Under the pieces are notes generated by a model. It ran no database searches, was not told where the DNA came from, and worked only from the letters and a program-made list of their open reading frames with translations. This document shows, piece after piece, positions 1 to 64,000 of a DNA stretch of 64,000 nt (its first letter is position 1; each line of letters starts with the position of its first letter). A program made the position numbers and the translations under genes. Location: positions 93,848 through 157,847 of the forward strand of contig DATKWU010000009.1 of assembly GCA_035529375.1 (NCBI GenBank), in the 5' to 3' direction. The DNA comes from Patescibacteria group bacterium (lineage in GTDB: Bacteria > Patescibacteriota > Microgenomatia > PFEM01 > JAHIFH01).

Positions 1-1044
1 GTGAATCGCCCAAGTATCACCATAACCTTGATTAAATTTAATTGGTGAATTAATCGGCCAAGTCCAGCTACCAGAAGGATTGAAAGGATCACCATCACCA
101 CTATTACATTCTGAACCAGAACAATTCTCATAACTAATACTATTATTTAGGTATTTAAAGGGATTATGAGTATTGCCATTTTCGGCGACCATAAAATGAA
201 GGTGCGCGCCCGAGGAATTACATGAACTACTGTCATCTTCACCCCATTTAAGAATGGTGGCGATTTTTTGCCCCTCAGAAACATGACCCGCTTCTATCTC
301 CTTACCTTGACCGGCAAGAATTCCCTGAATAGCAATTAACTCTGCTCTGGCGCTCGAAATCAACTGCTGATAAAGTTTTTCGTCATTTTGAGTGGCCGCC
401 AGGAGTCTTTGTCTGTCCGCTTTTTGTTGAGCTAAAATATTTTTCTGGGATTCAAGTTTTTCTTTAGCGGCTTCTAACTCTGCCTGTTTTTCTTCCTTAA
501 CTGTTTTTTGATCAGCGTAATTAGTCCTTACCGTCTCCATCTGAAGCATTAACTTCCGATCATGAAGTTGGATGACTCGAAGATATTTATAACGGCCAAC
601 AAAATCAGAAAAGTTCCTGGAAGAAAGAAGTAAAGCAAAGGAATCAATCTTGCCTTTTTTGTAAGTTTCGGCAATCCGTTTGACTAGGATTTGAGAAAGT
701 TGATCAAGAGAAACGTCTAAATAGCCAATCTTGGTGGAAAGAGCCCCAACTTCTTCTTCTATCTTCTCTATTTCAGCGACAGTGGTGTAAATTTGGGCGG
801 TGGCCAAAGCAATACTGGCATCAAATCTGCTTAGCTCGGTCTTAAGGGTCGTAATCGCTTCCGCTTTTTGACTTGAAAGCTTATTCCAAACATCAATACA
901 TTCTTCCAAATGTTTCCGCCCGGTTTCCAGATCTCGCTGACATTCTTCATCCGTAATCTTGGCGTTAACAACAGGAGTTGAAAGAAAAAGGGAAACAATT
1001 AAGGCAATTAAAAGAAAAAAATATTTTTTTGGGATAGACAACAT
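1..1044 (-). CDS. EnvC-like murein hydrolase activator / M23 family peptidase. The C-terminus is truncated by the window edge.
   Basis: Minus-strand ORF with start ATG (reverse complement) at 1042-1044 that runs off the window start. The translation has a long N-terminal coiled-coil (QQLISSARAELIAIQG...) followed by an M23/LytM-type domain (GHVSEGQKIATI...SSGAHLHFMV). It lies directly downstream of ftsE-ftsX, as in the ftsEX-envC arrangement. Confidence 0.75.
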   Translation of the reverse strand, partial: MLSIPKKYFFLLIALIVSLFLSTPVVNAKITDEECQRDLETGRKHLEECIDVWNKLSSQKAEAITTLKTELSRFDASIALATAQIYTTVAEIEKIEEEVGALSTKIGYLDVSLDQLSQILVKRIAETYKKGKIDSFALLLSSRNFSDFVGRYKYLRVIQLHDRKLMLQMETVRTNYADQKTVKEEKQAELEAAKEKLESQKNILAQQKADRQRLLAATQNDEKLYQQLISSARAELIAIQGILAGQGKEIEAGHVSEGQKIATILKWGEDDSSSCNSSGAHLHFMVAENGNTHNPFKYLNNSISYENCSGSECNSGDGDPFNPSGSWTWPINSPIKFNQGYGDTWAIH

Positions 1045-1045
1045 C

Positions 1046-1915
1046 TTACTTCAGATATCTTCTAACCGCAATGAAGCTACCTAAGGTTCCGATGATTGCA
1101 CCCAAAAGAAGTTCTCCTCCTAGAACCGCCAGCATAAAGAAGATGGGCACTGGCAAGATAGGAATACCTGCCAAGAAATCAATCAAAAATGGTGTGGCGT
1201 AAAGTAAGAGAAGATAGGCAACGCCCCAGGCAATCAGAGCACCGATAGTTCCATAGAAAATACCCTCAAGAAGAAAAGGAACGCCAATAAAACCCTTGGA
1301 AGCCCCAATCAACTCCATAATTTCCACTTCCTCCTTACGCAGGGCGACTTTCATCCCAATAATCACCAGAATGGTCAGTAAACCGGCTAAGCTAAAGGCA
1401 ATTGCCAAACCAAGACCAACGAGACGAATATTGGTTGTCCATTTATTAAGGGCTTCAACCACATCTTGCTGGAAAATGACTTCCTCCACCCCTGGCTCCT
1501 GGCGCAGAATTTCCGCGATTTCCCCCAGATAATTAATATTGATTGTTGAGACTTCTAAAGAAGCGGGCAGAATATTGGCGGTGACCATTTCCAAAAGTAA
1601 AGGGTCGTCTCTATTCTGTTCTCGATAAATGGCTAAGGCTTCTTCTTTAGAAATATATTTCATTTCCTTAACCTTGTCCGTTTCGGCTAGCTTGGCCTTG
1701 AGTAAATCAATTTCTCCAAGAGTGACTTGATCTTCAAAAAAAGCCGTGACTTGAGGCCGAGTCTCAAAAAAATTAAGAATTGCCTGGGAACCAGCCCCCA
1801 GTAGGGTAAAAACAGAAATAATGAAGAAAGTTAAAATCATAATCGACAAGGCCGCCAATGATTGATAAGGCGAACGGCGAATATGAGTCCAAGTGGTTCT
1901 AAAAATTTGTTTCAT
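1046..1915 (-). CDS. ftsX: Cell division ABC transporter permease-like protein FtsX
   Basis: 289 aa. One N-terminal TM segment, a periplasmic domain and three C-terminal TM segments. It is immediately downstream of ftsE with an 8-bp gap. Confidence 0.85.
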   Translation of the reverse strand: MKQIFRTTWTHIRRSPYQSLAALSIMILTFFIISVFTLLGAGSQAILNFFETRPQVTAFFEDQVTLGEIDLLKAKLAETDKVKEMKYISKEEALAIYREQNRDDPLLLEMVTANILPASLEVSTININYLGEIAEILRQEPGVEEVIFQQDVVEALNKWTTNIRLVGLGLAIAFSLAGLLTILVIIGMKVALRKEEVEIMELIGASKGFIGVPFLLEGIFYGTIGALIAWGVAYLLLLYATPFLIDFLAGIPILPVPIFFMLAVLGGELLLGAIIGTLGSFIAVRRYLK

Positions 1916-1923
1916 CTTTTTAC

Positions 1924-2604
1924 TTATTTTATCTTATATTTGCCTTGCTTTTTATCAGAAACTAATTTACCTTTATCTAATTCAATCACTCTTTCTTTCA
2001 TCGAATTAACAATTTCAAAATTATGAGTGGCCATAATCACGGTTTTACCGGTTTGATTAATTTTCTGCAAGAGCCTGACAATCTGCCAGGCCGTGGCGAC
2101 ATCGAGATTACCGGTCGGCTCATCGGCAACCACAATCTCTGGCTGGCCAACGACTGCTCGGGCTAAACCAACTCGCTGAAGTTCGCCGCCGGCTAATTGG
2201 GAAGGAAAAAGATTAGCCCTTTCTTTTAAGCCCACCAGTTTGAGAATTTTAGGAATTTCTTTTTCAATTTCTTTTTCATCCTTACCCAGGACCCTTAAGG
2301 CCAAAGCGACATTTTCCCAAACCGTTCTGTCAGTCAATAATTTAAAGTCCTGAAAAACCACCCCAATTCTTCTTCGCAATTGAGGGATATCATTTTTCTT
2401 CATTTCTATTAAGTTAAAACCGTCTACTTTAATCTTGCCTGAAGTAGGCAGATAGTCCCTTAACATTAAACGAATAATGGTTGTCTTGCCAGCGCCTGAT
2501 GGTCCGGTCACAAAAACAAACTCTCCGGGTTCAATCTCAAAAGAAACATCCTCCAGAGCCACAATTTCACCAAACTTCTTGGTAACTTTTTTAAACTTGA
2601 CCAT
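1924..2604 (-). CDS. ftsE: Cell division ATP-binding protein FtsE
   Basis: 226 aa. Walker A GPSGAGKTT, ABC signature LAGGELQRVGLARA, Walker B IVVADEPTGNLD. Confidence 0.9.
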   Translation of the reverse strand: MVKFKKVTKKFGEIVALEDVSFEIEPGEFVFVTGPSGAGKTTIIRLMLRDYLPTSGKIKVDGFNLIEMKKNDIPQLRRRIGVVFQDFKLLTDRTVWENVALALRVLGKDEKEIEKEIPKILKLVGLKERANLFPSQLAGGELQRVGLARAVVGQPEIVVADEPTGNLDVATAWQIVRLLQKINQTGKTVIMATHNFEIVNSMKERVIELDKGKLVSDKKQGKYKIK

Positions 2605-2606
2605 CT

Positions 2607-3134
2607 TTAAACACCATCAGGACAAGAACTAAGAACTTTAACCCGACCGACATCCATCAACCAACCTGCCTCTTGACCAGCAAACGTCTCTCCCCAAACC
2701 TGAACACATTTATCGACGAATTGATTCAAATCCAAAACTGAACTGGTTAGATAAGCCGTCTGACTTTCGCCACCCGGCCGGATTAAGATATGGGAACCAT
2801 CAAGCACTTTCTCGTTATCGTTAACCTTGATTCGTCCTTGGGCAGTGTCCCGAAAAACCTCTTCATCTTTAATGCCCACCTCATCTGGTCCTTGAATAGC
2901 CTTGCCCCCTCCTATTAACTCAGTTTCGGTGGTTGGCCCGGTTGATTTTCGGTTGGCAAGAACATAGCCACTACCTATCCCCGCTAAAATAATGACAACA
3001 ATGGCCACCGCCGGAATCAAGTTCTTTTTTAAATCAAATGATCTTACTGAAGTAGGCATTTTTTTTAACAAACCTCCTCTCTCTGGAGTAGCACTAGTAA
3101 TATTAATTTTTTGTAATGACTCTTCCATAATCAC
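2607..3134 (-). CDS. Hypothetical membrane-anchored protein
   Basis: 175 aa. Single predicted TM segment (LIPAVAIVVIILAGIGSGYVLA). No recognised motif. Tightly packed between prfB and ftsE. Confidence 0.5.
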   Translation of the reverse strand: MIMEESLQKINITSATPERGGLLKKMPTSVRSFDLKKNLIPAVAIVVIILAGIGSGYVLANRKSTGPTTETELIGGGKAIQGPDEVGIKDEEVFRDTAQGRIKVNDNEKVLDGSHILIRPGGESQTAYLTSSVLDLNQFVDKCVQVWGETFAGQEAGWLMDVGRVKVLSSCPDGV

Positions 3135-3190
3135 CTCCTTCGCTGAATTAGGTATATCTCTTAATTGAGCTCCTAATCAAACAACATTCA

Positions 3191-4210
3191 CTATACCACA
3201 ATTTTAATAGCCGCCTCAACAAAACCATCCAGATTGCCATCAAGAACGGAATCAACATCACCGGTTTCGTAGTCGGTTCTCAAGTCTTTGACCATTTTGT
3301 AAGGGTGAAGGACATAGGAGCGAATCTGGGTTCCCCAGGCAGCCTTGGTCCGGCCACCCTTGAGTTTGTTTTCTTCCTCTCGGCGTTTTTTTTCTTCCTT
3401 TTCCCAAAGCTTGGCTCTTAAAATTTCCATGGCCATTTGCCGATTTTGTTCTTGATAACGCTGAGCTTGAGATTCGACCACAATCCCGGTAGGTTTATGC
3501 TTTAAGCGAACCGCGGTTGAAACCTTGTTGACATTCTGACCGCCATGACCTGAAGACCGGAAAGCTTCAAATTCAATTTCATCAGAATTAATCTCAACTT
3601 CTGTCTCTGGTAAAATTGGTAAAACTTCAACCAAGGCAAAAGAAGTCTGACGAAGATTGTCAGCATTAAAAGGAGACCGACGAACTAGTCGGTGAGTTCC
3701 GGCCTCATGTTTAAGATAACCATAAACCAAACTGTCTTTAACTCTCACTGTTACCCGCTTGACACCGGCCTCTTCACCTAAAACCTCATCCAGAATTTCG
3801 TACTGCCAACCTTTTTTTTCAAAATATTTTAAATACATCCGCTTCATCATTTCCGCCCAATCCATGGCTTCAGTTCCCCCTTGGCCAGCGTGAATCGAAA
3901 AAACAACATTAGAGCTATCATATTTACCAGCCAAAAAAGTTTTAGTTTCTAATTGATCAAGTCTCTTTTCAGCCTCTTTTTCCTTACCCTCTTTTAAAAG
4001 CTTGTCCAAGGCTTCTATCCCTTCAATTTCTTTTTGCAAATCAGTCATTCTCTTCATCTTGGCTGAAGCTTTTTCCTGATCCTGCCAAAAATTAGGTTGG
4101 GCTGATTCTTTTTCAATCACCTCAATCTCTTTCTGAAGCTGATCAGGATTAAGTTTTTGTTTTAATGTTTCAAGACGTTGTTTTAAATCTGCCATTTTAT
4201 TCCTCCTCAC
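3191..4210 (-). CDS. prfB: Peptide chain release factor 2
   Basis: 339 aa. GGQ motif (SGHGGQNVNKVSTAVRL) and the RF2-specific SPF tripeptide (VRRSPF). The reading frame is uninterrupted, so no +1 frameshift site. Confidence 0.9.
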   Translation of the reverse strand: MRRNKMADLKQRLETLKQKLNPDQLQKEIEVIEKESAQPNFWQDQEKASAKMKRMTDLQKEIEGIEALDKLLKEGKEKEAEKRLDQLETKTFLAGKYDSSNVVFSIHAGQGGTEAMDWAEMMKRMYLKYFEKKGWQYEILDEVLGEEAGVKRVTVRVKDSLVYGYLKHEAGTHRLVRRSPFNADNLRQTSFALVEVLPILPETEVEINSDEIEFEAFRSSGHGGQNVNKVSTAVRLKHKPTGIVVESQAQRYQEQNRQMAMEILRAKLWEKEEKKRREEENKLKGGRTKAAWGTQIRSYVLHPYKMVKDLRTDYETGDVDSVLDGNLDGFVEAAIKIVV

Positions 4211-4589
4211 CTAAAACGCCTTCACAAAATTCTTTGCGAATTTGTTTTTTGGTAGCTTCTAACTGGTCTTCAGGTAATTTTTTAATCGCCTTAATCAAAT
4301 TGTCTGTTTGTTCTTGGATATTAGTCATTGGTTCTTTAATTGGTTCAATATCCTCTCCCTCTTGAATTTCTATTTCCAATTGAGGTGCGCCTGGAAGAAT
4401 CTTAATGGCTTGACCTAAAATCTTACCACCTAAATCTTCCAGTTTTCTCTGTAAGGATAGATTAGGTAAGCTAATAGAAGCGCCAGCCACATTTGCCTGA
4501 TTCTGCCAATCAGCCAAAGACTTAGCTAAAGCCACAACCACCAAAGCCAAAAAAACAATAATAAAAACCCTAATTAATCTTTCTCTCAT
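4197..4589 (-). CDS. Hypothetical protein with an N-terminal TM anchor
   Basis: 130 aa. N-terminal hydrophobic segment followed by a charged, Glu-rich tail. Overlaps the prfB start by 14 nt. Confidence 0.45.
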   Translation of the reverse strand: MRERLIRVFIIVFLALVVVALAKSLADWQNQANVAGASISLPNLSLQRKLEDLGGKILGQAIKILPGAPQLEIEIQEGEDIEPIKEPMTNIQEQTDNLIKAIKKLPEDQLEATKKQIRKEFCEGVLGEEE

Positions 4590-4594
4590 TTTGA

Positions 4595-5407
4595 TTACTT
4601 ACCTATTAATTGTTGAGAATATTTACCCAAAATTAACTTTTTTCTCTTTAATAATTCTTTTTTCTTATTTATATCACCCCAAGTATATAAACCAATTTGA
4701 GGCCAAGCTTGCCTTCTTCCTCTCCCTTTTTCCCATTTTCGCTCGCCATGAACTGGTTCTCGCTCAATTATTCTTAGCAAATGCTTATCAGCATCTTGCC
4801 AAATAAGATTGCCATCATGATTATGAATCTTTCCAAACCAACTAAAGTAGTTATACATAAAGGCTACTTCGACTAAAGGAATACCCCATTTAAGATAAAA
4901 GTAATCCTTAAATTTATCAACAAACTTTTCGTAATCCAAAGGAAAAACTTTTGCCTTCTGATTCCACTCCAAATCAACAATAAAAAAATCTGTTGCTAAA
5001 GTATGGGGTTTTTCTGGAAATTTAGCAAACCAAGCACAAGTAGCAATATACTTCTCTTCTTTATTCATTCTTTTTATCAAATTCTCTAAAAATTTAAGGT
5101 TAATCATCCAAGTATCAGCGGCAGTGACTAAGCAGTATTTAATCCCTAGTTTCTGACTTTTTTGAGAAATTGCCTTGATACCGGCATCAATCATATTAGC
5201 GGCGCCTAGAAAATGGCCCGGGTTGTCCATTTGGATCAATTCATCTTCAAGATATTTTTTGTAGTTATATTTTGGTCCACCATTGTAGCAATGCACCAAA
5301 TAGGTGCTACCCAAAACCTTGCTTTTGGAATAAAGATTTTTGGAAATTTCTTGATTAATATAGGCGTCCGTTATTTTATTGTGAGTATAAATTAAATGGC
5401 CAATCAT
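4595..5407 (-). CDS. Hypothetical protein
   Basis: 270 aa ORF with good coding character. No motif that I can name. Confidence 0.5.
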   Translation of the reverse strand: MIGHLIYTHNKITDAYINQEISKNLYSKSKVLGSTYLVHCYNGGPKYNYKKYLEDELIQMDNPGHFLGAANMIDAGIKAISQKSQKLGIKYCLVTAADTWMINLKFLENLIKRMNKEEKYIATCAWFAKFPEKPHTLATDFFIVDLEWNQKAKVFPLDYEKFVDKFKDYFYLKWGIPLVEVAFMYNYFSWFGKIHNHDGNLIWQDADKHLLRIIEREPVHGERKWEKGRGRRQAWPQIGLYTWGDINKKKELLKRKKLILGKYSQQLIGK

Positions 5408-5426
5408 AATTTATTTTTATTATAGT

Positions 5427-8093
5427 TTATTCGTATTTCGGATAGCAGCATTTTTTATATTTTTTGTTCGAACCGCAAGGACAGGGGTCATTCCGACCAA
5501 CTTTCTTTTTCCGGGGAATCGCTTGTTTTGCCTGTTGAGGTTGGGCCGTTAAACCCATATTGTCTTTGGTATCAATATTAGTTTGGATTGGTTGTCTTTG
5601 GGGTTGAGGCTGGCCAATCTGAACTCTAAAGATTTGTCTAATCAGATCGTGATCAATTGAATCTAGTAATCTTTCAAAAGAAGTAAAAGCTTCCTTTTTG
5701 TATTCCACCAAAGGATCCTTTTGGCCATAACCTCTTAAACCAACGCCCTCCCTTAAATCATCCATGGCATCTAGATGATCAACCCAAAGGCGATCAATCG
5801 TTCGCAGATAAACAAACCTCTCAAGCTGGCGCATCATTTCTGAACCAATTTGCTTTTCTCTGGATTCATAAGCATCTTTTGCTAATTTTTTGAGGAGGTC
5901 TTTGATTTTTTCTGGGTCTTTAAGATCCTTTAATTGAACTTTTAATTTTCCTTGAGAATTGGTATCAAAAGGCAAAATCTCACAAAAACCGGTAACTATT
6001 TGTTCGTATTCAATCTCGACAATGCCTTCAGGAGTATAGAGAGCCACTAAGTTATCCAAATTGCTAATCATTTTCTCCTGAATCTCTTTTTTCAATTCTC
6101 CATTACTCTTATCAGCGGCCTTCAGAATCTCTTGTCTTTTCTTGTAAATAATCTCTCTTTGGCGGTTCATGACGTCATCGTATTCAACCACTCTCTTTCG
6201 CATATCAAAGTTAAAACCCTCAACTTTTGTTTGAGCCTGTTCAATTGCCTTAGAAACCATAGAGTGCTCAATCGGTTGGTCTTCAGGCAGTTTGAGGGTG
6301 GTCATCAAACCGGCAATTCTTTCACCACCAAAAAGCCTCATAATGTCATCCTCTAAAGAAACAAAGAATCTTGAAGAACCAGGATCACCCTGACGGCCGG
6401 AACGACCTCGTAATTGATTGTCGATTCTTCTTGACTCATGGCGTTCAGTCCCAATGACATGAAGACCGCCTGATTTAATCACTTGATCATGGGCTTGCTG
6501 CCATTCTTCCATAGCCTTCTTGGTTTGTTTTTCGGGTTTCGAACCGCCCAAAACAATATCCACTCCTCGACCGGCCATATTAGTCGCCACCGTGATTGCT
6601 TTTGGTCGACCAGCTTCGGTAATAATCTTGGCTTCTCTTTCGTGCTGCTTAGCATTTAAAACATTATGAGTAATACCCTTTTTGTCCAGAAACTTGGAAA
6701 CAATTTCGTTTTTTTCAATTGAGGTGGTCCCGACTAAAACGGGTTGACCTTTTTGATAACATTCCTCAATTTCTCGAACCACGGCCGCATATTTTGCCCG
6801 AACCGTTTTGTAAACAAGATCAGGATTATCTTCTCGAATCATGGGTTTGTTAGTCGGAATAACGATTGTGTCCAGGTTGTAGATTTTGATGAACTCTTCA
6901 GCTTCAGTGGCCGCCGTACCGGTCATACCCGCTAATTTTTGGTACATCCGGAAATAATTTTGGAAAGAAATGGTCGCCATCGTCACCGATTCTTGTTGAA
7001 TTTTGACATTCTCTTTGGCTTCAACCGCTTGATGCAAACCCTCTGACCAGCGGCGACCGTGCATTAATCGTCCCGTAAATTCATCAACAATAATCACCTG
7101 ATCATCCTTAACCACGTAATCACGGTCACGGAGATAATGGACTCTGGATTTAAGGGCGTTCTCAATATGATGAATCGTATCAAAGTCTTTTTCGTAAAGA
7201 TTATCAATCCCCAACCGGTTCTCAATTTTCTTAATCCCGTGTTCGGTTAAATTAGCGGTTTTAGTTTTCTCATCAGTCAAGTAATCAGTGTCTGGTGATA
7301 AACCATTAATTAACTCCGCGAATTGATAATATTTCTGGGTTGGTTCGGTGTCTGGAGCCGAAATAATCAAAGGCGTCCGAGCTTCATCAACTAAGATTGA
7401 ATCAACTTCATCAACAATGGCAAAATGATGACCGCGTTGAACCTGGTCTTCGACTCGAAGAGCCATATTATTTCGAAGATAATCAAAACCAAATTCATTA
7501 TTAGTTCCATAAGTAATATCCGCCTGATAAGCCTCTCGACGACTGATCGGCTTTAAATGTCTTAATCTTTCTTCTTGTTGTTGTTTTTCGGTGTATTGAG
7601 GATCTAAAAGAAAGGCTTGGTCATGAATAATACAACCCAAAGAAAGACCGGCGAATTGAAGAGCCTGACCGTACCAACCCGTGTCTCGACGGGCTAAGTA
7701 GTCATTAACGGTGACAATGTGAACCCCTCTCTCGGTTAGACCGTTAAGATAAGCCGCAATTGTAGATGATAAGGTTTTACCTTCTCCGGTTCGCTGTTCC
7801 GCAATCCGACCCTGATGAAGAGTAATGGCGGCCATTAACTGAACATCAAAAGCCCGCTCACCAACAGTTCGTCTAATCGCTTCCCGAGCCAAAGCAAAAG
7901 CCTCGGGGAGTAAATCATCAGCGGTTTCACCATCAGCCAATCTTTTCTTAAAAGCCGCGGTCATGCCTGAAAATTCATCATCCTTGAGCTTTTTCATTTT
8001 TGGCTCAAGCTCATTAATCTTCCCGACCATCGGTGTTAGTTTCCTAAGCTGCTTCTCGTTAGAATCAAGGAGGTGGTCAAAAAATTTAATCAT
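5427..8093 (-). CDS. secA: Preprotein translocase ATPase SecA
   Basis: 888 aa. DEAD-like motor motifs and a C-terminal zinc-binding tail (CPCGSNKKYKKCC). Confidence 0.95.
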   Translation of the reverse strand: MIKFFDHLLDSNEKQLRKLTPMVGKINELEPKMKKLKDDEFSGMTAAFKKRLADGETADDLLPEAFALAREAIRRTVGERAFDVQLMAAITLHQGRIAEQRTGEGKTLSSTIAAYLNGLTERGVHIVTVNDYLARRDTGWYGQALQFAGLSLGCIIHDQAFLLDPQYTEKQQQEERLRHLKPISRREAYQADITYGTNNEFGFDYLRNNMALRVEDQVQRGHHFAIVDEVDSILVDEARTPLIISAPDTEPTQKYYQFAELINGLSPDTDYLTDEKTKTANLTEHGIKKIENRLGIDNLYEKDFDTIHHIENALKSRVHYLRDRDYVVKDDQVIIVDEFTGRLMHGRRWSEGLHQAVEAKENVKIQQESVTMATISFQNYFRMYQKLAGMTGTAATEAEEFIKIYNLDTIVIPTNKPMIREDNPDLVYKTVRAKYAAVVREIEECYQKGQPVLVGTTSIEKNEIVSKFLDKKGITHNVLNAKQHEREAKIITEAGRPKAITVATNMAGRGVDIVLGGSKPEKQTKKAMEEWQQAHDQVIKSGGLHVIGTERHESRRIDNQLRGRSGRQGDPGSSRFFVSLEDDIMRLFGGERIAGLMTTLKLPEDQPIEHSMVSKAIEQAQTKVEGFNFDMRKRVVEYDDVMNRQREIIYKKRQEILKAADKSNGELKKEIQEKMISNLDNLVALYTPEGIVEIEYEQIVTGFCEILPFDTNSQGKLKVQLKDLKDPEKIKDLLKKLAKDAYESREKQIGSEMMRQLERFVYLRTIDRLWVDHLDAMDDLREGVGLRGYGQKDPLVEYKKEAFTSFERLLDSIDHDLIRQIFRVQIGQPQPQRQPIQTNIDTKDNMGLTAQPQQAKQAIPRKKKVGRNDPCPCGSNKKYKKCCYPKYE

Positions 8094-8125
8094 TTTTACT
8101 TTGATTATTATAACTCAAATGAAGC

Positions 8126-8755
8126 TCAGCTTCTAGCGATGAAGAAGAGATTAGTCGGGGTTTTGATGGTTTCAACTTGAGAAAAATGTCGATCTAATTT
8201 TTCCTCAAACCCAGTTAAATCCTCACCTGGCAAACGAAGTCGATTAAAAACAACCAAGGCTTTTTTAGAAAGAATTTTTTTAAGACTCTCTAAAAACTTA
8301 TCAGTCTCCGCTTGTTGGGAAAACTTAGAACCTAAATAAAAATCAACTAAAACCAAATCAAACTTTTTACCTTGGTACTTAGCTAACCATTGAAAAGCAT
8401 CTTTGTTAATGATTTCTAAATTTTCAACCCTATCTAAGCCAAAAAACTGCTTACCAATCTTAATAATCTCTGGATCAATTTCAATCCCTAGAATTTTTGC
8501 TTCTGGCCAAGGTGATTTAATTAATTGAACTACGGTGCCTCCGCCTAAACCTAGAATTAAACAGTTTTCGACGTTTAATTCTTTCTCTAATTTTTTAAAT
8601 GGCTTTTTCCAAATTCCTTTAATTATTCCCCCTGACTGAATCAGACCCTGAACATGAAGGGTATAGCGCCCAAAATGTTCTTTGACAATAATCTCACCGC
8701 TTATCTTTGATTTTGTTTTAAAAATTGTTCGCGGAATAAAGGAAAAAGACATCAT
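8126..8755 (-). CDS. Spermidine-synthase-like class I SAM-dependent methyltransferase
   Basis: 209 aa. Gly-rich SAM motif ILGLGGGTVVQ and acidic D-x-D (VLVDF), typical of the spermidine synthase / PABS-like fold. Confidence 0.6.
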   Translation of the reverse strand: MMSFSFIPRTIFKTKSKISGEIIVKEHFGRYTLHVQGLIQSGGIIKGIWKKPFKKLEKELNVENCLILGLGGGTVVQLIKSPWPEAKILGIEIDPEIIKIGKQFFGLDRVENLEIINKDAFQWLAKYQGKKFDLVLVDFYLGSKFSQQAETDKFLESLKKILSKKALVVFNRLRLPGEDLTGFEEKLDRHFSQVETIKTPTNLFFIARS

Positions 8756-10585
8756 TTACCGATAACCCTTTGCTTGAAGTTCAAAGAGTTGGGCATATCT
8801 CCCACCTAATTTTATTAACTCATCGTGATTCCCGCTTTCTATTATCTTTCCATTATCTATCACGTAGATCTTATCCGCTCTTCTGACAGTTGAGAATCGA
8901 TGAGAAATGAGAAAAAGAATTTTCTCTTTCGAGTAATTAATAATCTCTTCAAAAATCTCTTCTTCTGCCTTTGGATCGACATGAGAAGTTGGCTCATCCA
9001 AAATAACTACTCGGGCATCTTTCAAAAAGATTCTGGCTAAACCAATCCGTTGCCATTGCCCCATAGATGGTCGGATTCCTTTTTCAAACTGAGGATCTAG
9101 AGGATTTTGATATTTCAATCTCAAAGATTCAATGTAGTCATCAATTTTTGCTCTTTTGGCTGCCTTTTTAATCAAATTACTTTTATTAATCTTAGTAATA
9201 TCGCCATAACCAATACTCTCTTTGGCTGAAAAAGGATAAACTTCAAAATCCTGAAAAAGAACTGACAAATTTTTCCAAAAATCTTCAACCGAATACTTTT
9301 CAAGTTCAACTCCATTTAAAAGTATTTTTCCTTTCTGAGGATCATAAAAGCGGCAAATAAGTTTAACTATCGTCGACTTGCCTGCCCCATTTTCTCCAAC
9401 AATCGCCACGTTTTCTTGAGGATTAATTCCCAAATTAACATTTTTTAAAACCCAAGGGCTATTATTGCTGTAGCGAAACCAAACATTCCTAAATTCAATC
9501 CCCTGGCTAATTTCTCGAGGAAATTTTTTTCCTTTCCTGTCCAACGCCAATTTTGGCTTAAGAGAGAGTAGCCAAACAAGATCAGTAACGTACAAATAAT
9601 TTTCATAAAGTTCAAAAAAGTTCTTTACCAACCCAGTAAGATTTTGTCGAAAAGTATTAATTGCCCGAAGAATCATTTCGGCTGAACCCACAGTTAACTT
9701 CTTGGCAAAAACAAAAAAGGCGACGTAGATACTAAAAATCAAAAGAAATATATTTTGAGGAATTGAGGCAGTAATCTTCCAAAAGGTCTTTCTTTTCTCA
9801 AGATTAAGTCTGCCAGAAAAAATTTGATTATAAATTTTCATCATTCTTTTAGAAAAAGGCCTGGCTAATTTTAGAAGTTTAATTTCAAGAATATTTCTTG
9901 GTACTAAAAGATAATGTTCAAGCCAGGAACTAATACGATAGAGTGGCATTATCTTATTTCTAAATCGATAATCCTCTTTAACAAACTTGGCATCAATCCA
10001 AAAAACAGGCACTGAAAGAAAAAGAATGATTAAAGTTACCAATGGATTAAAAGAAAAAATAATTACGATAGTTGAAAGAAGTCCCGCTAAAACCATCGGT
10101 GTACTCGCAATTGGCCAAATCATTCCCCAGGCCCGTGTCGAGCTTTCTCGTCTAATCTTCGAGATTTTGTCTTGAAATTCGGGATCATCAATTAAAGAAA
10201 CATCAAGCTCAACGTGTTTTTTGGCAATCAGAGAAAGTAAATAAACTGATAAAATTTCCGACATCATTCTTCGGAGGAACTCTCCTGTTCTGTAGAAAAT
10301 ATCCTGGCCAATTCCTACAATAAATCTCAAAAACAAAATTAGAATTACTATTTTGCCTGATGTTCCCCAAAAATCGGTACCAATACTATTGATTAGGCCA
10401 TCAATGAAAGCCTTTTCTAATCTCAAAGTTGGATAAGTCAAAATACCAACAACAGTATTGGTAAGAAGGGTTAATAACAGAAGTCTAGGACTGATTTGCC
10501 AAGATAATTTTATAACCTGAGAAAAAACAAAAAAAACTTGACCAAGACGACTCTCTTGAAGTTTAGGTAAAGAAACTCTTCTCAT
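8756..10585 (-). CDS. ABC exporter with fused permease and ATP-binding domains
   Basis: 609 aa. An N-terminal domain with six TM helices followed by an NBD with Walker A GENGAGKST and Walker B VVILDEPTSHVD. The signature motif is degenerate (PSMGQWQRIGLAR). Confidence 0.8.
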   Translation of the reverse strand: MRRVSLPKLQESRLGQVFFVFSQVIKLSWQISPRLLLLTLLTNTVVGILTYPTLRLEKAFIDGLINSIGTDFWGTSGKIVILILFLRFIVGIGQDIFYRTGEFLRRMMSEILSVYLLSLIAKKHVELDVSLIDDPEFQDKISKIRRESSTRAWGMIWPIASTPMVLAGLLSTIVIIFSFNPLVTLIILFLSVPVFWIDAKFVKEDYRFRNKIMPLYRISSWLEHYLLVPRNILEIKLLKLARPFSKRMMKIYNQIFSGRLNLEKRKTFWKITASIPQNIFLLIFSIYVAFFVFAKKLTVGSAEMILRAINTFRQNLTGLVKNFFELYENYLYVTDLVWLLSLKPKLALDRKGKKFPREISQGIEFRNVWFRYSNNSPWVLKNVNLGINPQENVAIVGENGAGKSTIVKLICRFYDPQKGKILLNGVELEKYSVEDFWKNLSVLFQDFEVYPFSAKESIGYGDITKINKSNLIKKAAKRAKIDDYIESLRLKYQNPLDPQFEKGIRPSMGQWQRIGLARIFLKDARVVILDEPTSHVDPKAEEEIFEEIINYSKEKILFLISHRFSTVRRADKIYVIDNGKIIESGNHDELIKLGGRYAQLFELQAKGYR

Positions 10586-11826
10586 TTATTTTTAGGAGAA
10601 ATTTTCTTAAAGCCAGTATATTTCTGAAGAACCTTAGGAATTATTACTGAACCATCTCTTTGCTGATAGTTTTCGAGAATCGCTAAAATCATTCTGCCAA
10701 TCGCAAAAGCGGTCCCATTAAGAGTGTGAACAAAGTCTGTTTTACTTCCTTCTCGATATCTAATATTCAATCTTTTGGCTTGGTAGTCGGTACAAGTCGA
10801 AGTTGAGTGGGTTTCTCGATATCTTTTCTCGGCCGGAAACCAACAGTTAACATCATACTTTCTCACTTGGGGATGAGCCAAATCACCAGCGCACATTTTG
10901 GTAATTTGGTAAGGAATTTCTAAAGCCCGAACCAGTTTTTCTTCTAAAGATAATAAATAATCATTTTCTTTTTTGTCGCCATCTTTTTGGGGTTTAATAA
11001 AAGAAAACATCTCCATTTTGTCAAATTGATGAACCCGAAAAATGCCTTTGGTATCCTTTCCATAAGTGCCGGCCTCTCTTCGCAAACAAGTCGAAAAACC
11101 AAGATAACGAAGAGGGAGATTTTTAGCCTCAAGAATTTCATTGGCATGGATTGGTCCGAGTGACTGTTCGGCCGTACCAATCAGATAAAGTTTGTCTTCT
11201 TTAAGATGATAGGTTTGATCTTCACCCCCATGCTCCAGATAACCCATTCCTTTCATCATTTCGTCCTTAATCATGATTGGCGGAACAACAGGAATAAAAC
11301 CTTCCTTAACTAAAACTTCTAAGGCCAATTGAACCAAAGCAAATTCTAGTTGAACCGCTTCATTCTTCAAATAACCAAACCTTGTGCCGGAAACCTTACT
11401 GGCGGTTTTAATGTCAATCAGATCTAATTGTCCACCTAATTGCTGATAGTCTTTGGGTTTAAAACTAAATTTCTTTAGCTTTCCCCATTTTCTGACTTCA
11501 ACATTTTCTGACTCGTCCTTACCTTCAGGAACATCATCGGCCGGCAGATTAGGAATTTCCATGAGAAGATTCTTAAATTCTTCTTCAACCGCCCGAAGAT
11601 CAGGTTCTAACCTTCGGAGCATCTCCTTAATTCTCTTGCCTTTTTCTTTTTCACTCTTTTTCAACTTATTTCTGGCTTGGCGCCACTTGTCGACTTCGGC
11701 CATTAATTGCCTTCGGGTTTCATCTACCTTTAAAACCCGATCAATAATTTTCGCGTCATAGCCTTTTTTCTTGATTCCTTGTTTAACTTTTTCTGGATTT
11801 TCTTTAATGAAATTAATATCTAGCAT
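10582..11826 (-). CDS. serS: Seryl-tRNA synthetase
   Basis: 414 aa. N-terminal coiled-coil arm and a class II core (FRVHQFDKME, GRMILAILENYQ). Confidence 0.9.
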   Translation of the reverse strand: MLDINFIKENPEKVKQGIKKKGYDAKIIDRVLKVDETRRQLMAEVDKWRQARNKLKKSEKEKGKRIKEMLRRLEPDLRAVEEEFKNLLMEIPNLPADDVPEGKDESENVEVRKWGKLKKFSFKPKDYQQLGGQLDLIDIKTASKVSGTRFGYLKNEAVQLEFALVQLALEVLVKEGFIPVVPPIMIKDEMMKGMGYLEHGGEDQTYHLKEDKLYLIGTAEQSLGPIHANEILEAKNLPLRYLGFSTCLRREAGTYGKDTKGIFRVHQFDKMEMFSFIKPQKDGDKKENDYLLSLEEKLVRALEIPYQITKMCAGDLAHPQVRKYDVNCWFPAEKRYRETHSTSTCTDYQAKRLNIRYREGSKTDFVHTLNGTAFAIGRMILAILENYQQRDGSVIIPKVLQKYTGFKKISPKNK

Positions 11827-11827
11827 T

Positions 11828-12394
11828 TTAGAGTCCTAAGTCTTGGTTAATCCCTTGCATCGCTCCTAAAGCAATTTTAACAAATTCTTCTAAGGAAATG
11901 TTGAGTTTTTCCTGACACAGCTTGATTTGTTCTCGGTCAACGGCCGCCGCAAAAGATTTGTCTTTCATCTTTTTTAAAACTGATTCCGGTTTGACGCTAG
12001 TAATTTTTTTATCCGGCATCATCAAAGTCGTAGCCACAATCAAACCGGTTAATTCATCACAACAATAAAGAGCCCATTCCATTTTAGTCTGGGGTTTATT
12101 CTTGCCGGTCATCTCGGCATTATGAGACAAAATCGCCTGCAGGATTTCTTCATCAGTTTCACCGGCCTCTTGAAGCCATTGAAACATTAAAAGAGTGTGT
12201 TCTTTTGGTTGGTCCTTGGTTTTTTCGTAATCACCATCATGAAGGAGACCAACCAAACCCCATTTTTCTTGATCGCCATCAAGTTTTTTGGCTAAGGCCC
12301 TCATAACCGCTTCAACGGCATAGCAATGACGCCGCAGATTTTGATTCTCCATGTTTTGCTGAAGAATTTTTAGGGCGGCTTCTCTAATTATCAT
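11828..12394 (-). CDS. HD-domain phosphohydrolase
   Basis: 188 aa. H..HD metal-binding pattern (HCYAVE...GLLHDGDYE). Confidence 0.7.
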   Translation of the reverse strand: MIIREAALKILQQNMENQNLRRHCYAVEAVMRALAKKLDGDQEKWGLVGLLHDGDYEKTKDQPKEHTLLMFQWLQEAGETDEEILQAILSHNAEMTGKNKPQTKMEWALYCCDELTGLIVATTLMMPDKKITSVKPESVLKKMKDKSFAAAVDREQIKLCQEKLNISLEEFVKIALGAMQGINQDLGL

Positions 12395-13872
12395 TGTTTC
12401 TTTCTTTCTGGACGAAGGGTGGGAAATAAAATGACGTCACGAATATTTTGATTATTAGTCATCAACATCACCATCCGGTCAATTCCTAAACCCAAACCGC
12501 CGGTCGGTGGCATCCCATACTCCATGGCCTCAATATAGGGTTGGTCCATGGGATGGGCTTCTTTGTCTCCAGATTTAGCCGCTTTAACCTGTTCTTCAAA
12601 AAACTCTTTTTGGATTAAGGGATTATTCAATTCACTGTAAGCATTGCCTAACTCGAAACCGGCGGTGTAAGGTTCAAATCTCTCAATGATAGTTGGCTCA
12701 TCTTCTTTTTGCTTACTCAGAGCTGAAGTTTCCCTGGGAAAATCATAAACAAAAGTGGGCTGGATGAGATAAGGTTCCACTAATTCAAAAAGAGTAGCAA
12801 TCGCCACCCCGCGATTAAAACCAGCTGCTACACCGCTTAGAGTTGGTTTTTCTTCTACTTCCAGATTATGCTTTTCTAGTAATTTTTTTATCTCTTGATC
12901 AGACAGTTTGTCGACATCAATCTTGGCATATTCTTTTAAGCCTTCTTTCATTGTCATTCTTTTCCAGGGCGTTTTAAAATCGATGAGGTTCTCACCAAAT
13001 TTGACTTTAGTGGTCCCCAAAACTTTGCGGGCCACAAAAGCATAAAGCTCTTCTGTTAATTTCATGATGTCATGGTAATCAGCATAGGCCCAATAACATT
13101 CCATTTGGGTAAACTCGGGATTATGGATCCGGTCAATGCCTTCGTTTCTAAAATCCTTATCAATTTCATAAACTTTTTCAAAACCGCTAACAATCAAGCG
13201 CTTGAGATAAAGCTCATCTGAAATCTTCAGATAAAAATCATGATCTAGAGTATGATGACGAGTTTTAAAGGGTCGAGCCGTAGCTCCACCATAAATCGGT
13301 TGAAGGGTTGGGGTCTCGACCTCAACAAAACCTTCTTTGTCTAAAAATTCTCTGACCGCCGTCGTAATCTTGGCCCTCATCTCAAAAGTTTTCTTGACCT
13401 GAGGATTCATGATTAAATCCAGATACCTTTTTCGATATCTTTCCTCAACATCTTTTAAACCATGCCATTTTGAAGGTAACGAACGAATTGATTTGGTTAA
13501 TAAATGAAAATCCTCTACAGCAACAGAAGTTTCGCCAGCATCAGTCTTAAAAACCTTTCCTTGAACATCAATAAAATCACCAATATCTAAAAGACTTAAA
13601 AGTTCTGCTTTTTTCCCTTTTATCTTTTCTGATTTAAAAACTAATTGGATTTTGGCTGATTCATCTTGAAGATCAAAAAACTGAATACCACCATGACCCC
13701 GAACAGACATCACTCTCCCGGCCACGGCTACTTTTTTGCTCATCATCTTTAAAGACTGGGCAACTGTTTGTTCTCTTTGACAACGAGCCGGATAAGGGTT
13801 GATTCCTAATTTTTTAATTGCTTCTAATTTTTGGAGACGAATTTTTCTTAATTCTTCAAGAGGTTTAGCCAT
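12391..13872 (-). CDS. lysS: Lysyl-tRNA synthetase, class II
   Basis: 493 aa. N-terminal OB anticodon-binding domain plus class II motifs (FRNEGID, GGLGLGIDRMVM). Confidence 0.9.
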   Translation of the reverse strand: MAKPLEELRKIRLQKLEAIKKLGINPYPARCQREQTVAQSLKMMSKKVAVAGRVMSVRGHGGIQFFDLQDESAKIQLVFKSEKIKGKKAELLSLLDIGDFIDVQGKVFKTDAGETSVAVEDFHLLTKSIRSLPSKWHGLKDVEERYRKRYLDLIMNPQVKKTFEMRAKITTAVREFLDKEGFVEVETPTLQPIYGGATARPFKTRHHTLDHDFYLKISDELYLKRLIVSGFEKVYEIDKDFRNEGIDRIHNPEFTQMECYWAYADYHDIMKLTEELYAFVARKVLGTTKVKFGENLIDFKTPWKRMTMKEGLKEYAKIDVDKLSDQEIKKLLEKHNLEVEEKPTLSGVAAGFNRGVAIATLFELVEPYLIQPTFVYDFPRETSALSKQKEDEPTIIERFEPYTAGFELGNAYSELNNPLIQKEFFEEQVKAAKSGDKEAHPMDQPYIEAMEYGMPPTGGLGLGIDRMVMLMTNNQNIRDVILFPTLRPERKKQ

Positions 13873-13907
13873 CTTGGCTTAGAGTGTATCATAAAAGAAG
13901 ATGAGGC

Positions 13908-14381
13908 TCAATTAATTCCTTTGATCGTGTAAATAATCTTTCCAGCCGGAGCTTCAACTTCTATCTTGTCGCCGACTTGTCTACCTAGGAGTGACTGACC
14001 TAGAGGTGACTTATGAGAGATTCTCATTGAAGCCGGATCAGCTTCCCATTCACCCACTAGATGAAAAGATTGATTCTTGCCATTAAACTCAACGGTTACC
14101 TTACAACCCAAATTAACTTTATCTGACCCTCCGTCTTTTTGATTAATAATTTGGGCATTATTAATTACCTCTCCCAGCTCACTGATTTTTCCATCAATAA
14201 AAGCCAGGTTCTGTTTGGCCTGAATATGTTCATTATCTTCAGTCAGATCACCAATCGTTCTGGTCTCGGCCACTCTTTGAACCGCTTCCAGTCTCTTGGT
14301 ATTAACCAATTCACCGTATTCTTTTTTAATTCCCTCTAGACCTTCTTTGGTGATGGGAATTTTATTTTGATTATTGTCCAT
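13908..14381 (-). CDS. greA: Transcription elongation factor GreA
   Basis: 157 aa. Coiled-coil N-terminal domain and FKBP-like C-terminal domain, typical GreA length. Confidence 0.9.
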   Translation of the reverse strand: MDNNQNKIPITKEGLEGIKKEYGELVNTKRLEAVQRVAETRTIGDLTEDNEHIQAKQNLAFIDGKISELGEVINNAQIINQKDGGSDKVNLGCKVTVEFNGKNQSFHLVGEWEADPASMRISHKSPLGQSLLGRQVGDKIEVEAPAGKIIYTIKGIN

Positions 14382-14510
14382 ATAATTCAGAAACTTCCTT
14401 ATTTTTAATTAATTTAGGGCACCGGCAGTTGGAGATTCAACGTCTCTGATAATAAAGTATTTTAGCATTATCTGTCAACAGGCCTATAGAGAAGAGATGA
14501 GGCAATTTCG

Positions 14511-14585
14511 GTGACCCCATGGGGATTTGAACCCCAGTTTCCAGGATGAGAACCTGATGTCCTAGGCCACTAGACGATGGGGCCA
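14511..14585 (-). tRNA. tRNA-Glu (anticodon CUC)
   Basis: Reverse complement reads GGCCCCATCGTCTAGTGGCCTAGGACATCAGGTTCTCATCCTGGAAACTGGGGTTCAAATCCCCATGGGGTCACC. Cloverleaf: 7-bp acceptor stem, D arm, anticodon stem TCAGG/CCTGG with loop TTCTCAT, T arm TGGGG-TTCAAAT-CCCCA. CCA is not fully encoded. Confidence 0.8.
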
Positions 14586-14640
14586 GACAAACCTAATTTT
14601 AGCTTAAAATAAGAAGAAAAACAAGAAATTCAAAACAACA

Positions 14641-14668
14641 AAAAACCCACCTTTTCGGTGAGTTCTTT
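14641..14668 (-). terminator. Rho-independent terminator (minus-strand transcript)
   Basis: The minus strand reads CACCGAAAAGGTG followed by GGTTTTTTGTTGTTTTG: a short GC stem plus a U-run. It sits between the GC-rich island and tRNA-Glu. Confidence 0.45.
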
Positions 14669-14714
14669 GTTAGTAAGGAAACGCAACGTCTGAATGAGAA
14701 ATAAGATAGATGGG

Positions 14715-14738
14715 GAGAGACTCCGGAGAGTCTCTCCT
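14715..14738. other. Perfect 10-bp inverted repeat (stem-loop)
   Basis: GGAGAGACTC-CGGA-GAGTCTCTCC. 10-bp stem, 4-nt loop, no adjacent U-run. Confidence 0.6.
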
Positions 14739-14799
14739 TCCGACGAAAGTATCACACAGCACTACAAAGTGAGGAGGTATTCTTTTTTTTCTAGATCGT

Positions 14800-15070
14800 C
14801 TTAGGTGAAAATCTCCTCCTTTCTCACTGCGAAAGATCTTCCGGAAACAACCAGTCCTACTTCACTCGTCCGTTGCCAGGGCCAGGCGCCGCCTATGGCT
14901 CGTTGTGCGGCGTGTGCCCGGGGACGGAGGCGTCCACGTCCACGATGCTGCGGCTTGATGTTACAGCAATCAACGTCGTCACGACACAGGGAGATCCACG
15001 ACACATACTCATCTTGCTTCTCCTACCTCTTCTCTGTTCTGTGCCAGTGAGAGATCTGACAAAAAATACC
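14800..15070 (-). ncRNA. Candidate structured ncRNA of unknown class (GC-rich island)
   Basis: About 65% GC over 14870-15000, in a genome of about 38% GC. Multiple local hairpins (GGACG-GAGG-CGTCC, GTCGT-C-ACGAC, TTGAT...ATCAA). The overlapping ORFs on both strands give Arg/Gly/Pro-rich nonsense. It sits between lon and a terminator plus tRNA-Glu on the minus strand. The strand assignment is tentative. Confidence 0.3.
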
Positions 15071-15290
15071 CTTTCTTCCTCCTTTCTTCTCTCATTAATA
15101 GCGAACGGCAAGCTGGATACAACCTTGATTATACCCAATCTGCCACTCACTATTCTTTTGAGAAAGAAAGTTAGAACGTCACGTTTCCTTTTTTAAAGTA
15201 CTGCCTTTTATCTTTTTTTTCTGCTTTTTTAGAAAAAGGATTATAGGCTGTTTCTAGTATAAAATATTTGTTTCTGTTTGTCAAGAAATT

Positions 15291-17729
15291 TCAAGAAGCA
15301 AGAGAAACCGTTCGAGAAGGGATGTTTCTGGTAATTTTTTTAGGTCTTTTTCTGGTTGTTTTGGTCTTTAAAACAATTCCCAAAACCTCATCCATATGTT
15401 CAGCAAATTTAAACTTAATATCTTTCTTGACTTTAGTAGGAATTTCTTCTAAATCCTTTTTATTGTCTTTGGGAAGAACGACTGTCTTTAAACCAGCTCG
15501 ATGAGCGGCAATGACTTTTTCTTTAATACCGCCGACTTCTAAAACCCGACCTCTTAAAGTAATCTCACCGGTCATCCCTACATCTCGCCTTACCGGAATC
15601 TTAGTAAAGGCGGAAACTAAGGCCGCCGTAATCGCCACCCCGGCTGAAGGTCCATCTTTAGGCACCGCCCCTTCGGGAATATGAACATGGGTATCAATTT
15701 CTTTGTAAAAATCTTCTCTTAACTGCAAAGGCTGCCAGCGACTCCTGACATAAGAAAGAGCGGCCTTACCAGATTCTTTCATTACCTTGCCTAGTTTTCC
15801 AGTCAAGAGCAATCTGCCTTTACCCGGCATCAGGGCCACTTCAATTAAAATAATATCGCCGCCTGCTTGGGTATAAGCCAAACCAGTGGCCATTCCAATT
15901 TGATCTTCTTTTTCAATCATTGTTTCTGAATATTTTCTGGGTCCAAGATGTTTGACTACATCCGCTTTAATGACTGTTCCTTTAACTCTTTTCTTTTCCG
16001 CTTCTTTGCGAGCAATTTTCCGGCAAATGGTGGCCAGGTTTCGCTCTAATTCTCGGACACCCGCTTCCCGAGTATAACGATTAATCACTTCACTAAGGGC
16101 GCTATCAGCAAGCTTGATTTTCTTTTTATCCAGACCATTAGCTCTTAATTGTTTTTGCCAAAGGAATTTTTTGGCAATATTGAATTTTTCCTCTTCGGTA
16201 TAACCTGGAAAGCGAATAATTTCCATTCTGTCTCTAAGAGCTGGTGGAATCGTGTCTAAAATATTACCGGTAGTAATAAACATTACTTTGGAAAGATCAA
16301 AGGGCACTTCCAAATAATTGTCCGAGAATTCATAGTTCTGCTCTGGATCAAGAGCTTCTAACAAAGCGGCTGAAGGATCGCCCCGAAAGTCAATCCCGAC
16401 TTTATCAATTTCATCTAACATGAAGACAGGATTATTGGTGCTCGCGTTCTTAATACCTTGAATAATCCGTCCGGGCATGGCCCCAACATAAGTCCGGCGA
16501 TGACCCCGAATTTCGGCCTCATCCCGAGTCCCACCCAAAGACATTCGAACAAACTTTCTTCCTAAGGATCGAGCAATTGATCTACCGATTGAAGTTTTGC
16601 CGACTCCAGGTGGCCCAATGAAACAAAGAATCGTTGGTCCCCCAATCTCTTCTTCCTTTTTTCTGCCTTTTTTGGGATGTTTTTTATTCTTTTCCTTTAA
16701 CTTCATCACCGCCAAATATTCGACTACCCTCTCTTTAGCTTTTTTCAAACCATAATGATCTTCTTCCAAAACTTTAGCCGCTTTGGTAATCGAGTGTTTA
16801 TTAGGCGAAGATTTGGCCCAAGGCATTTCCGTTAACCAATCGAGATAAGTTCGGATATAGCCAACCTCTGGGTGATTAGGATTAAGTTTGCTTAAACGCT
16901 TCAGTTCTTGCTTGGCTTTTTCTTTGACCTCTTTAGGCATTTTCGCTTTTTTAATTTTCACTTCGTATTCCTTCATCTCCGTGTCTTCTTCACTAATCTC
17001 ACCTAATTCTTCTTCAATCGTTTTCTTCCTTTCCCTTAAAATCGCTTCCCGCATGGTTTTGTCAAACTTTTTCTGGGTTTTGGAAGCAATGGCTTTTTCC
17101 AAATCTAAAACTTTAATTTCGTGAGAAAGATATTCAGTCACCTTTTCCAAACGAAGCCGGACATCCGTCAACTCCAAAAGTTTTTGCTTTTTATCAGTTT
17201 CCAGATCAAGAACATAGGCCACTTGATCCGCCAATTCAGCCGGATTAACCCCGCTCATTAAGCGAATAATTACCCGGGCATCAACGGACTTACCCAGATT
17301 AATAGCTCTTTGAAAATCATTAAGAAGATTTTTATAGAGGGCTTTAACTTCACTAGAATCCTCCGCAATATCATTAACTTCAGAAACACTCCCAATCAAA
17401 AAAGGTTCTTTAGTTTGCAAAGACTCTAAACGTACCTTAACCAAGCCTCGGATTAAAGCATGCTTTAGTTTCTTGTCTTCAAGAACGTCTTCAATCCTAG
17501 CCACGGTCCCGATGCGATAAAGATCATCAATATCGGGATCATGGACTCGGGAATCTTTTTGAGTAAAAAGACAAATCAAGCGATTACTCTTAAAAGCGGC
17601 TTTGATCGCCGCTAATGATTTGGACCGGCCAAAAGTTAAAGTCATTTCGGCATGAGGAAAAATGACGCCTTGGCGAATGGCCACAACTGGAATAATTTTT
17701 TCTTGATTGTTATTAAATAAAACCGTCAT
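15291..17729 (-). CDS. lon: ATP-dependent Lon protease
   Basis: 812 aa. LON N-domain, AAA+ Walker A GPPGVGKTS, and a C-terminal Ser-Lys protease domain (PKDGPSAG). Confidence 0.95.
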   Translation of the reverse strand: MTVLFNNNQEKIIPVVAIRQGVIFPHAEMTLTFGRSKSLAAIKAAFKSNRLICLFTQKDSRVHDPDIDDLYRIGTVARIEDVLEDKKLKHALIRGLVKVRLESLQTKEPFLIGSVSEVNDIAEDSSEVKALYKNLLNDFQRAINLGKSVDARVIIRLMSGVNPAELADQVAYVLDLETDKKQKLLELTDVRLRLEKVTEYLSHEIKVLDLEKAIASKTQKKFDKTMREAILRERKKTIEEELGEISEEDTEMKEYEVKIKKAKMPKEVKEKAKQELKRLSKLNPNHPEVGYIRTYLDWLTEMPWAKSSPNKHSITKAAKVLEEDHYGLKKAKERVVEYLAVMKLKEKNKKHPKKGRKKEEEIGGPTILCFIGPPGVGKTSIGRSIARSLGRKFVRMSLGGTRDEAEIRGHRRTYVGAMPGRIIQGIKNASTNNPVFMLDEIDKVGIDFRGDPSAALLEALDPEQNYEFSDNYLEVPFDLSKVMFITTGNILDTIPPALRDRMEIIRFPGYTEEEKFNIAKKFLWQKQLRANGLDKKKIKLADSALSEVINRYTREAGVRELERNLATICRKIARKEAEKKRVKGTVIKADVVKHLGPRKYSETMIEKEDQIGMATGLAYTQAGGDIILIEVALMPGKGRLLLTGKLGKVMKESGKAALSYVRSRWQPLQLREDFYKEIDTHVHIPEGAVPKDGPSAGVAITAALVSAFTKIPVRRDVGMTGEITLRGRVLEVGGIKEKVIAAHRAGLKTVVLPKDNKKDLEEIPTKVKKDIKFKFAEHMDEVLGIVLKTKTTRKRPKKITRNIPSRTVSLAS

Positions 17730-17794
17730 CTTTAAAATTTACCTTTATCTTTAGCAATCTAACAAAAGGTCTGCTAAATGTCAACCCCTAAATT

Positions 17795-18499
17795 CTATTG
17801 GTGAATGACAACCTTGGTTCCGGGGTTGCCTTTAGAAGGATAAACCACATTCACCCCCTGGGGAACTGAAGGTGAAGTCCAATAAAAGAGTTTTTCGGCA
17901 TCAGGCGTCGCCATGTTAACACAACCATGACTCATCGGATGACCAAAATTATTGTGCCAATAAGTTCCGTGGAGACCAAAACCCTTGTAGAAGTATTGAG
18001 TATAAGGGACATTCGGCAGGTAATAATAAGTGCCGGTTCCCCTAACGCCTCCAGACATCTTGGTGTATCTCAACTTAATCCAAACCCTAAATTCACCAGT
18101 GGGTGTTGGCGCCCATTTACCAGTGGAAACCAAAAACTCATAAACAATCTTATCACCTTCATGGGCATAAAGTTTTTGATCAGAAAGATCAATCTCAATC
18201 CAACGATAATCATCCGTCGCCCCTAAAACCACTCCTTCTTGTTGTTTTAAAGCTTCGGGATTAGGAATTAACTTAGCCATTTTAGTTTCCACTGGCTGAC
18301 CATTAAAAATAGCAACCTCATCTATTTCTTCATATTCACCGTTTGCCTCAGCCGAAGGCAAGCCACAACCACAAGATCGTTCAAGAATAAATTGTCTTGC
18401 CGAAAAAAACAGAACTCCCCCAGCAATAACAGCCGCAATCGGAAGACCAAACAAAAACAGTTTATTAATTTTAGAAATTTTTAATAAAAGCTTCATCAA
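17795..18499 (-). CDS. L,D-transpeptidase (YkuD family)
   Basis: 234 aa. N-terminal TM/signal segment and catalytic motif HGTYWHNNFGHPMSHGCVNM. Confidence 0.8.
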   Translation of the reverse strand: MMKLLLKISKINKLFLFGLPIAAVIAGGVLFFSARQFILERSCGCGLPSAEANGEYEEIDEVAIFNGQPVETKMAKLIPNPEALKQQEGVVLGATDDYRWIEIDLSDQKLYAHEGDKIVYEFLVSTGKWAPTPTGEFRVWIKLRYTKMSGGVRGTGTYYYLPNVPYTQYFYKGFGLHGTYWHNNFGHPMSHGCVNMATPDAEKLFYWTSPSVPQGVNVVYPSKGNPGTKVVIHQ

Positions 18500-18562
18500 A
18501 AAAATAGTAACATAAAATATTTTTTGTTTCTAGGTTTAAAAAATGATAAAATTGAAACATAT

Positions 18563-18636
18563 TGCGGGGTGGTGTAATGGTAGCACTGATGGCCCTGGAC
18601 CATCCGATCTAGGTTCGAATCCTAGCCCCGCAGCCA
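18563..18636 (+). tRNA. tRNA-Gln (anticodon CUG)
   Basis: TGCGGGGTGGTGTAATGGTAGCACTGATGGCCCTGGACCATCCGATCTAGGTTCGAATCCTAGCCCCGCAGCCA. U1-A72 pair typical of tRNA-Gln. Anticodon stem GATGG/CCATC with loop CCCTGGA, T arm CTAGG-TTCGAAT-CCTAG. CCA is encoded. Confidence 0.8.
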
Positions 18637-18672
18637 AGATGGGCAACCTTGTGATGGAGCTCTCTTTCTAAA

Positions 18673-19821
18673 ATGAAAATATTATTAATAGACTGCGATA
18701 CTAAAATCGAAAAGGCGCTATCAGCTATGGGAGCTCGGGTATCTGTTGGAACCCTAGGTTTCGAGAGTGGTGAAAGATATATACCAGTCGCATTATATGA
18801 ACAAGACATTATCGTCTTTAATCCATCTAGTGTCTCATTTATTGAAGATGAAATTGTTGAGGAAAAAGAGGGAAAACTATACTTTCCATCAATCAAGATG
18901 ACAGGCCCTCTAGTAACGCGAGACGACATGAATGATTTTTTCGACAAAGGAGGGGTGTTTATTGTTTTCTATAATCCTTTAGTAGCCGACATTAAAAAGG
19001 AGATGGCTATTTATGAATGGCTTACTAATCAGATCATTGCAGAACCCAGCAATGATAGGGATTTAACAAAAGTAATGTTTCCCGACGATGATGAATATAT
19101 TCCATTCAAGTCATTGTTGAGAGATTTTACACCCAAAATTCCGGTTGAAAGAAAATTGTATTATATTGATGAAAAATTATATCCTAGGGTTCTCATTAAA
19201 AATATTCGAAATGATAAGATTGCCATTTTTGCTAAGAAATCGGATGGGCTTATTATTGCACTGCCTACATACGAAAAAAATAACGATGTAATTAAGCACA
19301 TAGTGAGTTATGTATATCCTCAGTTATATGAAATTGAACCAAAACTACCTAAAATATTGGATGTTAAGAAATCTCAATTACAGTTGGAATTGGAGGATGA
19401 GAGAAATAAAAAACAACAAATCATAGACAATACCCAAAAAAAGATTGAGGACATTAATAGCAAAATAATAAATGAAACCTTGAGAATAGAGAAACTTACG
19501 ACAACCGACCCTACAGCAGTTGTAATATTGGGATATCTAAACGACATTCTTGATGATCCGAAAGATAGTTTCCATGCAGCTTATAAAATAACTGAAAAGT
19601 TATCAGAAATTTACGGAGGTGATAACGCTGCGAAAACTAAACTGAATATAAACAGAGGGTTTAATTTTATACGTAGAATATCGAATGAGGCATTTAGAGA
19701 CACTCGGCATACTCCAAAACAAAATGAAGTGATAAAACCGCCCACGCCTGAAGAAAATAAAAAGCTTGTGGAGAATTCTATTGTTATTGTAAGAAAGTAT
19801 ATAGAAGAGCTGACTCAATAA
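18673..19821 (+). CDS. Hypothetical protein. First gene of the accessory segment.
   Basis: 382 aa ORF starting 37 bp after tRNA-Gln. It has an acidic central region and a coiled-coil stretch (LQLELEDERNKKQQIIDNTQKKIEDINSKI). No recognised catalytic motif. Confidence 0.5.
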   Translation: MKILLIDCDTKIEKALSAMGARVSVGTLGFESGERYIPVALYEQDIIVFNPSSVSFIEDEIVEEKEGKLYFPSIKMTGPLVTRDDMNDFFDKGGVFIVFYNPLVADIKKEMAIYEWLTNQIIAEPSNDRDLTKVMFPDDDEYIPFKSLLRDFTPKIPVERKLYYIDEKLYPRVLIKNIRNDKIAIFAKKSDGLIIALPTYEKNNDVIKHIVSYVYPQLYEIEPKLPKILDVKKSQLQLELEDERNKKQQIIDNTQKKIEDINSKIINETLRIEKLTTTDPTAVVILGYLNDILDDPKDSFHAAYKITEKLSEIYGGDNAAKTKLNINRGFNFIRRISNEAFRDTRHTPKQNEVIKPPTPEENKKLVENSIVIVRKYIEELTQ

Positions 19822-19852
19822 AGGCTTTGAAATATAGATCAACATGGTGAGA

Positions 19853-19891
19853 GTTATAAGGTCTAGACGGGGGCAGACCGGTATGCTCAGC
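19853..19891 (+). repeat. R-repeat copy A (GTTATAAGG + TCTAGAC-GGGGGCAGACC-GGTATGCTCAGC, with an internal partial duplication)
   Basis: Matches the 23-bp family consensus GGTTCTAGACCGAYCYGCTCAGC, with an 11-bp insertion that duplicates AGACC. It lies 32 bp after the stop of the 382-aa gene. Confidence 0.7.
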
Positions 19892-19982
19892 AAAATTTAT
19901 AGAAGTTCCGATCGACCGAGGGTTCTCTTTTAAAAATTAATCAACTGAGAAAATTTCGGAATGAAAAAAGAATAATAATTCT

Positions 19983-21896
19983 ATGAAAAACCAACTAGTG
20001 ACCCTTGCAGCAATAAAAAGCTTTTATGAATCTGGTTGCGATTTCATTGACGTATTCTCTAACCTTGTATTACAAGAAATACCTACCAAGCCGATAATAA
20101 TAATAAATATACAACAAAAAGTTATTGATGAGTGGAATATTAATATTCCACTTGATGTAATAAGAACAATAGTTAAAAGACTAAAAAGAAAGTCACTTAT
20201 AGATTATAAAAATAGAGAGGAATCAATTTGGACGACGAGTGATGGTGAAACAGAGAAAATAAAGATCAAAAGCACAATAGACAGTACAAAAAGAGAAAGT
20301 CTCGCCCTAATTAAAAAATTAAAAATCTTCATTGAGAAAAAAAGTCGTAAAAAAATCAATTCCTCTAATGTTTCTCGAGCACTCGATGCATTTATTCATA
20401 AAAATTACTACAGTGTGGCATCAATATTAGCAAAAGAACAACAACCAACCTATCCACAACTCCAAATCGAAAAAATGATTATGGATTTTTTTATTAAGAC
20501 AGAGGAATCCGATCCTGAAAATTTTGAAAGACTAAAAGCCATAGTATATGGGAAAATTATTTCTTCTGTATTAGTAAGCCAAAGGAAAAATTTTGTGAAA
20601 GAGGCAAAATTTGAACCCCTTGATATTTATCTAGATACAAACATTTTATTTAGTGTTATGGGATTACATGAAGAATCTTTTAATAAACCCGCTAGAGAGT
20701 TGATAAAAATTCTAAAAAAATTAGGTTTTAATCTATTCATTTTTGGTTTTACACGAGATGAGGTTGTAGCCAAACTAAAAGATTTTATACGTGAGTATGA
20801 TAATTATTCTGAACAAATACCAGTAGACTCAATATACTACCAACTAAAACGATTAGGTTTCTCAAAACAAGACATTATTTTGAAGATTCAAAAAATTGAG
20901 GAAGAACTTAAAGCTCTTGGTATAGAAATAGATTACCAATGGGACATTGATAAATTGCTTGACGAGAGAGAAGAAAAATTACAAAAACTAGAAGAGAAAA
21001 AGTTAAAATCAGGTTACTCTATAAAACATGATATAGCAGCTATTGAGGCAATCAGACAAATACGGGGAAAGCGGGTATATTTGATTGAAAAATCTAAGGC
21101 AATATTTTTAACAGCGGATAGTAGGCTTTCTATTTTTAGCTTTAAAAACTATGATCATAAGTTAAATAGTTCTCTACCGGAGGTAATTTTTAGAACTGAA
21201 TTGACTAGCATCTTGTGGTTAAAAAATCCCGGCATAAATCCTAGTATGCCCATTCATGATCTTATAGCAGGCTATGCTAAGAATTTTCTTTTAAAAGTCT
21301 CTCTTTGGGAAAAGTTTATTGCCGAAATTAAAAGACAAAAAAAACAAGGAAAAATAAATGATGAAGACATTTCAATATTAATCTCTAGCAACGAAACAGA
21401 AAAAATTCTTTTTGATATTCAGTCTGGCGCTCAAAAAGAAAACTACATTCCATTATTAATTGATGAACAAATAAGAAAAAGAAAAAAAGAAAAAAAACTC
21501 AAAGAAAAAGAAATAGAACACCTGAAAAAGAAAGAACAAGGGATAAGACAAGAATTAAATAGCTTGAGGAAACAAATAGAAAAATATGAAAATATCAAGA
21601 AGTCAATTAGGAGTCATTGTGAAAAAAAATGGAATTTTATTCTAAATTTCCTAATTTGCTTGATTGCAATAGTAATTTCTAGATTATTGATCTTGTTTAT
21701 TTTAAAAGTTGGCTTGGGTTTATTTGAGAGCTTAACGTCTCTAACAGTATTTTTAGTCATTTTGTGGTCTACTATTTCTCTCATATCGGAAAAAGATTTC
21801 AAATTTTTAAGCTTTATGGTCTCTTTTAAAAAAAAATTAAAACAAAAACTGATTAAAAATTCTATCGATAAAAATTATAAAAAGTTTGGCTTGTAA
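19983..21896 (+). CDS. Large hypothetical protein with a PIN-like nuclease signature and a C-terminal membrane anchor
   Basis: 637 aa. The central segment LDIYLDTNILFSVMGLHEESF...FTRDEV...FLTADSRL resembles the PIN-domain acidic quartet (D, E, D, TxD). There are long Lys/Glu coiled-coils and two C-terminal TM helices (FILNFLICLIAIVISRLLILFIL, LTVFLVILWSTISLI). Confidence 0.5.
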   Translation: MKNQLVTLAAIKSFYESGCDFIDVFSNLVLQEIPTKPIIIINIQQKVIDEWNINIPLDVIRTIVKRLKRKSLIDYKNREESIWTTSDGETEKIKIKSTIDSTKRESLALIKKLKIFIEKKSRKKINSSNVSRALDAFIHKNYYSVASILAKEQQPTYPQLQIEKMIMDFFIKTEESDPENFERLKAIVYGKIISSVLVSQRKNFVKEAKFEPLDIYLDTNILFSVMGLHEESFNKPARELIKILKKLGFNLFIFGFTRDEVVAKLKDFIREYDNYSEQIPVDSIYYQLKRLGFSKQDIILKIQKIEEELKALGIEIDYQWDIDKLLDEREEKLQKLEEKKLKSGYSIKHDIAAIEAIRQIRGKRVYLIEKSKAIFLTADSRLSIFSFKNYDHKLNSSLPEVIFRTELTSILWLKNPGINPSMPIHDLIAGYAKNFLLKVSLWEKFIAEIKRQKKQGKINDEDISILISSNETEKILFDIQSGAQKENYIPLLIDEQIRKRKKEKKLKEKEIEHLKKKEQGIRQELNSLRKQIEKYENIKKSIRSHCEKKWNFILNFLICLIAIVISRLLILFILKVGLGLFESLTSLTVFLVILWSTISLISEKDFKFLSFMVSFKKKLKQKLIKNSIDKNYKKFGL

Positions 21897-21913
21897 TTTA
21901 AAAATACAGAAGC

Positions 21914-21936
21914 GGTTCTAGACCGACCTGCTCAGC
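21914..21936 (+). repeat. R-repeat copy B (GGTTCTAGACCGACCTGCTCAGC)
   Basis: Exact match to the family consensus, 18 bp after the stop of the 637-aa gene. Confidence 0.8.
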
Positions 21937-22032
21937 TAGGAAAAGCTCGATTTAACAAACTTTTCCGATTTGTAGTAGAACTTTTGACATGAGAACTAGG
22001 TCCCAAATTTTTAGTTTTTTAGAAAGGCATTG

Positions 22033-22061
22033 TTGACAAATTAAAAAGATAATGTTATAAA
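22033..22061 (+). promoter_or_regulatory. Sigma70-like promoter (TTGACA-N17-TATAAA)
   Basis: Near-consensus -35 and -10 hexamers with a 17-bp spacer, 45 bp upstream of the ORF starting at 22106. Confidence 0.45.
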
Positions 22062-22105
22062 AGTTTTACTGCTCCAAAGGCAGTTATTTTTTTAAGAGAA
22101 ATATC

Positions 22106-22537
22106 ATGTCTGAAACACTGAAACCACCCTCTCAAGAATTCAGTCTACCTAGTACAGAAGAGGTAATAGACTTAATCCATAAACTACGGGATCTAATACT
22201 AACTGACTGTAGCGTTCATTATAAACATATACGTGGTTATGGTGACGGTCAGGCTCTAGACGTTGATTTTCCTGACGGTAGCCAAAGAGAATTAGTCTGG
22301 ATAGACCGTGGAGACGAGGAGGGAATATTAGCGTGGAACGATAGGAAAAAACCTTCTGTTTTTAGTGAAAGAGATAATTATAATTTGATTCATGTTGATC
22401 CTGATAAACCTGCCGTTCAAATTGCGGGAATTAGGCCTAATAAAAGTAATCCAATTGGTTTTGCTTGGGTTAAATTTGTAGACTGGGGTGATTTTTGCAA
22501 TCTTCTTTCCCTAGCACAAAAAATTGAAGAGGCTTAA
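22106..22537 (+). CDS. Hypothetical protein
   Basis: 143 aa ORF preceded by a consensus promoter. No recognised motif. Confidence 0.5.
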   Translation: MSETLKPPSQEFSLPSTEEVIDLIHKLRDLILTDCSVHYKHIRGYGDGQALDVDFPDGSQRELVWIDRGDEEGILAWNDRKKPSVFSERDNYNLIHVDPDKPAVQIAGIRPNKSNPIGFAWVKFVDWGDFCNLLSLAQKIEEA

Positions 22538-22668
22538 CTTTTTCTTTCATTAAATATTATTATTGTTCAAAAAGTTTTTATAATTTCAGTTAAATTAACC
22601 TCAGAATAAGAAAACAAGCCTCAGAAGGTCCTTAGGAAGTACAAAAGTGTAAAAACTTCATCGATTTT

Positions 22669-22729
22669 TGATAAACTATTCTTGGAAAGATAAATTTATA
22701 AGTTCGGAAATCATCAACAAGTGCCAGCC
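22669..22729 (+). repeat. S-repeat copy 1 (TGATAAACTATTCTTGGAAAGATAAATTTATAAGTTCGGAAATCATCAACAAGTGCCAGCC)
   Basis: About 60 bp and nearly identical to the copy at 38895-38954. It ends 17 bp before the likely HIT start codon. The ORF track's TTG start at 22668 translates this repeat. Confidence 0.75.
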
Positions 22730-22745
22730 AAGAACCAGAATATTT

Positions 22746-23207
22746 ATGAAACACACAAAGAAAGATCGACCAAATTTTCTATTTGAAACTAAACATTGGA
22801 AAGTCTATTTAAATCCAGATCAGTATTATTTAGGCAGGTCTGTCGTGGTAGCAAAAAGAGATGTAGGCAGCCTTTCTGACTTAACCAAAGATGAATGGTT
22901 AGATTTTACGGAACTTATTAAAAAAATTGAAGCTACCTATAAAAAATCATTTGGCGCAACAATGTTTAACTGGACTTGTCTCATGAACAATGCATATAAG
23001 AACGATCCTCCCAACCCCCATGTTCACTGGCATCTTCTCCCCAGATATAAAAAAGCCGTAACGTTTAAAGGAATTGATTTTGGAGACAATGAATTCGGCA
23101 GTCATTATGCTCGAAAAATTGACCGGGCTGTACCAGATGAGGTTTTCAGTGAAATTGTCAAAGTAATAAAAAAATTCTCAAGACAATATAGGACCAAAAA
23201 GGCCTAG
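22746..23207 (+). CDS. HIT family hydrolase
   Basis: Histidine triad HVHWHLLPRY near the C-terminus. Start re-assigned to the ATG at 22746, because the upstream part of the listed ORF translates the S repeat. The TAG stop at 23205-23207 lies inside R-repeat copy C. Confidence 0.7.
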   Translation: MKHTKKDRPNFLFETKHWKVYLNPDQYYLGRSVVVAKRDVGSLSDLTKDEWLDFTELIKKIEATYKKSFGATMFNWTCLMNNAYKNDPPNPHVHWHLLPRYKKAVTFKGIDFGDNEFGSHYARKIDRAVPDEVFSEIVKVIKKFSRQYRTKKA

Positions 23208-23223
23208 ACCGACCTACTCAGCC
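23201..23223 (+). repeat. R-repeat copy C (GGCCTAGACCGACCTACTCAGCC)
   Basis: Family match that overlaps the HIT gene's stop codon (ccTAGacc). Confidence 0.75.
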
Positions 23224-23257
23224 AACCCCAACCACCCGTCACTTCAATAATCTTCTC

Positions 23258-23920
23258 TTAATCACAATTCTTTGACTTTTTAAAACCAGCCTTCAAAGCT
23301 TCTTTTTCAGTGCAAAACCATTGTTCCCCTAAACTTTTTTCAACAATTGTCTGTTCATATTGACGACAACCCGGGAAATGATAAATTTTATCACCTGAGT
23401 TTTTGTCAATGTTTCCTTTGATTTGGCAATCTGGGTCTTCAGGATTTTCCTTTTGGTAGCATCGGGGGCTAAAAACACCCTTCTCCTCTTCCTGGGCCAA
23501 ATGAGCGGTTGTTTTTAAAACTTCTCTTTGGGAATTTTTATCACTGGTGTAATAACCCCAGCCTTCCTTTAAAACCTCTTCATTTATAAATTGATTGCCT
23601 ACATAAACCAAGGCGATGATTCGACCCCAATTATCAACAACAGGTTCTCGAAGAATAACTCTTTTTTCCATTACTAAAGACTCAAGTTTTTCCTTAGCTT
23701 CCTGCCCACCACAAAAATCGACCTCTGGGGCGTTAAGGCCAGCCAATCTTACTCGCTGGCTCGTTTCCAAAACAAAAGTGTCTCCGTCAAGAACATTAAC
23801 CACCAATGATCCCGATTCTGATCCGGCTGTTTTTTGCCACAAGTAATAATTCAATAATAAGGAAGGAATTAAGATCAAAAAACCAAGCCAAACTCGCCAA
23901 TTCTTCACCATCTTTCTCAT
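23258..23920 (-). CDS. Thermonuclease (staphylococcal-nuclease-like), secreted
   Basis: 220 aa. N-terminal TM/signal segment, SNase motifs (DGDTF...RVRLAGLNAPE), and a C-terminal Cys-containing extension (YHFPGCRQYE...WFCTEKEALKAGF). Confidence 0.8.
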   Translation of the reverse strand: MRKMVKNWRVWLGFLILIPSLLLNYYLWQKTAGSESGSLVVNVLDGDTFVLETSQRVRLAGLNAPEVDFCGGQEAKEKLESLVMEKRVILREPVVDNWGRIIALVYVGNQFINEEVLKEGWGYYTSDKNSQREVLKTTAHLAQEEEKGVFSPRCYQKENPEDPDCQIKGNIDKNSGDKIYHFPGCRQYEQTIVEKSLGEQWFCTEKEALKAGFKKSKNCD

Positions 23921-23977
23921 AGATATCTATCTTACGTTAAAACAAAATTACTCACAATCTAGAAGACATGTTTTTAC

Positions 23978-24066
23978 TGTCTCATTTGTCTCATCTAGCT
24001 TTGAGATGGTAAACTAGGAAAGACTAAGTTATAAGGACTGAAAGATCCCAGACCAGCATTCACAAC
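23978..24066 (+). repeat. Composite T-R element, copy D (tandem TGTCTCAT-TTGTCTCAT, then GTTATAAGG, then a degenerate R: CCCAGACCAGCATTCACAAC)
   Basis: T motif at 23978-23994, GTTATAAGG at 24028-24036 and a degenerate R at 24046-24066. It lies between the 5' end of the nuclease gene and the methyltransferase start. Confidence 0.6.
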
Positions 24067-24088
24067 AAATTTAGAATTTTTCTAGAAT

Positions 24089-24718
24089 ATGACCATGAAC
24101 TACTCTAATTGGGAAAAATATTATCAGAAAACTCCTTTAGAAAAGATTCCTTGGCAAAAAACTCAAGCTAGTTTTTTCACTGAAGTAATAGAATCAGGCA
24201 AAATTAATCCCTGTTCAACCTTGGATTTAGGCTGTGGCACCGGAGCAAAATCAATTTACCTTGCCAAAAAAGGCTTTAAGGTCACCGGAGTTGATATTTC
24301 TAAAACAGCTATCGAGCATGCAAAAGCAAATGCCGAAAAGGCAAAAGTCAAAGTCGAATTTATAGTCGCCGACGTGACTGATTTGAGTTTTCTTGATGAT
24401 AAAAAATTTGACTTTGTTTTGGATTGGGCTAATCTTCACGGTATTCCTAAAAACAAACGAAAGAAGTATGTTGATGGAATTATTAGACACACCAAAAAAG
24501 GAAGTAAATTACTTTTAAGATGTTTTAGCAAGCGCGGGATTGAAAAAGAATTTACTCACCGTCCCATGGGGACAATCTATCTGTTTTCTAAGAAAGATAT
24601 TGAAGAGCTTTTCGAAAAGCATTTTAGAATTTTAGAAACTCATAAAAGCAAACCATTTGTGAGAAAAGAAAAAGAACCTCCGGCAAAGTGGCTTGATGAA
24701 TATTTAATGGAGAAATAG
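24089..24718 (+). CDS. Class I SAM-dependent methyltransferase (TPMT/TehB-like)
   Basis: 209 aa. SAM motif I LDLGCGTGAKSIYLA and post-I acidic VDIS. Confidence 0.75.
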   Translation: MTMNYSNWEKYYQKTPLEKIPWQKTQASFFTEVIESGKINPCSTLDLGCGTGAKSIYLAKKGFKVTGVDISKTAIEHAKANAEKAKVKVEFIVADVTDLSFLDDKKFDFVLDWANLHGIPKNKRKKYVDGIIRHTKKGSKLLLRCFSKRGIEKEFTHRPMGTIYLFSKKDIEELFEKHFRILETHKSKPFVRKEKEPPAKWLDEYLMEK

Positions 24719-24752
24719 AAAATTTTTAAACTTCTTTTGGTATAATTCAATT

Positions 24753-25220
24753 ATGATAACTATTCGGAAAGCAACAATTAACGATTTACCAGCTATAAAA
24801 GAATTGAATAAACAAATCTTCATAAATAATCCTAAATATGACAATGATGCTGTTGAAGACTTTGCTCATACTCCACAGGGAGAAAAGTATTTTAAAGAAG
24901 CAATCAGAAGTAAAAAAGGGTGTTTTTTAATCGCTGAAGAAAATGAACAGATGATCGGATATGCAAACGGTGAAGAAAAAGAAGCTTCATATCGCAAAAG
25001 CAAGTATTTTGAAATTGATAACTTAGGAGTGATACTTGAAAAAAAGAAACAAGGAATAGGTAAAAAGATATTAAATGCCATAACAAACTGGGCAAAGAAA
25101 AAAGGTTTTCAAAAAATATACCTCAATTGTTATGTGAAGAACGAAAAGGCTTTGAATTTTTATCGTAGTAATGGGTATTCAGAAATAGACATTTGTCTAG
25201 AAAAGAAAATTAGTGAGTGA
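24753..25220 (+). CDS. GNAT family N-acetyltransferase
   Basis: 155 aa. Acetyl-CoA-binding motif A (KKKQGIGKKILNAI...KKKGF). Confidence 0.8.
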   Translation: MITIRKATINDLPAIKELNKQIFINNPKYDNDAVEDFAHTPQGEKYFKEAIRSKKGCFLIAEENEQMIGYANGEEKEASYRKSKYFEIDNLGVILEKKKQGIGKKILNAITNWAKKKGFQKIYLNCYVKNEKALNFYRSNGYSEIDICLEKKISE

Positions 25221-25277
25221 ACCCTAACCTCCTCCACGAGGTAAGGAAGGAATTTATTTATTCTGTAATATTTCCTA

Positions 25278-25622
25278 TTATTTACCTGTTATACAACTCT
25301 CGTCAATTTCAGAAGTGCGGCAAATCAACAACTCACCATCTTCTTCAATAATGTTTCCAATAAGATCACTGCCGCATTTGCACATTTCAATATCTCTTCC
25401 TCCATGTCCATCATCACAAAATTCCTTTCTAACCTTGCCTGGTTTAAAGACGGTATCACAACCAATACAAACCCGTCGGTATCCTTGATCGAAAGCCTCT
25501 CTTAAAGTTAAACCATTTCCATCTGCTGAATTGTCTTCAAACTTGGAATCTTTTTCGCTCATTTTTAGGTAATTAAAAACTGCCCCTTCGGACAGTGAAT
25601 GTATTATAACACCTTTCTTCAA
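25278..25622 (-). CDS. Hypothetical Cys-rich small protein
   Basis: 114 aa. Several CxxC-like pairs (CIGCD, CKCGSD). Confidence 0.4.
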   Translation of the reverse strand: MKKGVIIHSLSEGAVFNYLKMSEKDSKFEDNSADGNGLTLREAFDQGYRRVCIGCDTVFKPGKVRKEFCDDGHGGRDIEMCKCGSDLIGNIIEEDGELLICRTSEIDESCITGK

Positions 25623-25652
25623 ATAAATAAATAAAATAGCTCAAGTGATTTT

Positions 25653-25725
25653 TGATAAACTAACTCGGGAATAAGATATAATATCAACTAATTTTGAGGT
25701 TCGGAAATCATCCACGAGTCCCAGC
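25653..25725 (+). repeat. S-repeat copy 2 (TGATAAAC...TATAAT...GGTTCGGAAATCATCCACGAGTCCCAGC)
   Basis: Shares the TGATAAAC head and the 27-nt GTTCGGAAATCATC-N-ACGA-N-TCCCAGC tail with the other S copies. Lies 235 bp upstream of the GH130 gene. Confidence 0.6.
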
Positions 25726-25961
25726 AAGATTGGACACAAAGCGACCGTAAACTCTCAAATAGGTCGATAACACTTGCTAAACCTCTACTTTGTTTTTAGG
25801 AGTTTCGGACCGTATCCTTGTTATTTAGGAGATTTTGTTTTTGTTATAATTTCCTTTCTAACCATAAACCGAGGCTCAACAGATTGTATTGGTCTTTTTT
25901 GATACAATGTCAGTGTCCTCATGCTCCTTTTGAAATAACGTAAGTTTAAAAGAGTTTAATA

Positions 25962-26987
25962 ATGTTAAAAATTAAAGACGAGGGAATAATTTTAGAGAAA
26001 ACAAATCTGGAATTTGAAAATAAGGCCGTTTTGAACCCGGCCTGCATCCAAGTGGATGACATTACCCATATGTTCTATCGGGCAGTTAACCATAATGATA
26101 TTTCTTCCATAGGTTACTGCCAGCTGAAAGATAATAAAGTTGTAAAAAGACTTAAGGAGCCAGTTCTTTTCCCAGAATATGATTACGAGAAAAAGGGCGT
26201 AGAAGATCCAAAGATTACTTTTTTAGAGGGAACATACTATCTTTTCTACACTGCCTATAATGGTAAAAATGCTCTCATTGCCTACGCCACAAGCAAGGAT
26301 CTTGTTCATTTCACCAAACAAGGCCTTATCTCGCCGAAAATCTCCTACGATGAAGCGGAGGACATTTTTCGCGAGTCAAAAGTCAGAGAGAGATACACTA
26401 TGTTTGAGATGTTCTACAAAGAAAGAGGAGGGAAGGACATTTTGCTATGGGAAAAAGACGCCTCTCTTTTTTCCCAAAAATTCAACCATAAATTTGCTCT
26501 TCTCCACCGCATTCTGCCGGGAATCCAAATAATTTACTTTAACAATTTCTCCGAACTTACTGCTGTTCGCTGGCACCATCATCTTAAGAACTTAGGTGAT
26601 TTTATCGTGCTTGATCCTCTTTTTTGGTTTGAAAACCGCAATGTAGGCGGCGGTTGTCCCCCAATTGAAACAGAAGACGGATGGCTTATTATCTATCATG
26701 CGGTGGAGGATACCCCTTTTGGGAAAATCTATCATGCTGCTGCTGCCCTTCTTGATCTCAAAAACCCTCTAAAAGTTTTGGGGCGATTAATAGAACCCTT
26801 GTTTTCCCCAAAGGCTCCCTGGGAAAAAAGTGGCGTTACGAATAATGTCGTCTTTCCTACCGGAGCAATAGTAAGAGATAAAAGGCTTTATATTTATTAT
26901 GGGGCTGCCGATAAGTTAATCGCCGCGAAATCTATTAACCTCACAGAGTTATTGACTAAACTCAAGAAAAGTCCCCTAAAGCTATGA
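25962..26987 (+). CDS. GH130-family glycoside hydrolase / beta-mannoside phosphorylase-like
   Basis: 341 aa. Conserved N-terminal signature of the family (NPACIQ..., EDPKI) and a beta-propeller-like repeat pattern. The stop overlaps the start of the downstream glycosyltransferase (ATGA). Confidence 0.6.
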   Translation: MLKIKDEGIILEKTNLEFENKAVLNPACIQVDDITHMFYRAVNHNDISSIGYCQLKDNKVVKRLKEPVLFPEYDYEKKGVEDPKITFLEGTYYLFYTAYNGKNALIAYATSKDLVHFTKQGLISPKISYDEAEDIFRESKVRERYTMFEMFYKERGGKDILLWEKDASLFSQKFNHKFALLHRILPGIQIIYFNNFSELTAVRWHHHLKNLGDFIVLDPLFWFENRNVGGGCPPIETEDGWLIIYHAVEDTPFGKIYHAAAALLDLKNPLKVLGRLIEPLFSPKAPWEKSGVTNNVVFPTGAIVRDKRLYIYYGAADKLIAAKSINLTELLTKLKKSPLKL

Positions 26988-29200
26988 GCACTAACCAGCA
27001 AAGTAAATCTTGGATAGTCTGTCTTTCCACCTTCCCGCCACGACAATGCGGTATAGCCACCTTTACTGCTGACCTTACTAATGCTATTGACCAAATATTT
27101 GGATCGTCGGTTAAGTCAAAGATTGTCGCGATGAATCTTACTGAAATAAGTCATTTACCCTATTCTGACAAAGTAATTTTCCAGATAAGCCAGCCTCGTG
27201 AAGAGGACTATGTTAACGCTGCCTACAAACTCAACCATCTCGAAAAGGTAAGACTTGTCAACATTCAACATGAATTCGGTATTTTCGGAGGGAAATATGG
27301 TTCACACCTGCTTCTACTTCTGAAAAAACTTCAGAAACCGGTTGTTACCACATTTCACACCGTTCTTCCCGCTCCAGACGAAAAAATGCGCAACGTTGTT
27401 CAAACTATAATGAAATATTCTAAAGGGATAATCGTTATGACTAATTATTCAAAGGAACTTCTCAAGAAGGATTACGGATTAGATCCTGACCGCATCCAAG
27501 TCATTCCTCACGGAATTCATCGCGTTTCCTATAGAACCAGTGAACATGCCAAGTCTGTTTTCGGCTTTTCTGGCAAACTAATCCTTTCAACCTTTGGGTT
27601 ACTTAATCCCAGCAAGGGAATCGAGTATGTAATCGAGGCCCTACCACCGGTAGTAGAAAAGTTCCCTAATGTTCGATTCCTTGTCGCCGGGGTCACTCAT
27701 CCTAATATTCTGGAACAGGAAGGAGAAAACTACCGTAATTTTCTTATTAAAAAAGTTTATGAACTTGGCCTAAACGACTACGTTCTATTTTATAATACCT
27801 ATTTTAATATAAATAAACTCCTTAGATTTTTAGAGTCTACCGATGTCTATCTTTCCCCCTCCTTAAACCCAAAACAAACTGTCTCCGGCACTTTGTCTTA
27901 TGCCCTTGGCAGCGGTCGTCCGATCATATCCACAGCCTTTGCCCAAGCCAAACAAGACATCACGAGTGAGGTCGGCATATTGATTGACTTCAAAAACCCG
28001 CAGGCTTTTACCAATGCCATCATTAAATTAATAAGTAATAATGAATTATGTTTACAGATGGGTAAAAACGCTTATTTCCGCACCAGGCATATGACCTGGG
28101 AAAATGTTGCCCATTCCTACATGAAATATTTCTCGCAATTTGTGCCGGAGCTAACCCTGGGACAAAGAAAAATTCCATCCATAAAACTTGAACATTTGGC
28201 TAAATTGACTGATAATTTTGGCATTATTCAGTTTGCCAAGCTGACCGAACCAGATCTTTCTTCCGGATATACCTTAGATGATAATGCCCGAGCCTTAATC
28301 GCGGCCGCTCTTCATTATAAAAAATTTAGGACTCACTCTGCGCTAAAACTTGCCTCCATATATCTCAACTTTCTTTATCGGGTAGCTAAACCTGATGGTT
28401 ATTTTGATAATTATGTCAATTCAAACCGCGCTATTGATAAGCAAAGAAATGTCCAGGAAAATTCAGAAGATCCCAGTGCCAGGGCCCTATATGCTCTTGC
28501 CTTAGTTTCAACTACCAAACAAATCCCCAAACGCTTTAGAAAACAAGCCCATTCTCTTTTTGAACAAAGTTTCCAGAAAAACATTGCTTTCTCCTCGCCT
28601 CGCGCTATCGCTTTTTACATTAAGGCTCTCAATTGTTTGCTCTCAAAATGGAAAGAACCCAAGACTCTCGCTGTATTAAGGTCTTACTGTGAACAACTCA
28701 TGACTCTATATGAAAAAAGTCACCGGCCGGACTGGGAGTGGTTTGAGCATTATTTAACATATTCAAATGCCATCCTGCCAGAAGCACTCATCCTCGGTTA
28801 CAAAATAACCGGAGAGAGAAGATATCTCGAAGTGTCTGAAAAAACCCTTAACTTCTTAATTAAACATACCTTTAAGGACAGTATCTACATTCCTGTCGGC
28901 CAAAGTGGCTGGTTTCCCAAGGAAGGGATAAGACAGTATTTTGACCAACAGCCCGAAGATGTTGCTGCCACCGTAGAAGTTCTTAACATAATGTTTCAGG
29001 TAACAAACAGGAAGCATTACAAGGAATTAGCGAACATCGCATTTAACTGGTTTCTAGGGGATAATGTTCTTGGGCAGGTTGTATATGATCGGACCACTGG
29101 AGGATGCCATGATGGGATTGGGGAAAAATTTATTAATCTTAACCAGGGTGCCGAATCTACAATCTCTTACCTCTTAGCTCGCCTTTCTTTCGGGGGCTAA
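26984..29200 (+). CDS. GT4-family glycosyltransferase fused to a C-terminal domain of about 350 aa of unknown function
   Basis: 738 aa. The N-terminal 380 aa have GT-B/GT4 features (E-x7-E region, PSLNPKQTVSGTLSYALGSGRPIIST). The C-terminal half is alpha-helical, with a possible six-hairpin glycosidase-like fold. Confidence 0.7.
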   Translation: MSTNQQSKSWIVCLSTFPPRQCGIATFTADLTNAIDQIFGSSVKSKIVAMNLTEISHLPYSDKVIFQISQPREEDYVNAAYKLNHLEKVRLVNIQHEFGIFGGKYGSHLLLLLKKLQKPVVTTFHTVLPAPDEKMRNVVQTIMKYSKGIIVMTNYSKELLKKDYGLDPDRIQVIPHGIHRVSYRTSEHAKSVFGFSGKLILSTFGLLNPSKGIEYVIEALPPVVEKFPNVRFLVAGVTHPNILEQEGENYRNFLIKKVYELGLNDYVLFYNTYFNINKLLRFLESTDVYLSPSLNPKQTVSGTLSYALGSGRPIISTAFAQAKQDITSEVGILIDFKNPQAFTNAIIKLISNNELCLQMGKNAYFRTRHMTWENVAHSYMKYFSQFVPELTLGQRKIPSIKLEHLAKLTDNFGIIQFAKLTEPDLSSGYTLDDNARALIAAALHYKKFRTHSALKLASIYLNFLYRVAKPDGYFDNYVNSNRAIDKQRNVQENSEDPSARALYALALVSTTKQIPKRFRKQAHSLFEQSFQKNIAFSSPRAIAFYIKALNCLLSKWKEPKTLAVLRSYCEQLMTLYEKSHRPDWEWFEHYLTYSNAILPEALILGYKITGERRYLEVSEKTLNFLIKHTFKDSIYIPVGQSGWFPKEGIRQYFDQQPEDVAATVEVLNIMFQVTNRKHYKELANIAFNWFLGDNVLGQVVYDRTTGGCHDGIGEKFINLNQGAESTISYLLARLSFGG

Positions 29201-29240
29201 AACCAGCACTTGGGTGTCGAACGAAGCCCTTTTTTTATAC

Positions 29241-29313
29241 TGTCTCATTTGTCTCATTTTTTCTAAAATTAGGTTGAGTTATAAGGATAGAAAATTGCTA
29301 GACCGAGCTGCCC
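29241..29313 (+). repeat. Composite T-R element, copy E
   Basis: T at 29241-29257 (TGTCTCATTTGTCTCAT), GTTATAAGG at 29278-29286, and a degenerate R (GCTAGACCGAGCTGCCC) at 29297-29313. It lies 41 bp after the glycosyltransferase stop. Confidence 0.7.
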
Positions 29314-29370
29314 AAACACATTAAACAAATCTCAAAATTTTATACCATGTGTTTTTGATATACTCTACAT

Positions 29371-29730
29371 ATGGAAGGTTGTATTTTTTGTAAAATTGTG
29401 AATAAACAGGCTCCCGCAAAAATAGTTTTTGAGGATGAGTTTGTTTTAGCGCTTGTTCCCAAAGGTGAAGTATCAAAGGGTCATACTCTTCTAATTCCCA
29501 AATTACATTTTGAAAATATTTTTGATGTTGATGAAAAATTATTTGCTCATTTTGCCAAGATAATGAAAAATTTATCAAAGAAACTGGTAAGAGAAAATAA
29601 CGCGACTGGAATAAATATCCTTAATGCTAATGGAAGAGACGCACAACAATCAGTCCTTCATTTACACTTCCATTTAGTTCCTCGTTATCCCAATGATGGA
29701 CTAGATATGTGGATTAAGCAGAAACTATAA
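29371..29730 (+). CDS. HIT family protein (HINT-like)
   Basis: 119 aa. Histidine triad HLHFHLVPRY, N-terminal CIFCKI. Confidence 0.8.
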   Translation: MEGCIFCKIVNKQAPAKIVFEDEFVLALVPKGEVSKGHTLLIPKLHFENIFDVDEKLFAHFAKIMKNLSKKLVRENNATGINILNANGRDAQQSVLHLHFHLVPRYPNDGLDMWIKQKL

Positions 29731-29822
29731 TATTATCAAAAGCAAGAATAATTATTTGATCAGAAGCTAATATAGTAAGTCCAAATTCAGTTCACGGTTC
29801 GCTGCCAAGCACTTTTTTACAT

Positions 29823-29888
29823 TATCTCATTCGTCTCATTTACCCTTGAGTTATAATGACATGAAGGTTCTAGACCAACCGGCTCAGC
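29823..29888 (+). repeat. Composite T-R element, copy F
   Basis: T-like TATCTCATTCGTCTCAT at 29823-29839, GTTATAATG at 29850-29858, and R (GGTTCTAGACCAACCGGCTCAGC) at 29866-29888. Confidence 0.7.
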
Positions 29889-29901
29889 GAGTCACCCGCT
29901 T

Positions 29902-30633
29902 TCATGTTTGCTTCTCAATTCTCTCAAAGAATTTATCTATATCTGCATCAACATCTTTCCATATTCTTAGACATTTCTTATAATAATCTTTATGTTCTGG
30001 ATAGGGGTTTGTTTTGATAGAAAAAAGCTTTTGATATTCTTCTGAGTTTAAGAGAATGACATCATGAACTTCTGATAAATCCCAAAGGGGGACTTTGAAT
30101 TTATTATGTAATTTCTTATTCATTTCCTTTTCTATGGTTCTTTTAAATTTAGGTAAGTATTTTCTTCTAACATATTCAAAGAAAATAAAATGAATCATCT
30201 CGTGGGCTGTAATAACTTTCCAATGATCATCATTTCCTAAATCGACCTGAAAAATTTTTTTGTCTAAAAATCTTGGATAAGGAAGAGAGACTGAAAGGAT
30301 AGCCTTGTATTCCCCTTCAGGCCAGGGAGTATCTCTAAAAATATTATTTGTAATCTTAAAAAAACTTCCACTAATCTTGTCCCAATCTTTTTGCATTCTT
30401 TTACTTTTTTTAATTAAGGCATTGCCAAACGAATCATAAAGTTTATTTATATATTTAGTAATTTCTTTTTCTCTTTCCTCCTTTGAAAGATTAATAACAA
30501 TCTTTAAATCAGGATGCACCCCGAAAATCTTTTTTCTGAAATAATCTTGTTGCCATTCTTTATTTAAAAACTCGTTTATTTTCCAAATATCAAATTCACG
30601 ATCAACATGGAAGGTAACTTTAGGATTTCCCAT
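29902..30633 (-). CDS. Hypothetical protein with an HExxH motif (putative zinc metallopeptidase)
   Basis: 243 aa. Contains AHEMIHFIF (H-E-x-x-H). Confidence 0.45.
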   Translation of the reverse strand: MGNPKVTFHVDREFDIWKINEFLNKEWQQDYFRKKIFGVHPDLKIVINLSKEEREKEITKYINKLYDSFGNALIKKSKRMQKDWDKISGSFFKITNNIFRDTPWPEGEYKAILSVSLPYPRFLDKKIFQVDLGNDDHWKVITAHEMIHFIFFEYVRRKYLPKFKRTIEKEMNKKLHNKFKVPLWDLSEVHDVILLNSEEYQKLFSIKTNPYPEHKDYYKKCLRIWKDVDADIDKFFERIEKQT

Positions 30634-30671
30634 ATCTTCTTATTATAATGATTAGAAGTATTGAATTACAG

Positions 30672-30708
30672 GTTATAATAAAAAAGGCTCTAGACCAGCC
30701 CGCTTAGC
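30672..30708 (+). repeat. R-repeat copy G (GTTATAATA + GGCTCTAGACCAGCCCGCTTAGC)
   Basis: Family match (CTTAGC variant) lying between the divergent HExxH gene and the HDAC-like gene. Confidence 0.7.
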
Positions 30709-30710
30709 AA

Positions 30711-31547
30711 ATGAATATTTTATTTAATAGGAAATTCCTAAATTATAATCAAAGCAGTAATTATGAAGGTGCATATAGAGTAAGGGGTTTTGAGAACCAA
30801 TACCCGGACATAACCGTAGATTTTGATCCTGTTTCATACATTATAGAAACCCATTCTAAAAGATACTTTGAAAAGATAAAAAAATCTTGCGAGAAGGAGA
30901 TTGAACTGGTTGGGCTACATCTTACTAAAGAATGCTTTGAAGCAGCAATATTAGCGGTTGGGCTCACTATTAAAGCTTCAGAAAAGGGAGACTTTGCCGT
31001 TGTTAGACCTCCAGGACATCATGCCGGTAGAGAGAAGGCATCAGGCTTTTGTTTATTTAATAACATTGCAATCTCAGCCAATAAACTTCTGGGCGAAGGG
31101 AAAAGAATAGGTCTATTAGATATAGATGGTCATCACGGAGACGGCACACAAGCACTATTGGAAAACCAAGAAAATGTTTTCTTTTATTCAATCCATGAAT
31201 CAGGGGTTTTTCCTGGAACGGGAATAGATTCCAAGAACAACTACTATAATATTCCTCTCCAGCCACCCATTTCCGAGGAGGTATATCTAGAGGCTTTGGA
31301 AGATTGTATTCAAAAATTAACGATATTCAACCCAGATATTTTAGGAGTTTCAGTGGGTTTCGATACTTTTGAAAAAGACAAACTTCTTGATTTTAAGCTC
31401 AGTTGCAACACATATAGGCAAATCGGATATGAATTAAAACTAAATTTCACAAACATCTATGCAGTGCTAGAAGGAGGTTACCACGATAAAATCAAAGATT
31501 GCGCCGAAAGTTTTGTGGTTGGAGTAAATTCTGCTATTAACCAATAG
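30711..31547 (+). CDS. Histone deacetylase / acetoin-utilisation AcuC family hydrolase
   Basis: 278 aa. HDAC motifs PPGHHA, GFCLFNNIA, DIDGHHGDGTQ. Confidence 0.8.
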   Translation: MNILFNRKFLNYNQSSNYEGAYRVRGFENQYPDITVDFDPVSYIIETHSKRYFEKIKKSCEKEIELVGLHLTKECFEAAILAVGLTIKASEKGDFAVVRPPGHHAGREKASGFCLFNNIAISANKLLGEGKRIGLLDIDGHHGDGTQALLENQENVFFYSIHESGVFPGTGIDSKNNYYNIPLQPPISEEVYLEALEDCIQKLTIFNPDILGVSVGFDTFEKDKLLDFKLSCNTYRQIGYELKLNFTNIYAVLEGGYHDKIKDCAESFVVGVNSAINQ

Positions 31548-31586
31548 GTTTGAACTCTATCCACGGTTCGCAGTAGAATTGAAATT

Positions 31587-32165
31587 ATGAAAACTAAAAA
31601 AGTCAACTGTATTATTATTCATGGATGTCCTTGGGATATTAAAAAGGCAATGGATGCCAAAACTAGAACTTATGATAAACGTTGGATTCCTTGGCTAAAA
31701 AAAGAATTAACTTCTCGAGGAATAAAAACCAAAGCTCCCCTAATGCCTAAACCCTGGTATCCAGACTACCAAGCCTTTAAAAAGAAATTCGAAAGATATG
31801 AAGTCACCAATAACTCTATTCTAATTGGTCATAGCTGTAGTTGTGCCTTCTTAGTTCGCTGGTTAGGAGAAACAAAAAGGAAAGTAAAAAAACTTATCTT
31901 GGTTGCTCCTTGGAAAATTCCGGATAAGAATAATCAATTAGAAAAATTACTCTATGAATACCCTATTGATAAAAAGATTAAGGCAAGAGTAAAAGAAATT
32001 GTCATGTTTACCGCCGATAACGAGGAAAAAGATGGTAAAAAGAGTTTAAAAATTTTCCACAAAGTCTTAGGAGGAAAAATAATTGAACTTAAAGGAAGAG
32101 GTCATTACACCCTAGAATATATGAAAAATCAAGAATTTCCTGAATTATTAAAGGAAATAGTTTAA
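31587..32165 (+). CDS. Alpha/beta hydrolase (YdeN/RBBP9-like serine hydrolase)
   Basis: 192 aa. Nucleophile elbow G-H-S-C-S and an IIHG start typical of the family. Confidence 0.55.
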   Translation: MKTKKVNCIIIHGCPWDIKKAMDAKTRTYDKRWIPWLKKELTSRGIKTKAPLMPKPWYPDYQAFKKKFERYEVTNNSILIGHSCSCAFLVRWLGETKRKVKKLILVAPWKIPDKNNQLEKLLYEYPIDKKIKARVKEIVMFTADNEEKDGKKSLKIFHKVLGGKIIELKGRGHYTLEYMKNQEFPELLKEIV

Positions 32166-32203
32166 GTTATAAGGATAAAAAGAGCCTAGACTGGCCTGCT
32201 CAG
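32166..32203 (+). repeat. R-repeat copy H (GTTATAAGG + GAGCCTAGACTGGCCTGCTCAG)
   Basis: Begins 1 bp after the hydrolase stop codon. Sits between the hydrolase and the 3' end of obg. Confidence 0.7.
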
Positions 32204-32230
32204 TAACGAACCACTCGCTATCGCTCGGGT

Positions 32231-33244
32231 TCATCTCTTCGCCGAGGCAAAAGATTTTAAAATAAGGGTTCTTAGTTTTCCCAAACTATCCCGATCATGA
32301 ATAGAAACGGGTAATATTTGTTTTTTCAGTTTTTTTAATGCCTTAAACTTTTGTTTTACTTCTTTCTCTGATTTTAAATCTGTTTTGGTAAGAAGAATAA
32401 TTTCCGGTATCTTTAATAATTTTGGATTATAACTTTTTAGTTCGTTCCTGATTTGTTGATAGTTTTTTTCGGGCTCTTTAAGTTCACAAGAAAGACAATG
32501 AAATAAGAGTGAAACTTTTTCAATATGTTTTAAAAATTTGATCCCTAAACCTTTTCCTTTAGAAGCTCCTTCTATAAGTCCTGGAATATCAGCAATAATT
32601 TTACCATCCAATTCTCCCAAGTTAGGCTCAAGAGTAGTAAAAGGGTAATCGCCGATTTTTGGATTAGCGTTTGTTATCTCTTTAAGCAAACTGCTTTTAC
32701 CGGCATTAGGAAAGCCAATAAGCCCATAATCAGCTACAAGCTTAAGATTAATATATAAATCTCTTTCCTGACCTTTAAAACCACTTTGGGCATACATTGG
32801 CGTCACATTTCTAGAAGAACGATATTCCCAGTTGCCTTTACCTCCCCAGCCTCCCTGACACAAAAGAAGACGACAGTCTTTGTCAGTCACTTCAAAAACT
32901 TCTTTAGAATTCTTATCAGTAATAATAGTCCCAATTGGAAGTTTAACTTCTAAATCCTCAGCAAACTTGCCGTCTTTTTTATTTAACATCCCATGCTGAC
33001 CATTTTTTGCTTCGATTTTGACGCTTTTTGAAAGATTAGAAAGAGCGTAAATATCTGAAGTAGAGGTAATAAAAATACTGCCACCCTTTCCCCCATTGCC
33101 TCCATCTGGACCTCTTCTTCCTTTATAAAAAGAAACTTTTCCATTTCCGCCATCCCCCGCCTTAAACTTAATATTTATTTCTGTAATTAACATTGTTTTC
33201 TTCATTATATCAGGCAGGTTGAAATCTGTGAATTCAACCTTCAA
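32231..33244 (-). CDS. obg: GTPase Obg/CgtA (no TGS extension)
   Basis: 337 aa. Obg fold with Gly-rich repeats (GDGGNGKVSF, GGNGGKGGSIF) and a G domain (GLIGFPNAGKSSLL, DIPGLIEGA, TKTD). Confidence 0.85.
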   Translation of the reverse strand: MKVEFTDFNLPDIMKKTMLITEINIKFKAGDGGNGKVSFYKGRRGPDGGNGGKGGSIFITSTSDIYALSNLSKSVKIEAKNGQHGMLNKKDGKFAEDLEVKLPIGTIITDKNSKEVFEVTDKDCRLLLCQGGWGGKGNWEYRSSRNVTPMYAQSGFKGQERDLYINLKLVADYGLIGFPNAGKSSLLKEITNANPKIGDYPFTTLEPNLGELDGKIIADIPGLIEGASKGKGLGIKFLKHIEKVSLLFHCLSCELKEPEKNYQQIRNELKSYNPKLLKIPEIILLTKTDLKSEKEVKQKFKALKKLKKQILPVSIHDRDSLGKLRTLILKSFASAKR

Positions 33245-33316
33245 AGTGCTTTAGTTATTACACCTTGAAAGTGCTAGAAAAAGGCTGGGTAGATTTAGTG
33301 GGAGATAAAGTAGGGT

Positions 33317-33523
33317 GTGCGAGGTTTTACTCAAGCTCTTACTAAAGAGTATCCGAATCTTAAAGTTTATAATTTTGTTTCTGGTGGTGTAGCCACACGG
33401 ATGAAAAATTTTAAAGACATCGCATCTGATAAAATTGCCCAATTAATCTTAGATTTTGCTAAAGAAAAGGACACTTTGAAATCAGGTTCAGACATCAACG
33501 CGAGAGACTTCATTAAATATTAA
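33317..33523 (+). pseudogene. Remnant of a short-chain dehydrogenase/reductase (C-terminal fragment)
   Basis: The 68-aa ORF reads RGFTQALTKEYPNLKVYNFVSGGVATRM, which resembles the C-terminal third of SDR enzymes. There is no upstream Rossmann/catalytic part. Confidence 0.35.
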
Positions 33524-33605
33524 TACAAAAGCCACACCCAATGACTTTCCTTCTTCAAAATTAGAACTTCAAATAACTTATGAAAATGTTAAAATGGCCT
33601 AAATC

Positions 33606-33935
33606 ATGAATATTATAATTAAGAAGAAGGTAACAAAGAAGCAACTCCACGAATTAGGCAGACATTTTGATGGATATATAAAAGTTGTTGTTGACGTTGA
33701 AAGAGAAATTCTTGCCGGCGGAGCAGGTAGACATTTCGAAGAAGAGAAAATACTACTAACAAATGGATCAAAGCAGAAAGATTTATGGGGAGGCGGTTTT
33801 GATGCTAAAACTAAAGAGATTGATTATAATTCAGTTATAAATTTAAGACCCAATCAGGAAAATCCCAGTAGAGACATTCTTTCTTTAGATATAAGAAAAA
33901 AGTTTGATGATATCATTAAAAAACTTTTTCTTTAA
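33606..33935 (+). CDS. Hypothetical protein
   Basis: 109 aa ORF. No recognised motif. Confidence 0.4.
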   Translation: MNIIIKKKVTKKQLHELGRHFDGYIKVVVDVEREILAGGAGRHFEEEKILLTNGSKQKDLWGGGFDAKTKEIDYNSVINLRPNQENPSRDILSLDIRKKFDDIIKKLFL

Positions 33936-33940
33936 TATAT

Positions 33941-34246
33941 ATGGATAATCGAGCTAAAGTATTAGATATTGCCATGAACTTGAACCGTATAGGTAATTGG
34001 GCCGCCGATGATTATTCCGGTAAAAAAGAAAGAATAAAGACTTTTTTGAGAAATACTTCTTCTTATATTCAAGATTTAGACAAAAATTCCTTACCTAGTG
34101 CCTTTATGAGTACTTTTAATAATTTTGTGAAGGAATATCACTCTCTTGAAAAAGAGGGTATCAAAAAACCCAAGAATCCGGTTTTTTGGGCAGAGGATAT
34201 GATGACTTGGGGAAATATTCTCACCCACCGCTCCAAACTTATTTAA
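33941..34246 (+). CDS. Hypothetical protein
   Basis: 101 aa ORF, 5 bp after the previous one. No motif. Confidence 0.4.
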   Translation: MDNRAKVLDIAMNLNRIGNWAADDYSGKKERIKTFLRNTSSYIQDLDKNSLPSAFMSTFNNFVKEYHSLEKEGIKKPKNPVFWAEDMMTWGNILTHRSKLI

Positions 34247-34290
34247 AATAAAATCTAGACTTTTTGGACTCGAATATAGGGCTAGAATGG

Positions 34291-34311
34291 GGCTAGACCG
34301 GCCTGCTCAAC
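34291..34311 (+). repeat. R-repeat copy I (GGCTAGACCGGCCTGCTCAAC, preceded by the partial duplicate GGGCTAGAATGG)
   Basis: Family match with an adjacent truncated duplicate. Sits between the small hypothetical genes and the 3' end of typA. Confidence 0.65.
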
Positions 34312-34353
34312 ATAAGAATTTTAACTTTAGAATAAATTTTAAAAAAGGCAGAT

Positions 34354-36152
34354 CTATTTAAGACCTTTTGCTTGGCGTTTGGCTTCATTTAAATCCAAAA
34401 TTATTTTTCTGATTCTTACTGCCTTGGGAGTAACGTCAACCAGCTCCGTATTATCAATATAATCCAGGGCGGCATCCAAATCCATAATTTTTGGTGTATT
34501 TAAATGTCTGGTAACCCCCTCACCTTTGGAACGCATATTGGATAATTGTTTTTCTTTGCAGACATTAACAGACAAATCACCCAGCCGGGAGTTTTGACCA
34601 ACTACCTGGCCTTTATAAACTTCCACATTTTGACCGATAAATAATTCTCCCTGATCCTGAACATTAGTTAAACCATAAATCCTGGTCAGACTTGACTCAT
34701 GGGCAACCAAGGAGCCATGCTCTCTTTCTTTCAAGGTGCCTTTTTGGGGTATATATTTATAAAACACGGTATTTAAAATACCTAAGCCATGGGTGTCGAT
34801 CATAAATTTAGTCCGGTAACCGAATAGTCCCTGAGTAGGAATAATAAATTCAAGATAAACGATATTGTTATTGGTTTGCATTTGTCTTATTTCGCCAAAA
34901 CGGCTGTTTAATTTTTGGATAACCGCACCAGAATATTCTTCCGGTACTTCGATAAAAACCTCATCACAAGGAATCATTTTTTGGCCGCCAATATTTTTCA
35001 CAATAACTTGCGGTTGGGAAACTTGCAAAGAAAAACCTTCACGGCGAAGGCGTTCGATAAAAATCGCCAGATGTAGTTCGCCTCTGCCGGAAACAATCCA
35101 GCCGCCTTGTGGGCTATCTTCAATACGCAAGGCCACATCATTATCCAGTTCTTTATATAATCTTTCCCTGATTTGACGGGAGGTCGTGTATAAACCTTCC
35201 CTGCCGCCAAATGGTGAAGAGTTAACTTCGAAAGTCATCTTTACTGTCGGTTCTTCTATTTGTAAAAGAGGCAGTGCTTGAGGTTTTAGAACGTCAGTAA
35301 TTGTCTCGCCGATAGTGATATCAGGAATCCCGGCAATGGCGACAATTTCTCCGGCTTGAGCCTGGGGTGTTTCCACTTGTTCCAAACCCTGAAATGTCAT
35401 TAAAGAAGTTAAACAATATTTTTTCATTATCCCTATGCGATTAATATGCATCACTTCCTGGTTAGCTTTTAGACTGCCATTATAAATTCTACCCCGGGCC
35501 ACTCGGCCTTTAAAATTATCCCGGCTAATAGAAGTAACCAGCATTTGTAAGGGTTTGCTCAAGTCAGCTTTCGGAGCAGGCACCTGTTTAATAATTTCTT
35601 CAAACAAAATCGAAATATCAGTCATTTTACTAAGATCCGGGTCCAGTCCGGCTTTACCAAATTTTGCCGATGCATAAACAATGGGAAACTCAGCCGTTTG
35701 CTCATCAACCCCTAAGTTAATAAACAAATCAAAAGTTTTGTTTAAAGCTTTACTGATATTGACATTAGATTGATCAATTTTATTGATGACCACAATAATT
35801 TTATGTTTTAACTCCAAAGCTTTTTTCAAAACAAATCTGGTTTGAGGCATGGGGCCGTCATGAGCATCAATTAACAAAAGCGAGCCGTCAGCCATTTGCA
35901 AAACCCGTTCGACTTCACCCCCGAAGTCGGCGTGTCCCGGCGTATCAATAATATTAATTTTGACACCACGCCACATAATCGAGGCATTTTTAGAAAAAAT
36001 AGTGATGCCTCGTTCGCGCTCCAATTCGTTACTGTCCATAATACAGACGGTATCGGTCATTTCTTTGCCAAGATGGGTGGCAGATTGGCGAAGTAAAGCA
36101 TCCACTAAAGTGGTTTTACCGTGATCTACATGAGCGATAATGGCTATATTGC
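34354..36152 (-). CDS. typA: Translational GTPase TypA/BipA
   Basis: The listed ORF has an implausible 58-aa N-terminal extension. The real start is likely the ATG at 36150-36152, which has a GGAG Shine-Dalgarno. 599 aa, beginning MEIRNIAIIAHVDHGKTTLVD. Confidence 0.9.
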
Positions 36153-36441
36153 GAATTTCCATAAAATTAACTCCTATTAATAAAAAATACCTATTTCTAG
36201 GCATTTCAACCCGACGCCTATTATACTTCATTTCCGTGTCAAAATAAATTATCTGGATATTTGGCAAACTGTGGAAGGGATTGCTCTTATTTTTATCGAC
36301 CAAAATTCTGCGAGGACGAATCAAAATTAGAATCACCTATCCCTAGGCTCTAATAAGATGTATAATTAAGAGTATTAACCACATAAAAATATTTCTTCTC
36401 CCTTAAGATTTATTTTGTGCTTTATTAGTAAAAACTTTTTT

Positions 36442-37602
36442 ATGAACCAAATTACCACCTTTGACGTTTTGATTGTCTACTCTAAAAGACTCGCCATCAG
36501 TGCCAATTCTGTATCCGAAGACGTTACTGCCCCATTTGCCAAAGGGTCTGATAGTGAAAGCTACAACCTAGTTTATGGCTACTTTTTGAAAACCTGCCGA
36601 AAAAACAATTTAAAAGCGGCTTTTACAACATCTGCTGATATTGTGGGTGCAGGAAAATGTCGAAGTTATTGGCTCTTCGAAAATGAAACTTGGATAAAGA
36701 TCCGAAAAACAGGCTTTTCAAAACTGATTTTTGACAAATTCTCTCCGACGAGTAAAAGCATAAAAATAAATCGTAATTTACTTTTTTCTTCAGGAAGAAT
36801 CAGACCTTTTAATAATCCCTGCCTTTTTAATCTTTGTTTTGACAAACAAAAAACTTACAACAAGCTCCATAAATTTTCTATTCCCACAGTAACTATTGAT
36901 GATCGTACCAGAAAAGGAGTTGATAAAGAGTGTAAGGCGCTAAAAGAGAAAATAGCCAGACATCCGTACAAAGACGATTTTTCCGAGGAAATTATAATGA
37001 AAAACAGATTCGGAGCTGGCGGGAGAAATGTCTACAAATTTAAAGCCAATCAATCCAATATGATGATGGCATCAATGAAAAAGCATAAAAAAATATCATT
37101 TGTTATTCAACCATTTGTAAAATTTGATAAAGGCTTCAGTTATCAAAACTCTTCAGTTTCAACCGATATCAGGTTAATATACCTCGGAAAAAAGATTGTT
37201 CAAACATACATAAGAATGGCTAAGAAAGGAGACTTTAGATGTAATGAGCACAAAGGTGGATTACTAAAATATATACCAAAGAATGAAGTGCCTTCGAAAG
37301 TAGTAGCAGTTTCTAGAAATATTGCTAAGATTTTAGATAAAAGATCTTCTCTATTTGCTCTTGACTTTATTATTAGCAATAACGGTAATGTCTATCTTCT
37401 CGAAGCGAATACCGGACCAGGATTGGATTGGAATTTATCAATCAAGGAAAACGAAATTGAAGCCAAGAAACTAATAAGGATTATTATAAAAGAAATAGTT
37501 AGACGGATTAGCTCACCAAAAAATACTTCTAAAAGAAAAGCTGTAGTCGCTACAGTAAAGACTCCAATGATTAGCAAGCACCCAGTATCTCCAATAACCT
37601 GA
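36442..37602 (+). CDS. ATP-grasp family protein (RimK/GSH-synthetase-like)
   Basis: The C-terminal region (FALDFIISNNGNVYLLEANTGPG) matches the ATP-grasp large-domain signature. Start taken at the internal ATG (MNQITTF). Confidence 0.55.
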   Translation: MNQITTFDVLIVYSKRLAISANSVSEDVTAPFAKGSDSESYNLVYGYFLKTCRKNNLKAAFTTSADIVGAGKCRSYWLFENETWIKIRKTGFSKLIFDKFSPTSKSIKINRNLLFSSGRIRPFNNPCLFNLCFDKQKTYNKLHKFSIPTVTIDDRTRKGVDKECKALKEKIARHPYKDDFSEEIIMKNRFGAGGRNVYKFKANQSNMMMASMKKHKKISFVIQPFVKFDKGFSYQNSSVSTDIRLIYLGKKIVQTYIRMAKKGDFRCNEHKGGLLKYIPKNEVPSKVVAVSRNIAKILDKRSSLFALDFIISNNGNVYLLEANTGPGLDWNLSIKENEIEAKKLIRIIIKEIVRRISSPKNTSKRKAVVATVKTPMISKHPVSPIT

Positions 37603-37647
37603 ATTATTTAATTTTTTTAGTAATTTAAAATTTCCCCTTTTTCATTC

Positions 37648-37735
37648 TGTTTCATTTGTCTCATTTAGCCTCGGAATGATACAATTAGAGTGTTTAGTTA
37701 TAAGGATAGAAAGGTTCTAGACCGATCCGCTCAGC
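37648..37735 (+). repeat. Composite T-R element, copy J
   Basis: T at 37648-37664 (TGTTTCATTTGTCTCAT), GTTATAAGG at 37697-37705, and R (GGTTCTAGACCGATCCGCTCAGC) at 37713-37735. Confidence 0.75.
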
Positions 37736-37768
37736 TTGAAAACTTAATGTGTAATTATAAGGTTTGAT

Positions 37769-38314
37769 ATGTCAAAAATTCTAATTAAAGTTGATAAGGA
37801 TTTATATCTTAAGACATGGAGTTTAAAAAACTCTGCCGAGTTATTTGCGCTTACTGATAAAAACAGGGCATATTTACAGCCTTGGTTACCATGGGTTCCA
37901 AATGTTAAAACTGAAGCAGATTCAAAAAAGTTTATTCGTGAATCACTTCAAGAAATGAAAGACGATAAGGGAATAGAAATGGGAATTTGGTTAGCAGATA
38001 AGTTAGTTGGATGTATCGGCTTACACGGATTAAGTAAACCAAATCGTAGGGCAAGCCTGGGATATTGGTTAAGTAAGAATCAACAAAAGAAAGGAATAAT
38101 GACACGGTCGGTCAAGGCATTGGTTGATTATTCCTTTAAGATACTTAATCTTAATCGTATTGGCTTAGAAGCTTCCACTGAAAATGTTTCAAGTTGTGCT
38201 ATCGCCAAAAAATTGGGCTTTGTTAAAGAAGGCGTTGTTCGACAATTCGAGTTTGTTGACGGGAGATTTTTGGATTGCCAAGTGTGCAGTGTGTTAAAGT
38301 CTGAATGGAAATAA
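37769..38314 (+). CDS. GNAT acetyltransferase (RimJ/RimL-like)
   Basis: 181 aa. Motif A QQKKGIMTRSVKALVDY and an N-terminal arrangement typical of ribosomal-protein acetyltransferases. Confidence 0.75.
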   Translation: MSKILIKVDKDLYLKTWSLKNSAELFALTDKNRAYLQPWLPWVPNVKTEADSKKFIRESLQEMKDDKGIEMGIWLADKLVGCIGLHGLSKPNRRASLGYWLSKNQQKKGIMTRSVKALVDYSFKILNLNRIGLEASTENVSSCAIAKKLGFVKEGVVRQFEFVDGRFLDCQVCSVLKSEWK

Positions 38315-38334
38315 AACTTAACACTGTACTAGTA

Positions 38335-38372
38335 GTTATAGGATCGGAAGGTCCTAGACCACACTGCTCAGC
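38335..38372 (+). repeat. R-repeat copy K (GTTATAGGA + GGTCCTAGACCACACTGCTCAGC)
   Basis: Family match, 21 bp after the GNAT stop. Confidence 0.7.
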
Positions 38373-38422
38373 TTAAAATTTTAAATCATTGAAATTTTGT
38401 TTGAAAAAAGAGAATTAGTTTT

Positions 38423-38806
38423 TTATTTTGGATTGATTATCGATTTAGTTCCTATTTTCTCTCTTAAAAGTTCTTCAAGATCTTCCACAGTAATTGGTTT
38501 ATCAATATAAAAATCAACCAAACCTTCAAGTATCGGATGAACTATATTAGTTTCTAAACCTATTTTTATTTCTGGGTTTCCAGCTCTAATTTCTTGTAAT
38601 AAACCTTTTAAGCCAGCCATAGGTCTTAAAGTTCCACTATGAATGATTACTGCATTTTTTCCTTCGCAGTTTTTTAAAATCTCTTCGTCTTCAATTGAAT
38701 CTAATTTGGTAATTTGAAATTTTCCACTTTGTTCAAGACATTTAAAATGGTCTCCCCACACACTTATATGATCTTGATCTGCCCAAAGCAATTCCATTTC
38801 TTTCAT
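38423..38806 (-). CDS. Hypothetical protein
   Basis: 127 aa ORF. No motif. Confidence 0.4.
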   Translation of the reverse strand: MKEMELLWADQDHISVWGDHFKCLEQSGKFQITKLDSIEDEEILKNCEGKNAVIIHSGTLRPMAGLKGLLQEIRAGNPEIKIGLETNIVHPILEGLVDFYIDKPITVEDLEELLREKIGTKSIINPK

Positions 38807-38894
38807 ACTTGAAATTTTAATATATTATGCCCTATAAGGCAAACTAAACTTTATATTTTAAAAAATTGTAAATTATAGAAATTTAGCTGTCATT

Positions 38895-38954
38895 TGATAA
38901 ACTATTCTTGGAAAGATAAATTTATAAGTTCGGAAATCATCAACGACTCCCAGC
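38895..38954 (+). repeat. S-repeat copy 3
   Basis: Near-identical to copy 1 (TGATAAACTATTCTTGGAAAGATAAATTTATAAGTTCGGAAATCATCAACGACTCCCAGC). Lies 74 bp upstream of the gene at 39028. Confidence 0.75.
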
Positions 38955-39027
38955 TAGAAAAAGACCTATTTGTTGGGCTTTTTTGTTTGTGGTTTTGTTA
39001 AAAGGCGTGTTTTGGTAAAATAAAAAC

Positions 39028-39657
39028 ATGGATGAAATCAGCAAAGACGAATTTCGGGTAAAGCAGATAGATGTAAAAGCCAAAGAAGCAGGCAGGGGAA
39101 GATTAGTTTCTACATATAGACCAGTGGAGATAATGTTTGCTGCGACAGGGAAAGAGCCTACAGACTTAAGAGGAAAAGAGATTCTAAACCTAGGGGCAGG
39201 AAGAACTCATTGGGGTTTTGAGTTAACGAGTAAGTATAAAGTGGTTGCCAAAAAATTTGAAAATTTTGATATTAGTTATGCCGAGCAATCTGGCCCAAGG
39301 AGGTTAGCGGGAAAGATATTTATGGCAGAGTCTATTGGTGATATAAAAAACGAACTACCTTATAGAGATAACTCCTTTGATGTTCTCTGGTGTTCATACG
39401 CTCCTACAAATTGGCAAGAATTTGTAAGGATAACTAAGCCAGGAGGAGAAATTTTTGTTTTAGGAGGAAATTATGACGAAGAATTTACAGAAAGATTAAG
39501 TCATCAGCTTGGCATTCCAGTAACTTGCCAGAAGATAGACGAAAGGAAAATAGATAAATGGGCAAGCCTAGCTGGGCGTCATAGAAACGCCGTGTCGTCT
39601 TTATTAGGTAAAAATGTTCTGGTAGTTAAAAAACCCAAAGAAGAGATTAGAGAGTAG
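39028..39657 (+). CDS. Hypothetical protein, possibly a class I methyltransferase
   Basis: 209 aa. Weak SAM-binding-like segment ILNLGAGRTHWGFE and an acidic D/E after the beta2 strand. Confidence 0.4.
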   Translation: MDEISKDEFRVKQIDVKAKEAGRGRLVSTYRPVEIMFAATGKEPTDLRGKEILNLGAGRTHWGFELTSKYKVVAKKFENFDISYAEQSGPRRLAGKIFMAESIGDIKNELPYRDNSFDVLWCSYAPTNWQEFVRITKPGGEIFVLGGNYDEEFTERLSHQLGIPVTCQKIDERKIDKWASLAGRHRNAVSSLLGKNVLVVKKPKEEIRE

Positions 39658-39723
39658 AAATTTAAACTAGTTATAACTTCGTCCACAAGGAAAACCTAAA
39701 TCTGTAGAAATTTGATTGACTTC

Positions 39724-39784
39724 TGATAAACTAAGGCAGGATGGTCCAAGTTGATGGTTCGGAAATCATCAACGACTCCCAGCC
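39724..39784 (+). repeat. S-repeat copy 4 (TGATAAACTAAGG...GTTGATGGTTCGGAAATCATCAACGACTCCCAGCC)
   Basis: Contains a 7-bp stem GTTGATG/CATCAAC around GTTCGGAAAT. Ends 11 bp before the likely GNAT start. Confidence 0.7.
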
Positions 39785-39795
39785 AAAAAGGTTTT

Positions 39796-40293
39796 ATGTT
39801 ACAAATTAGAACAAGTCAATCTAAAGATATAATTTTTAGCTCTGAAATTTCTAATATAACCAAATCTGACCAGCACCTTTCATTTAGATCAGTTAAGCAA
39901 ATTGATAAATCAATTAGAGAAGGTAACTTCTTATTTGCTCTTAGGGGAAAAGAGCTTGCTGGTTTTGCAGAAGTCGTAAGAATTTGGCGGAATTGGTATG
40001 CAATTTTTTCTTTCTTTGTAAGACCTAAATATCGTCGTCAAGGAATTTCTAAACTTCTTCTTCATAAAATTATTACATCCAACCAAGACGATTACTTGTA
40101 CGCCGCTACTTCTAATAAAATTATGTTAAACATTTTAGAGATAAATAGATTTGAGCGATATAAATTTAAATGTTTACCCGTTCTTTTCCTAACTGATTAC
40201 TTCATTAAAAGATTTCTAAATTTACAATTATTTGGTAATATAGGTCTTCTAGACCAATATTGGTACTACCTAGTTCGATCACCTAATAATTAA
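39796..40293 (+). CDS. GNAT family N-acetyltransferase
   Basis: Motif A FFVRPKYRRQGISKLLLHKII. Start re-assigned to 39796 (MLQIRT...), because the listed upstream portion translates the S repeat. Confidence 0.6.
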   Translation: MLQIRTSQSKDIIFSSEISNITKSDQHLSFRSVKQIDKSIREGNFLFALRGKELAGFAEVVRIWRNWYAIFSFFVRPKYRRQGISKLLLHKIITSNQDDYLYAATSNKIMLNILEINRFERYKFKCLPVLFLTDYFIKRFLNLQLFGNIGLLDQYWYYLVRSPNN

Positions 40294-40328
40294 GTTATTA
40301 GTTCCAGTTATTATTTGTATTTAAAACG

Positions 40329-40368
40329 GTTATAAGGATAGAAAGGTTCTAGACCGATCCGCTTAGCC
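40329..40368 (+). repeat. R-repeat copy L (GTTATAAGG + GGTTCTAGACCGATCCGCTTAGCC)
   Basis: Family match, 36 bp after the GNAT stop. Confidence 0.75.
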
Positions 40369-40466
40369 AAGCTTTCGCTAAAGCTACAAAATGGCAAGTA
40401 AAATTATCAAAACCGAGATTAAAAGAAAACAGTCCCCTTAACGCAAAGCGTTAGGAGTAATGAAAT

Positions 40467-41387
40467 ATGAAAGAGGTTTATATATTCCCAGGCCAAGGAA
40501 GTCAGAGACTTGGAATGGCAAAAGAACTTCTAGAGCAAAGTGAAGTTGCCAAGGATGTTTTTAGCCAAGCCGAAGTAGTTCTTTCTAAATTAGGTTGGAA
40601 GCAAAATTTACAAAGTCTTTGTCTTGAAGGGCCCGTAGATATTTTAAATGAAACTGAAATAGCTCAACCAGCAATCTTAACTGTAAGTATTGCTGGCTTT
40701 AAGGATAGAATAATTAAAGGTAGTAAATTATGTGGATTAGTTACAGGTCATAGTTTGGGTGAATACTCAGCACTGACAGCCGCAGGAGCTTTCACTTTTG
40801 AGGATGCTGTAGAATTGGTGGCAGAAAGAGGAAGATTGATGAAGGAAGCTGGTAAGCAAAGACCTGGGAAAATGGCTGCAGTTATTGGGTTAGGAGTGGA
40901 AACAGTAGAAATGCTTTGTGAAAGACTCTCTAGCGAATATGGTAATGCTCATGTAACCATTGCCAACATTAACTCTCCAGACCAGATAGTTATTTCTGGC
41001 GACCAAAAAGCCATAGAAAATGCGGGAGAATTTGCCAAAGAGCTTGGAGCTAAAATGACAAAAGTTTTACCGATAAGTATTGCCGCTCATAGTGGTTTAA
41101 TGGAAAGTATTCGGCAAGGAATGGCAATTGCTTTAAAATCAACAACCATAAAAAAACCTGAGATTAATTTTATTTCTCCTACTACAAGAAAATATGAAAA
41201 CGATCCTCAGGTAATTAGAGAGTTGCTTATAGCTCAACTGACTGGGAGAGTGTTATGGCTAGATACTGTAAAACGAATGGTTGAAGACGGGTATGATTTG
41301 TTTTTGGAAGTAGGGCCGGGAGAAGCGCTGACAAGACTATTTAAAAGAATTGATAAAAATGTTGAAGCTAGTTCTTTGAATCTTTGA
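40467..41387 (+). CDS. fabD: Malonyl-CoA:ACP transacylase
   Basis: 306 aa. FPGQGSQ start region and active-site GHSLGEYSAL. Confidence 0.85.
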   Translation: MKEVYIFPGQGSQRLGMAKELLEQSEVAKDVFSQAEVVLSKLGWKQNLQSLCLEGPVDILNETEIAQPAILTVSIAGFKDRIIKGSKLCGLVTGHSLGEYSALTAAGAFTFEDAVELVAERGRLMKEAGKQRPGKMAAVIGLGVETVEMLCERLSSEYGNAHVTIANINSPDQIVISGDQKAIENAGEFAKELGAKMTKVLPISIAAHSGLMESIRQGMAIALKSTTIKKPEINFISPTTRKYENDPQVIRELLIAQLTGRVLWLDTVKRMVEDGYDLFLEVGPGEALTRLFKRIDKNVEASSLNL

Positions 41388-41437
41388 CTTTATGGAAAGA
41401 TTACCAAAACGACTGGCCTATGTCTCTTTTTTAATAC

Positions 41438-41537
41438 TGTTTCGTTTGTCTCACTTCGACTGCGCTCAGTGTAAACTTTTTTGGTAAAATATATTCAGTT
41501 ATAAGGATAGTAAGGGCCTAGACCGGCCTGCTCAGCC
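41438..41537 (+). repeat. Composite T-R element, copy M
   Basis: T-like TGTTTCGTTTGTCTCAC at 41438-41454, GTTATAAGG at 41498-41506, and R (GGGCCTAGACCGGCCTGCTCAGCC) at 41514-41537. Confidence 0.7.
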
Positions 41538-41559
41538 AAACCCAATATAATTTCAAAAC

Positions 41560-42351
41560 TCACGCTTCTTGACTCACGATACCCCATTTTTCTAGAGTAA
41601 TCGCTTCTATTTTTTTGAAAACAATCGTTTCTATCGTTAGCCCAATGATTGCGATTAATAAAATACCAACTAAAACTTTGTCGAAGCTATATGTCCATTG
41701 AGCTGTCCAGATAAATTTTCCTAACCCTCCAGCACCGATCACAAGCATCTCCGCACCGATCACAGATCTCCAAATCGAACCAAAACCAATTCTCATAGCT
41801 GTTATGATGTTTGGGAAGGCACCTGGAATAATTACCTTAAAAATAGTTTGCCATCTATTTAGGCCCAAATTCTTAGCAACTAGTATCCAAATGGTATTAA
41901 TATTGCGTACTCCTGCTATCATGTTGTAAATCATCTTTAAGAAACTGGAGATAAATAACAAGACCCATACTGACAGCCTGGTAAAACCGAATATGATGAT
42001 GATAAATGGCAACCAAGCCAATGAAGGAATGGGATAAAGAGTAGATATAAGCGGAAAGAATATTTTTCTTATAGTCGCATTAGTTCCAATTAATATTCCA
42101 AATACAATTGAAACAACGACTGCAACTAAATAAGGGGGAACAAGATTTGACACTGTATCAATAATAATTTTTACTATCGTACCGTCTTTTATCAATTCTC
42201 TAAACGTTAGTATTACCTTCAAAGGAGATGGTAAAAACCAATTAGGCATCCAATTAAAATAAACAACAAGATTCCACAAAAAAAGTATAAAAAGGAATGG
42301 AATGGATGCTAGAAGTATTTCTTTAATTTGTCGCGGAGCTATAGATCTCAT
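41560..42351 (-). CDS. ABC transporter permease (NitT/TauT/SsuC family)
   Basis: 263 aa with six TM segments and an EAA-like loop. Confidence 0.8.
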   Translation of the reverse strand: MRSIAPRQIKEILLASIPFLFILFLWNLVVYFNWMPNWFLPSPLKVILTFRELIKDGTIVKIIIDTVSNLVPPYLVAVVVSIVFGILIGTNATIRKIFFPLISTLYPIPSLAWLPFIIIIFGFTRLSVWVLLFISSFLKMIYNMIAGVRNINTIWILVAKNLGLNRWQTIFKVIIPGAFPNIITAMRIGFGSIWRSVIGAEMLVIGAGGLGKFIWTAQWTYSFDKVLVGILLIAIIGLTIETIVFKKIEAITLEKWGIVSQEA

Positions 42352-43384
42352 TTTGAGCTGATTCTAGCAATTCTTTGAATCTCAAGTCATATAAATCATC
42401 TAGAGATAGAACACGCTCTGAGAAACCCAAGTCATAATTAATTCGCGCCATTTCTACTATAGAACTCGGGTCTTGCCAAAGGATATATCTTACTGCTTCA
42501 TCGTTTACTTGCCTCACAAACTCCTCTGGTTTTATATCCATTGCTCCGCTAGTGTTTTCTCTAATATAGTCAGTGATAATAATTGAGGAATCGTTAAGAT
42601 TATCTCTAAGATAACGATGAGCCTGAATCATTGCTCTATAGAACTTATTAACATTTTCTACATTGTTCTTTAAGAAATCGGTATTGATTGACACTGAAGA
42701 ACCAGTTGGCACTTTTTGCAGATCTTTCTCATACCAATATGGCAAAACAACAGCGCCTTGTTCCTTAGCTTTATCGACGTAAGCAGGCTCATCAATTAAG
42801 GCAGCATCTATCGCCTTCTTGTCCATGAGAGCCATGGGTAAATAGAGTTTTTCAATATCTATAAATTCAATTTTATTAATATCTACTCCTTCAAGCTCTA
42901 AAACATATATTATTCTTAATTTTTGGGAGCCAGCGGGGCCAACTGAAATCTTCTTTCCCTCTAAATCCTTAATAGTTACGATATCTGAGTCAGGACGAAC
43001 AAATAAGTGTGATGGCATATCACTCATTATAGATAATAACTTTACTGGTGCTCCTTTCTCTATTGGACCAAAAAGTCGTCGTGCTCCAGTGATAGTAATA
43101 TCTACTTGACCAGTACCAACTGCTAAGGCTCCTTCTGAAGATTGTAAATGCACTAAACTGACATCAATTCCCTGCTCACGAAAAAAACCTTTTTGATAAG
43201 CTAATATTATCGGGGTTGCATCGAGAGATTGAATGGGAAAGCCAACTATTACTTTTGGTAAAGACGCAGTTTTTTCGTCTATTTTAGGTTTGGAATAATA
43301 CCTTACCATAAACATAGTTGCTGCAATAGCAACTACCAAAATTACACTCACTGCGATTAAAATCCTTTTAAACTTTTTTGTCAT
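42323..43384 (-). CDS. ABC transporter substrate-binding protein (NMT1/SsuA-like)
   Basis: 353 aa. N-terminal TM/signal segment and a periplasmic binding fold. Confidence 0.7.
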   Translation of the reverse strand: MTKKFKRILIAVSVILVVAIAATMFMVRYYSKPKIDEKTASLPKVIVGFPIQSLDATPIILAYQKGFFREQGIDVSLVHLQSSEGALAVGTGQVDITITGARRLFGPIEKGAPVKLLSIMSDMPSHLFVRPDSDIVTIKDLEGKKISVGPAGSQKLRIIYVLELEGVDINKIEFIDIEKLYLPMALMDKKAIDAALIDEPAYVDKAKEQGAVVLPYWYEKDLQKVPTGSSVSINTDFLKNNVENVNKFYRAMIQAHRYLRDNLNDSSIIITDYIRENTSGAMDIKPEEFVRQVNDEAVRYILWQDPSSIVEMARINYDLGFSERVLSLDDLYDLRFKELLESAQNEIYSSATN

Positions 43385-43388
43385 TGGC

Positions 43389-44204
43389 TCACCTATTGCC
43401 TGCTATTATATCATTAATGTCCACTTGTGGTTCCATACGGTTTCTATCGAGGTCAAATTCCATCTGAACATCGTCTTCCACTCTCCTGAGTAATTTAGTA
43501 AACCTGGGATTAGACATATCGCGTGGACGAAGAAATTTAATCGAACAAGACTTTTTGATAGTTGTGGGTCTGGAACTCATAACATAAATTGTATCGGCCA
43601 TATATATCGCTTCATTTATACTGTGAGTAACAAATAATATAGTTTTTTGTGTCTTCTGCCATATTTTAATTAGGCTCTTTCTTAAATGTCTTCTAGTGAT
43701 AGAGTCTAAGGATGAAAATGGTTCGTCCATAAGTAATATCTCGGGATCGGTTACTAATGCTCTTGCAAAAGCTACTCGCTGTTTCATTCCCCCAGATAAC
43801 TTATGAATCGGCCAATCTTTGAATTTCAAAAGATCAACAAGATCCAAATATTTTTCAGCCAAAGCAAGTTTTTCATGTTTGTCCAAATTACTGTTAGATA
43901 AACCGAATAAGACATTTCCCAATACCGTTTTCCACGGAAAAAGCATGTGATCTTGAAACACCATAATACGATCTAGCCCAACAGAATTAACTTCTAGTCC
44001 CTTCGCTAAAATTTTACCGGATGAAGGGGATAAAAACCCTGCAATCGTGTAAAGAAGAACTGTTTTTCCACAACCGGAGGGACCGATAAAGCAAACAAAC
44101 TCTCCCTTTTTAACCTTTAAATTTATATCTTTAATAACCTTAAAGTTATTATCAAAGGTTTTACTTAAATTTCTTAATTCTAAAATGCAATCACCTGATT
44201 CCAT
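43389..44204 (-). CDS. ABC transporter ATP-binding protein (SsuB/TauB-like)
   Basis: 271 aa. Walker A GPSGCGKT, signature LSGGMKQRVAFARAL, Walker B LLMDEPFSSLD. Confidence 0.85.
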   Translation of the reverse strand: MESGDCILELRNLSKTFDNNFKVIKDINLKVKKGEFVCFIGPSGCGKTVLLYTIAGFLSPSSGKILAKGLEVNSVGLDRIMVFQDHMLFPWKTVLGNVLFGLSNSNLDKHEKLALAEKYLDLVDLLKFKDWPIHKLSGGMKQRVAFARALVTDPEILLMDEPFSSLDSITRRHLRKSLIKIWQKTQKTILFVTHSINEAIYMADTIYVMSSRPTTIKKSCSIKFLRPRDMSNPRFTKLLRRVEDDVQMEFDLDRNRMEPQVDINDIIAGNR

Positions 44205-44647
44205 AAACTGTTTGTTCCTTTCTTTAGAACTCGATTCATTTATTAATCTATACTAACAGTTACTGCTATTGTCTCATTTTCATCCTAAAGAATAAAGTTT
44301 GATGTAAAACCCCATGTCCATTCGAAGGTACTCCTTGCTTTAATGCATTAGACTAAGCAAACAGTTCGAACTTGTTTCTTTTTATGGCCAGTCATTTTTC
44401 GACCAGTTTGGAAAGATTAAAATAATACAATAGAAGCAAAACCAGAAAATACAACTGAATCACTGCTACAACAAATTAAAACATTTTAATAACCCCTTTT
44501 CCGCGCGCGATTTTAACGAAATCTATCAAGAAGATGCATTTAACATCTTTTTAGGTTAAATAGTTAGCTGGTTAAATTTTGCAACTAAACTAAAGCCTTT
44601 TACCTAAATAATTACTAGTTTAGACGCGTTTTGAAGATCCCTTTCTA

Positions 44648-46237
44648 CTAGAATTGCTTTAAGGTAAAAGTCTCTGGAAGATTGCCCCAGTTTTCAATTA
44701 TAAAAAGTATTGCTCTTGTTGACCATTGATAAGTTTTCAAAAGAAAAACGGCAACAAAGGTAAACCATAAAAAACTTAAAGCTTTCGAAAGATAAACAGG
44801 TTTTGTTAGCAACTTAATTCTGTTTTTGGCAATTTTAAAAACAAAATCTGAGATTTTAACTCTCTGTCTATAAATTCCAAAAATAATAACAAACAGGGCG
44901 ATACAAAACCGATAAAGAGCGATCTGATTTTTTTCTGGGTTAAGACTAAAGTATCCCCAATAAAGTGCCGTGGAGAATGGCAAGGTAAAAAAGACAATCA
45001 AGGAAATAATGGTTGGTGATTTTATAAATTTATATAATTCATAACCAGCCGCAATTGAAAAAAACGGAATAAAGGGAAGATAGTACCAAGGATAATTTGC
45101 TCCTCCAAAAAACAAAAGGGTTAAAAGATAACTACCGGCGGCCACAAAAACATAATTTAATTTAATTCTTTTCTTTAATTTAATAAAAGCAGTTGAGATA
45201 ATTCCCCAAAGCCAAAAACCATCCACGGGGAAGTTATTGAAATTTAATCCTTTAGTTATAACCAAAAGGTTCAGCGGTCCAAAAAACTCTCTTGAAGTCT
45301 GGCTAAAAAACAAATCATTGAAAAGCGTCGGCGAAAGCCAGAAAGCATAAACATAAAAAGAAGACCCAAGAATAACTGTCGGTGTCAGGAAATAAATAAT
45401 CTTTTTTATTTTTGCCCTGGAAGAAACCAGGATATAAAGATTAGCAATTAGCAAAAATATTCCCAGTTCCTTAACCATTAAGGCCAGGCCGCTAAAAACC
45501 CCGGCAAGAATAATAAATGCTTCCTGTTGCCTTTTTGATCTCACTTTTTGAGACAAAAATAGAAAAATTAAATTGGCCAAAGATATTGGAATTAGAATGT
45601 TTTCTAATAAAGCGAATCTTGAGGAGAGGATAAAACTAGGAGCAATTGAATAGATAATAAAAGCAAAGAAAGAAGGTAAGACTTCATTGGTTAAAAGAAA
45701 TGTTAGGATAAATATTAAAAATCCGCTTACTAATGAGATTGTTAAAGCGACAGCCCTGTAGTCTTCTGATTTAAATTGCTCAAAACTTTCATATTTTTCT
45801 TTGATTCCTAGAGAATAGATTAAACTTCCCAAAATGGGGTGATCTAAAAACGGCTGGACAAAGAGAATGTGCTCTTGCCCTTTACCCCTGTCAATTTCTT
45901 TAACAACCGAAAAAGGATAATTATATTTTTTGGCATTGATTATATTAGGGACTTGGCCGTTGACTCTTATATTGATTCCATCAAAACCAAATATTTGTTT
46001 GGTTTTTCCTGGGCTTTTTAGATAACAACCAAGATTAGACCAAGCAGTTGGAATGCCTGTTTGTCTAAATGAATAACCAGCGTGAATATAATTGAGTTCG
46101 TCATAGATATCAGTAGTTGAAGGAATGCTTTCGTAACCAATATATCTGTTAAATTTCAAATCAGACTTGGTAAAAAATATAAAAAGAAGTGCCGTTAAAA
46201 GGAAAATTTTTATAACCGCTGTTTTCTTTATAAACAT
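44648..46237 (-). CDS. GT-C superfamily membrane glycosyltransferase (PMT/ArnT-like), putative
   Basis: 529 aa with about 12 TM helices and an N-terminal loop with acidic residues. Confidence 0.5.
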   Translation of the reverse strand: MFIKKTAVIKIFLLTALLFIFFTKSDLKFNRYIGYESIPSTTDIYDELNYIHAGYSFRQTGIPTAWSNLGCYLKSPGKTKQIFGFDGINIRVNGQVPNIINAKKYNYPFSVVKEIDRGKGQEHILFVQPFLDHPILGSLIYSLGIKEKYESFEQFKSEDYRAVALTISLVSGFLIFILTFLLTNEVLPSFFAFIIYSIAPSFILSSRFALLENILIPISLANLIFLFLSQKVRSKRQQEAFIILAGVFSGLALMVKELGIFLLIANLYILVSSRAKIKKIIYFLTPTVILGSSFYVYAFWLSPTLFNDLFFSQTSREFFGPLNLLVITKGLNFNNFPVDGFWLWGIISTAFIKLKKRIKLNYVFVAAGSYLLTLLFFGGANYPWYYLPFIPFFSIAAGYELYKFIKSPTIISLIVFFTLPFSTALYWGYFSLNPEKNQIALYRFCIALFVIIFGIYRQRVKISDFVFKIAKNRIKLLTKPVYLSKALSFLWFTFVAVFLLKTYQWSTRAILFIIENWGNLPETFTLKQF

Positions 46238-46371
46238 GACAGATAATTAAACATGACAGGTAATTTTATTAATTTTCCGTGCCTTCGCCAGCTGCTAGTC
46301 CTACTTGGTGATTTCCAAACTTATGAATTTACCAATCCTGTATAATTATAACAAATTTATCAGTTCTATTT

Positions 46372-46704
46372 ATGATAAACAAATGTTCTCAGTGTGGCCT
46401 TTGCTGTTATTTATTCTTAGTGAATTTAACCGAAGAAGAATACCAGTCAGGCAAATACAAAACTCAGTTTGAGGAGTTTGGCTTGATTGATGACTTTCAC
46501 CAGGCAGCCGCGTGTGGAGCAAACATTCTCAAGCAAAAAGAAGATGGCAATTGCCTCTATCTTCAGGGAAACAAATGTTCTATTCATAGAATCAGACCCC
46601 AAGTTTGCAGAGAGTTTTTCTGTACCTCGAAGTTGAAAAAGTTCAAAAAAATGGTTAAGCAGATTGAAAAGAAACGAGCTAATCTGGAAAAGAGAAAGAA
46701 GTAA
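46372..46704 (+). CDS. YkgJ-family Fe-S/zinc-binding protein (CxxCxxCC)
   Basis: 110 aa. CSQCGLCC motif plus downstream C...C. Confidence 0.6.
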   Translation: MINKCSQCGLCCYLFLVNLTEEEYQSGKYKTQFEEFGLIDDFHQAAACGANILKQKEDGNCLYLQGNKCSIHRIRPQVCREFFCTSKLKKFKKMVKQIEKKRANLEKRKK

Positions 46705-46706
46705 AA

Positions 46707-46729
46707 GGCTCTAGACCAGCCTACTTAGC
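46707..46729 (+). repeat. R-repeat copy N (GGCTCTAGACCAGCCTACTTAGC)
   Basis: Begins 3 bp after the YkgJ TAA stop. Confidence 0.7.
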
Positions 46730-46755
46730 AGTTTTAGAATTTCGGTCTCAGATAC

Positions 46756-46953
46756 ATGTGCTATAATGAATTTATCAATAATAACAAAGAGACAATCGAC
46801 AATTTAATAGTTATTTTCTTCGAAGAAGGTGGTCGTATTGACAAATTCTACCTCCAAAAGAGAAAAAGAAACCCCTCGCTGGTTTACTTGAATGGTTGGT
46901 TTCGCGGTCGCAATATCCGTGAAGCAATATTAAGAGCGCTTGCGGACCAGTAA
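46756..46953 (+). CDS. Small hypothetical ORF
   Basis: 65 aa. Weak support. No motif. Confidence 0.25.
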   Translation: MCYNEFINNNKETIDNLIVIFFEEGGRIDKFYLQKRKRNPSLVYLNGWFRGRNIREAILRALADQ

Positions 46954-47052
46954 ACAATTTTATTCCACGCAAAATATAACTACCTTTCTAATACTTTCCA
47001 GGTAAAATTTGGCCTTTTATGGTTTTCTTTCTATAAGAAATTAGACCAGGAG

Positions 47053-47376
47053 TTAACGATAACCTCCCCCTCTTGGTCCTCGACTGTCTCTTGGACCTTC
47101 CCTTCTGTTGTCAAAACTCGGTCTTTCTTCTCTTGGTTTTGCAACATTGACAGCAATCTTTCTTCCTCCCATCTCAGTGTCATTTAACTTCTTAATAGCT
47201 TCATCTGCTTCCTCGTCGTTTTCCATATCAACAAAAGCAAATCCCTTGCTTTGACCACTATATCTGTCAGTGATTAGATCACAAGAAACAATCTTGCCAA
47301 ATTTGGAGAATATTTCTTCTATTTGGGAGCTCGTTACAGTATAAGGAAGCCCTCCAACGAATAGTTTTTTGGACAT
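47053..47376 (-). CDS. RRM-type RNA-binding protein with a Gly/Arg-rich tail
   Basis: 107 aa. RNP-2 LFVGGL, RNP-1 KGFAFVDM, and a C-terminal RGG-like tail. Confidence 0.8.
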   Translation of the reverse strand: MSKKLFVGGLPYTVTSSQIEEIFSKFGKIVSCDLITDRYSGQSKGFAFVDMENDEEADEAIKKLNDTEMGGRKIAVNVAKPREERPSFDNRREGPRDSRGPRGGGYR

Positions 47377-47562
47377 TTATTTTTCACCACCCTTCTGTTT
47401 TAAAATACTGTCTCTATCTGGCGACCAGAAAAAACCTTTGGAGGATATCTTCTTATCTGACTAGAAGAAACAGGTGTTAATATATCCCTCCTTAAGGGAT
47501 ACGTTTGTATTATAACACATTATCTTTTCAACTGCATCATTTTCTCAAATATAAGGTAATTA

Positions 47563-47596
47563 GGTTCTAGACCGACCTGTATGGTTAATTATAAGG
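47563..47596 (+). repeat. R-repeat copy O, the last one (GGTTCTAGACCGACCTG, then TTATAAGG downstream)
   Basis: Truncated R (the CTCAGC tail is replaced) with ATAAGG elements on both flanks. Lies in the intergenic region before pyrF. Confidence 0.6.
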
Positions 47597-47760
47597 CAAG
47601 AAAATTTTTAGAATAATTCACTCAGCCATTTCAAAATTACTAACTAAGGTAAAATTCTCTATATTGTTTTTTTACCTCTTGACTTTTTGTGAAAAAGATT
47701 TTATTGTCAATTCAATATTCAGTCTGCCCCCTAAAAGTTTAATACGATAAACTAAATAAG

Positions 47761-48627
47761 ATGCCAAGAGAAATTCCTCAATCTGAAACTCTAAAAACCC
47801 CTAAATCTGAATTTGTTGCCAAATTAGAAAATCGTTGGCAACAAGGCAATTTTGTTTGTGTTGGCCTTGACTCAGATTTTTCTAAAATTCCCCTGGGAAT
47901 AAGAACCGACTCCATAGAACGTACAATGACTGTTTTTAATAGAGCAATTATTGAGGCGACTTATGATTTAGTTTGTGCTTATAAACCTAATATTGCTTTT
48001 TACGAAGCTCAAGGTGAACAAGGAATGAGAGCTTTAGCGAGAACCATAAATTTTATTAAAGATTTTCATCCTGATATTCCTGTTATTCTTGATGCTAAAC
48101 GAGGTGATATTGGTAACACTAACCTTGGTTATATCAAGGCCGCTTTTGATGAATTAAGAGCAGATGCAGTCACTGTTCATCCCTATCTTGGTAGAGAAGC
48201 CTTAAAACCATTCTTAGACCGTCAAGATAAAGGTATTATAGTTTTAGCCAGAACTTCCAATCCTGGTGCCGGTGAATTTCAAGATCTCCTAGTTGGCGAA
48301 AACCCACTCTATCAGATTGTGGCTAGAAATATAGCTGAATCTTGGAATGAAAATGGTAATTGTGCTATCGTTGCTGGTGCCACTTATCCTCAAGAACTAG
48401 CTGGAATCAGAGCTGTTGTTGGCGACTTACCAATTCTCATTCCTGGTATCGGCGCCCAAAAAGGTGATGTTGAAGCCAGTATTAAAGCAGGCAAAGATAG
48501 CCGCAATTTGGGAATGATTGTCAATTCTTCACGAGGGATTATCTTTGCTTCAGGCGGAGCAGATTTTGCTGAGGCAGCCAGACAAGAGACTGAAAAATTA
48601 AGAGAAGAAATTAATAGATATAGATAA
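47761..48627 (+). CDS. pyrF: Orotidine 5'-phosphate decarboxylase (type 2)
   Basis: 288 aa. DAKRGDIGNT active-site region. Confidence 0.85.
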   Translation: MPREIPQSETLKTPKSEFVAKLENRWQQGNFVCVGLDSDFSKIPLGIRTDSIERTMTVFNRAIIEATYDLVCAYKPNIAFYEAQGEQGMRALARTINFIKDFHPDIPVILDAKRGDIGNTNLGYIKAAFDELRADAVTVHPYLGREALKPFLDRQDKGIIVLARTSNPGAGEFQDLLVGENPLYQIVARNIAESWNENGNCAIVAGATYPQELAGIRAVVGDLPILIPGIGAQKGDVEASIKAGKDSRNLGMIVNSSRGIIFASGGADFAEAARQETEKLREEINRYR

Positions 48628-48636
48628 GCTACGGAT

Positions 48637-49317
48637 ATGGAAAGAAGAGGAAATCAACCTTTAAATCCAGAAAATTTAACAGCAGAGTCACAGTTATGTC
48701 TTCAACTATTTGTTATTGGTGCAATTAAATTCGGCGATTTTAGATTAAAAGTACATGATAAACATCCAGAAGCACCCCCGTCACCTGTTTACATTGACCT
48801 CAGACTTCTTCGAAGAGAACCTGAAGCTAAAGTTGCAGCAGTTGATGTTTATCAAGAGCTACTCAAACCCCTAAAATTTGACTTATTAGCTGATGTACCT
48901 ACAGCCGCAACACCGTTAGTCTCTTCTCTTTCAGACAGATTAGGTGTTGGTATGATTACACCCCGAACTGATATAAAAACTCATGGTGCAGGAGTAAAAA
49001 TAGATGGAATGAGAACGTTTGATAAAGGTAAGACTGTAGTTTTAGTTGACGATCTAATCACCCATGCAGATTCTAAATTAGAAGCGGTCAGGATTCTTAG
49101 AGACGAAGGGTTAAGAGTAAGAGACGTTGTTGTCTTAGTTGATAGAAAACAAGGAGGCGAAGAACAACTTGCTGCCGAAGGAATTAAACTTCATGCCGCT
49201 CTAACAATGGATAAAATGTTAGCTTTTTATAACGGAATGGGAATGATTACTAATCCAGAATATGTAAGAATAAACCAAGGATTAGCAGATTTAAATGACT
49301 TCCTAGCAGGCCTCTAA
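48637..49317 (+). CDS. pyrE: Orotate phosphoribosyltransferase
   Basis: 226 aa. PRPP-binding motif VVLVDDLITHADSKL. Confidence 0.85.
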   Translation: MERRGNQPLNPENLTAESQLCLQLFVIGAIKFGDFRLKVHDKHPEAPPSPVYIDLRLLRREPEAKVAAVDVYQELLKPLKFDLLADVPTAATPLVSSLSDRLGVGMITPRTDIKTHGAGVKIDGMRTFDKGKTVVLVDDLITHADSKLEAVRILRDEGLRVRDVVVLVDRKQGGEEQLAAEGIKLHAALTMDKMLAFYNGMGMITNPEYVRINQGLADLNDFLAGL

Positions 49318-49346
49318 TTTTCTCTTTTCTAAAACTTCTTAAAAAA

Positions 49347-50564
49347 TTACAAAATGATGGCATTTTCCTTGCAAATTTTTGCGTAAGCATAAGCACTCTT
49401 TCTTATTTTTCTTTCTTGGTTTTTATAATTAATTTCAATTAAGCCAAATCGGGGTTTAAAACCAAAAGACCATTCAAAATTATCTATTAAAGACCAATAA
49501 AGGTAACCACGAACATCCACTCCTTCCTGGATTGCCTGATGAACCCATTGAAGATGATTGATAATAAATTTTTCTCTGTATTTGTCTTTGGCATCAGCCA
49601 CACCATTTTCAGTGATATAGATTGGGAGATTATATTTCTTTAAACTCGTCAAAACTTCGTAAATCCCTTGGGGGTAAAATTGCCAACCCAAGTCCGAACT
49701 TTCGAGGAGAATGGTTTTTTCAAGTTTCTTTTTGTTGACTTTCGTTTTCAAATCCTGAAAGCGAAGTTGGTGAAAAAGGTAGTAGTTTAAACCTAAAAAA
49801 TCATGGGTTTTTCCGGTCAAACGATAAAAAGAATGATTCAGGAATATTTTGATGAATGAAGGCACCGCTCGGCTTAAAAAATGGTTACCATAATAATGTA
49901 AAGCCGGCATATTAATCACGGCCCCCACTTGAGCATTGGGAAATTCATTTTTTATGGCTTGGTAAACTTCTTTGTGGGCTAAAGCAAGATTGCGGTAAAC
50001 TCGAAGGGCTAGCAACCTATTTTTCTTTTGTGGTGGCCAAAATCCTTGTAGGTAACCGGCGGCCACGATGGTTTTAGGTTCGTTAATGGTGACCCAAAAG
50101 TCGACCTTATCAGCCAAGGCCTTAACCGCAAACAGACAAAAGCGTTTGAAATATTCAATGTTCTCTTTTTTTTCAAAACCACCTTTTTTGGCAAACCATA
50201 AAGGCAAAGTAACATGATATAAAGAAACAAAAGTCTTTAGCTTTTCCTCTTTAAGAGTTTGAAGGACATTTTGATAGTGTTTTACTGCTTCATCATTCCA
50301 TTTACCCTCCTCTGGCTCAATTCTTGACCATTCGATGGAAAAGCGATGAGCATTGTGATTGAGTTTTTTTGCCAAGGCAAAATCTTCTTTGAAGCGACGA
50401 TAGTGATCACAGGCAATCCCTGAAGCCTTGATGTCTTTTCTTTTCTCCCATTCCCACCAATCATTACCTTTATTATTACCTTCAACTTGATGAGCAGCGG
50501 TGGCGGCTCCCCAAAGAAAATCTTTTGGAAAGACTAGCTTTTGGCTCTGATTGTCTCTTCTCAT
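49347..50564 (-). CDS. GH1 family beta-glucosidase
   Basis: 405 aa. Acid/base TINEP and nucleophile ITENG motifs. Confidence 0.85.
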   Translation of the reverse strand: MRRDNQSQKLVFPKDFLWGAATAAHQVEGNNKGNDWWEWEKRKDIKASGIACDHYRRFKEDFALAKKLNHNAHRFSIEWSRIEPEEGKWNDEAVKHYQNVLQTLKEEKLKTFVSLYHVTLPLWFAKKGGFEKKENIEYFKRFCLFAVKALADKVDFWVTINEPKTIVAAGYLQGFWPPQKKNRLLALRVYRNLALAHKEVYQAIKNEFPNAQVGAVINMPALHYYGNHFLSRAVPSFIKIFLNHSFYRLTGKTHDFLGLNYYLFHQLRFQDLKTKVNKKKLEKTILLESSDLGWQFYPQGIYEVLTSLKKYNLPIYITENGVADAKDKYREKFIINHLQWVHQAIQEGVDVRGYLYWSLIDNFEWSFGFKPRFGLIEINYKNQERKIRKSAYAYAKICKENAIIL

Positions 50565-51862
50565 ATTTGTTTTAATCTCTTAAGGGTCTTCTCTTTACCG
50601 ATCAGGGCCATAGTTTCAAAGAGAGGCGGAGTGGCGGTTTTACCAGTAAGGGTAATTCTGGTCGCCATAAAATATTTGCCGGTATGCCAATTGTTTTTTC
50701 TGACTAAGTCTCTGAACAATTTTTCTAATCTTTTTGCCTCCCAAACTTTGTTTTTTTCTAATTCAATGATTGATTTTTCGAATTGTTCTTTGAGTAATTT
50801 TTCTCCCTGACTTTTTTTAATGAGTAATTTTCTATCAACTTTTGGTTCTTTAATAAAAAAATCAATTAAATCAGGATAATCAGAGAGTTTAATCAATCTG
50901 TCTTTAATCAAAGGAACAGTTTGTTTGATTAAAGTATCACTCATTCCCTTAGGTGCATATTGTTTAATTAATTGAAGTAGTTCTTTATCTGTCTTTTCCC
51001 TAAGGTAAACACCATTCAACCAATCCAATTTTCTTAAATCAAAAACTGGTGCCGAAGTTGAAACTCGCTTAAAAGAAAAGTATTTAATAAATTCATCTAA
51101 ACTAAAAACCGTTTTGTCTTTGGGATGAGACCAGCCCATTAAACCAAAAAAGTTAACCATTGCCTCAGGTAAATAACCTTGTTTCTGATACCAAGAAAGG
51201 GCGACAAGATTTTTCCTTTTTGAAATTTTTGACTGGTCAGGATTTCTTAAAAGAGGCAGATGAGCGAATTCTGGCACCTTAGCCCCCAAAACCTGGTAAA
51301 GCATTATTTGCCTAGGCGTATTAGAAATATGATCTTCACCTCGAATCACATGGGAAATTTTCATTAACCAATCATCAATCACCACGGCAAAATTGTAAAC
51401 AGGATAGCCATTTGACCTTAAGATAACAAAATCTTCGATTTGCCCATTATCGAAACTTATTTCTCCACGAATAAGGTCTTGCCAAGAGGTTTTTCCTTGA
51501 GGAACTTTGAATCGAATTGCCCCTTCGTCTTGGTAAGCGAGTTTTTTTTCTAGCAATTCTTGGGCATATTTTTGATAAAGATTAGTTCTTTCTGATTGCC
51601 GATAAGGCCCAAACTTACCCCCAACGTCCGGACCCTCATCGTAATTTAAACCCAGCCAGTGCAAACCAGCAAAAATTGCTTTTTCCGCTTTAGGTACATG
51701 TCGTTTTATGTCTGTATCTTCGATTCGAAGAATAAATTTGCCTTTGTTTTTTTTGGCAAAAGCATAATTAAAAAGAGAGATGTAGGCGGTGCCAACATGG
51801 GCAAAGCCGGTTGACGAAGGCGAAATTCTGACTCGGATACTCATTTGCCTTGATTTTAGCAT
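50561..51862 (-). CDS. gltX: Glutamyl-tRNA synthetase (short form)
   Basis: 433 aa. HIGH-type motif (FAHVGT) and KISKR (KMSKS variant). Confidence 0.85.
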   Translation of the reverse strand: MLKSRQMSIRVRISPSSTGFAHVGTAYISLFNYAFAKKNKGKFILRIEDTDIKRHVPKAEKAIFAGLHWLGLNYDEGPDVGGKFGPYRQSERTNLYQKYAQELLEKKLAYQDEGAIRFKVPQGKTSWQDLIRGEISFDNGQIEDFVILRSNGYPVYNFAVVIDDWLMKISHVIRGEDHISNTPRQIMLYQVLGAKVPEFAHLPLLRNPDQSKISKRKNLVALSWYQKQGYLPEAMVNFFGLMGWSHPKDKTVFSLDEFIKYFSFKRVSTSAPVFDLRKLDWLNGVYLREKTDKELLQLIKQYAPKGMSDTLIKQTVPLIKDRLIKLSDYPDLIDFFIKEPKVDRKLLIKKSQGEKLLKEQFEKSIIELEKNKVWEAKRLEKLFRDLVRKNNWHTGKYFMATRITLTGKTATPPLFETMALIGKEKTLKRLKQI

Positions 51863-51895
51863 AGCATCACTTTATACTCAAAATAGATTTTCCAG

Positions 51896-52948
51896 ATGGC
51901 AACCCTAACTCAAACTGCCCAAACGACTCGGAAAGCGCTTAAATACGGCGTCATTGCCCTAGTCGCTATCTTTGTTCTGAAAATTGCCTGGGGGGTTGGA
52001 ACTGATATCTGGAAAAAAATTCACCCACCCCCGCCACCACCACCAACCATGGCTTTTGGTCCTTTACCAAAATTAAAATTTCCAGAAAAACAAACGCCTG
52101 AATTATCTTACCGTTTAGAAACTATCCAGGGAGCTCTACCCCAATTTGATAATATTGGTCGAGTTTACCTTTCACCTCAAAACCCGCCCAATCTCTTGGC
52201 TTTGGATAGGGCTAAACAAAAGGTTCGCAAGATGGGTTTCACTGGCCAACCGGAAAAAGTTAATGAAAATACTTATCGCTGGACAACCACGACAACTCCA
52301 GCAACTACTTTAGAAATGAATATCAATACTGGCAATCTTTATCTTCGTTATCAATTTGAAAATGATCAAGAACTTTTAGTTCAAAAAAACCTGCCAACTA
52401 ATGAACAGGCCGCCCAGGAAGCCAAAAGTTTCCTTCAAAACAATGGCCTGTTGACCGAAGATTTAGCCACTGGTAGTGCCGAGTTTAATTATCTAAAATA
52501 TATTCCCCCCAATTTGATTCCCGCCATTTCTCTTTCCGAGGCTGATTTTGTCCGAGTTAATTTCTTTAGAGCTGACCTTAATGACTTGAGAATTTATCCA
52601 CCTAACCCTAAAGAAGCCCTTGTTTCCTTTCTCTTCTCTGGTAGTCGGCTAATGGGTAAACGGATTATTGAAATTAAATATATTTACTACCCGATTGACC
52701 GCAATACTTCAGCCACCTATCCTCTTAAACCAATTAATAATGCCTGGCAAGAACTCCAATCAAAACAAGGTTACATTGCTAATTTAGGTCAAAATGATGA
52801 CAAACAAATTACCATTAGGAAAATTTATTTAGCCTATTATGACTCTGAAGAACCCCAAACTTTTGTCCAGCCAATTTATGTTTTTGAAGGCGATCAAAAC
52901 TTCTTCGCTTACGTTCCGGCGATTGACCCTAGTTGGACGGAGAAATAG
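51896..52948 (+). CDS. Hypothetical membrane-anchored protein with a poly-Pro linker
   Basis: 350 aa. N-terminal TM segment, then PPPPPPPT, then a large extracytoplasmic domain. Confidence 0.5.
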   Translation: MATLTQTAQTTRKALKYGVIALVAIFVLKIAWGVGTDIWKKIHPPPPPPPTMAFGPLPKLKFPEKQTPELSYRLETIQGALPQFDNIGRVYLSPQNPPNLLALDRAKQKVRKMGFTGQPEKVNENTYRWTTTTTPATTLEMNINTGNLYLRYQFENDQELLVQKNLPTNEQAAQEAKSFLQNNGLLTEDLATGSAEFNYLKYIPPNLIPAISLSEADFVRVNFFRADLNDLRIYPPNPKEALVSFLFSGSRLMGKRIIEIKYIYYPIDRNTSATYPLKPINNAWQELQSKQGYIANLGQNDDKQITIRKIYLAYYDSEEPQTFVQPIYVFEGDQNFFAYVPAIDPSWTEK

Positions 52949-53915
52949 TTGGAGCGATATTCTCCCAACGATAATTGCTAAAAGCCCAATCAACTAATCT
53001 AGCGGTTTCGCCAAAACGATCTTGACTGCCTAAAATAACCGTAATTATTCCCCGACCATCTCGTTCAACATACCCTACTAAACATTCACCCGCTTCCTCA
53101 GTCCAACCAGTCTTAACCCCTTTCATCCCTGGCAGCCAAGAAAGTAATTCATTAATATTGTAAAGAACATGTTCAAATTGACCGGTCGTATTAGTGACCA
53201 CGATTTTTGGAGTGGCCACCATTTCACCTAAAAGTGGCTCTTTAATCACCAAGCTCGCTAATCTCGCTAAATCTAAAGCAGTTGAATAAGAATAACCAAC
53301 TAATAAATTACCTTTCTCATCAATATCCAAACCCGTAGGGTTAACAAAATAAGTGTCGTTCAGGTTTAATTCCTTAGCTTTCTCATTCATCGCCTCAACA
53401 AACCCTTTTTCTCCACCTGGGTAGTTTTGGGCTAACAAAGTAGCTGCGTCATTAGCTGAAGCGACTAACACCCCAAATAATAGACTCTTAACCGTCATCA
53501 CTTCTCCTCCTTTTAATCTCATATCCTGACCTTGATTATTGATGCCAATAACTGTCAAAGTACTTTCCAAATCATAGTAGTCAAGGACTACTAAAGCCGT
53601 CATCAATTTCACAGTCGAAGCCGGTAAAAGTTGAACTCTCTCGTCCTTGGCAAACATCACGACAGCTGAATCACGATCAACAACAATGATTGACTTAGCC
53701 GTCAAAGATGGTGCCGGTATCTCAGTAAAATTAACGGGATAATCAGCCACTCTAGGCAACTCTAATTCGATTGGCTGGATTTTAGGTGGTTGGTAAGTAG
53801 CTTGAACAATTGAATACCAATTGTTGCTGGGAAAAAGAAAAAAAATTAGCCCAAATAAAAAAAGAAAAGCTCTCTTTATCTTAATAGTAGTCAAATTGGG
53901 ATTTTTTGGCTTCAC
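52929..53915 (-). CDS. D-alanyl-D-alanine carboxypeptidase (PBP5/DacA-like)
   Basis: 328 aa. SxxK (ASTVKLMT), SxN (SANDAA) and KTG (KTGWT) motifs. Confidence 0.8.
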   Translation of the reverse strand: MKPKNPNLTTIKIKRAFLFLFGLIFFLFPSNNWYSIVQATYQPPKIQPIELELPRVADYPVNFTEIPAPSLTAKSIIVVDRDSAVVMFAKDERVQLLPASTVKLMTALVVLDYYDLESTLTVIGINNQGQDMRLKGGEVMTVKSLLFGVLVASANDAATLLAQNYPGGEKGFVEAMNEKAKELNLNDTYFVNPTGLDIDEKGNLLVGYSYSTALDLARLASLVIKEPLLGEMVATPKIVVTNTTGQFEHVLYNINELLSWLPGMKGVKTGWTEEAGECLVGYVERDGRGIITVILGSQDRFGETARLVDWAFSNYRWENIAPTISPSN

Positions 53916-55276
53916 TTTTTCATTACTTTGATTTTGAGTTCTTTTAATTGAGCTTCATCAACTTCACCGGGAGCATCCATCACTGATGTTTGACCACCGG
54001 CCGTCATCGGAAAAGCGATTAATTCTCGTACCGAACGTTCTCCTAGAGCCGCTAGCAAAAATCTATCAATGCCCGGAGCAATACCACCATGAGGCGGAAC
54101 TCCATATTCAAACGCTTTAAGAAGGTGACCAAATTTCTTCTCTATCTCTTTTTCCGAAAGGCCTAGAATTTTAAAAATTTTTCGCTGGATCTTGGGATCA
54201 GTAATCCTAATACTCCCTCCACCCACCTCCAAGCCGTTACAAACTAAGTCATGCTGCCAAGAACGCGCTTTCATTGGGTCTTTATCTAACAAAGGAAGAT
54301 CTTCATCTTTGGGAGCAGTAAAAGGATGGTGAGAGGGACTTAATTCTCTTTCTTTTGTCTTTTCAAATAAAGGAAAATCAATCACCCAAGCAAAAGCCAC
54401 TACCTTAGGATCTTTTTTCTTACGCAGATCAAATTTATCACTGCCAAATTTTTTCATTGCCTCGGCATGACTAAAACGAGGAAAAGGCTTTTTAAAAACT
54501 TTCTTTTTTAAAACTTTCTCCGTTATCTCAGTAAAAAGAGCTTCAGTAAGATTAAGAATCTCCTCCTGGGTTGTAAAAGACATTTCCAAATCAAGTTGAG
54601 TAAACTCTCCATAAGCCCGATCAATCCGAGGATCTTCATCACGAAAACAGCGGGCAATTTGGTAATACTTTTCAAATCCAGCTACCATTAATAATTGTTT
54701 GTATTGCTGAGGCGCCTGGGGTAAGGCGTAAAACTTGCCCGGCTGAAGTCGTGAGGGAACAAGAAAATCACGAGCGCCTTCTGGTGTAGCCTTGGAAAGA
54801 ATTGGTGTTTCGATTTCAATAAAACCTTTTTCATCAAGCCAATTACGAATGAATCTGATTACCCGATGTCTAATTTCAAGATTTTTTACTAATCGGGGTC
54901 GGCGCAGATCAAGATAGCGATACTTTAACCGAGTCTCTTCACCAATTTGATAACCATCACCTCGAATATCAAAAGGTAAATCTTCTGATCGAGCTAGAAT
55001 CTCAATCTTTTCTAATTCGACTTCTATTTCACCAGTGGGAATTTTAGGATTAATTAAATCCTTAGGTCTTTTTTTAACTTTGCCTTCTATTGTCACTACA
55101 TCCGAAATTCTTAATTCCCCTAGTTTTTCTTTACCGACAATCTGAACCAGGCCAGTTCTATCTTTCAAGTCAATAAAAACCAATTTACCATGGTCGCGCC
55201 GCCGATCAATCCAACCATTAAGTCTAACTTTTTTACCTATCTTTTTAGGTATTTCTTTAATAAGGGTTCTTTCCAT
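53912..55276 (-). CDS. aspS: Aspartyl-tRNA synthetase (archaeal/short type)
   Basis: 454 aa. OB-fold N-terminus plus class II motifs (FRDED, GGGSIRI, GIDR). Confidence 0.9.
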   Translation of the reverse strand: MERTLIKEIPKKIGKKVRLNGWIDRRRDHGKLVFIDLKDRTGLVQIVGKEKLGELRISDVVTIEGKVKKRPKDLINPKIPTGEIEVELEKIEILARSEDLPFDIRGDGYQIGEETRLKYRYLDLRRPRLVKNLEIRHRVIRFIRNWLDEKGFIEIETPILSKATPEGARDFLVPSRLQPGKFYALPQAPQQYKQLLMVAGFEKYYQIARCFRDEDPRIDRAYGEFTQLDLEMSFTTQEEILNLTEALFTEITEKVLKKKVFKKPFPRFSHAEAMKKFGSDKFDLRKKKDPKVVAFAWVIDFPLFEKTKERELSPSHHPFTAPKDEDLPLLDKDPMKARSWQHDLVCNGLEVGGGSIRITDPKIQRKIFKILGLSEKEIEKKFGHLLKAFEYGVPPHGGIAPGIDRFLLAALGERSVRELIAFPMTAGGQTSVMDAPGEVDEAQLKELKIKVMKK

Positions 55277-55314
55277 ATTTTAGATTCTATCCTCTAAAAG
55301 GATTTTTTGCAATT

Positions 55315-56958
55315 TTATTCTGGAATTTTAATGTCTTTAATTCTTAACTCTAACTGCTGGCGGCCATTCCATTGATTAAGAAAAAGATTATAGGCAAGGT
55401 CAACTGGTTGTTTGGTTGAAAGTTGAGGTAATAATTCTCCCTGACCAAAAGCAATCACCTCAAAGCCATTAACTCTAAATTTAAAATGTTGATTATCAGC
55501 CCCGACTCTTTTAAGATTAGCAATTCTTACTTGCCGGCTGGAAAAAACTGGTTGAGAATTATTCATCCCAAAAGGGGCAAATTTATTAATTTCTTGATAA
55601 AGAGCTAAGTTTAAATCAGTTAACTCAACCTCTATTTCAATTTCTATTCTCGGTCCTGATTTTTTCTTGCCTAAATCTTTTTCCGCCTTTTCTATTAATC
55701 TCTGTTTAGCTTCTTCTAATTTCTCCTGGCTGACATCAAAACCAGCCGCCAAACGATGACCACCATGGTCACCAATAATATCTTTCAATTCCCGAATGGC
55801 CTCAATAATATTAAACTCTTCAATTGACCGGCCCGAACCTACCCAACGATCTTTTCTGGGCGCTAAAATAATGGCTGGTCGATAAAATTCGTCTTTTAAT
55901 TTGCTCGCTACCAAACCAACAACACCATGCTCATAAGACTGATGGTAAATAAAGATCAAAGGACTTTCGCCATCTTCTTTTAACCAAAGTTCTCGAGCAT
56001 GAAGAGTGGTTTGTTTCATTAATTCCTGACGCTCACGATTTTTTTGGTCAATTTTCTGGGCTAAACTGATCGCTCGATTTTCATCATTAGTACAAATTAA
56101 GCGAAGCGCTTCCATCGGATCGTCCATCCTGCCACTGGCATTGATTCTTGGGCCAATAATAAAACCGACTTCATAGGTATCAATCTCTTTTTTATCAAGA
56201 CCAGCGAATTGATAAAGAGCTAACAAACCAGCTCGCTTAGTTTTGTTAACCTGGCTCAATCCGAATTTCACAATCGAGCGGTTAAGACCAACCAGAGGGA
56301 CCATATCGGTGATTGTTCCAATGGTAACTAAATCTAAATCAGGAGGTCTGGCTTTAACTTTAATTTTTTTAACCAGCCACTTGGCCAAAAACCAAGCCAC
56401 ACCACAACCAGCTAATTGGGTGGTATGGATAATGGCTCTTGCCTTAGGTCTCTTTTTTCCAGGCTGATGGTGATCAGTAATAATGACATCAATCCCTGTT
56501 TTTTTGGCATGAGCTACTTGACGATAAGTCACGATTCCTTGATCGACAGTAATAATTAATTTGACTCCCTCCTTAACCATTTGATCAATCACCTCAACCT
56601 TCAAACCATAGCCTTCTTCTCTTCGAGGGATAAAGGGCAGGACATTCAAACCTAATTTATTTAGAGTTTCCCACATAATCGCCGTCGCGCAAACACCATC
56701 AGTATCATAATCACCATAAACAATGACTTTTTCTTTTTTCTTAATTGCTTGTTTAATTCTTTTAAGCGCTTTATTTAATTGAACCAAGGAAATGCCAACA
56801 TCTTGAGGCGTCAATTGGCAGGGATCTTTGGGATTAAGAAATTCTTTTTGTTGTTTTTTTGTCTTCAAATCACGGTTCTTAAAAAGAGCTTTAACTATTT
56901 CTTCTCTTCTTCCTTGGGATTTAGTAGATTTAATTCTTGCTAAAACTTTCCATCTCAT
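55315..56958 (-). CDS. recJ: Single-stranded-DNA-specific exonuclease RecJ (DHH family)
   Basis: 547 aa. DHH motifs (VYGDYDTDG, ITDHH) plus a DHHA1 domain. Confidence 0.85.
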   Translation of the reverse strand: MRWKVLARIKSTKSQGRREEIVKALFKNRDLKTKKQQKEFLNPKDPCQLTPQDVGISLVQLNKALKRIKQAIKKKEKVIVYGDYDTDGVCATAIMWETLNKLGLNVLPFIPRREEGYGLKVEVIDQMVKEGVKLIITVDQGIVTYRQVAHAKKTGIDVIITDHHQPGKKRPKARAIIHTTQLAGCGVAWFLAKWLVKKIKVKARPPDLDLVTIGTITDMVPLVGLNRSIVKFGLSQVNKTKRAGLLALYQFAGLDKKEIDTYEVGFIIGPRINASGRMDDPMEALRLICTNDENRAISLAQKIDQKNRERQELMKQTTLHARELWLKEDGESPLIFIYHQSYEHGVVGLVASKLKDEFYRPAIILAPRKDRWVGSGRSIEEFNIIEAIRELKDIIGDHGGHRLAAGFDVSQEKLEEAKQRLIEKAEKDLGKKKSGPRIEIEIEVELTDLNLALYQEINKFAPFGMNNSQPVFSSRQVRIANLKRVGADNQHFKFRVNGFEVIAFGQGELLPQLSTKQPVDLAYNLFLNQWNGRQQLELRIKDIKIPE

Positions 56959-56981
56959 TGTGCTATCATAATAACATAGAA

Positions 56982-58391
56982 ATGAGCCAAAAACTCCCAG
57001 AAAAATTTAGTAAAAAAATTCCTAAAGAAATTTTGAGTGTCTTTAAAAAATTTACAGACCAAGGCCATGAAATCTATTTGGTCGGTGCTGGTGTGAGAAG
57101 TCTACTTCAAAATAAAGTTCCAATTGACTGTGATTTCACAACCAAGGCTACCCCTAAAATTATCCAGGCTTTATTCGATGATTCTTTTTACGATAATGCT
57201 TTTGGCACGGTCGGAATTCCTTTTAAAACTAAAAGAGGTGAAGAGGTTTATGAAATTACCACTTATCGAAAAGAATGGGGCTATTCTGATAAAAGAAGAC
57301 CAGATGAAGTTAAGTGGGGTAAAAAATTAGAAGAAGACTTAAGAAGAAGGGATTTCACTTTTAATGCCATTGTCATTGGACCAATCTTAAAAAATGGCCA
57401 GTGGGATCAAAAATCTTTGGAGCTGATTGACCTTTTTGATGGCCAAAAAGATTTTAAAAATAAAATTGTCAAGGCCGTAGGTGATCCGGATAAAAGATTT
57501 TCTGAGGACGCTCTAAGAATGATGCGAGCGATCCGTTTTGCTGCCCAACAAGGTTTTACCATCGAGAAAAAGACTTTTCAAGCGATCAAGAAAAACAACC
57601 AGTTAATCGATCAAATCAGTAAGGAAAGAGTTAGAGATGAACTGTTTAAGATTCTTACCAGCGATCATGCGGCTGATGGTTATTCAATCCTAAGAAACTC
57701 TGGCTTAGCCGAAATAATTCTGCCTGAAGTCAAAAAAATGTTTGGGGTTGAGCAAAAAAGCCCGGGTCGGCATCATCTTGACGACGTTGGCACTCATGCC
57801 ATTAAATCTCTTAAGGCTAGTAATTCCAGAGATCCAGTTGTTAACCTGGCGATTCTTATTCATGATGTTGGCAAGCCACTAGTGGCTGACAAAGATAAAA
57901 AAGGAACTATTACTTTCTACAATCATGAAATGGTTGGGACCCATTTAGCCCGAAACATTGCCCGAAGACTAAAATTTTCTAAAAAGGATGAGAATAGATT
58001 GATTACCCTAGTCCGTTGGCACCAATTCAGTGTTGATGAAAGACAAACCGATAAAGCTATCAGGCGTTTTATTAAAAATATTGGCAAGGAAAACTTAACC
58101 GATATGCTTGAATTAAGACGAGCAGACCGAGTTGGCGGTGGCGCCAGAGAAACCTCCTGGCGGTTTGAAAGATTTAAGAAAAAATTAGTCGAGGTTCAAA
58201 AACAACCTTTCTCTATTACTGATCTCAAGGTCAATGGTCAAGATGTTATGAAAATTCTGGGAATTCGTCCTGGACCAGTTGTGGGCAGGATTTTAAGCCA
58301 ACTATTTGAAGAGATTGAGGAAGATAAAAGTAAAAATAAACGCGCTTATCTTCTCAAAAGAATCAAACAGCTTGGAAAAAAACTAGCTTGA
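56982..58391 (+). CDS. cca: CCA-adding tRNA nucleotidyltransferase with HD domain
   Basis: Pol-beta NTase head (GAGVRSLL...DCDF) and an HD domain (HDVGK). The alternative upstream start at 56937 overlaps the 5' end of recJ; 56982 is preferred. Confidence 0.8.
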   Translation: MSQKLPEKFSKKIPKEILSVFKKFTDQGHEIYLVGAGVRSLLQNKVPIDCDFTTKATPKIIQALFDDSFYDNAFGTVGIPFKTKRGEEVYEITTYRKEWGYSDKRRPDEVKWGKKLEEDLRRRDFTFNAIVIGPILKNGQWDQKSLELIDLFDGQKDFKNKIVKAVGDPDKRFSEDALRMMRAIRFAAQQGFTIEKKTFQAIKKNNQLIDQISKERVRDELFKILTSDHAADGYSILRNSGLAEIILPEVKKMFGVEQKSPGRHHLDDVGTHAIKSLKASNSRDPVVNLAILIHDVGKPLVADKDKKGTITFYNHEMVGTHLARNIARRLKFSKKDENRLITLVRWHQFSVDERQTDKAIRRFIKNIGKENLTDMLELRRADRVGGGARETSWRFERFKKKLVEVQKQPFSITDLKVNGQDVMKILGIRPGPVVGRILSQLFEEIEEDKSKNKRAYLLKRIKQLGKKLA

Positions 58392-58717
58392 ACAACTCCA
58401 AAATGCTCCCAAAGAAAAAATTTATTAAAAAGGTTGAAGATTTTATCTGTGATGTTTGTGGTTTCAAAATAAAAGGTGCTGGTTACACTGATCATTGTCC
58501 TCATTGTCTTTTCAGCAAACATGTTGATATTAACCCTGGAGACAGGCAAGCAACTTGCCATGGTTTAATGGAACCAATTGGTATTACTCAAAGAAAAGGC
58601 AAACAGCAAATTCTCTATCGCTGTCAAAAGTGTGGCTATCAAAGGTTCAATAAGGTCTCACTAGAAGATAATCAAGAAAAACTTCTTGAAATTTCCTCAC
58701 TCCCTATTAAAGAATAA
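58388..58717 (+). CDS. Small zinc-ribbon protein (RNHCP-like)
   Basis: 109 aa. CDVCG...HCPHC...CQKCG cysteine pairs. Confidence 0.4.
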   Translation: MNNSKMLPKKKFIKKVEDFICDVCGFKIKGAGYTDHCPHCLFSKHVDINPGDRQATCHGLMEPIGITQRKGKQQILYRCQKCGYQRFNKVSLEDNQEKLLEISSLPIKE

Positions 58718-58719
58718 AT

Positions 58720-59592
58720 TCACTTTCTTTTGGCAAACTTTTCCCAAATAATTAATAGTGGTGCGGCCGTAAAAGTGGAAGAATAAGTTCCAGAAATTGT
58801 ACCAATCAACAAAGCGGCAACAAACCACCTAATCGTCGTGCCACCTAATAAAAGCAAAGCAATTAACATAAAGATAATGGTCATCGAGTTATTAACTGAT
58901 CGATTCAGGGTTTCGGTCACTGCCTTATTAACTATTTCTCTAAAAGGCGTTCTTGGTAATAATTTTTGTGATTCTCGAATTCGGTCATAAACAACAATCG
59001 TGTCGTGAACCGAAAAAGAAAGAATCGTTAACAGGGCGGTTACAAACAAAGTGTCAATTTCAACTCCTAAGAAATGGCCTAATAAAGAAAAACTACCAAG
59101 GAGAATAAAAGTGTCGTGGAACATCGCTAAAATAGCACAAACCCCAAATTTGACATCCTTAAACCGCCAAGCCACATAAGCGAGAATAAAACCAGCCGCT
59201 AAAATTATGGCCCAAATCGTTTTCCTAACCAACTCTTTGCCTAAAGTTGGCCCAACCGTTTCAAAACGAATCTCTTCTGTTTTTTGGCTAAAGCTTTCAT
59301 TGATAGCTGATTGAATTTCTCCAGCTTGGTTTTTTTCAATTGGCTGAAGACGAATTAAAATTTGATTTTCACCTGATTTTTGAATCGCTGAAACCTCAAA
59401 GTTTTTCTCAATCAGTAATTGATCGATCTCTTTAGGATTCAATTCTTGTTGGGCTTTCAATTCCAATAAACTGCCACCAGTAAAATCAATCGCCGGTCTT
59501 AAACCAAACAAAATCAGAGAAACAACCCCTGGGACTAAAACCAAGGCCGATAAGGCAAAGTAAAGCCATTTATATTTCATCCAATCAATCAT
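58720..59592 (-). CDS. secF: Protein translocase subunit SecF
   Basis: 290 aa with six TM helices. Co-oriented downstream of secD with a 4-bp overlap. Confidence 0.9.
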   Translation of the reverse strand: MIDWMKYKWLYFALSALVLVPGVVSLILFGLRPAIDFTGGSLLELKAQQELNPKEIDQLLIEKNFEVSAIQKSGENQILIRLQPIEKNQAGEIQSAINESFSQKTEEIRFETVGPTLGKELVRKTIWAIILAAGFILAYVAWRFKDVKFGVCAILAMFHDTFILLGSFSLLGHFLGVEIDTLFVTALLTILSFSVHDTIVVYDRIRESQKLLPRTPFREIVNKAVTETLNRSVNNSMTIIFMLIALLLLGGTTIRWFVAALLIGTISGTYSSTFTAAPLLIIWEKFAKRK

Positions 59593-60935
59593 TGTGTCTC
59601 CTTCCCGGAAAAGGTTCTTAAAATTGTTCGAGTAACCACCACCCCAGTAAACAAACTTAATAAAACTCCCAAACCAAGAGTTAAAGCAAAACCACGCACC
59701 ATACCCGAGGTATTAAGAAAAGACCAACTAAAAGGATTAAAAAGAATAAAACAGGTAATCAAGGTAGCCACATTGGCATCCCGAATCGAATCCCAAGCCC
59801 GGCCAAAACCTAATTCCATGGCCAGTGATTTTGATTTACCGTCTCTAATCTCTTCTTTCATCCTCTCAAAAATCAAGATATTAGCATCAACCGCCATCCC
59901 CACAGAAAGAATGAAACCCGCAATTCCCGGTAAAGTCAAAGTCACGGGAATTAATTTATAAAGCATTAAGGTAATCAAACCATAAATAATCAAACCAATA
60001 TCAGCTAAAATGCCTAAGCGGCCATAATAGGCCGCCATAAACAAAATCACCATTAATAAGCCAATTAAGCCTGCCTGAACACTCTTTTTGACTGACTCAG
60101 CGCCCAAAGTTGCCCCTACATTCCTTTGCTCAACGATTTTAATGGGGATGGGTAAAGCCCCAGCATTAAGTTGGGTTGCCAGTAATTTAGCTTCTTCGGT
60201 GGTAAATTCACCACTAATCACCGCTTTACCGGTAGTAATTTTTTCCCTAACTAGCGGTATCGTTACCGGCATTTCATCAAGAAAGATGGCCACTGGCTTA
60301 CCCACATTCCTAGCTGTTATCTCCCCGAACTTTCTTGCCCCCTCATCACTAAATTCCAAACCAACCACTGGTTCGCCTGTATTAGGATCAAACTGAACTT
60401 GGCTTTCATTCAAATCCGCCCCGGTTAAATCTGTTTTTTGATAATCTTCAAGGGTGGCCGCGGCCGTGGCTTCAGGGCTTAATTCCCGAAAATCAAGTTG
60501 AGCTGTCTGGCCGATTAAATCAACGGCTTGGTCAACATCAGTCACCCCAGGCAGTTCAACAATTAAACGATAGTTATCTCCCAATTTTGAAGTCTGAACT
60601 AAAGCTTCAGCTAAACCAAACAAATTAATTCTTCTTTCAATATTCTCTCTAGCCGCCTCCAAAGCTGCCTCTCGATTATCTTCGCCGATGCCACTCATCT
60701 CCGCTTGAAAAACTAAATGGCTGCCGCCAGCCAAATCAATGCCTTGTTTAACTTCTAAATCACGAAAAAATCTGAATTTACCAATCTGAAAATTTAAAAT
60801 TGGTCTGGTAAGTTCTTGATCTATTTTAAAACCATTAAAACTAAACTTTAGGGGAATTCTCGTGGGTAAATCAACAAAAATCGCCACCACGGTCAGAAGA
60901 ATAATCAGCCAGAGCAGATAACGGCGATCTCTCAT
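59589..60935 (-). CDS. secD: Protein translocase subunit SecD
   Basis: 448 aa. N-terminal TM segment, a large periplasmic domain, and C-terminal TM helices of the SecD/SecF family. Confidence 0.9.
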   Translation of the reverse strand: MRDRRYLLWLIILLTVVAIFVDLPTRIPLKFSFNGFKIDQELTRPILNFQIGKFRFFRDLEVKQGIDLAGGSHLVFQAEMSGIGEDNREAALEAARENIERRINLFGLAEALVQTSKLGDNYRLIVELPGVTDVDQAVDLIGQTAQLDFRELSPEATAAATLEDYQKTDLTGADLNESQVQFDPNTGEPVVGLEFSDEGARKFGEITARNVGKPVAIFLDEMPVTIPLVREKITTGKAVISGEFTTEEAKLLATQLNAGALPIPIKIVEQRNVGATLGAESVKKSVQAGLIGLLMVILFMAAYYGRLGILADIGLIIYGLITLMLYKLIPVTLTLPGIAGFILSVGMAVDANILIFERMKEEIRDGKSKSLAMELGFGRAWDSIRDANVATLITCFILFNPFSWSFLNTSGMVRGFALTLGLGVLLSLFTGVVVTRTILRTFSGKETQ

Positions 60936-61135
60936 TTCTTAACTTTTCTCCTCTTAGTCAAAGAAACTAAAGGTAGTTGGCGAGTGCCGCTAAAAGAATA
61001 AGTCACCTTGCCGGTTTCTGGTTCAACTTTAACCTGAACCGTCTGGCCAGCTTTAACCCCCACATTTCTAACAAAATCTGAAGGAATGGTTACCGCCAAA
61101 CTATTACCAGTTTTAATGATTTTTTGTTTTCCCAC
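60932..61135 (-). CDS. AbrB/MazE-type (SpoVT-AbrB) small DNA-binding protein
   Basis: 67 aa. Swapped-hairpin motif KIIKTGNSLAVTIPSDF. Its start overlaps the stop of the upstream gene (ATGA). Confidence 0.55.
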   Translation of the reverse strand: MGKQKIIKTGNSLAVTIPSDFVRNVGVKAGQTVQVKVEPETGKVTYSFSGTRQLPLVSLTKRRKVKK

Positions 61136-61725
61136 TATCCTTCTCCGTATTTGGCTACTAAGTCTTCTTGGTCACCAATAATCATCACTCTTGAACCCAA
61201 AAGGATACTCTGTAAAAAGGGGTCGCGCCTTTTCTTGCGAAAATTAAATTCATCCTTAGTCATCACCGTGTAATTAATTTCTCTGTTCAATTTCGCTTCT
61301 TCAGCTCGAACCAATTTAACCAAAGCCTGCATATCAATTTCACCGACAATTAAAAGATCAACTCCGCCTTCTTCGATAGGTAAACGACGGGCAAAACGAC
61401 CAGAGAACATAACTAATTTAATTCTGCCTAACTTTGATTTATTCTTGATTATTTCTTTGCCTAAACCAGTGGTTTTATTAACCATCGTCAGCAATTCTTC
61501 ATAAAGAGGATATTCGCGGTTAAAAAAGTAATAAAGGCGGTTACCCCGAGATTCTTTCTTGGCCATACCGGCTTTTTCCATTCGGGCCAATTCTCGCCGA
61601 ACGGCGTTAATTTCCTCATTAATCTTTCTTACTAACTGGCGAACATAGAAAATCTCATCAGGTTGATAAAGAAAGGTCTGAAGAAGCTTGACCCGGACTT
61701 TGGAAACCATTAAATCTTTAAGCAT
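61135..61725 (-). CDS. Winged-HTH plus minimal nucleotidyltransferase-fold protein
   Basis: 196 aa. The N-terminus is wHTH-like. The centre, LVMFSGRFARRLPIEEGGVDLLIVGE, matches the minimal NTase G[SG]...D.D signature. Confidence 0.45.
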   Translation of the reverse strand: MLKDLMVSKVRVKLLQTFLYQPDEIFYVRQLVRKINEEINAVRRELARMEKAGMAKKESRGNRLYYFFNREYPLYEELLTMVNKTTGLGKEIIKNKSKLGRIKLVMFSGRFARRLPIEEGGVDLLIVGEIDMQALVKLVRAEEAKLNREINYTVMTKDEFNFRKKRRDPFLQSILLGSRVMIIGDQEDLVAKYGEG

Positions 61726-61745
61726 GGTGCCTCCGGGCAGGTTTT

Positions 61746-62906
61746 TTAATAACTAACTTCGTTGCCAACTGGAAGAGTCTCAATCCAGATAGGACCACGA
61801 TTGAACTTAATCTCTTCTCCCTTAGCATCTTTGAAAATCGTTCTTGTCTTACGATTGGCTTTGTTCCAGGTCGCCTGGATTACCTGCCCATCTTGAAAAA
61901 CCAAGGCCTTACCTGTACCGGTGGTCGTATAGAGTAAATGCTTCAACTCATCAATCGGACCTTTTTCAATCATAAACTGAGCCACGACCACCTTAGCAAT
62001 TAACTGCTTATCATAGTCCAAGTCCTTATGTTCCTGACCACCATTAAAACGCAGATATTGATTATTCCCTTGATCATATTGCCAATCCACTCCATACTCT
62101 TGCTGGCCACTCCAAAAACTAAACTCAATCTTATCAACATCACCTTTATCCTGAGCGTCGTCTTTAAATTCCCAAGACTGCCAATCTTTGTCCCATTGAT
62201 TACCCTCATCATCTTTGGCATCAAGACCCCGATCATGAGCGATTGCGTAGAGTTTATCGGCGGTGGAATACATTGTGTGTTCGGTCGCCACCGGTCGTCC
62301 TAAGCGCTCATAATCACGCCAAAAAGTAGGAAAACCAAGAGAAAATTGATTCATGTCATTACCCTTAGCTAGCCAGCCATAATCAGCAATCTGGCCTAAA
62401 GCATTGGCTAGACCTGGTTTGTTAGCCCCACCAACATGAGTATAAAGAGGATAGTCGCCATACTCTGAAGTAAAATCCATAAAGTAAGTCCGGGCCGAGC
62501 GAACTGGACCAATGATAAAATCTTCAGCTACTGCCCCACAATAGTAAACGGCTAAGAAGCGGGTAATCCCTCCCTCGGCTACGGCTTCGTAAACAACATC
62601 AGCTTTAGAAAGACCGGATTGAGGCCGAGAATCAGCATGATTCTCAATCATAATGGTTAAAGGTCGTCGACCCTCCCAAATTCCCTTTTCTCCTTTAGTG
62701 AATAGTTGACCATTAAGAGGACAAGCTTCTGTCTTAGGCGCGGTTAAGTCAACCCTTGATCTGGCTTCATCGACAGCCAAAGGTGAAATCATACTAGGAG
62801 CAGGACTGACAATAAAATGAAAGGCAGCGTAAGAAACTCCTGTTGAAGCTAAATATAAAAGAAGACCACCAATGATCATCGTTAATTTCTTTTTATTTAA
62901 ACTCAT
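61746..62906 (-). CDS. Secreted hypothetical protein (DUF3048-like)
   Basis: 386 aa with an N-terminal signal/TM segment. Its size and adjacency to a DUF4446-like gene resemble a conserved Firmicutes/CPR pair. Confidence 0.45.
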   Translation of the reverse strand: MSLNKKKLTMIIGGLLLYLASTGVSYAAFHFIVSPAPSMISPLAVDEARSRVDLTAPKTEACPLNGQLFTKGEKGIWEGRRPLTIMIENHADSRPQSGLSKADVVYEAVAEGGITRFLAVYYCGAVAEDFIIGPVRSARTYFMDFTSEYGDYPLYTHVGGANKPGLANALGQIADYGWLAKGNDMNQFSLGFPTFWRDYERLGRPVATEHTMYSTADKLYAIAHDRGLDAKDDEGNQWDKDWQSWEFKDDAQDKGDVDKIEFSFWSGQQEYGVDWQYDQGNNQYLRFNGGQEHKDLDYDKQLIAKVVVAQFMIEKGPIDELKHLLYTTTGTGKALVFQDGQVIQATWNKANRKTRTIFKDAKGEEIKFNRGPIWIETLPVGNEVSY

Positions 62907-63376
62907 CTTATTCTTTTTGCTTTTTTAATTGCTTGTTTTTCCTCGGCCGATAAGTCATAACCAGCGGCTTTACTCTTTTTGACTGGCTTGGCATAAATCC
63001 TGGTAGTATCTCGACTGTGCAAACTTGAAATAACCAAGCCATTGCCTCTTCCATCTAATAATGATAAACAAAAACTTTGATCTCCGCCAGTCTCTGCAAA
63101 AGGATTATAGCGCACTAAACCAACTTTTTGAATATTATACAAATTATTCTTTTCTAATTCTTCTGCAATCCTAACTAGTTTATCAATTTCTTTGGTTTGT
63201 TTGTCAAAATCTTTAAATAATTTCTCTAAAACGCTCTTCAAATCTTTCTTAGTTATTCCTTTGGTCAACTTCCATAAAGGTGATAAAAATTTGTAAAAAA
63301 GAAAGCTCAAGGCAATCAGCCAAACAAAAATGATACCTATTAAAACAATAAGAAGTTGATCAAAATTGAGTAACAT
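62903..63376 (-). CDS. Membrane-anchored hypothetical protein (DUF4446-like)
   Basis: 157 aa. N-terminal TM segment and a coiled-coil middle. Overlaps the downstream gene by 4 bp. Confidence 0.45.
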   Translation of the reverse strand: MLLNFDQLLIVLIGIIFVWLIALSFLFYKFLSPLWKLTKGITKKDLKSVLEKLFKDFDKQTKEIDKLVRIAEELEKNNLYNIQKVGLVRYNPFAETGGDQSFCLSLLDGRGNGLVISSLHSRDTTRIYAKPVKKSKAAGYDLSAEEKQAIKKAKRIR

Positions 63377-63433
63377 TCTTACCTTATCAACTTGATTTTA
63401 AACAGGTTCAATGTTATTGTCAATCTAGGAAAA

Positions 63434-63724
63434 ATGGCAAAAAAACGGAAAACCAGACAGGAAAAGATTATTCTCCAGCTAAAAAGAGAGTTAGCTAAAA
63501 AGAGTCAAGTCCCAGCTTCAAAAAACACAGAATCCGAACCTAGTCAAGAGGCAATTTCCCAGCCCAAAAAAATCAAGGCTGAAAAAAAGCTTTCCCTGAA
63601 AAAGACCGATATTTCTATCCTTTCTTTTGAACCAAGCCTAATCAGGCACGACCTAGTTAAAACCCTGATTTTAAGTCTAGCTGTTATTAGCCTTGAATTT
63701 ATGTTATACTTAGCCTTAAGGTAG
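63434..63724 (+). CDS. Hypothetical Lys-rich protein with a C-terminal TM segment
   Basis: Start taken at the internal ATG (MAKKRKTRQEK). Basic N-terminus, hydrophobic C-terminus. Confidence 0.3.
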   Translation: MAKKRKTRQEKIILQLKRELAKKSQVPASKNTESEPSQEAISQPKKIKAEKKLSLKKTDISILSFEPSLIRHDLVKTLILSLAVISLEFMLYLALR

Positions 63725-63792
63725 GCTTGAAAATTTCTCCTGCCCGAAAATAAAAAATATTTAACTTAATTGAGAGGAGGTGAAAAGAATCT

Positions 63793-63933
63793 ATGGCAGA
63801 CTTTTATTGTGTAAAGTGTCGCGCTAAAAGAAACGGCAAGGACGTTCAGAAAGTTACTATGAAGAACGGCAAACCAGCCAGAAAGGCAGTTTGTGAGGTA
63901 TGCGGCACAACTATGTTCAGAATCGGAGGCTAA
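63793..63933 (+). CDS. Small zinc-ribbon protein (46 aa)
   Basis: Not in the ORF track. ATG at 63793 with a strong RBS (GAGAGGAGGTGAAAAGAATCT). Translation MADFYCVKCRAKRNGKDVQKVTMKNGKPARKAVCEVCGTTMFRIGG, with CxxC...CxxC. Followed by a terminator. Confidence 0.5.
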   Translation: MADFYCVKCRAKRNGKDVQKVTMKNGKPARKAVCEVCGTTMFRIGG

Positions 63934-63954
63934 GCCTTCTCTCTGAAAAGTTGT

Positions 63955-63995
63955 AACTTTTAAAACCCAGCTCTTCTTGGGGTTGGGTTTTTTTA
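63955..63995 (+). terminator. Rho-independent terminator
   Basis: AACCCAGCTCTTCTTGGGGTTGGGTTTTTTTAG: a GC stem plus a T-run after the small zinc-ribbon ORF. Confidence 0.45.
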
Positions 63996-64000
63996 GTTAA

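Follow-up and report, generated by a model that had tools for sequence, protein, structure and literature searches.

In genomic islands and tandem arrays at tRNA genes (Islander/TIGER; PMC4383910, PMC7192596), the region begins with a tRNA gene, every insertion places a further copy of the tRNA 3' end, in the same orientation, at its far boundary, and repeated insertions give rise to tandem arrays in which the internal sites are the unit boundaries. The locus described here, within a 64-kb stretch of a Patescibacteria genome (the window), resembles them in these respects. However, integration in tRNA genes is usually carried out by tyrosine integrases (PMC4383910, PMC7192596), whereas the putative enzyme here is a large serine recombinase (LSR). 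Its repeat is not a faithful fragment but a diverged tRNA mimic that also encodes the recombinase tail, and the units of the window are of 0.5-5 kb and lack an integrase. The large serine integrases of phages (Listeria A118/LI, Bxb1, phiC31; PMC3783163) have the same Resolvase and Recombinase domains and a zinc ribbon that likewise carries a long coiled coil. They also share a short core and one arm type that is 5 bp longer, as in the model in which the zinc-ribbon-domain (ZD) motif occupies bp 16-24 of attP half-sites but bp 11-19 of attB ones (PMC3783163). Yet, the sequence relationship between the A118 integrase and the LSR of this study is very distant (E ~1e-3), integration here targets a tRNA gene at its 3' end, the reading frame of the recombinase spans attP, such that its last ~34 residues would change on integration, and hybrid sites are apparently reused in arrays.

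An attP lying inside a gene of the element, with free and integrated forms encoding different proteins, is known from the SSV1-type archaeal tyrosine integrases (PMC8371274) and from mycobacteriophage BPs (PMC4557955). The SSV1 integrase gene is split about mid-gene and inactivated on integration (PMC8371274), and in the integration-dependent immunity of BPs the C-terminus of the repressor changes (PMC4557955). These systems use tyrosine recombinases, whereas here the tail alone of a serine recombinase would be replaced, either by tRNA-antisense codons or by a stop that follows almost at once. Integron cassette arrays (attC, IntI) are similar to the locus in having co-oriented units, mostly of one gene, with a recombination site behind each, and in gene content (GNAT, methyltransferases, HIT, small unknowns). 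However, the locus has no IntI tyrosine recombinase, its sites lack the attC R''/L''-L'/R' hairpin and the GTTRRRY core, its array is anchored on a tRNA gene, and the mobility of its cassettes is only a candidate reading. The small serine recombinase of the filamentous phage phiRSM reportedly integrates at a tRNA-Ser gene, with the 3' end as attB. This phage (cited in PMC7192596) thus has a serine-family recombinase in common with our locus, but the enzyme is of the small resolvase type, lacks the large DNA-binding domains at the C-terminus, and does not read across the att site.

The window contains exactly four plus-strand copies of a repeat named S, and pattern and profile searches place them where the initial annotation had reported them (Table 1). 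A profile built from ~89 homologues retrieved these copies with E-values of 1e-15 to 5e-19 and gave no other match in the window. The pattern of the 27-nt tail, with up to 3 mismatches, matched four times in the window, against 0.00 matches expected in shuffles. The copies run over 85-95 nt in the profile, exceeding the ~60 bp first described, and the common TGATAAACTA head of all four and the near-identity of S1 and S3 were confirmed. Together with copies of a second repeat, R, they form an array of 19 co-oriented cores downstream of a tRNA-Gln(CUG) gene, from 19.9 to 47.6 kb (29-kb span). In a relative (L100), the tRNA-Gln gene and its left neighbour show 88.6% nucleotide identity with the window, and divergence is complete directly after the tRNA. 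The housekeeping-type genes Obg and BipA are found between S2 and S3, and FabD beyond S4.

Table 1. The tRNA-Gln gene and the R and S copies, in window positions
Feature	Position	Strand	Details
tRNA-Gln(CUG) gene, putative attB-type anchor	18563..18636	+	ARAGORN, Rfam; 3' end ...GGTTCGAATCCTAGCCCCGCAGC/CA
R copy	19851..19898	+	putative B-type arm, tRNA-Gln-3'-half-like, ending CAGC
R copy	21904..21941	+	
S1, putative P'-type att arm	22640..22728	+	minus strand LALVDDFRTYKFIFPRIVYQKSMKFLHFCTS-stop; core CAGC 22725-22728
R copy	23186..23225	+	
R copy, diverged	24025..24073	+	
S2, putative P'-type att arm	25631..25725	+	minus strand LGLVDDFRTSKLVDIISYSR, then frameshift (length difference 13-nt, not 12-nt); core CAGC 25722-25725
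R copy	29275..29319	+	
R copy	29847..29894	+	
R copy	30672..30715	+	
R copy	32163..32208	+	
R copy	34272..34318	+	
R copy	37694..37741	+	
R copy	38334..38378	+	
S3, putative P'-type att arm	38869..38954	+	minus strand LGVVDDFRTYKFIFPRIVYQMTAKFL-stop; core CAGC 38951-38954
S4, putative P'-type att arm	39694..39783	+	minus strand LGVVDDFRTINLDHPALVYQKSIKFLQI-stop; core CAGC/CA
R copy	40328..40373	+	…GGTTCTAGACCGATCCGCTTAGC/CA
R copy	41495..41541	+	…GGGCCTAGACCGGCCTGCTCAGC/CA
R copy	46696..46735	+	
R-like copy, weakest; final core of array	47546..47584	+	

The minus strand of S reads (W)/LGVVDDFRT…(L/I)VYQKS..FL-stop and, judging from sequence comparisons, S is the C-terminal tail of an LSR family found in Microgenomates (CPR). 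The minus-strand frame is open for at least 24 codons past the L codon in 83 of the 96 distinct S copies. In the YPELVYQKS block the entropy by codon position is 0.53/0.33/1.18, and codons off the consensus are synonymous in 181 cases vs 83 nonsynonymous ones. The frame extends upstream into full LSRs in L117, L052, L127, and L130, the first of which has Resolvase, Recombinase, and Zn_ribbon_recom domains, and into a second recombinase of 608 aa in L141. Circularity was not established for the contigs with LSR-S fusions. When the L117 LSR was searched against the 64-kb window with tblastn, only its residues 492-526 matched, at the four S copies, and no LSR gene or fragment besides S was found.

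At its other end, S stops abruptly. In 90 copies from other genomes, one base past CCCAGC is enough for the information content to drop from 1.37 bits to 0.31 (the invariance of GTTCGGAAATCATC among the retrieved copies is partly due to the search pattern, and this stretch varies in copies found by the profile only). Two loci, L002 and L054, are identical over 600 nt through CCCAGC and unrelated afterwards, and their right flanks are found at 99% identity next to other S variants in L033 and L058. Since conservation stops abruptly and flanks are swapped, the CCCAGC end probably marks a site-specific crossover point. Some right flanks carry weak remnants of the preceding LSR codons, e.g. FEAK…, from TTAGCCTCA.

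When compared with tRNA genes, the S tail aligned with the 3' half of tRNA-Gln. This fits the initial suspicion of an att footprint similar to a tRNA 3' half, with CAGC(CA) as the core and, as the integrase, an LSR whose frame crosses the site. The alignment of the tRNA, R, and S spans GGTTC…CAGC(CA), and only S has 5 nt inserted: counted from GGTTCG through the last base of the core, the tRNA and R each measure 23 nt and S 28 nt. The shared core corresponds to G73 plus the CCA of tRNA-Gln, and the five extra bases of S agree with the half-site offset between attP and attB known for serine integrases. The proposed kinship of S and R, as forms of a single site, also held, since both align to the tRNA-Gln 3' half, end in CAGC, and are co-oriented (24/24 cases), and an LSR-R fusion occurs at the same core. 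They do not, however, represent the 5' and 3' boundaries of cassettes, as had been suggested, because each of them marks a tRNA-distal boundary. In the 24 loci with 2-4 S copies, these are co-oriented every time. The commonest tRNA in S-bearing loci is tRNA-Gln (23/79), which lies upstream of S in all 23 and shares its strand in 19.

Integrated elements in other genomes show both ends of such insertions. The LSR 3' end runs antisense over tRNA-Gln in L124, L140, L141, and L142, the Trp codon TGG of the LSR being the antisense of the tRNA CCA. In L124 and L141, S is found in tRNA orientation at the opposite end of the island (8.5 kb off in L124), and L141 has the tandem layout LSR2/S-island-LSR1/tRNA. 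The LSR of L128 is fused to an R repeat at CAGC/CA, with S at the far end of an island carrying CBASS. Among the best 120 LSR homologues, at least 68 have tRNA-antisense tails (…DSNQ/P/H…) and 6-8 have S tails. The rest have short WLRG-stop or WLPG-stop tails, produced by a TAG within the tRNA-Gln(CUG) T-stem.

Could S and R still be active cassette sites, in an integron-like platform where an LSR supplied in trans moves single-gene units in and out downstream of tRNA-Gln? The core-to-core units are indeed small (median 1057 bp, interquartile range 659-1644), the arrays of L019 and L100 alternate genes and sites with one gene per unit, every site is co-oriented, the crossover core of the LSR is common to S, R, and the tRNA, and the units past the tRNA of the above-mentioned relative are wholly different. 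We nevertheless find this unlikely. Neither a free cassette circle nor an empty/filled pair was observed, the window array is identical in four other samples, with no presence/absence polymorphism, and homologues of the methyltransferase between S3 and S4 occur elsewhere without flanking S or R. Obg, BipA, and FabD are among the units, which would be unusual if the DNA were all imported. Finally, canonical serine integrases recombine attP with attB only, and tandem arrays like L141 would hence need the use of hybrid sites or another route.

A portable promoter with a 5' leader, as first proposed, would make TTGATA the -35 box, with a -10 box 17 bp downstream and the 27-nt tail as leader RNA. 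The tail ends 17 (S1), 236 (S2), 73 (S3), and 12 nt (S4) before the next plus-strand ATG, close to the distances first given, and the HIT and GNAT starts, at 17 and 12 nt, would place any promoter of these genes within or upstream of S. The promoter-like TTGATA-N17-TAAATT was found in S1 and S3 (score 9/12) but not in S2 and S4, no more often than AT-rich DNA of this kind would yield by chance. Promoter-like matches numbered 11 vs 10.9 expected and 7 vs 3.7 in shuffles. In other genomes 44 right-hand genes share the strand of S and 34 lie on the other strand. The 7-bp T-arm-like hairpin described in S4 is real (-20.3 kcal/mol, z = -3.5) and specific to this copy. The other three fold no better than shuffles, and S had no Rfam match or conserved fold. 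Moreover, the head is the V-Y-Q-K codon run of the opposite strand, and ~90 copies vary by the codon positions of that strand, notably at third positions, which counts against a promoter or leader and leaves this reading very improbable.

It is even harder to believe that the S frames are free-standing genes for peptides of 30-60 aa with homology to the LSR tail. A nearby upstream ATG does occur in a few copies (MLGVVDDFRT in L038; a 43-aa ORF in L033) and gene callers annotated 13 such ORFs of 34-73 aa, but 16 of 96 copies have a stop at most 3 codons upstream of LGVV and no start codon, TAG immediately precedes the L codon in S3 of the window, and the open stretch upstream differs in sequence and length among copies. 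Equally implausible are LSR pseudogenes decayed by ordinary deletion without a site-specific junction, since the traces of preceding codons in some flanks fit, but an end-point exact to the base in ~90 copies is unexpected from random deletion, and identical S with different flanks or different S with identical flanks are left unexplained.

Hence, S is very probably the element-borne P' half-site of a family of LSRs targeting tRNA-Gln, and the window copies are arms left behind. The housekeeping-type genes in the array, the attP-attB restriction of canonical enzymes, and the lack of polymorphism in the four other samples speak against this reading as well. We propose that LSRs of this family in Microgenomates/CPR use the 3' end of tRNA-Gln genes as their integration site. 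Their reading frame would span their own crossover site, with codons ...G-N-W ending at TGG, the antisense of CCA, and the about 30-34 codons past TGG (LGVVDDFRT…VYQKS..FL-stop) would constitute S. The first ~27 nt of S beside the core, GGTTCGGAAATCATCAAC.A.T.CCAGC, may be a degenerate copy of the tRNA T-arm and acceptor 3' strand, and the extra bases of its tail would fit GGTTCG being the ZD motif, 5 bp farther from the crossover in the attP-type arm. On integration, strand partners would be exchanged within CAGC, where the exchanged dinucleotide presumably lies, fusing the LSR body to the antisense strand of either the tRNA or an R repeat, itself a probable tRNA-Gln 3'-half mimic with B-type spacing. 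The four S copies of the window would be attR-type scars whose recombinase genes have since been lost from it. Because no LSR gene remains there, they are most likely fossil att arms, presumably inert at present, and as S is the only LSR remnant, their founding events cannot be reconstructed. At each insertion, S would remain at the distal end of the new insert, beside the former downstream sequence, and repeated insertions would produce the arrays of co-oriented S and R cores downstream of tRNA-Gln.

S, a repeat family of the window, was searched for with a profile built from homologues in other genomes. This confirmed exactly four copies, all on the + strand and at the positions reported in the initial annotation (E-values of 1e-15 to 5e-19), and showed that the unit is longer than was given there (see table). 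The head TGATAAACTA common to the copies, the near-identity of S1 and S3, and the distances from the end of the tail to the next start codon (17, 236, 73, and 12 nt) are as previously described. The pattern of the 27-nt tail, with up to three mismatches, has four matches in the window, against none expected in shuffled sequences.

We ran the search pattern GTTCGGAAATCATCNACNANTNCC on one genome per species and on a metagenome collection, and obtained 15 and 108 loci, respectively. Nearly all of them belong to Microgenomates (Curtiss-, Roizman-, and Daviesbacteria), and a few chance matches fall in coding regions of unrelated bacteria. No match was found in the viral contigs of IMG/VR. Four metagenome-assembled genomes labelled "uncultured Gammaproteobacteria bacterium" (L001, L003, L005, and L014) carry typical S copies, some adjoining tRNA-Gln, and the copy of L003 is nearly identical to S3; these labels are probably wrong.

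The aligned S copies show a three-base rhythm of variation that fits the opposite strand. Read on the minus strand, S encodes (W)/LGVVDDFRT, a variable linker, (L/I)VYQKS-x-x-FL, a few residues, and a stop, and this frame is open for at least 24 codons in 83 of the 96 distinct copies. In the YPELVYQKS block, the entropy by codon position is 0.53/0.33/1.18 and the non-consensus codons comprise 181 synonymous and 83 nonsynonymous ones, figures that are biased towards conservation by the choice of the sample by peptide pattern. Given this frame, what the initial annotation described as a head corresponds to the codons V-Y-Q-K, and the tail to L-G-V-V-D-D-F-R-T. Among the 13 frames truncated early, 6 stop at a TGA exactly where other copies have a conserved Trp TGG (RTFD-TGA-V… instead of RTFDWV…; loci L052, where S is fused to a recombinase gene, L042, L078, L079, and L013). 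This may reflect nothing more than decay of TGG to TGA, or it may hint at read-through or recoding of TGA.

In two loci the S frame runs 400-500 codons further upstream, and the protein starts with MKINTVLFSRVSTREQ…. Its Resolvase, Recombinase, and recombinase zinc-ribbon domains (Pfam) identify it as a large serine recombinase (LSR). In L117, L052, L127, L130, and L141, S forms the in-frame 3' end of an LSR gene; no terminal overlaps indicative of circularity were found in contigs with such fusions. When an S-tailed LSR was compared with the window by tblastn, only residues 492-526 matched, at the four S copies, and neither this search nor Pfam scans of the ORFs revealed an LSR gene in the 64 kb. 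A sequence search of the PDB links the LSR only distantly to the A118 integrase. The AlphaFold model of an S-tailed LSR (P0019) has a mean pLDDT of 80.6, and the S-encoded tail, for which there are very few sequences, is predicted to form three short helices (493-501, 505-508, and 512-526; pLDDT of about 60-80). The part of the S peptide beyond the ~27-bp half-site is probably under selection at the protein level, so the tail would have some function.

The end of S is sharp. Across 90 distinct copies, the information content is 1.3-2.0 bits through CCCAGC, 0.3 at the next base, and about 0.1 thereafter. Loci L002 and L054 are identical over 600 nt up to CCCAGC and unrelated past that point, and in L033 and L058 differing S variants (~70% identical) are joined at the same base to the right flanks of L002 and L054, with 99% identity. 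The genes flanking S are unrelated and found in either orientation. By these alignments, S ends at a recombination junction. CAGC is common to the junctions of S with LSR, tRNA with LSR, S with flank, and tRNA with flank (see table), and this common core corresponds to the discriminator G73 and the next C.

The target of the recombinase can be read from its homologues, of which the L117 protein has 705 at E <= 1e-30. Their conservation extends to …NGFEVVAxRAKDGNW, after which they fall into three tail groups. Among the best 120 of the 705, at least 68 continue with L[PRG]x[LMR]DSN[QPH]…IQSPLSYH or similar, 6-8 continue with S, and the remainder end after 2-5 residues (WLRG, WLPG, or WLRD followed by a stop). 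In L124, L140, and L141, a tRNA-Gln gene read in antisense supplies the final ~20 codons of the LSR, the Trp codon TGG corresponding to the CCA of the tRNA; in L142 the contig ends within the tRNA fused to the LSR. The short tails are explained by the T-stem CTAGG of tRNA-Gln(CUG), where the frame meets a TAG stop. The island of L124 has an S copy at the end opposite the tRNA, 8.5 kb away and in the tRNA's orientation, and its cargo comprises the LSR, an HTH protein, two helicase-type genes, and small ORFs. The layout of L141 is the same, with an LSR-tRNA fusion and S at the far end of the island, where it is the in-frame tail of a second, 608-aa recombinase of an older neighbouring element. 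The initial annotation had proposed that S is an att site derived from a tRNA; this reading is upheld and can be specified as tRNA-Gln with a serine recombinase.

Some family members have tails that look like the antisense of other tRNAs: WQG..ESNPR..FWR… in P0046, P0066, and P0071, and WLGRRDSNPRM.APEA.ALPLG.SP in P0083, P0089, P0090, and P0093. The tRNAs are possibly Trp and another, and these tails make target switching within the family seem likely. In 7 loci, S is preceded by a tRNA-Trp of the same strand. The cargo of the LSR elements in four related loci is listed in the table.

R, the other repeat family (15 copies at 19851-47584 of the window, all on the + strand), belongs to the same set of sites. 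In a MAFFT alignment, the 3' halves of three tRNA-Gln, five S, and three R are in register from GGTTC to CAGC(CA), and differ in length only by 5 nt inserted in every S copy. The stretch that begins with GGTTCG and ends with the core measures 28 nt in S, and 23 nt in R and in four tRNA-Gln genes. In the site model for serine integrases, the motif of the zinc-ribbon domain (ZD) occupies bp 16-24 in half-sites of attP and bp 11-19 in those of attB (PMC3783163). Given this 5-bp shift, we read the tail of S as a P'-type (element-borne) half-site, and the T-arm and acceptor of the tRNA, as well as R, as B'-type (target) half-sites; GGTTCG would be the motif contacted by the ZD. R can be aligned gap-free with the final 26 nt of the window's tRNA-Gln (18/26 identical, same CAGC(CA) end). 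In L128, an LSR with the tail WLRGSV and a stop is fused at CAGC/CA to an R repeat, and S is found at the far end of an island carrying CBASS. The fused R keeps the motif ACTGTCTCGTTTGTCTCATTT, which also precedes several R copies of the window. The match to the tRNA, the confinement of the copies to the + strand of the 29 kb after it, and the LSR fusion in L128 suggest that R is not a terminator but an att arm of B type, resembling a tRNA. A short motif, (C)nTTTTTATACTGTCTCATTTGTCTCATTT, is found ~50 nt upstream of several R copies and likewise upstream of the R in the L128 fusion, and the R unit is therefore probably ~90 nt long. The kinship of S and R suggested earlier thus holds, as both align with the 3' half of tRNA-Gln. 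The proposal that they are opposite boundaries of the same cassettes was not upheld.

Features of the window and of related loci; junctions are written in tRNA orientation, with a slash at the point of joining
Feature	Locus	Position	Strand	Remark
S1	window	22640-22728	+	profile from homologues in other genomes
S2	window	25631-25725	+	profile from homologues in other genomes
S3	window	38869-38954	+	profile from homologues in other genomes
S4	window	39694-39783	+	profile from homologues in other genomes
tRNA-Glu	window	14510-14584	-	Rfam/ARAGORN
tRNA-Gln(CUG)	window	18563-18636	+	Rfam/ARAGORN
15 R and 4 S cores	window	19898 to 47584	+	
Motif (C)nTTTTTATACTGTCTCATTTGTCTCATTT	window	23964-23996, 29227-29259, 29809-29841, 37634-37666, 41424-41456; 54501-54533		last one weak
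HIT-like gene	window	22746-23207		
ORF, 119 aa	window	29371-29730		two PHROG families of unknown function
Obg	window	32231-33244		bounded by cores
BipA/TypA	window	34354-36336		bounded by cores
FabD	window	40467-41387		bounded by cores
Flanks	window	1-18500 and 49300-64000		genes almost all on minus strand; cumulative GC skew falls steadily
Array region	window	18600-48600		mostly + genes; flat GC skew; lower GC (down to 0.29 at 20-22 kb)
CBASS cargo	L128	1189-6095		SMODS, SAVED, Cap2-like E1/E2, JAB
Helicase cargo	L124	3077-8027		UvrD-like and AAA_11/AAA_12+PLD helicase genes
Cargo	L127	4079-7757		HNH protein and 969-aa RelA/SpoT protein
Cargo	L117	4349-8035		688-aa primase-polymerase-like protein and terminase-small-subunit-like ORF; assigned by eye from translations
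tRNA/LSR junction				…GGTTCGAATCCATGTCCCGCAGC/CAATTTCC…
S/LSR junction				…GTTCGGAAATCATCAACGACTCCCAGC/CAATTTCC…
S/flank junction				…GGTTCGGAAGTCATCAACCAGAGCCAGC/TGTGAG…
Unoccupied tRNA	L052			…CCGCAGC/TTCTG
Unoccupied tRNA	L100			…CCCGCAGC/AAAAAC
tRNA of the window	window			…CCCCGCAGC/CAAGATGG

In the window, the R and S cores (15 and 4) all fall in the 29 kb that follow the tRNA-Gln, with none elsewhere in the 64 kb. Arrays of R and S headed by a tRNA are also found in L019, L100, and L052, and those of L019 and L100 alternate gene, site, gene, site. The median spacing of successive cores is 1057 bp. Loci with 2-4 S copies have them co-oriented in 24 out of 24 cases, a few of these loci being duplicates of one another, and R and S are likewise co-oriented (24/24). 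The commonest tRNA in S-bearing loci is tRNA-Gln (23 of 79), always on the upstream side and in 19 of the 23 on the same strand. Positions 17900-18637 of the window, which comprise the tRNA-Gln and its left neighbour gene, are 88.6% identical in nucleotides to L100 (1-738), a metagenome contig. Past the tRNA, the small genes of L100 are entirely different, and one R and four S copies lie among them. The locus is hypervariable. The methyltransferase gene between S3 and S4 has homologues (56-68% identity) near tRNA-Asn or tRNA-Asp, with neither S nor R, and four samples contain the identical gene in unchanged surroundings. The contrast in strand, skew, and GC between the array region and its flanks is consistent with inserted DNA.

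Some genes of the array, Obg, BipA/TypA, and FabD, are of housekeeping type. Obg directly adjoins the LSR-targeted tRNA-Gln in L124 and L126 (another Microgenomates lineage). A survey of islands in Patescibacteria reported many translation genes in predicted islands (PMC12455944). Among seven unannotated ORFs of the array, a PHROGs scan revealed one family of unknown function. The 119-aa ORF is a second HIT-like gene of the array, as the identical gene in L132 is marked HIT/DcpS_C.

These junctions show that the LSR frame extends across the site at which the element recombines. On integration, whether at tRNA-Gln or at R, the LSR body becomes fused to tRNA-antisense codons and S stays at the distal end, and repeated events stack co-oriented cores. 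The S-tailed protein would be the form made from the free element, and may also be made from an older element that was given an S by its neighbour, as in L141. The sequence after each core would be whatever followed the target site at insertion. Since no recombinase gene remains nearby, the four S copies of the window are probably inert scars of attR type, and they lie just 5' of genes because the units are tightly packed.

A bolder interpretation is that the R/S arrays after tRNA-Gln are a working gene-cassette platform run by the serine recombinase, with the swap of the C-terminal tail as a sensor of the integration state. One-gene units bounded by tRNA-mimic sites would be captured, shuffled, and exported, as in an analogue of integrons, and the tail, encoded by S when the element is free or in tandem and by the tRNA antisense when it is integrated, would control directionality. 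We regard this as unlikely. An actual integron was considered on account of the GNAT, HIT, and methyltransferase cassettes. There is no IntI, a Pfam scan of 30 array ORFs found no integrase domain, and Obg, BipA, and FabD are interspersed in the array. The features of attC, a GTTRRRY core and a hairpin, are absent: the core of S is CAGC and three of the four copies fold no better than shuffled sequences.

The initial annotation had favoured a portable promoter with a leader. We reject this reading, as the hexamers (TTGATA-N17-TAAATT) are present in two of the four copies only, S1 and S3, in these AT-rich stretches the frequency of promoter-like matches does not exceed that of shuffled sequences, and there is no conserved RNA structure. 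Nor is S fixed upstream of co-directional genes: its right neighbour shares its strand in 44 loci and is inverted relative to S in 34, where unrelated genes end just before S. A riboswitch or other non-coding RNA was discarded in the absence of Rfam matches at gathering and permissive thresholds, with folding z-scores of 0.62, -0.24, 0.24, and -3.52 for the four copies, of which only S4 beats shuffled sequences. The long hairpin apparent in relatives of S is made of the codon runs V-D-D-F and E-I-I-K, which are mutual reverse complements. S is not a tRNA gene or pseudogene, as the only tRNAs found in the window by Rfam and ARAGORN are Glu and Gln, and it resembles a tRNA solely in the 3' part (T-arm and acceptor), with 5 extra bases. 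S as the end of a MITE or IS is dismissed, as no inverted partner exists and the copies never differ in orientation.

The overall kind of locus, a tRNA-anchored array of islands with att remnants, is already known, and tandem arrays of islands at integration sites have been described (PMC7192596). The units of the window lack the integrase of their own that characterizes such arrays; L124, L128, and L141 do have recombinases. Four traits are unusual. The tRNA 3' end is targeted by a large serine, not a tyrosine, recombinase, and the arrays are dense and integron-like. The recombinase ORF spans attP, so that its tail is exchanged on integration, and the arm borne by the element mimics a tRNA with an offset of 5 bp. 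The nearest analogues of an ORF spanning attP are tyrosine systems, namely the SSV1-type integrases (PMC8371274) and integration-dependent immunity (PMC4557955). Our literature search found no description of this LSR family or mechanism in CPR bacteria, and the recent survey of Patescibacteria islands makes no mention of integrase, recombinase, or tRNA (PMC12455944).

Reading S and R as att scars explains both the conspicuous repeats and the 29-kb variable region of this uncultured CPR bacterium. The cores delimit inserted DNA to the base, in a group whose ways of exchanging genes are essentially undescribed. The family comprises at least 705 serine recombinases that target the 3' end of tRNA-Gln and whose attP and attB can be read from the sequence. 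This set helps to annotate the mobile elements of CPR bacteria, whose cargo in these loci includes CBASS and helicase-nuclease systems, and is a source of new pairs of integrases and att sites. Finally, a recombinase gene lying across its own site, with a tRNA-like arm offset by 5 bp, is both an illustration from nature and a test of the structural model by which attP and attB are discriminated.

Follow-up and report, generated by a model that had tools for sequence, protein, structure and literature searches.

Integron arrays, including CALINs, consist of one-directional cassettes of ~1 kb, mostly with a single ORF, in which the recombination site (attC) lies just past the stop codon; their content is hypervariable between relatives, their cargo is accessory and the recombinase is often not nearby. 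These traits are shared by the locus described here, which lies in a stretch of 64,000 nucleotides of a Patescibacteria chromosome (hereafter the window). The SCC composite islands at orfX (rlmH) of staphylococci are assembled by CcrAB/CcrC, which are large serine recombinases (LSRs), and the apparent likeness to the present locus lies in serine-recombinase elements that use the 3' end of a conserved gene as their target and accumulate in tandem, with the same direct repeat at every junction and many stacked units devoid of a recombinase of their own. The P-arm of lambda attP carries Int arm sites and Xis direct repeats, and the Sin/beta resolvases have a res site II. Tycheposons are tRNA-seeded islands in which new elements push older ones outward and remnants and integrase-less units build up, the integrases of islands of this type being mostly tyrosine recombinases with a minority of LSRs (Hackl et al., bioRxiv 10.1101/2020.12.28.424599); the tRNA anchoring, the remnants, the integrase-less units and the occasional LSR all resemble the array in the window. 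Characterised serine integrases act on sites under 50 bp that have no accessory sites, and recombine only attP with attB (PMC1470463).

The window probably contains a 28-kb tandem array in which mobile gene cassettes, together with integrative elements that have decayed, follow one another head-to-tail immediately downstream of tRNA-Gln, and in which a 40-bp repeat, R (GTTATAAGGATAGAAAGGnnCTAGACCnnnCTGCTCAGC), forms the conserved 3' (right) end site of each cassette, with the LSR family as the most likely enzyme and a direct-repeat motif, T (TGTCTCATTTGTCTCAT), as an accessory module. The original prediction, which had described five copies of a composite of T and R, was partly supported; it had not recognised the R copies as junctions of a one-directional cassette array that is anchored at tRNA-Gln and associated elsewhere with LSRs. 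Its count of five R copies fell short, as the window holds 14, all on the + strand and only within 19852-46730 (19.8-46.7 kb). The core GTTATAAGG is exact in four of the five T-linked copies, the fifth reading GTTATAATG. The features of the locus are as follows.

18563..18636, + strand: tRNA-Gln(CTG), left anchor of the array, with the junction directly after ...CCCCGCAGCCA
18637-18672, + strand: tRNA-Gln trailer CAAGATGGGCAACCTTGTGA..., of a family also found after R
19852..19893, + strand: R without T (nhmmer E=2e-7)
21901..21938, + strand: R without T
22702..22728, 25699-25725, 38928-38954 and 39757-39783, + strand: second junction-type repeat GTTCGGAAATCATCAACGACTCCCAGC, all copies preceded by TTGATAAACTA
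23187..23224, + strand: R without T, overlapping the stop codon of a HIT-family ORF
23960..24068, + strand: T+R composite 1, with T-run, T at 23978-23994 and R at 24027-24068, whose core is degenerate (CCAGACC); the 16-nt T core (TGTCTCATTTGTCTCA) ends 55 nt before the TAGACC position
29225..29314, + strand: T+R composite 2, with T at 29241-29257 and R at 29277-29314; T core to TAGACC 42 nt; 3' end of a glycosyltransferase cassette whose gene+T+R block is common to loci L013 and L008, homology ending at the R 3' end
29808..29889, + strand: T+R composite 3, with T at 29823-29839 and R at 29849-29889; T core to TAGACC 32 nt, the shortest spacing class, together with loci L030, L012 and L006
30672..30710, + strand: R without T
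32165..32205, + strand: R without T, starting directly after the stop codon of a 192-aa hydrolase gene; cassette common to locus L037, homology ending at the R end
34274..34313, + strand: R without T
37633..37736, + strand: T+R composite 4, with T at 37648-37664 and R at 37696-37736; T core to TAGACC 54 nt; 3' end of an ATP-grasp cassette common to locus L027, where R also lies directly upstream
38334..38373, + strand: R without T
40329..40369, + strand: R without T; downstream 40370-40400 matches the tRNA-Gln trailer of loci L021 and L230
41423..41538, + strand: T+R composite 5, with T at 41438-41454 and R at 41497-41538; T core to TAGACC 65 nt; CTTCGACTGCGCTCAGTGTAAAC insert
46696..46730, + strand: final R copy, which overlaps the stop codon of a CxxCxxCC gene; synteny with loci L038 and L024
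47053-47376: RRM gene of the conserved right flank, after the last R

The public comparison set comprised ~150 R-selected loci, and 0.98 Mb of related loci served for the census of T. R occurs in related loci in one-orientation arrays, with 215 copies in 119 metagenome loci, a median R-to-R distance of 997 bp and mixed orientation in none of the 55 metagenome loci with more than one R. The ORF upstream of R runs in the same direction as R in 195 cases versus 52, with a median of 23 bp between its stop codon and R. Between equivalent flanks the window measures 27.7 kb as compared with ~4.2 kb in the relative L024, and homologous cassette genes of three families had no common neighbours between loci (0/27, 0/10 and 0/6 pairs). 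The cargo includes GNAT, HIT, methyltransferase, NUDIX and nuclease genes; the presence of the housekeeping-looking obg, typA and fabD inside the window array counts against the cassette reading. In 33 of the 34 loci holding tRNA-Gln the array begins there, with all R copies downstream of it on the same strand. Both R and T are conserved across Patescibacteria, R at the level of primary sequence across several lineages, and the proposal that the composite is a real conserved unit is supported. It is very improbable that R and T lack any connection with mobility and represent intergenic repeats of a selfish or structural kind (REP, BIME or MITE-like) or pieces of a small RNA or untranslated region. 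Both are short, conserved and intergenic, and R has a small hairpin potential and the look of a weak terminator on the - strand, but the orientation is strictly uniform regardless of gene direction, the window copies lie in one locus beside tRNA-Gln (nearly all scanned genomes likewise have their R/T matches within one locus), homology breakpoints and insertions fall at the R 3' end, and recombinase genes adjoin R. No covariation was detected between the partly symmetric R arms AGGTY and GRCCT, which vary independently, and an Rfam search with R matched no RNA family; R is therefore regarded as a protein site on double-stranded DNA.

The tRNA-Gln is the likely primary attachment site of the array. 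Homology of the window to its relatives stops at the tRNA-Gln 3' end (...GGTTCGAATCCTAGCCCCGCAGCCA), which equals the R 25-mer in length and is identical to it at 17 of 25 positions. Homology between cassettes common to several loci ceases at the R 3' end, conservation past R stops ~3 nt beyond GCTCAGC, and an extra 1.2-kb insertion in L038 begins right after ...CTCAG of the last R. The same trailer families are found behind R and behind tRNA-Gln, and partial tRNA-Gln 3' fragments occur inside some arrays. The second junction-type repeat ends in CAGC, as do R and the tRNA, and the trailer behind its copy at 25699 is of the family that R has in L007. Placed from these homology breakpoints, the crossover would fall at ...CAGC(C/A)A or immediately behind it. 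The R motif GGTCC and the trailer motif GTGACC are situated ~20-23 bp either side of CAGC|CA, a partial dyad symmetry as would be expected for a serine-integrase site of ~45-50 bp, and in this the putative core resembles the attP/attB sites of phiC31, Bxb1 and phiRv1.

The recombinases found next to R also share their domain architecture with those integrases. In the R-selected loci L028, L184, L219, L261 and L180, LSR genes, whose products have Resolvase, Recombinase and Zn_ribbon_recom domains, closely follow R in convergent orientation, with their 3' ends 0-130 bp away. Conversely, among 11 loci fetched only for an LSR homologue (63-87% identity), and not fully independent because most belong to one LSR clade, an R or a tRNA-type ...CAGC end was present at the predicted left junction, on the predicted side and strand, in ten. 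Four of these ten have an R at the far end, 8-12 kb away, accompanied by T in L295, L298 and L304 and alone in L305; L295 has R as its left and T+R as its right border, and L304 lies between tRNA-Gln and T+R. No recombinase gene is encoded within the 64-kb window, so that recombination here would be supplied in trans or be historical. The check for tyrosine recombinases covered ~20 window ORFs and the genes called in the 11 LSR-selected loci. The recombinase most likely belongs to the LSR family, and a second, tyrosine-type enzyme may act at R-selected loci. Unlike the sites of phiC31, Bxb1 and phiRv1, those described here have a helically phased arm (T plus GTTATAAGGATAG) outside the core and the same left half at every junction, which is not standard LSR behaviour and counts against the LSR model.

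T was recovered at all five of the positions originally reported, on the + strand only, with 0 (23978), 0 (29241), 2 (29823), 1 (37648) and 3 (41438) mismatches, as against 0.29 copies expected from shuffles; no further match with up to three mismatches was found on either strand of the window. The five composites are non-coding, as had been proposed, since all lie between ORFs. The conserved T, first described as 17 bp, proved to be part of a longer module, CYTTTTTATAS-TGTCTCATTTGTCTCR-TTTAGCCTYGA, composed of a T-run, two TGTCTCA units 9 bp apart and TTTAGCCTYGA; an inverted TGAGACA or TGATACA is present in some copies. What had been taken for a degenerate T at 44262-44280 amounts to one TGTCTCAT 8-mer, which does not point to another element; two further lone copies of the 8-mer occur in the window (18831 and 22977). 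Each window T has a same-strand R downstream, and the tie between the two, which the density of T away from R put to the test, held: of the 100 T copies found across the 0.98 Mb, 92 have a same-strand R fewer than 400 nt downstream. Two of the eight exceptions were inspected and had a degenerate R or an R-like sequence, and T 15-mers present in viral contigs without R are read as chance matches. A fixed spacing of 40-60 bp was not borne out, the gaps from T to GTTATAAGG being 33, 20, 10, 32 and 43 nt in the window and TAGACC lying 21 to 216 nt beyond the end of T across loci. The distances cluster at 21, 32-33, 41-45, 53-55, 64-65, 74, 86 and 117 nt, and the Rayleigh statistic, with one distance per sequence cluster and only 16 clusters, peaks at a period of 10.3 bp (Rayleigh R=0.70, p about 4e-4); several spacers (69-72, 79 and 103-104 nt) are off phase. 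The spacing is quantised at ~10.3 bp, the helical repeat, and because the distance classes are so separated, the originally suggested protein-DNA complex spanning T and R is favoured, in line with the lack of covariation and of an RNA family.

Among the roles first offered for T, a recombination-related one (directionality or accessory) fits best because T is placed internal to R within the element, at the other end from the recombinase gene. The same T is joined to unrelated genes and is also borne by small cassettes (0.6-2 kb); cassettes ending in T are longer, with a median of 1636 versus 839 bp (p=6e-5), and some elements encode 60-aa HTH_17 (excisionase-type) proteins, which might bind T. 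The suggestion of Rep iterons did not hold up, and an origin of replication for excised circular elements is extremely unlikely: T is a tandem direct repeat beside an A/T-rich run and circular forms are predicted for the elements, but it has just two units of 8-9 bp, is invariably found on the same side of R, in a single orientation and in phase, and sits on cassettes as small as those above, while the window has no rep, primase or helicase gene alongside T, and no rep gene is obvious among the genes called in the LSR elements. It is unlikely, less severely so, that T acts in transcription at the end of the cassette, as a promoter, operator or terminator, for example for leftward-diverging genes, with no part in recombination and R still a recombination site. 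The upstream gene points away from T in 38% of cases versus 13% for R without T (p=8e-6), with the start codon of divergent cases mostly 50-100 nt off; TATAAA directly follows two TGAGACA units on the - strand, and TATATCAAACTATATCA, which reads as an extended -10 on the - strand, lies upstream of about a quarter of T copies, in L024 7 nt before an ATG. Against this, a co-directional gene precedes 62% of T copies, a -35 element at a consistent distance is absent, the orientation of the downstream gene is independent of T (p=0.36), the occurrence of one T on unrelated genes fits poorly, and helical phasing with R would be purposeless for a promoter reading away from it. As an accessory module, T resembles the lambda P-arm and res site II on paper, being made of one-sided, phased direct repeats beside an A/T-rich bendable tract, whereas those sites serve tyrosine integrases or small resolvases.

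The best reading is that R is an att half-site and T an accessory arm, an arrangement unusual for serine integrases. The R 3' part (AAGGTCC-TAGACC-GACCT-GCTCAGC) would form the left half of the attachment site and the tRNA-Gln 3' end the equivalent chromosomal half-site. An incoming element could recombine either at the tRNA end or at any of the R copies already in place, and each insertion would consequently add another R in the same orientation. The enzyme would be an LSR of ~430-580 aa encoded by autonomous members, putative prophage- or satellite-like elements of 10-12 kb whose recombinase gene converges on the left junction, and the small cassettes may be mobilised in trans. In the excised circle T would adjoin the full site, where, in helical phase with R, it may be bound by additional recombinase subunits or by a protein with an accessory or directionality function, and the bound factor could touch the R-bound recombinase across a DNA bend.

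A classical integron array, in which R or T+R would be an attC recombined as a folded single strand by the tyrosine recombinase IntI and the locus a CALIN, is highly doubtful. The single orientation, the ~1-kb cassettes with their site just past the stop codon, the integron-typical cargo and the lack of an adjacent integrase in the window would all suit it. However, R is a conserved 40-bp primary sequence and not an imperfect palindrome with R''/L''-L'/R' boxes, shuffled sequences fold as well as the composites do, the arms show no covariation, the recombinases found beside R are of the serine type and not IntI, the array begins at a tRNA 3' end in place of an attI beside intI, and the phased T is an addition. 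The array also differs from SCC islands in phylum, recombinase clade and target (a tRNA here, rlmH in SCC), in its far smaller cassettes and in a longer junction repeat with T, and from tycheposons, in which the units are separated simply by partial copies of the island tRNA, in having a distinct R together with T. No published description of such a gene-capture locus in candidate-phyla-radiation bacteria was found. Since the composite marks the ends of cassettes that are stacked behind tRNA-Gln and apparently inserted by a large serine recombinase, the locus appears to represent an integron-like form of gene capture in these bacteria.

The composites join T, a tandem motif of TGTCTCA units, to R, a 40-bp repeat. 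The T 17-mer TGTCTCATTTGTCTCAT has five matches in the window (at most 3 mismatches), all on the + strand and at the places where the original prediction had seen them (23978-24066, 29241-29313, 29823-29888, 37648-37735 and 41438-41537); 0.29 matches were expected from shuffles, and five were reached in 0 of 100. Every one of the five is followed by R on the same strand, and all five composites are intergenic, lying between ORFs, which bears out their description as non-coding. R is more numerous than the five copies first counted, with 14 found by nhmmer, all on the + strand and confined to 19852-46730. The proposed fixed T-R spacing of 40-60 nt did not hold: T is separated from GTTATAAGG by 33, 20, 10, 32 and 43 nt, so that the spacing is neither constant nor 40-60 nt, and the 'T-like motif' near 44270 turned out to be a single isolated TGTCTCAT 8-mer, of which the window holds two more isolated copies. 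Plasmid and phage iterons are usually three or more direct repeats of 17-22 bp, located beside rep with an AT-rich region or DnaA boxes. The suggestion that T is a Rep iteron had to be dropped, as T consists of two 8-9 bp units and no rep gene was found among the scanned window ORFs; likewise, there was no obvious rep among the called genes of related recombinase-bearing elements (L295-L306).

An exact-pattern scan of species-representative genomes with AAGGNNCTAGACCNNNCNGCTCAGC returned 36 loci, nearly all from Patescibacteria (Woese-, Ames- and Shapirobacteria, Microgenomates, WWE3 and entries labelled Saccharibacteria), with matches confined to one locus in nearly every genome, and the same scan of JGI metagenomes returned at least 119 loci. 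Among the metagenome loci listed, there are 215 R copies with a median spacing of 997 bp, and mixed R orientation occurs in 0 of 55 multi-R loci. The ORF upstream of R is co-directional in 195 cases and not in 52, and the median distance from its stop codon to R is 23 bp. About one third of R copies bear T. Conversely, T (at most 2 mismatches) occurs 100 times in 0.98 Mb of R-bearing loci, and 92 of these copies have R at most 400 nt downstream on the same strand, so that T is not frequent away from R; two exceptions that were inspected have a degenerate R. Given this linkage across Patescibacteria loci, the T+R composite is a conserved feature and not peculiar to the window genome. Three public contigs (L001-L003) are nearly identical to the window (99.95-100% identity) and therefore uninformative on variation. 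IMG/VR viral contigs hold no true R, and the T 15-mer matches found there are without an adjoining R; a phage origin was rejected since these contigs contain R neither alone nor paired with T.

The consensus of 76 R copies reads (A/G)GTTATAAGGATAAAAAGG-T-Y-C-TAGACC-G-R-C-C-Y-GCTCAGC-M-A, with TAGACC and GCTCAGC almost invariant and the flanks of TAGACC partly symmetric (AGGTY / GRCCT). Pairing between the arms of R stayed at the observed level when the right arms were re-dealt among copies, and the arms thus do not covary. In addition, T+R composites fold no better than shuffles (z-scores around 0) and have no match in Rfam at gathering and E-value thresholds. Together, these results argue for a double-stranded DNA protein site, not an RNA or a folded single strand; this evidence led to the rejection of a structured RNA family and of a hairpin in R formed by RNA or single-stranded DNA, for which neither pairing register showed covariation. 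Several other repeat classes were considered and discarded. R occurs in one orientation at one locus and is not dispersed both ways, as the palindromic units of a REP, BIME or MITE repeat would be; its kilobase-scale spacing, with real genes in the intervals, is not that of a CRISPR repeat; and a dif/Xer site is disfavoured by the lack of a GC skew sign change across the array and of an 11-6-11 architecture in R. On the - strand R resembles a weak hairpin with a T-tail. An intrinsic terminator was nevertheless rejected, since only half of the R copies follow a - strand gene, and the many - strand genes at 1-18 kb have no - oriented R behind them.

Genes in the window include those for Lon, Obg, TypA, aminoacyl-tRNA synthetases, RF2, SecF and RecJ; together with the related loci, this gene content assigns the window to a Patescibacteria (CPR) genome. 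The R-bearing stretch stops upstream of an RRM-protein gene, and its left end has the following features:

18563-18636, + strand: tRNA-Gln(CTG), anticodon by ARAGORN; the R-bearing stretch starts just 3' of it
18673-19821, + strand: first ORF 3' of tRNA-Gln (382 aa), no significant Pfam match
19983-21896, + strand: second ORF 3' of tRNA-Gln (637 aa), no significant Pfam match

These two ORFs are the newest array positions; the sole Pfam match of the 637-aa ORF, to DUF2207_C, is below threshold. Array cargo in the window comprises GNAT, HIT, methyltransferase, nuclease, glycosyltransferase and hydrolase genes together with obg, typA and fabD. The latter three, of housekeeping type (32231-33244, 34354-36336 and 40467-41387), sit between R copies and may be ancestral genes that became trapped or may be mobile copies; in L019, L036 and L286, too, Obg and TypA adjoin R arrays. 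As a separate observation, the anticodon loop of tRNA-Gln(CTG), read from the sequence and the ARAGORN anticodon position, is CC-CTG-GA, which would place C at position 33, in tRNAs near-universally U. Between lon and tRNA-Glu, on the - strand at 14640-15290, lie some 600 nt of non-coding, locally GC-rich sequence, which contains a good promoter near 15283 (TTGACA-17-TATACT) and, near 14650, a terminator made up of a hairpin and a T-run; this region has no Rfam match and room for a 40-aa ORF, and may be a new non-coding RNA or small-peptide gene.

Relative to the window, homology of related loci ends on the left at the tRNA-Gln 3' end and resumes on the right at the CxxCxxCC and RRM genes, these flanks enclosing about 4.2 kb in L024 versus 27.7 kb in the window. 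In 33 of the 34 loci holding a tRNA-Gln, every R is downstream of its 3' end on the same strand. Cassette blocks recur between loci (glycosyltransferase + T + R; ATP-grasp + T + R; hydrolase + R) and their homology stops at the R 3' end; homologues of cassette genes almost never have common neighbours between loci, whereas flanking genes do. A 1.2-kb insertion in L038 lies immediately 3' of the ...CTCAG of the last R, and R conservation ends about 3 nt past GCTCAGC. The trailers, that is, the sequences directly 3' of R or of the tRNA-Gln end, fall into families common to both, one being CAAGAYGGGCA...GTGACC, and window 40370-40400, 3' of R, has its counterpart behind tRNA-Gln in L021 and L230. 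Aligned with the equally long tRNA end GGTTCGAATCCTAGCCCCGCAGCCA, the R 25-mer GGTTCTAGACCGACCTGCTCAGCCA is identical at 17 of 25 positions, compared with about 11-12 of 25 by our own count for R and the window tRNA-Glu end. From the homology breakpoints, the common trailers and the 17/25 likeness, it was concluded that R and the tRNA-Gln end would be interchangeable left partners of a junction at ...CAGC(C/A)A, where we also infer the crossover. In many junctions, CAGC|CA has GGTCC about 20-23 nt to its left and GTGACC about 18-23 nt to its right, an arrangement that may represent the partial dyad symmetry, centred on a dinucleotide, of a serine-integrase site of about 45-50 bp. That R is a plain copy of the tRNA-Gln 3' end was rejected, as the two are only 17/25 alike and the window has no second copy of the tRNA end; genuine partial tRNA-Gln ends occur within a few arrays (L207, L216, L249 and L267), the usual separator being R.

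A second repeat family, GTTCGGAAATCATCAACGACTCCCAGC, which ends in ...CCCAGC and is tRNA-acceptor-like, has four copies in the window:

22702-22728, + strand: GTTCGGAAATCATCAACGACTCCCAGC copy
25699-25725, + strand: GTTCGGAAATCATCAACGACTCCCAGC copy
38928-38954, + strand: GTTCGGAAATCATCAACGACTCCCAGC copy
39757-39783, + strand: GTTCGGAAATCATCAACGACTCCCAGC copy

Each is preceded, about 45-55 nt upstream, by TTGATAAACTA, and from 25726 a GTTCGGAAATCATCAACGACTCCCAGC copy is followed by a trailer family common to R and tRNA-Gln. The repeat is also found in L038, L192, L234, L275, L286 and L294 and probably serves as another att half-site, one with an upstream module of its own. The commonest cassette in R arrays consists of small (about 90 aa) GIY-YIG/URI-domain genes, present in 24 of about 150 loci (L184, L024, L021, L013, L016, L025, L031 and others) and often first after tRNA-Gln; in L184 such a gene is inserted between T and R, and at window 40370-40420 only the leader of the cassette remains. 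These genes may be selfish passengers or participants in cassette mobility. The GC-rich module TTCGACTNCGCTCAG(G/T)G, which is found repeatedly within T-R spacers (in the window at 41455-41477), directly after R in L013 and L024, and after tRNA-Gln in L007, L011, L024 and L289, may be an inserted mini-element or a further binding site.

Clustering of ORFs from R loci yielded one recombinase family, a large serine recombinase (LSR) with Resolvase, Recombinase and Zn_ribbon_recom domains and thousands of homologues. In L028, L184, L219, L261 and L180, the LSR gene follows R closely in convergent orientation, its 3' end 0-130 bp from R. Within the 64-kb window, no recombinase was found by tblastn with the LSR or by Pfam scans of 20 ORFs, nor did Pfam detect an integrase in these ORFs. 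As an independent test, 11 contexts of LSR homologues (63-87% identity) were picked for contig span only; R or a tRNA-type ...CAGC end was present at the predicted side and strand in 10 of these 11 loci, which are from one LSR clade. Four of them have R at the far end, 8-12 kb off, with T present in three. The elements so delimited run from R to T+R over 12.4 kb in L295 and from tRNA-Gln to T+R in L304, while L302 carries two in tandem, T+R being followed directly by the left end of the next element. CPR bacteria are usually without amino-acid biosynthesis, and the LSR element of about 10.8 kb in L305 (1885-12650), which extends from a tRNA-like ...CAGC end to R, has as cargo a complete histidine operon (hisG, D, C/B, H, A, F, I/E). 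The autonomous LSR elements, which bear LexA-like, ParB_N-methylase, terminase-like, HTH and restriction-modification genes, are prophage- or satellite-like, and no Phage_integrase domain was found in the called genes of L295-L306. Small cassettes would be mobilised in trans by the LSR.

The T module has the consensus CYTTTTTATAS-TGTCTCATTTGTCTCR-TTTAGCCTYGA, often with an inverted TGAGACA or TGATACA 3' of it, and about one quarter of T copies have TATATCAAACTATATCA with a further TGAGACA upstream. Within the element, T is located inward of R, at the end away from the recombinase gene; after circularisation it would lie next to the complete site. The distances from the T end to TAGACC are quantised (21, 32-33, 41-45, 53-55, 64-65, 74, 86 and 117 nt), the five in the window being 55, 42, 32, 54 and 65 nt. 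When each of the 16 spacer-sequence clusters contributes one value, periodicity is strongest at 10.3 bp (Rayleigh R=0.70, p about 4e-4) and declines at 9 and 11; off-phase spacers of 69-72, 79 and 103-104 nt also occur. T and GTTATAAGGATAG are conserved outside the putative att core, and T is read as an accessory arm site that would lie on the same helix face as R. A purely transcriptional role for T is a real rival. Cassettes ending in T+R are longer than those without T (median 1636 vs 839 bp, p=6e-5), and their last gene is divergent in more cases (38% vs 13%); the orientation of the downstream gene is independent of T. A promoter with T as the -35 element could draw on the TATAAG or TATAAT inside GTTATAAGG, but the distance from T to this -10 varies from 12 to 45 nt and half of the R copies face the 3' ends of convergent genes; given also that downstream gene orientation is independent of T, this form of the transcriptional reading was rejected. 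For T as an arm site, candidate binders are small HTH proteins, among them the excisionase-type HTH_17 proteins (60 aa) of L302 and L303, and extra recombinase subunits; the resemblance of TGTCTCA to the TG-CTCA of R plus one base is only a hint. TGATACA 'arm sites' on the other arm were discounted, having been seen in L295 and L296 only, and the resemblance of T to a parS half-site (TGTTTCAC) was held coincidental.

The array resembles that of an integron in its short, same-orientation cassettes, each an ORF followed by a recombination site. However, what is conserved in attC is its structure, not its sequence, namely an imperfect inverted repeat (R''-L'' ... L'-R') folded as a single strand, whereas R is conserved in primary sequence, and the integron head consists of attI and the tyrosine recombinase IntI, whereas here tRNA-Gln heads the array; identity with attC/IntI was rejected because, for all the likeness in array behaviour, the attC fold test failed, as did that for IntI among 20 window ORFs and the called genes of L295-L306. 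Composite SCC islands at orfX stack at the 3' end of a conserved gene, and tycheposon islands start at a tRNA 3' end and stack in one orientation. The present array is likewise stacked behind a conserved gene's 3' end, but differs from both in its small cassettes, its accessory arm and its conserved non-tRNA separator, tycheposon separators being partial tRNA copies. An LSR site is suggested by the Resolvase + Recombinase + Zn-ribbon gene that adjoins R in related loci, though not in the window. Characterised serine-integrase sites are shorter than 50 bp and typically lack accessory DNA sites (PMC1470463), in contrast to the helically phased T outside the core described here. No description of the R or T motifs or of a CPR cassette array was found in the literature. 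Taken together, we tentatively propose, at rather less than even chances, that Patescibacteria possess a phylum-wide, integron-like LSR gene-capture platform, in which tRNA-Gln would correspond to attI, R to attC on trans-mobilised cassettes of about 1 kb, and T to a phased arm site or directionality control.

The genomes of CPR bacteria are tiny and contain few recognised mobile elements, so the routes by which these bacteria gain and exchange genes are poorly understood. The R and T motif pair provides a searchable handle on the CPR accessory gene pool, at a hypervariable locus behind tRNA-Gln in many lineages, where cargo across arrays includes GNAT, HIT, NUDIX, methyltransferase, restriction-modification and defence-like genes. 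R and T can also flag the island, along with its assembly breakpoints, in CPR metagenome-assembled genomes. To our knowledge, arm-site or directionality control of this kind has so far been described for tyrosine integrases and small resolvases alone. If the proposal is true, a serine-recombinase system with reusable junctions and a phased arm would widen the known enzyme repertoire and would supply new att-site/recombinase pairs with defined natural targets.
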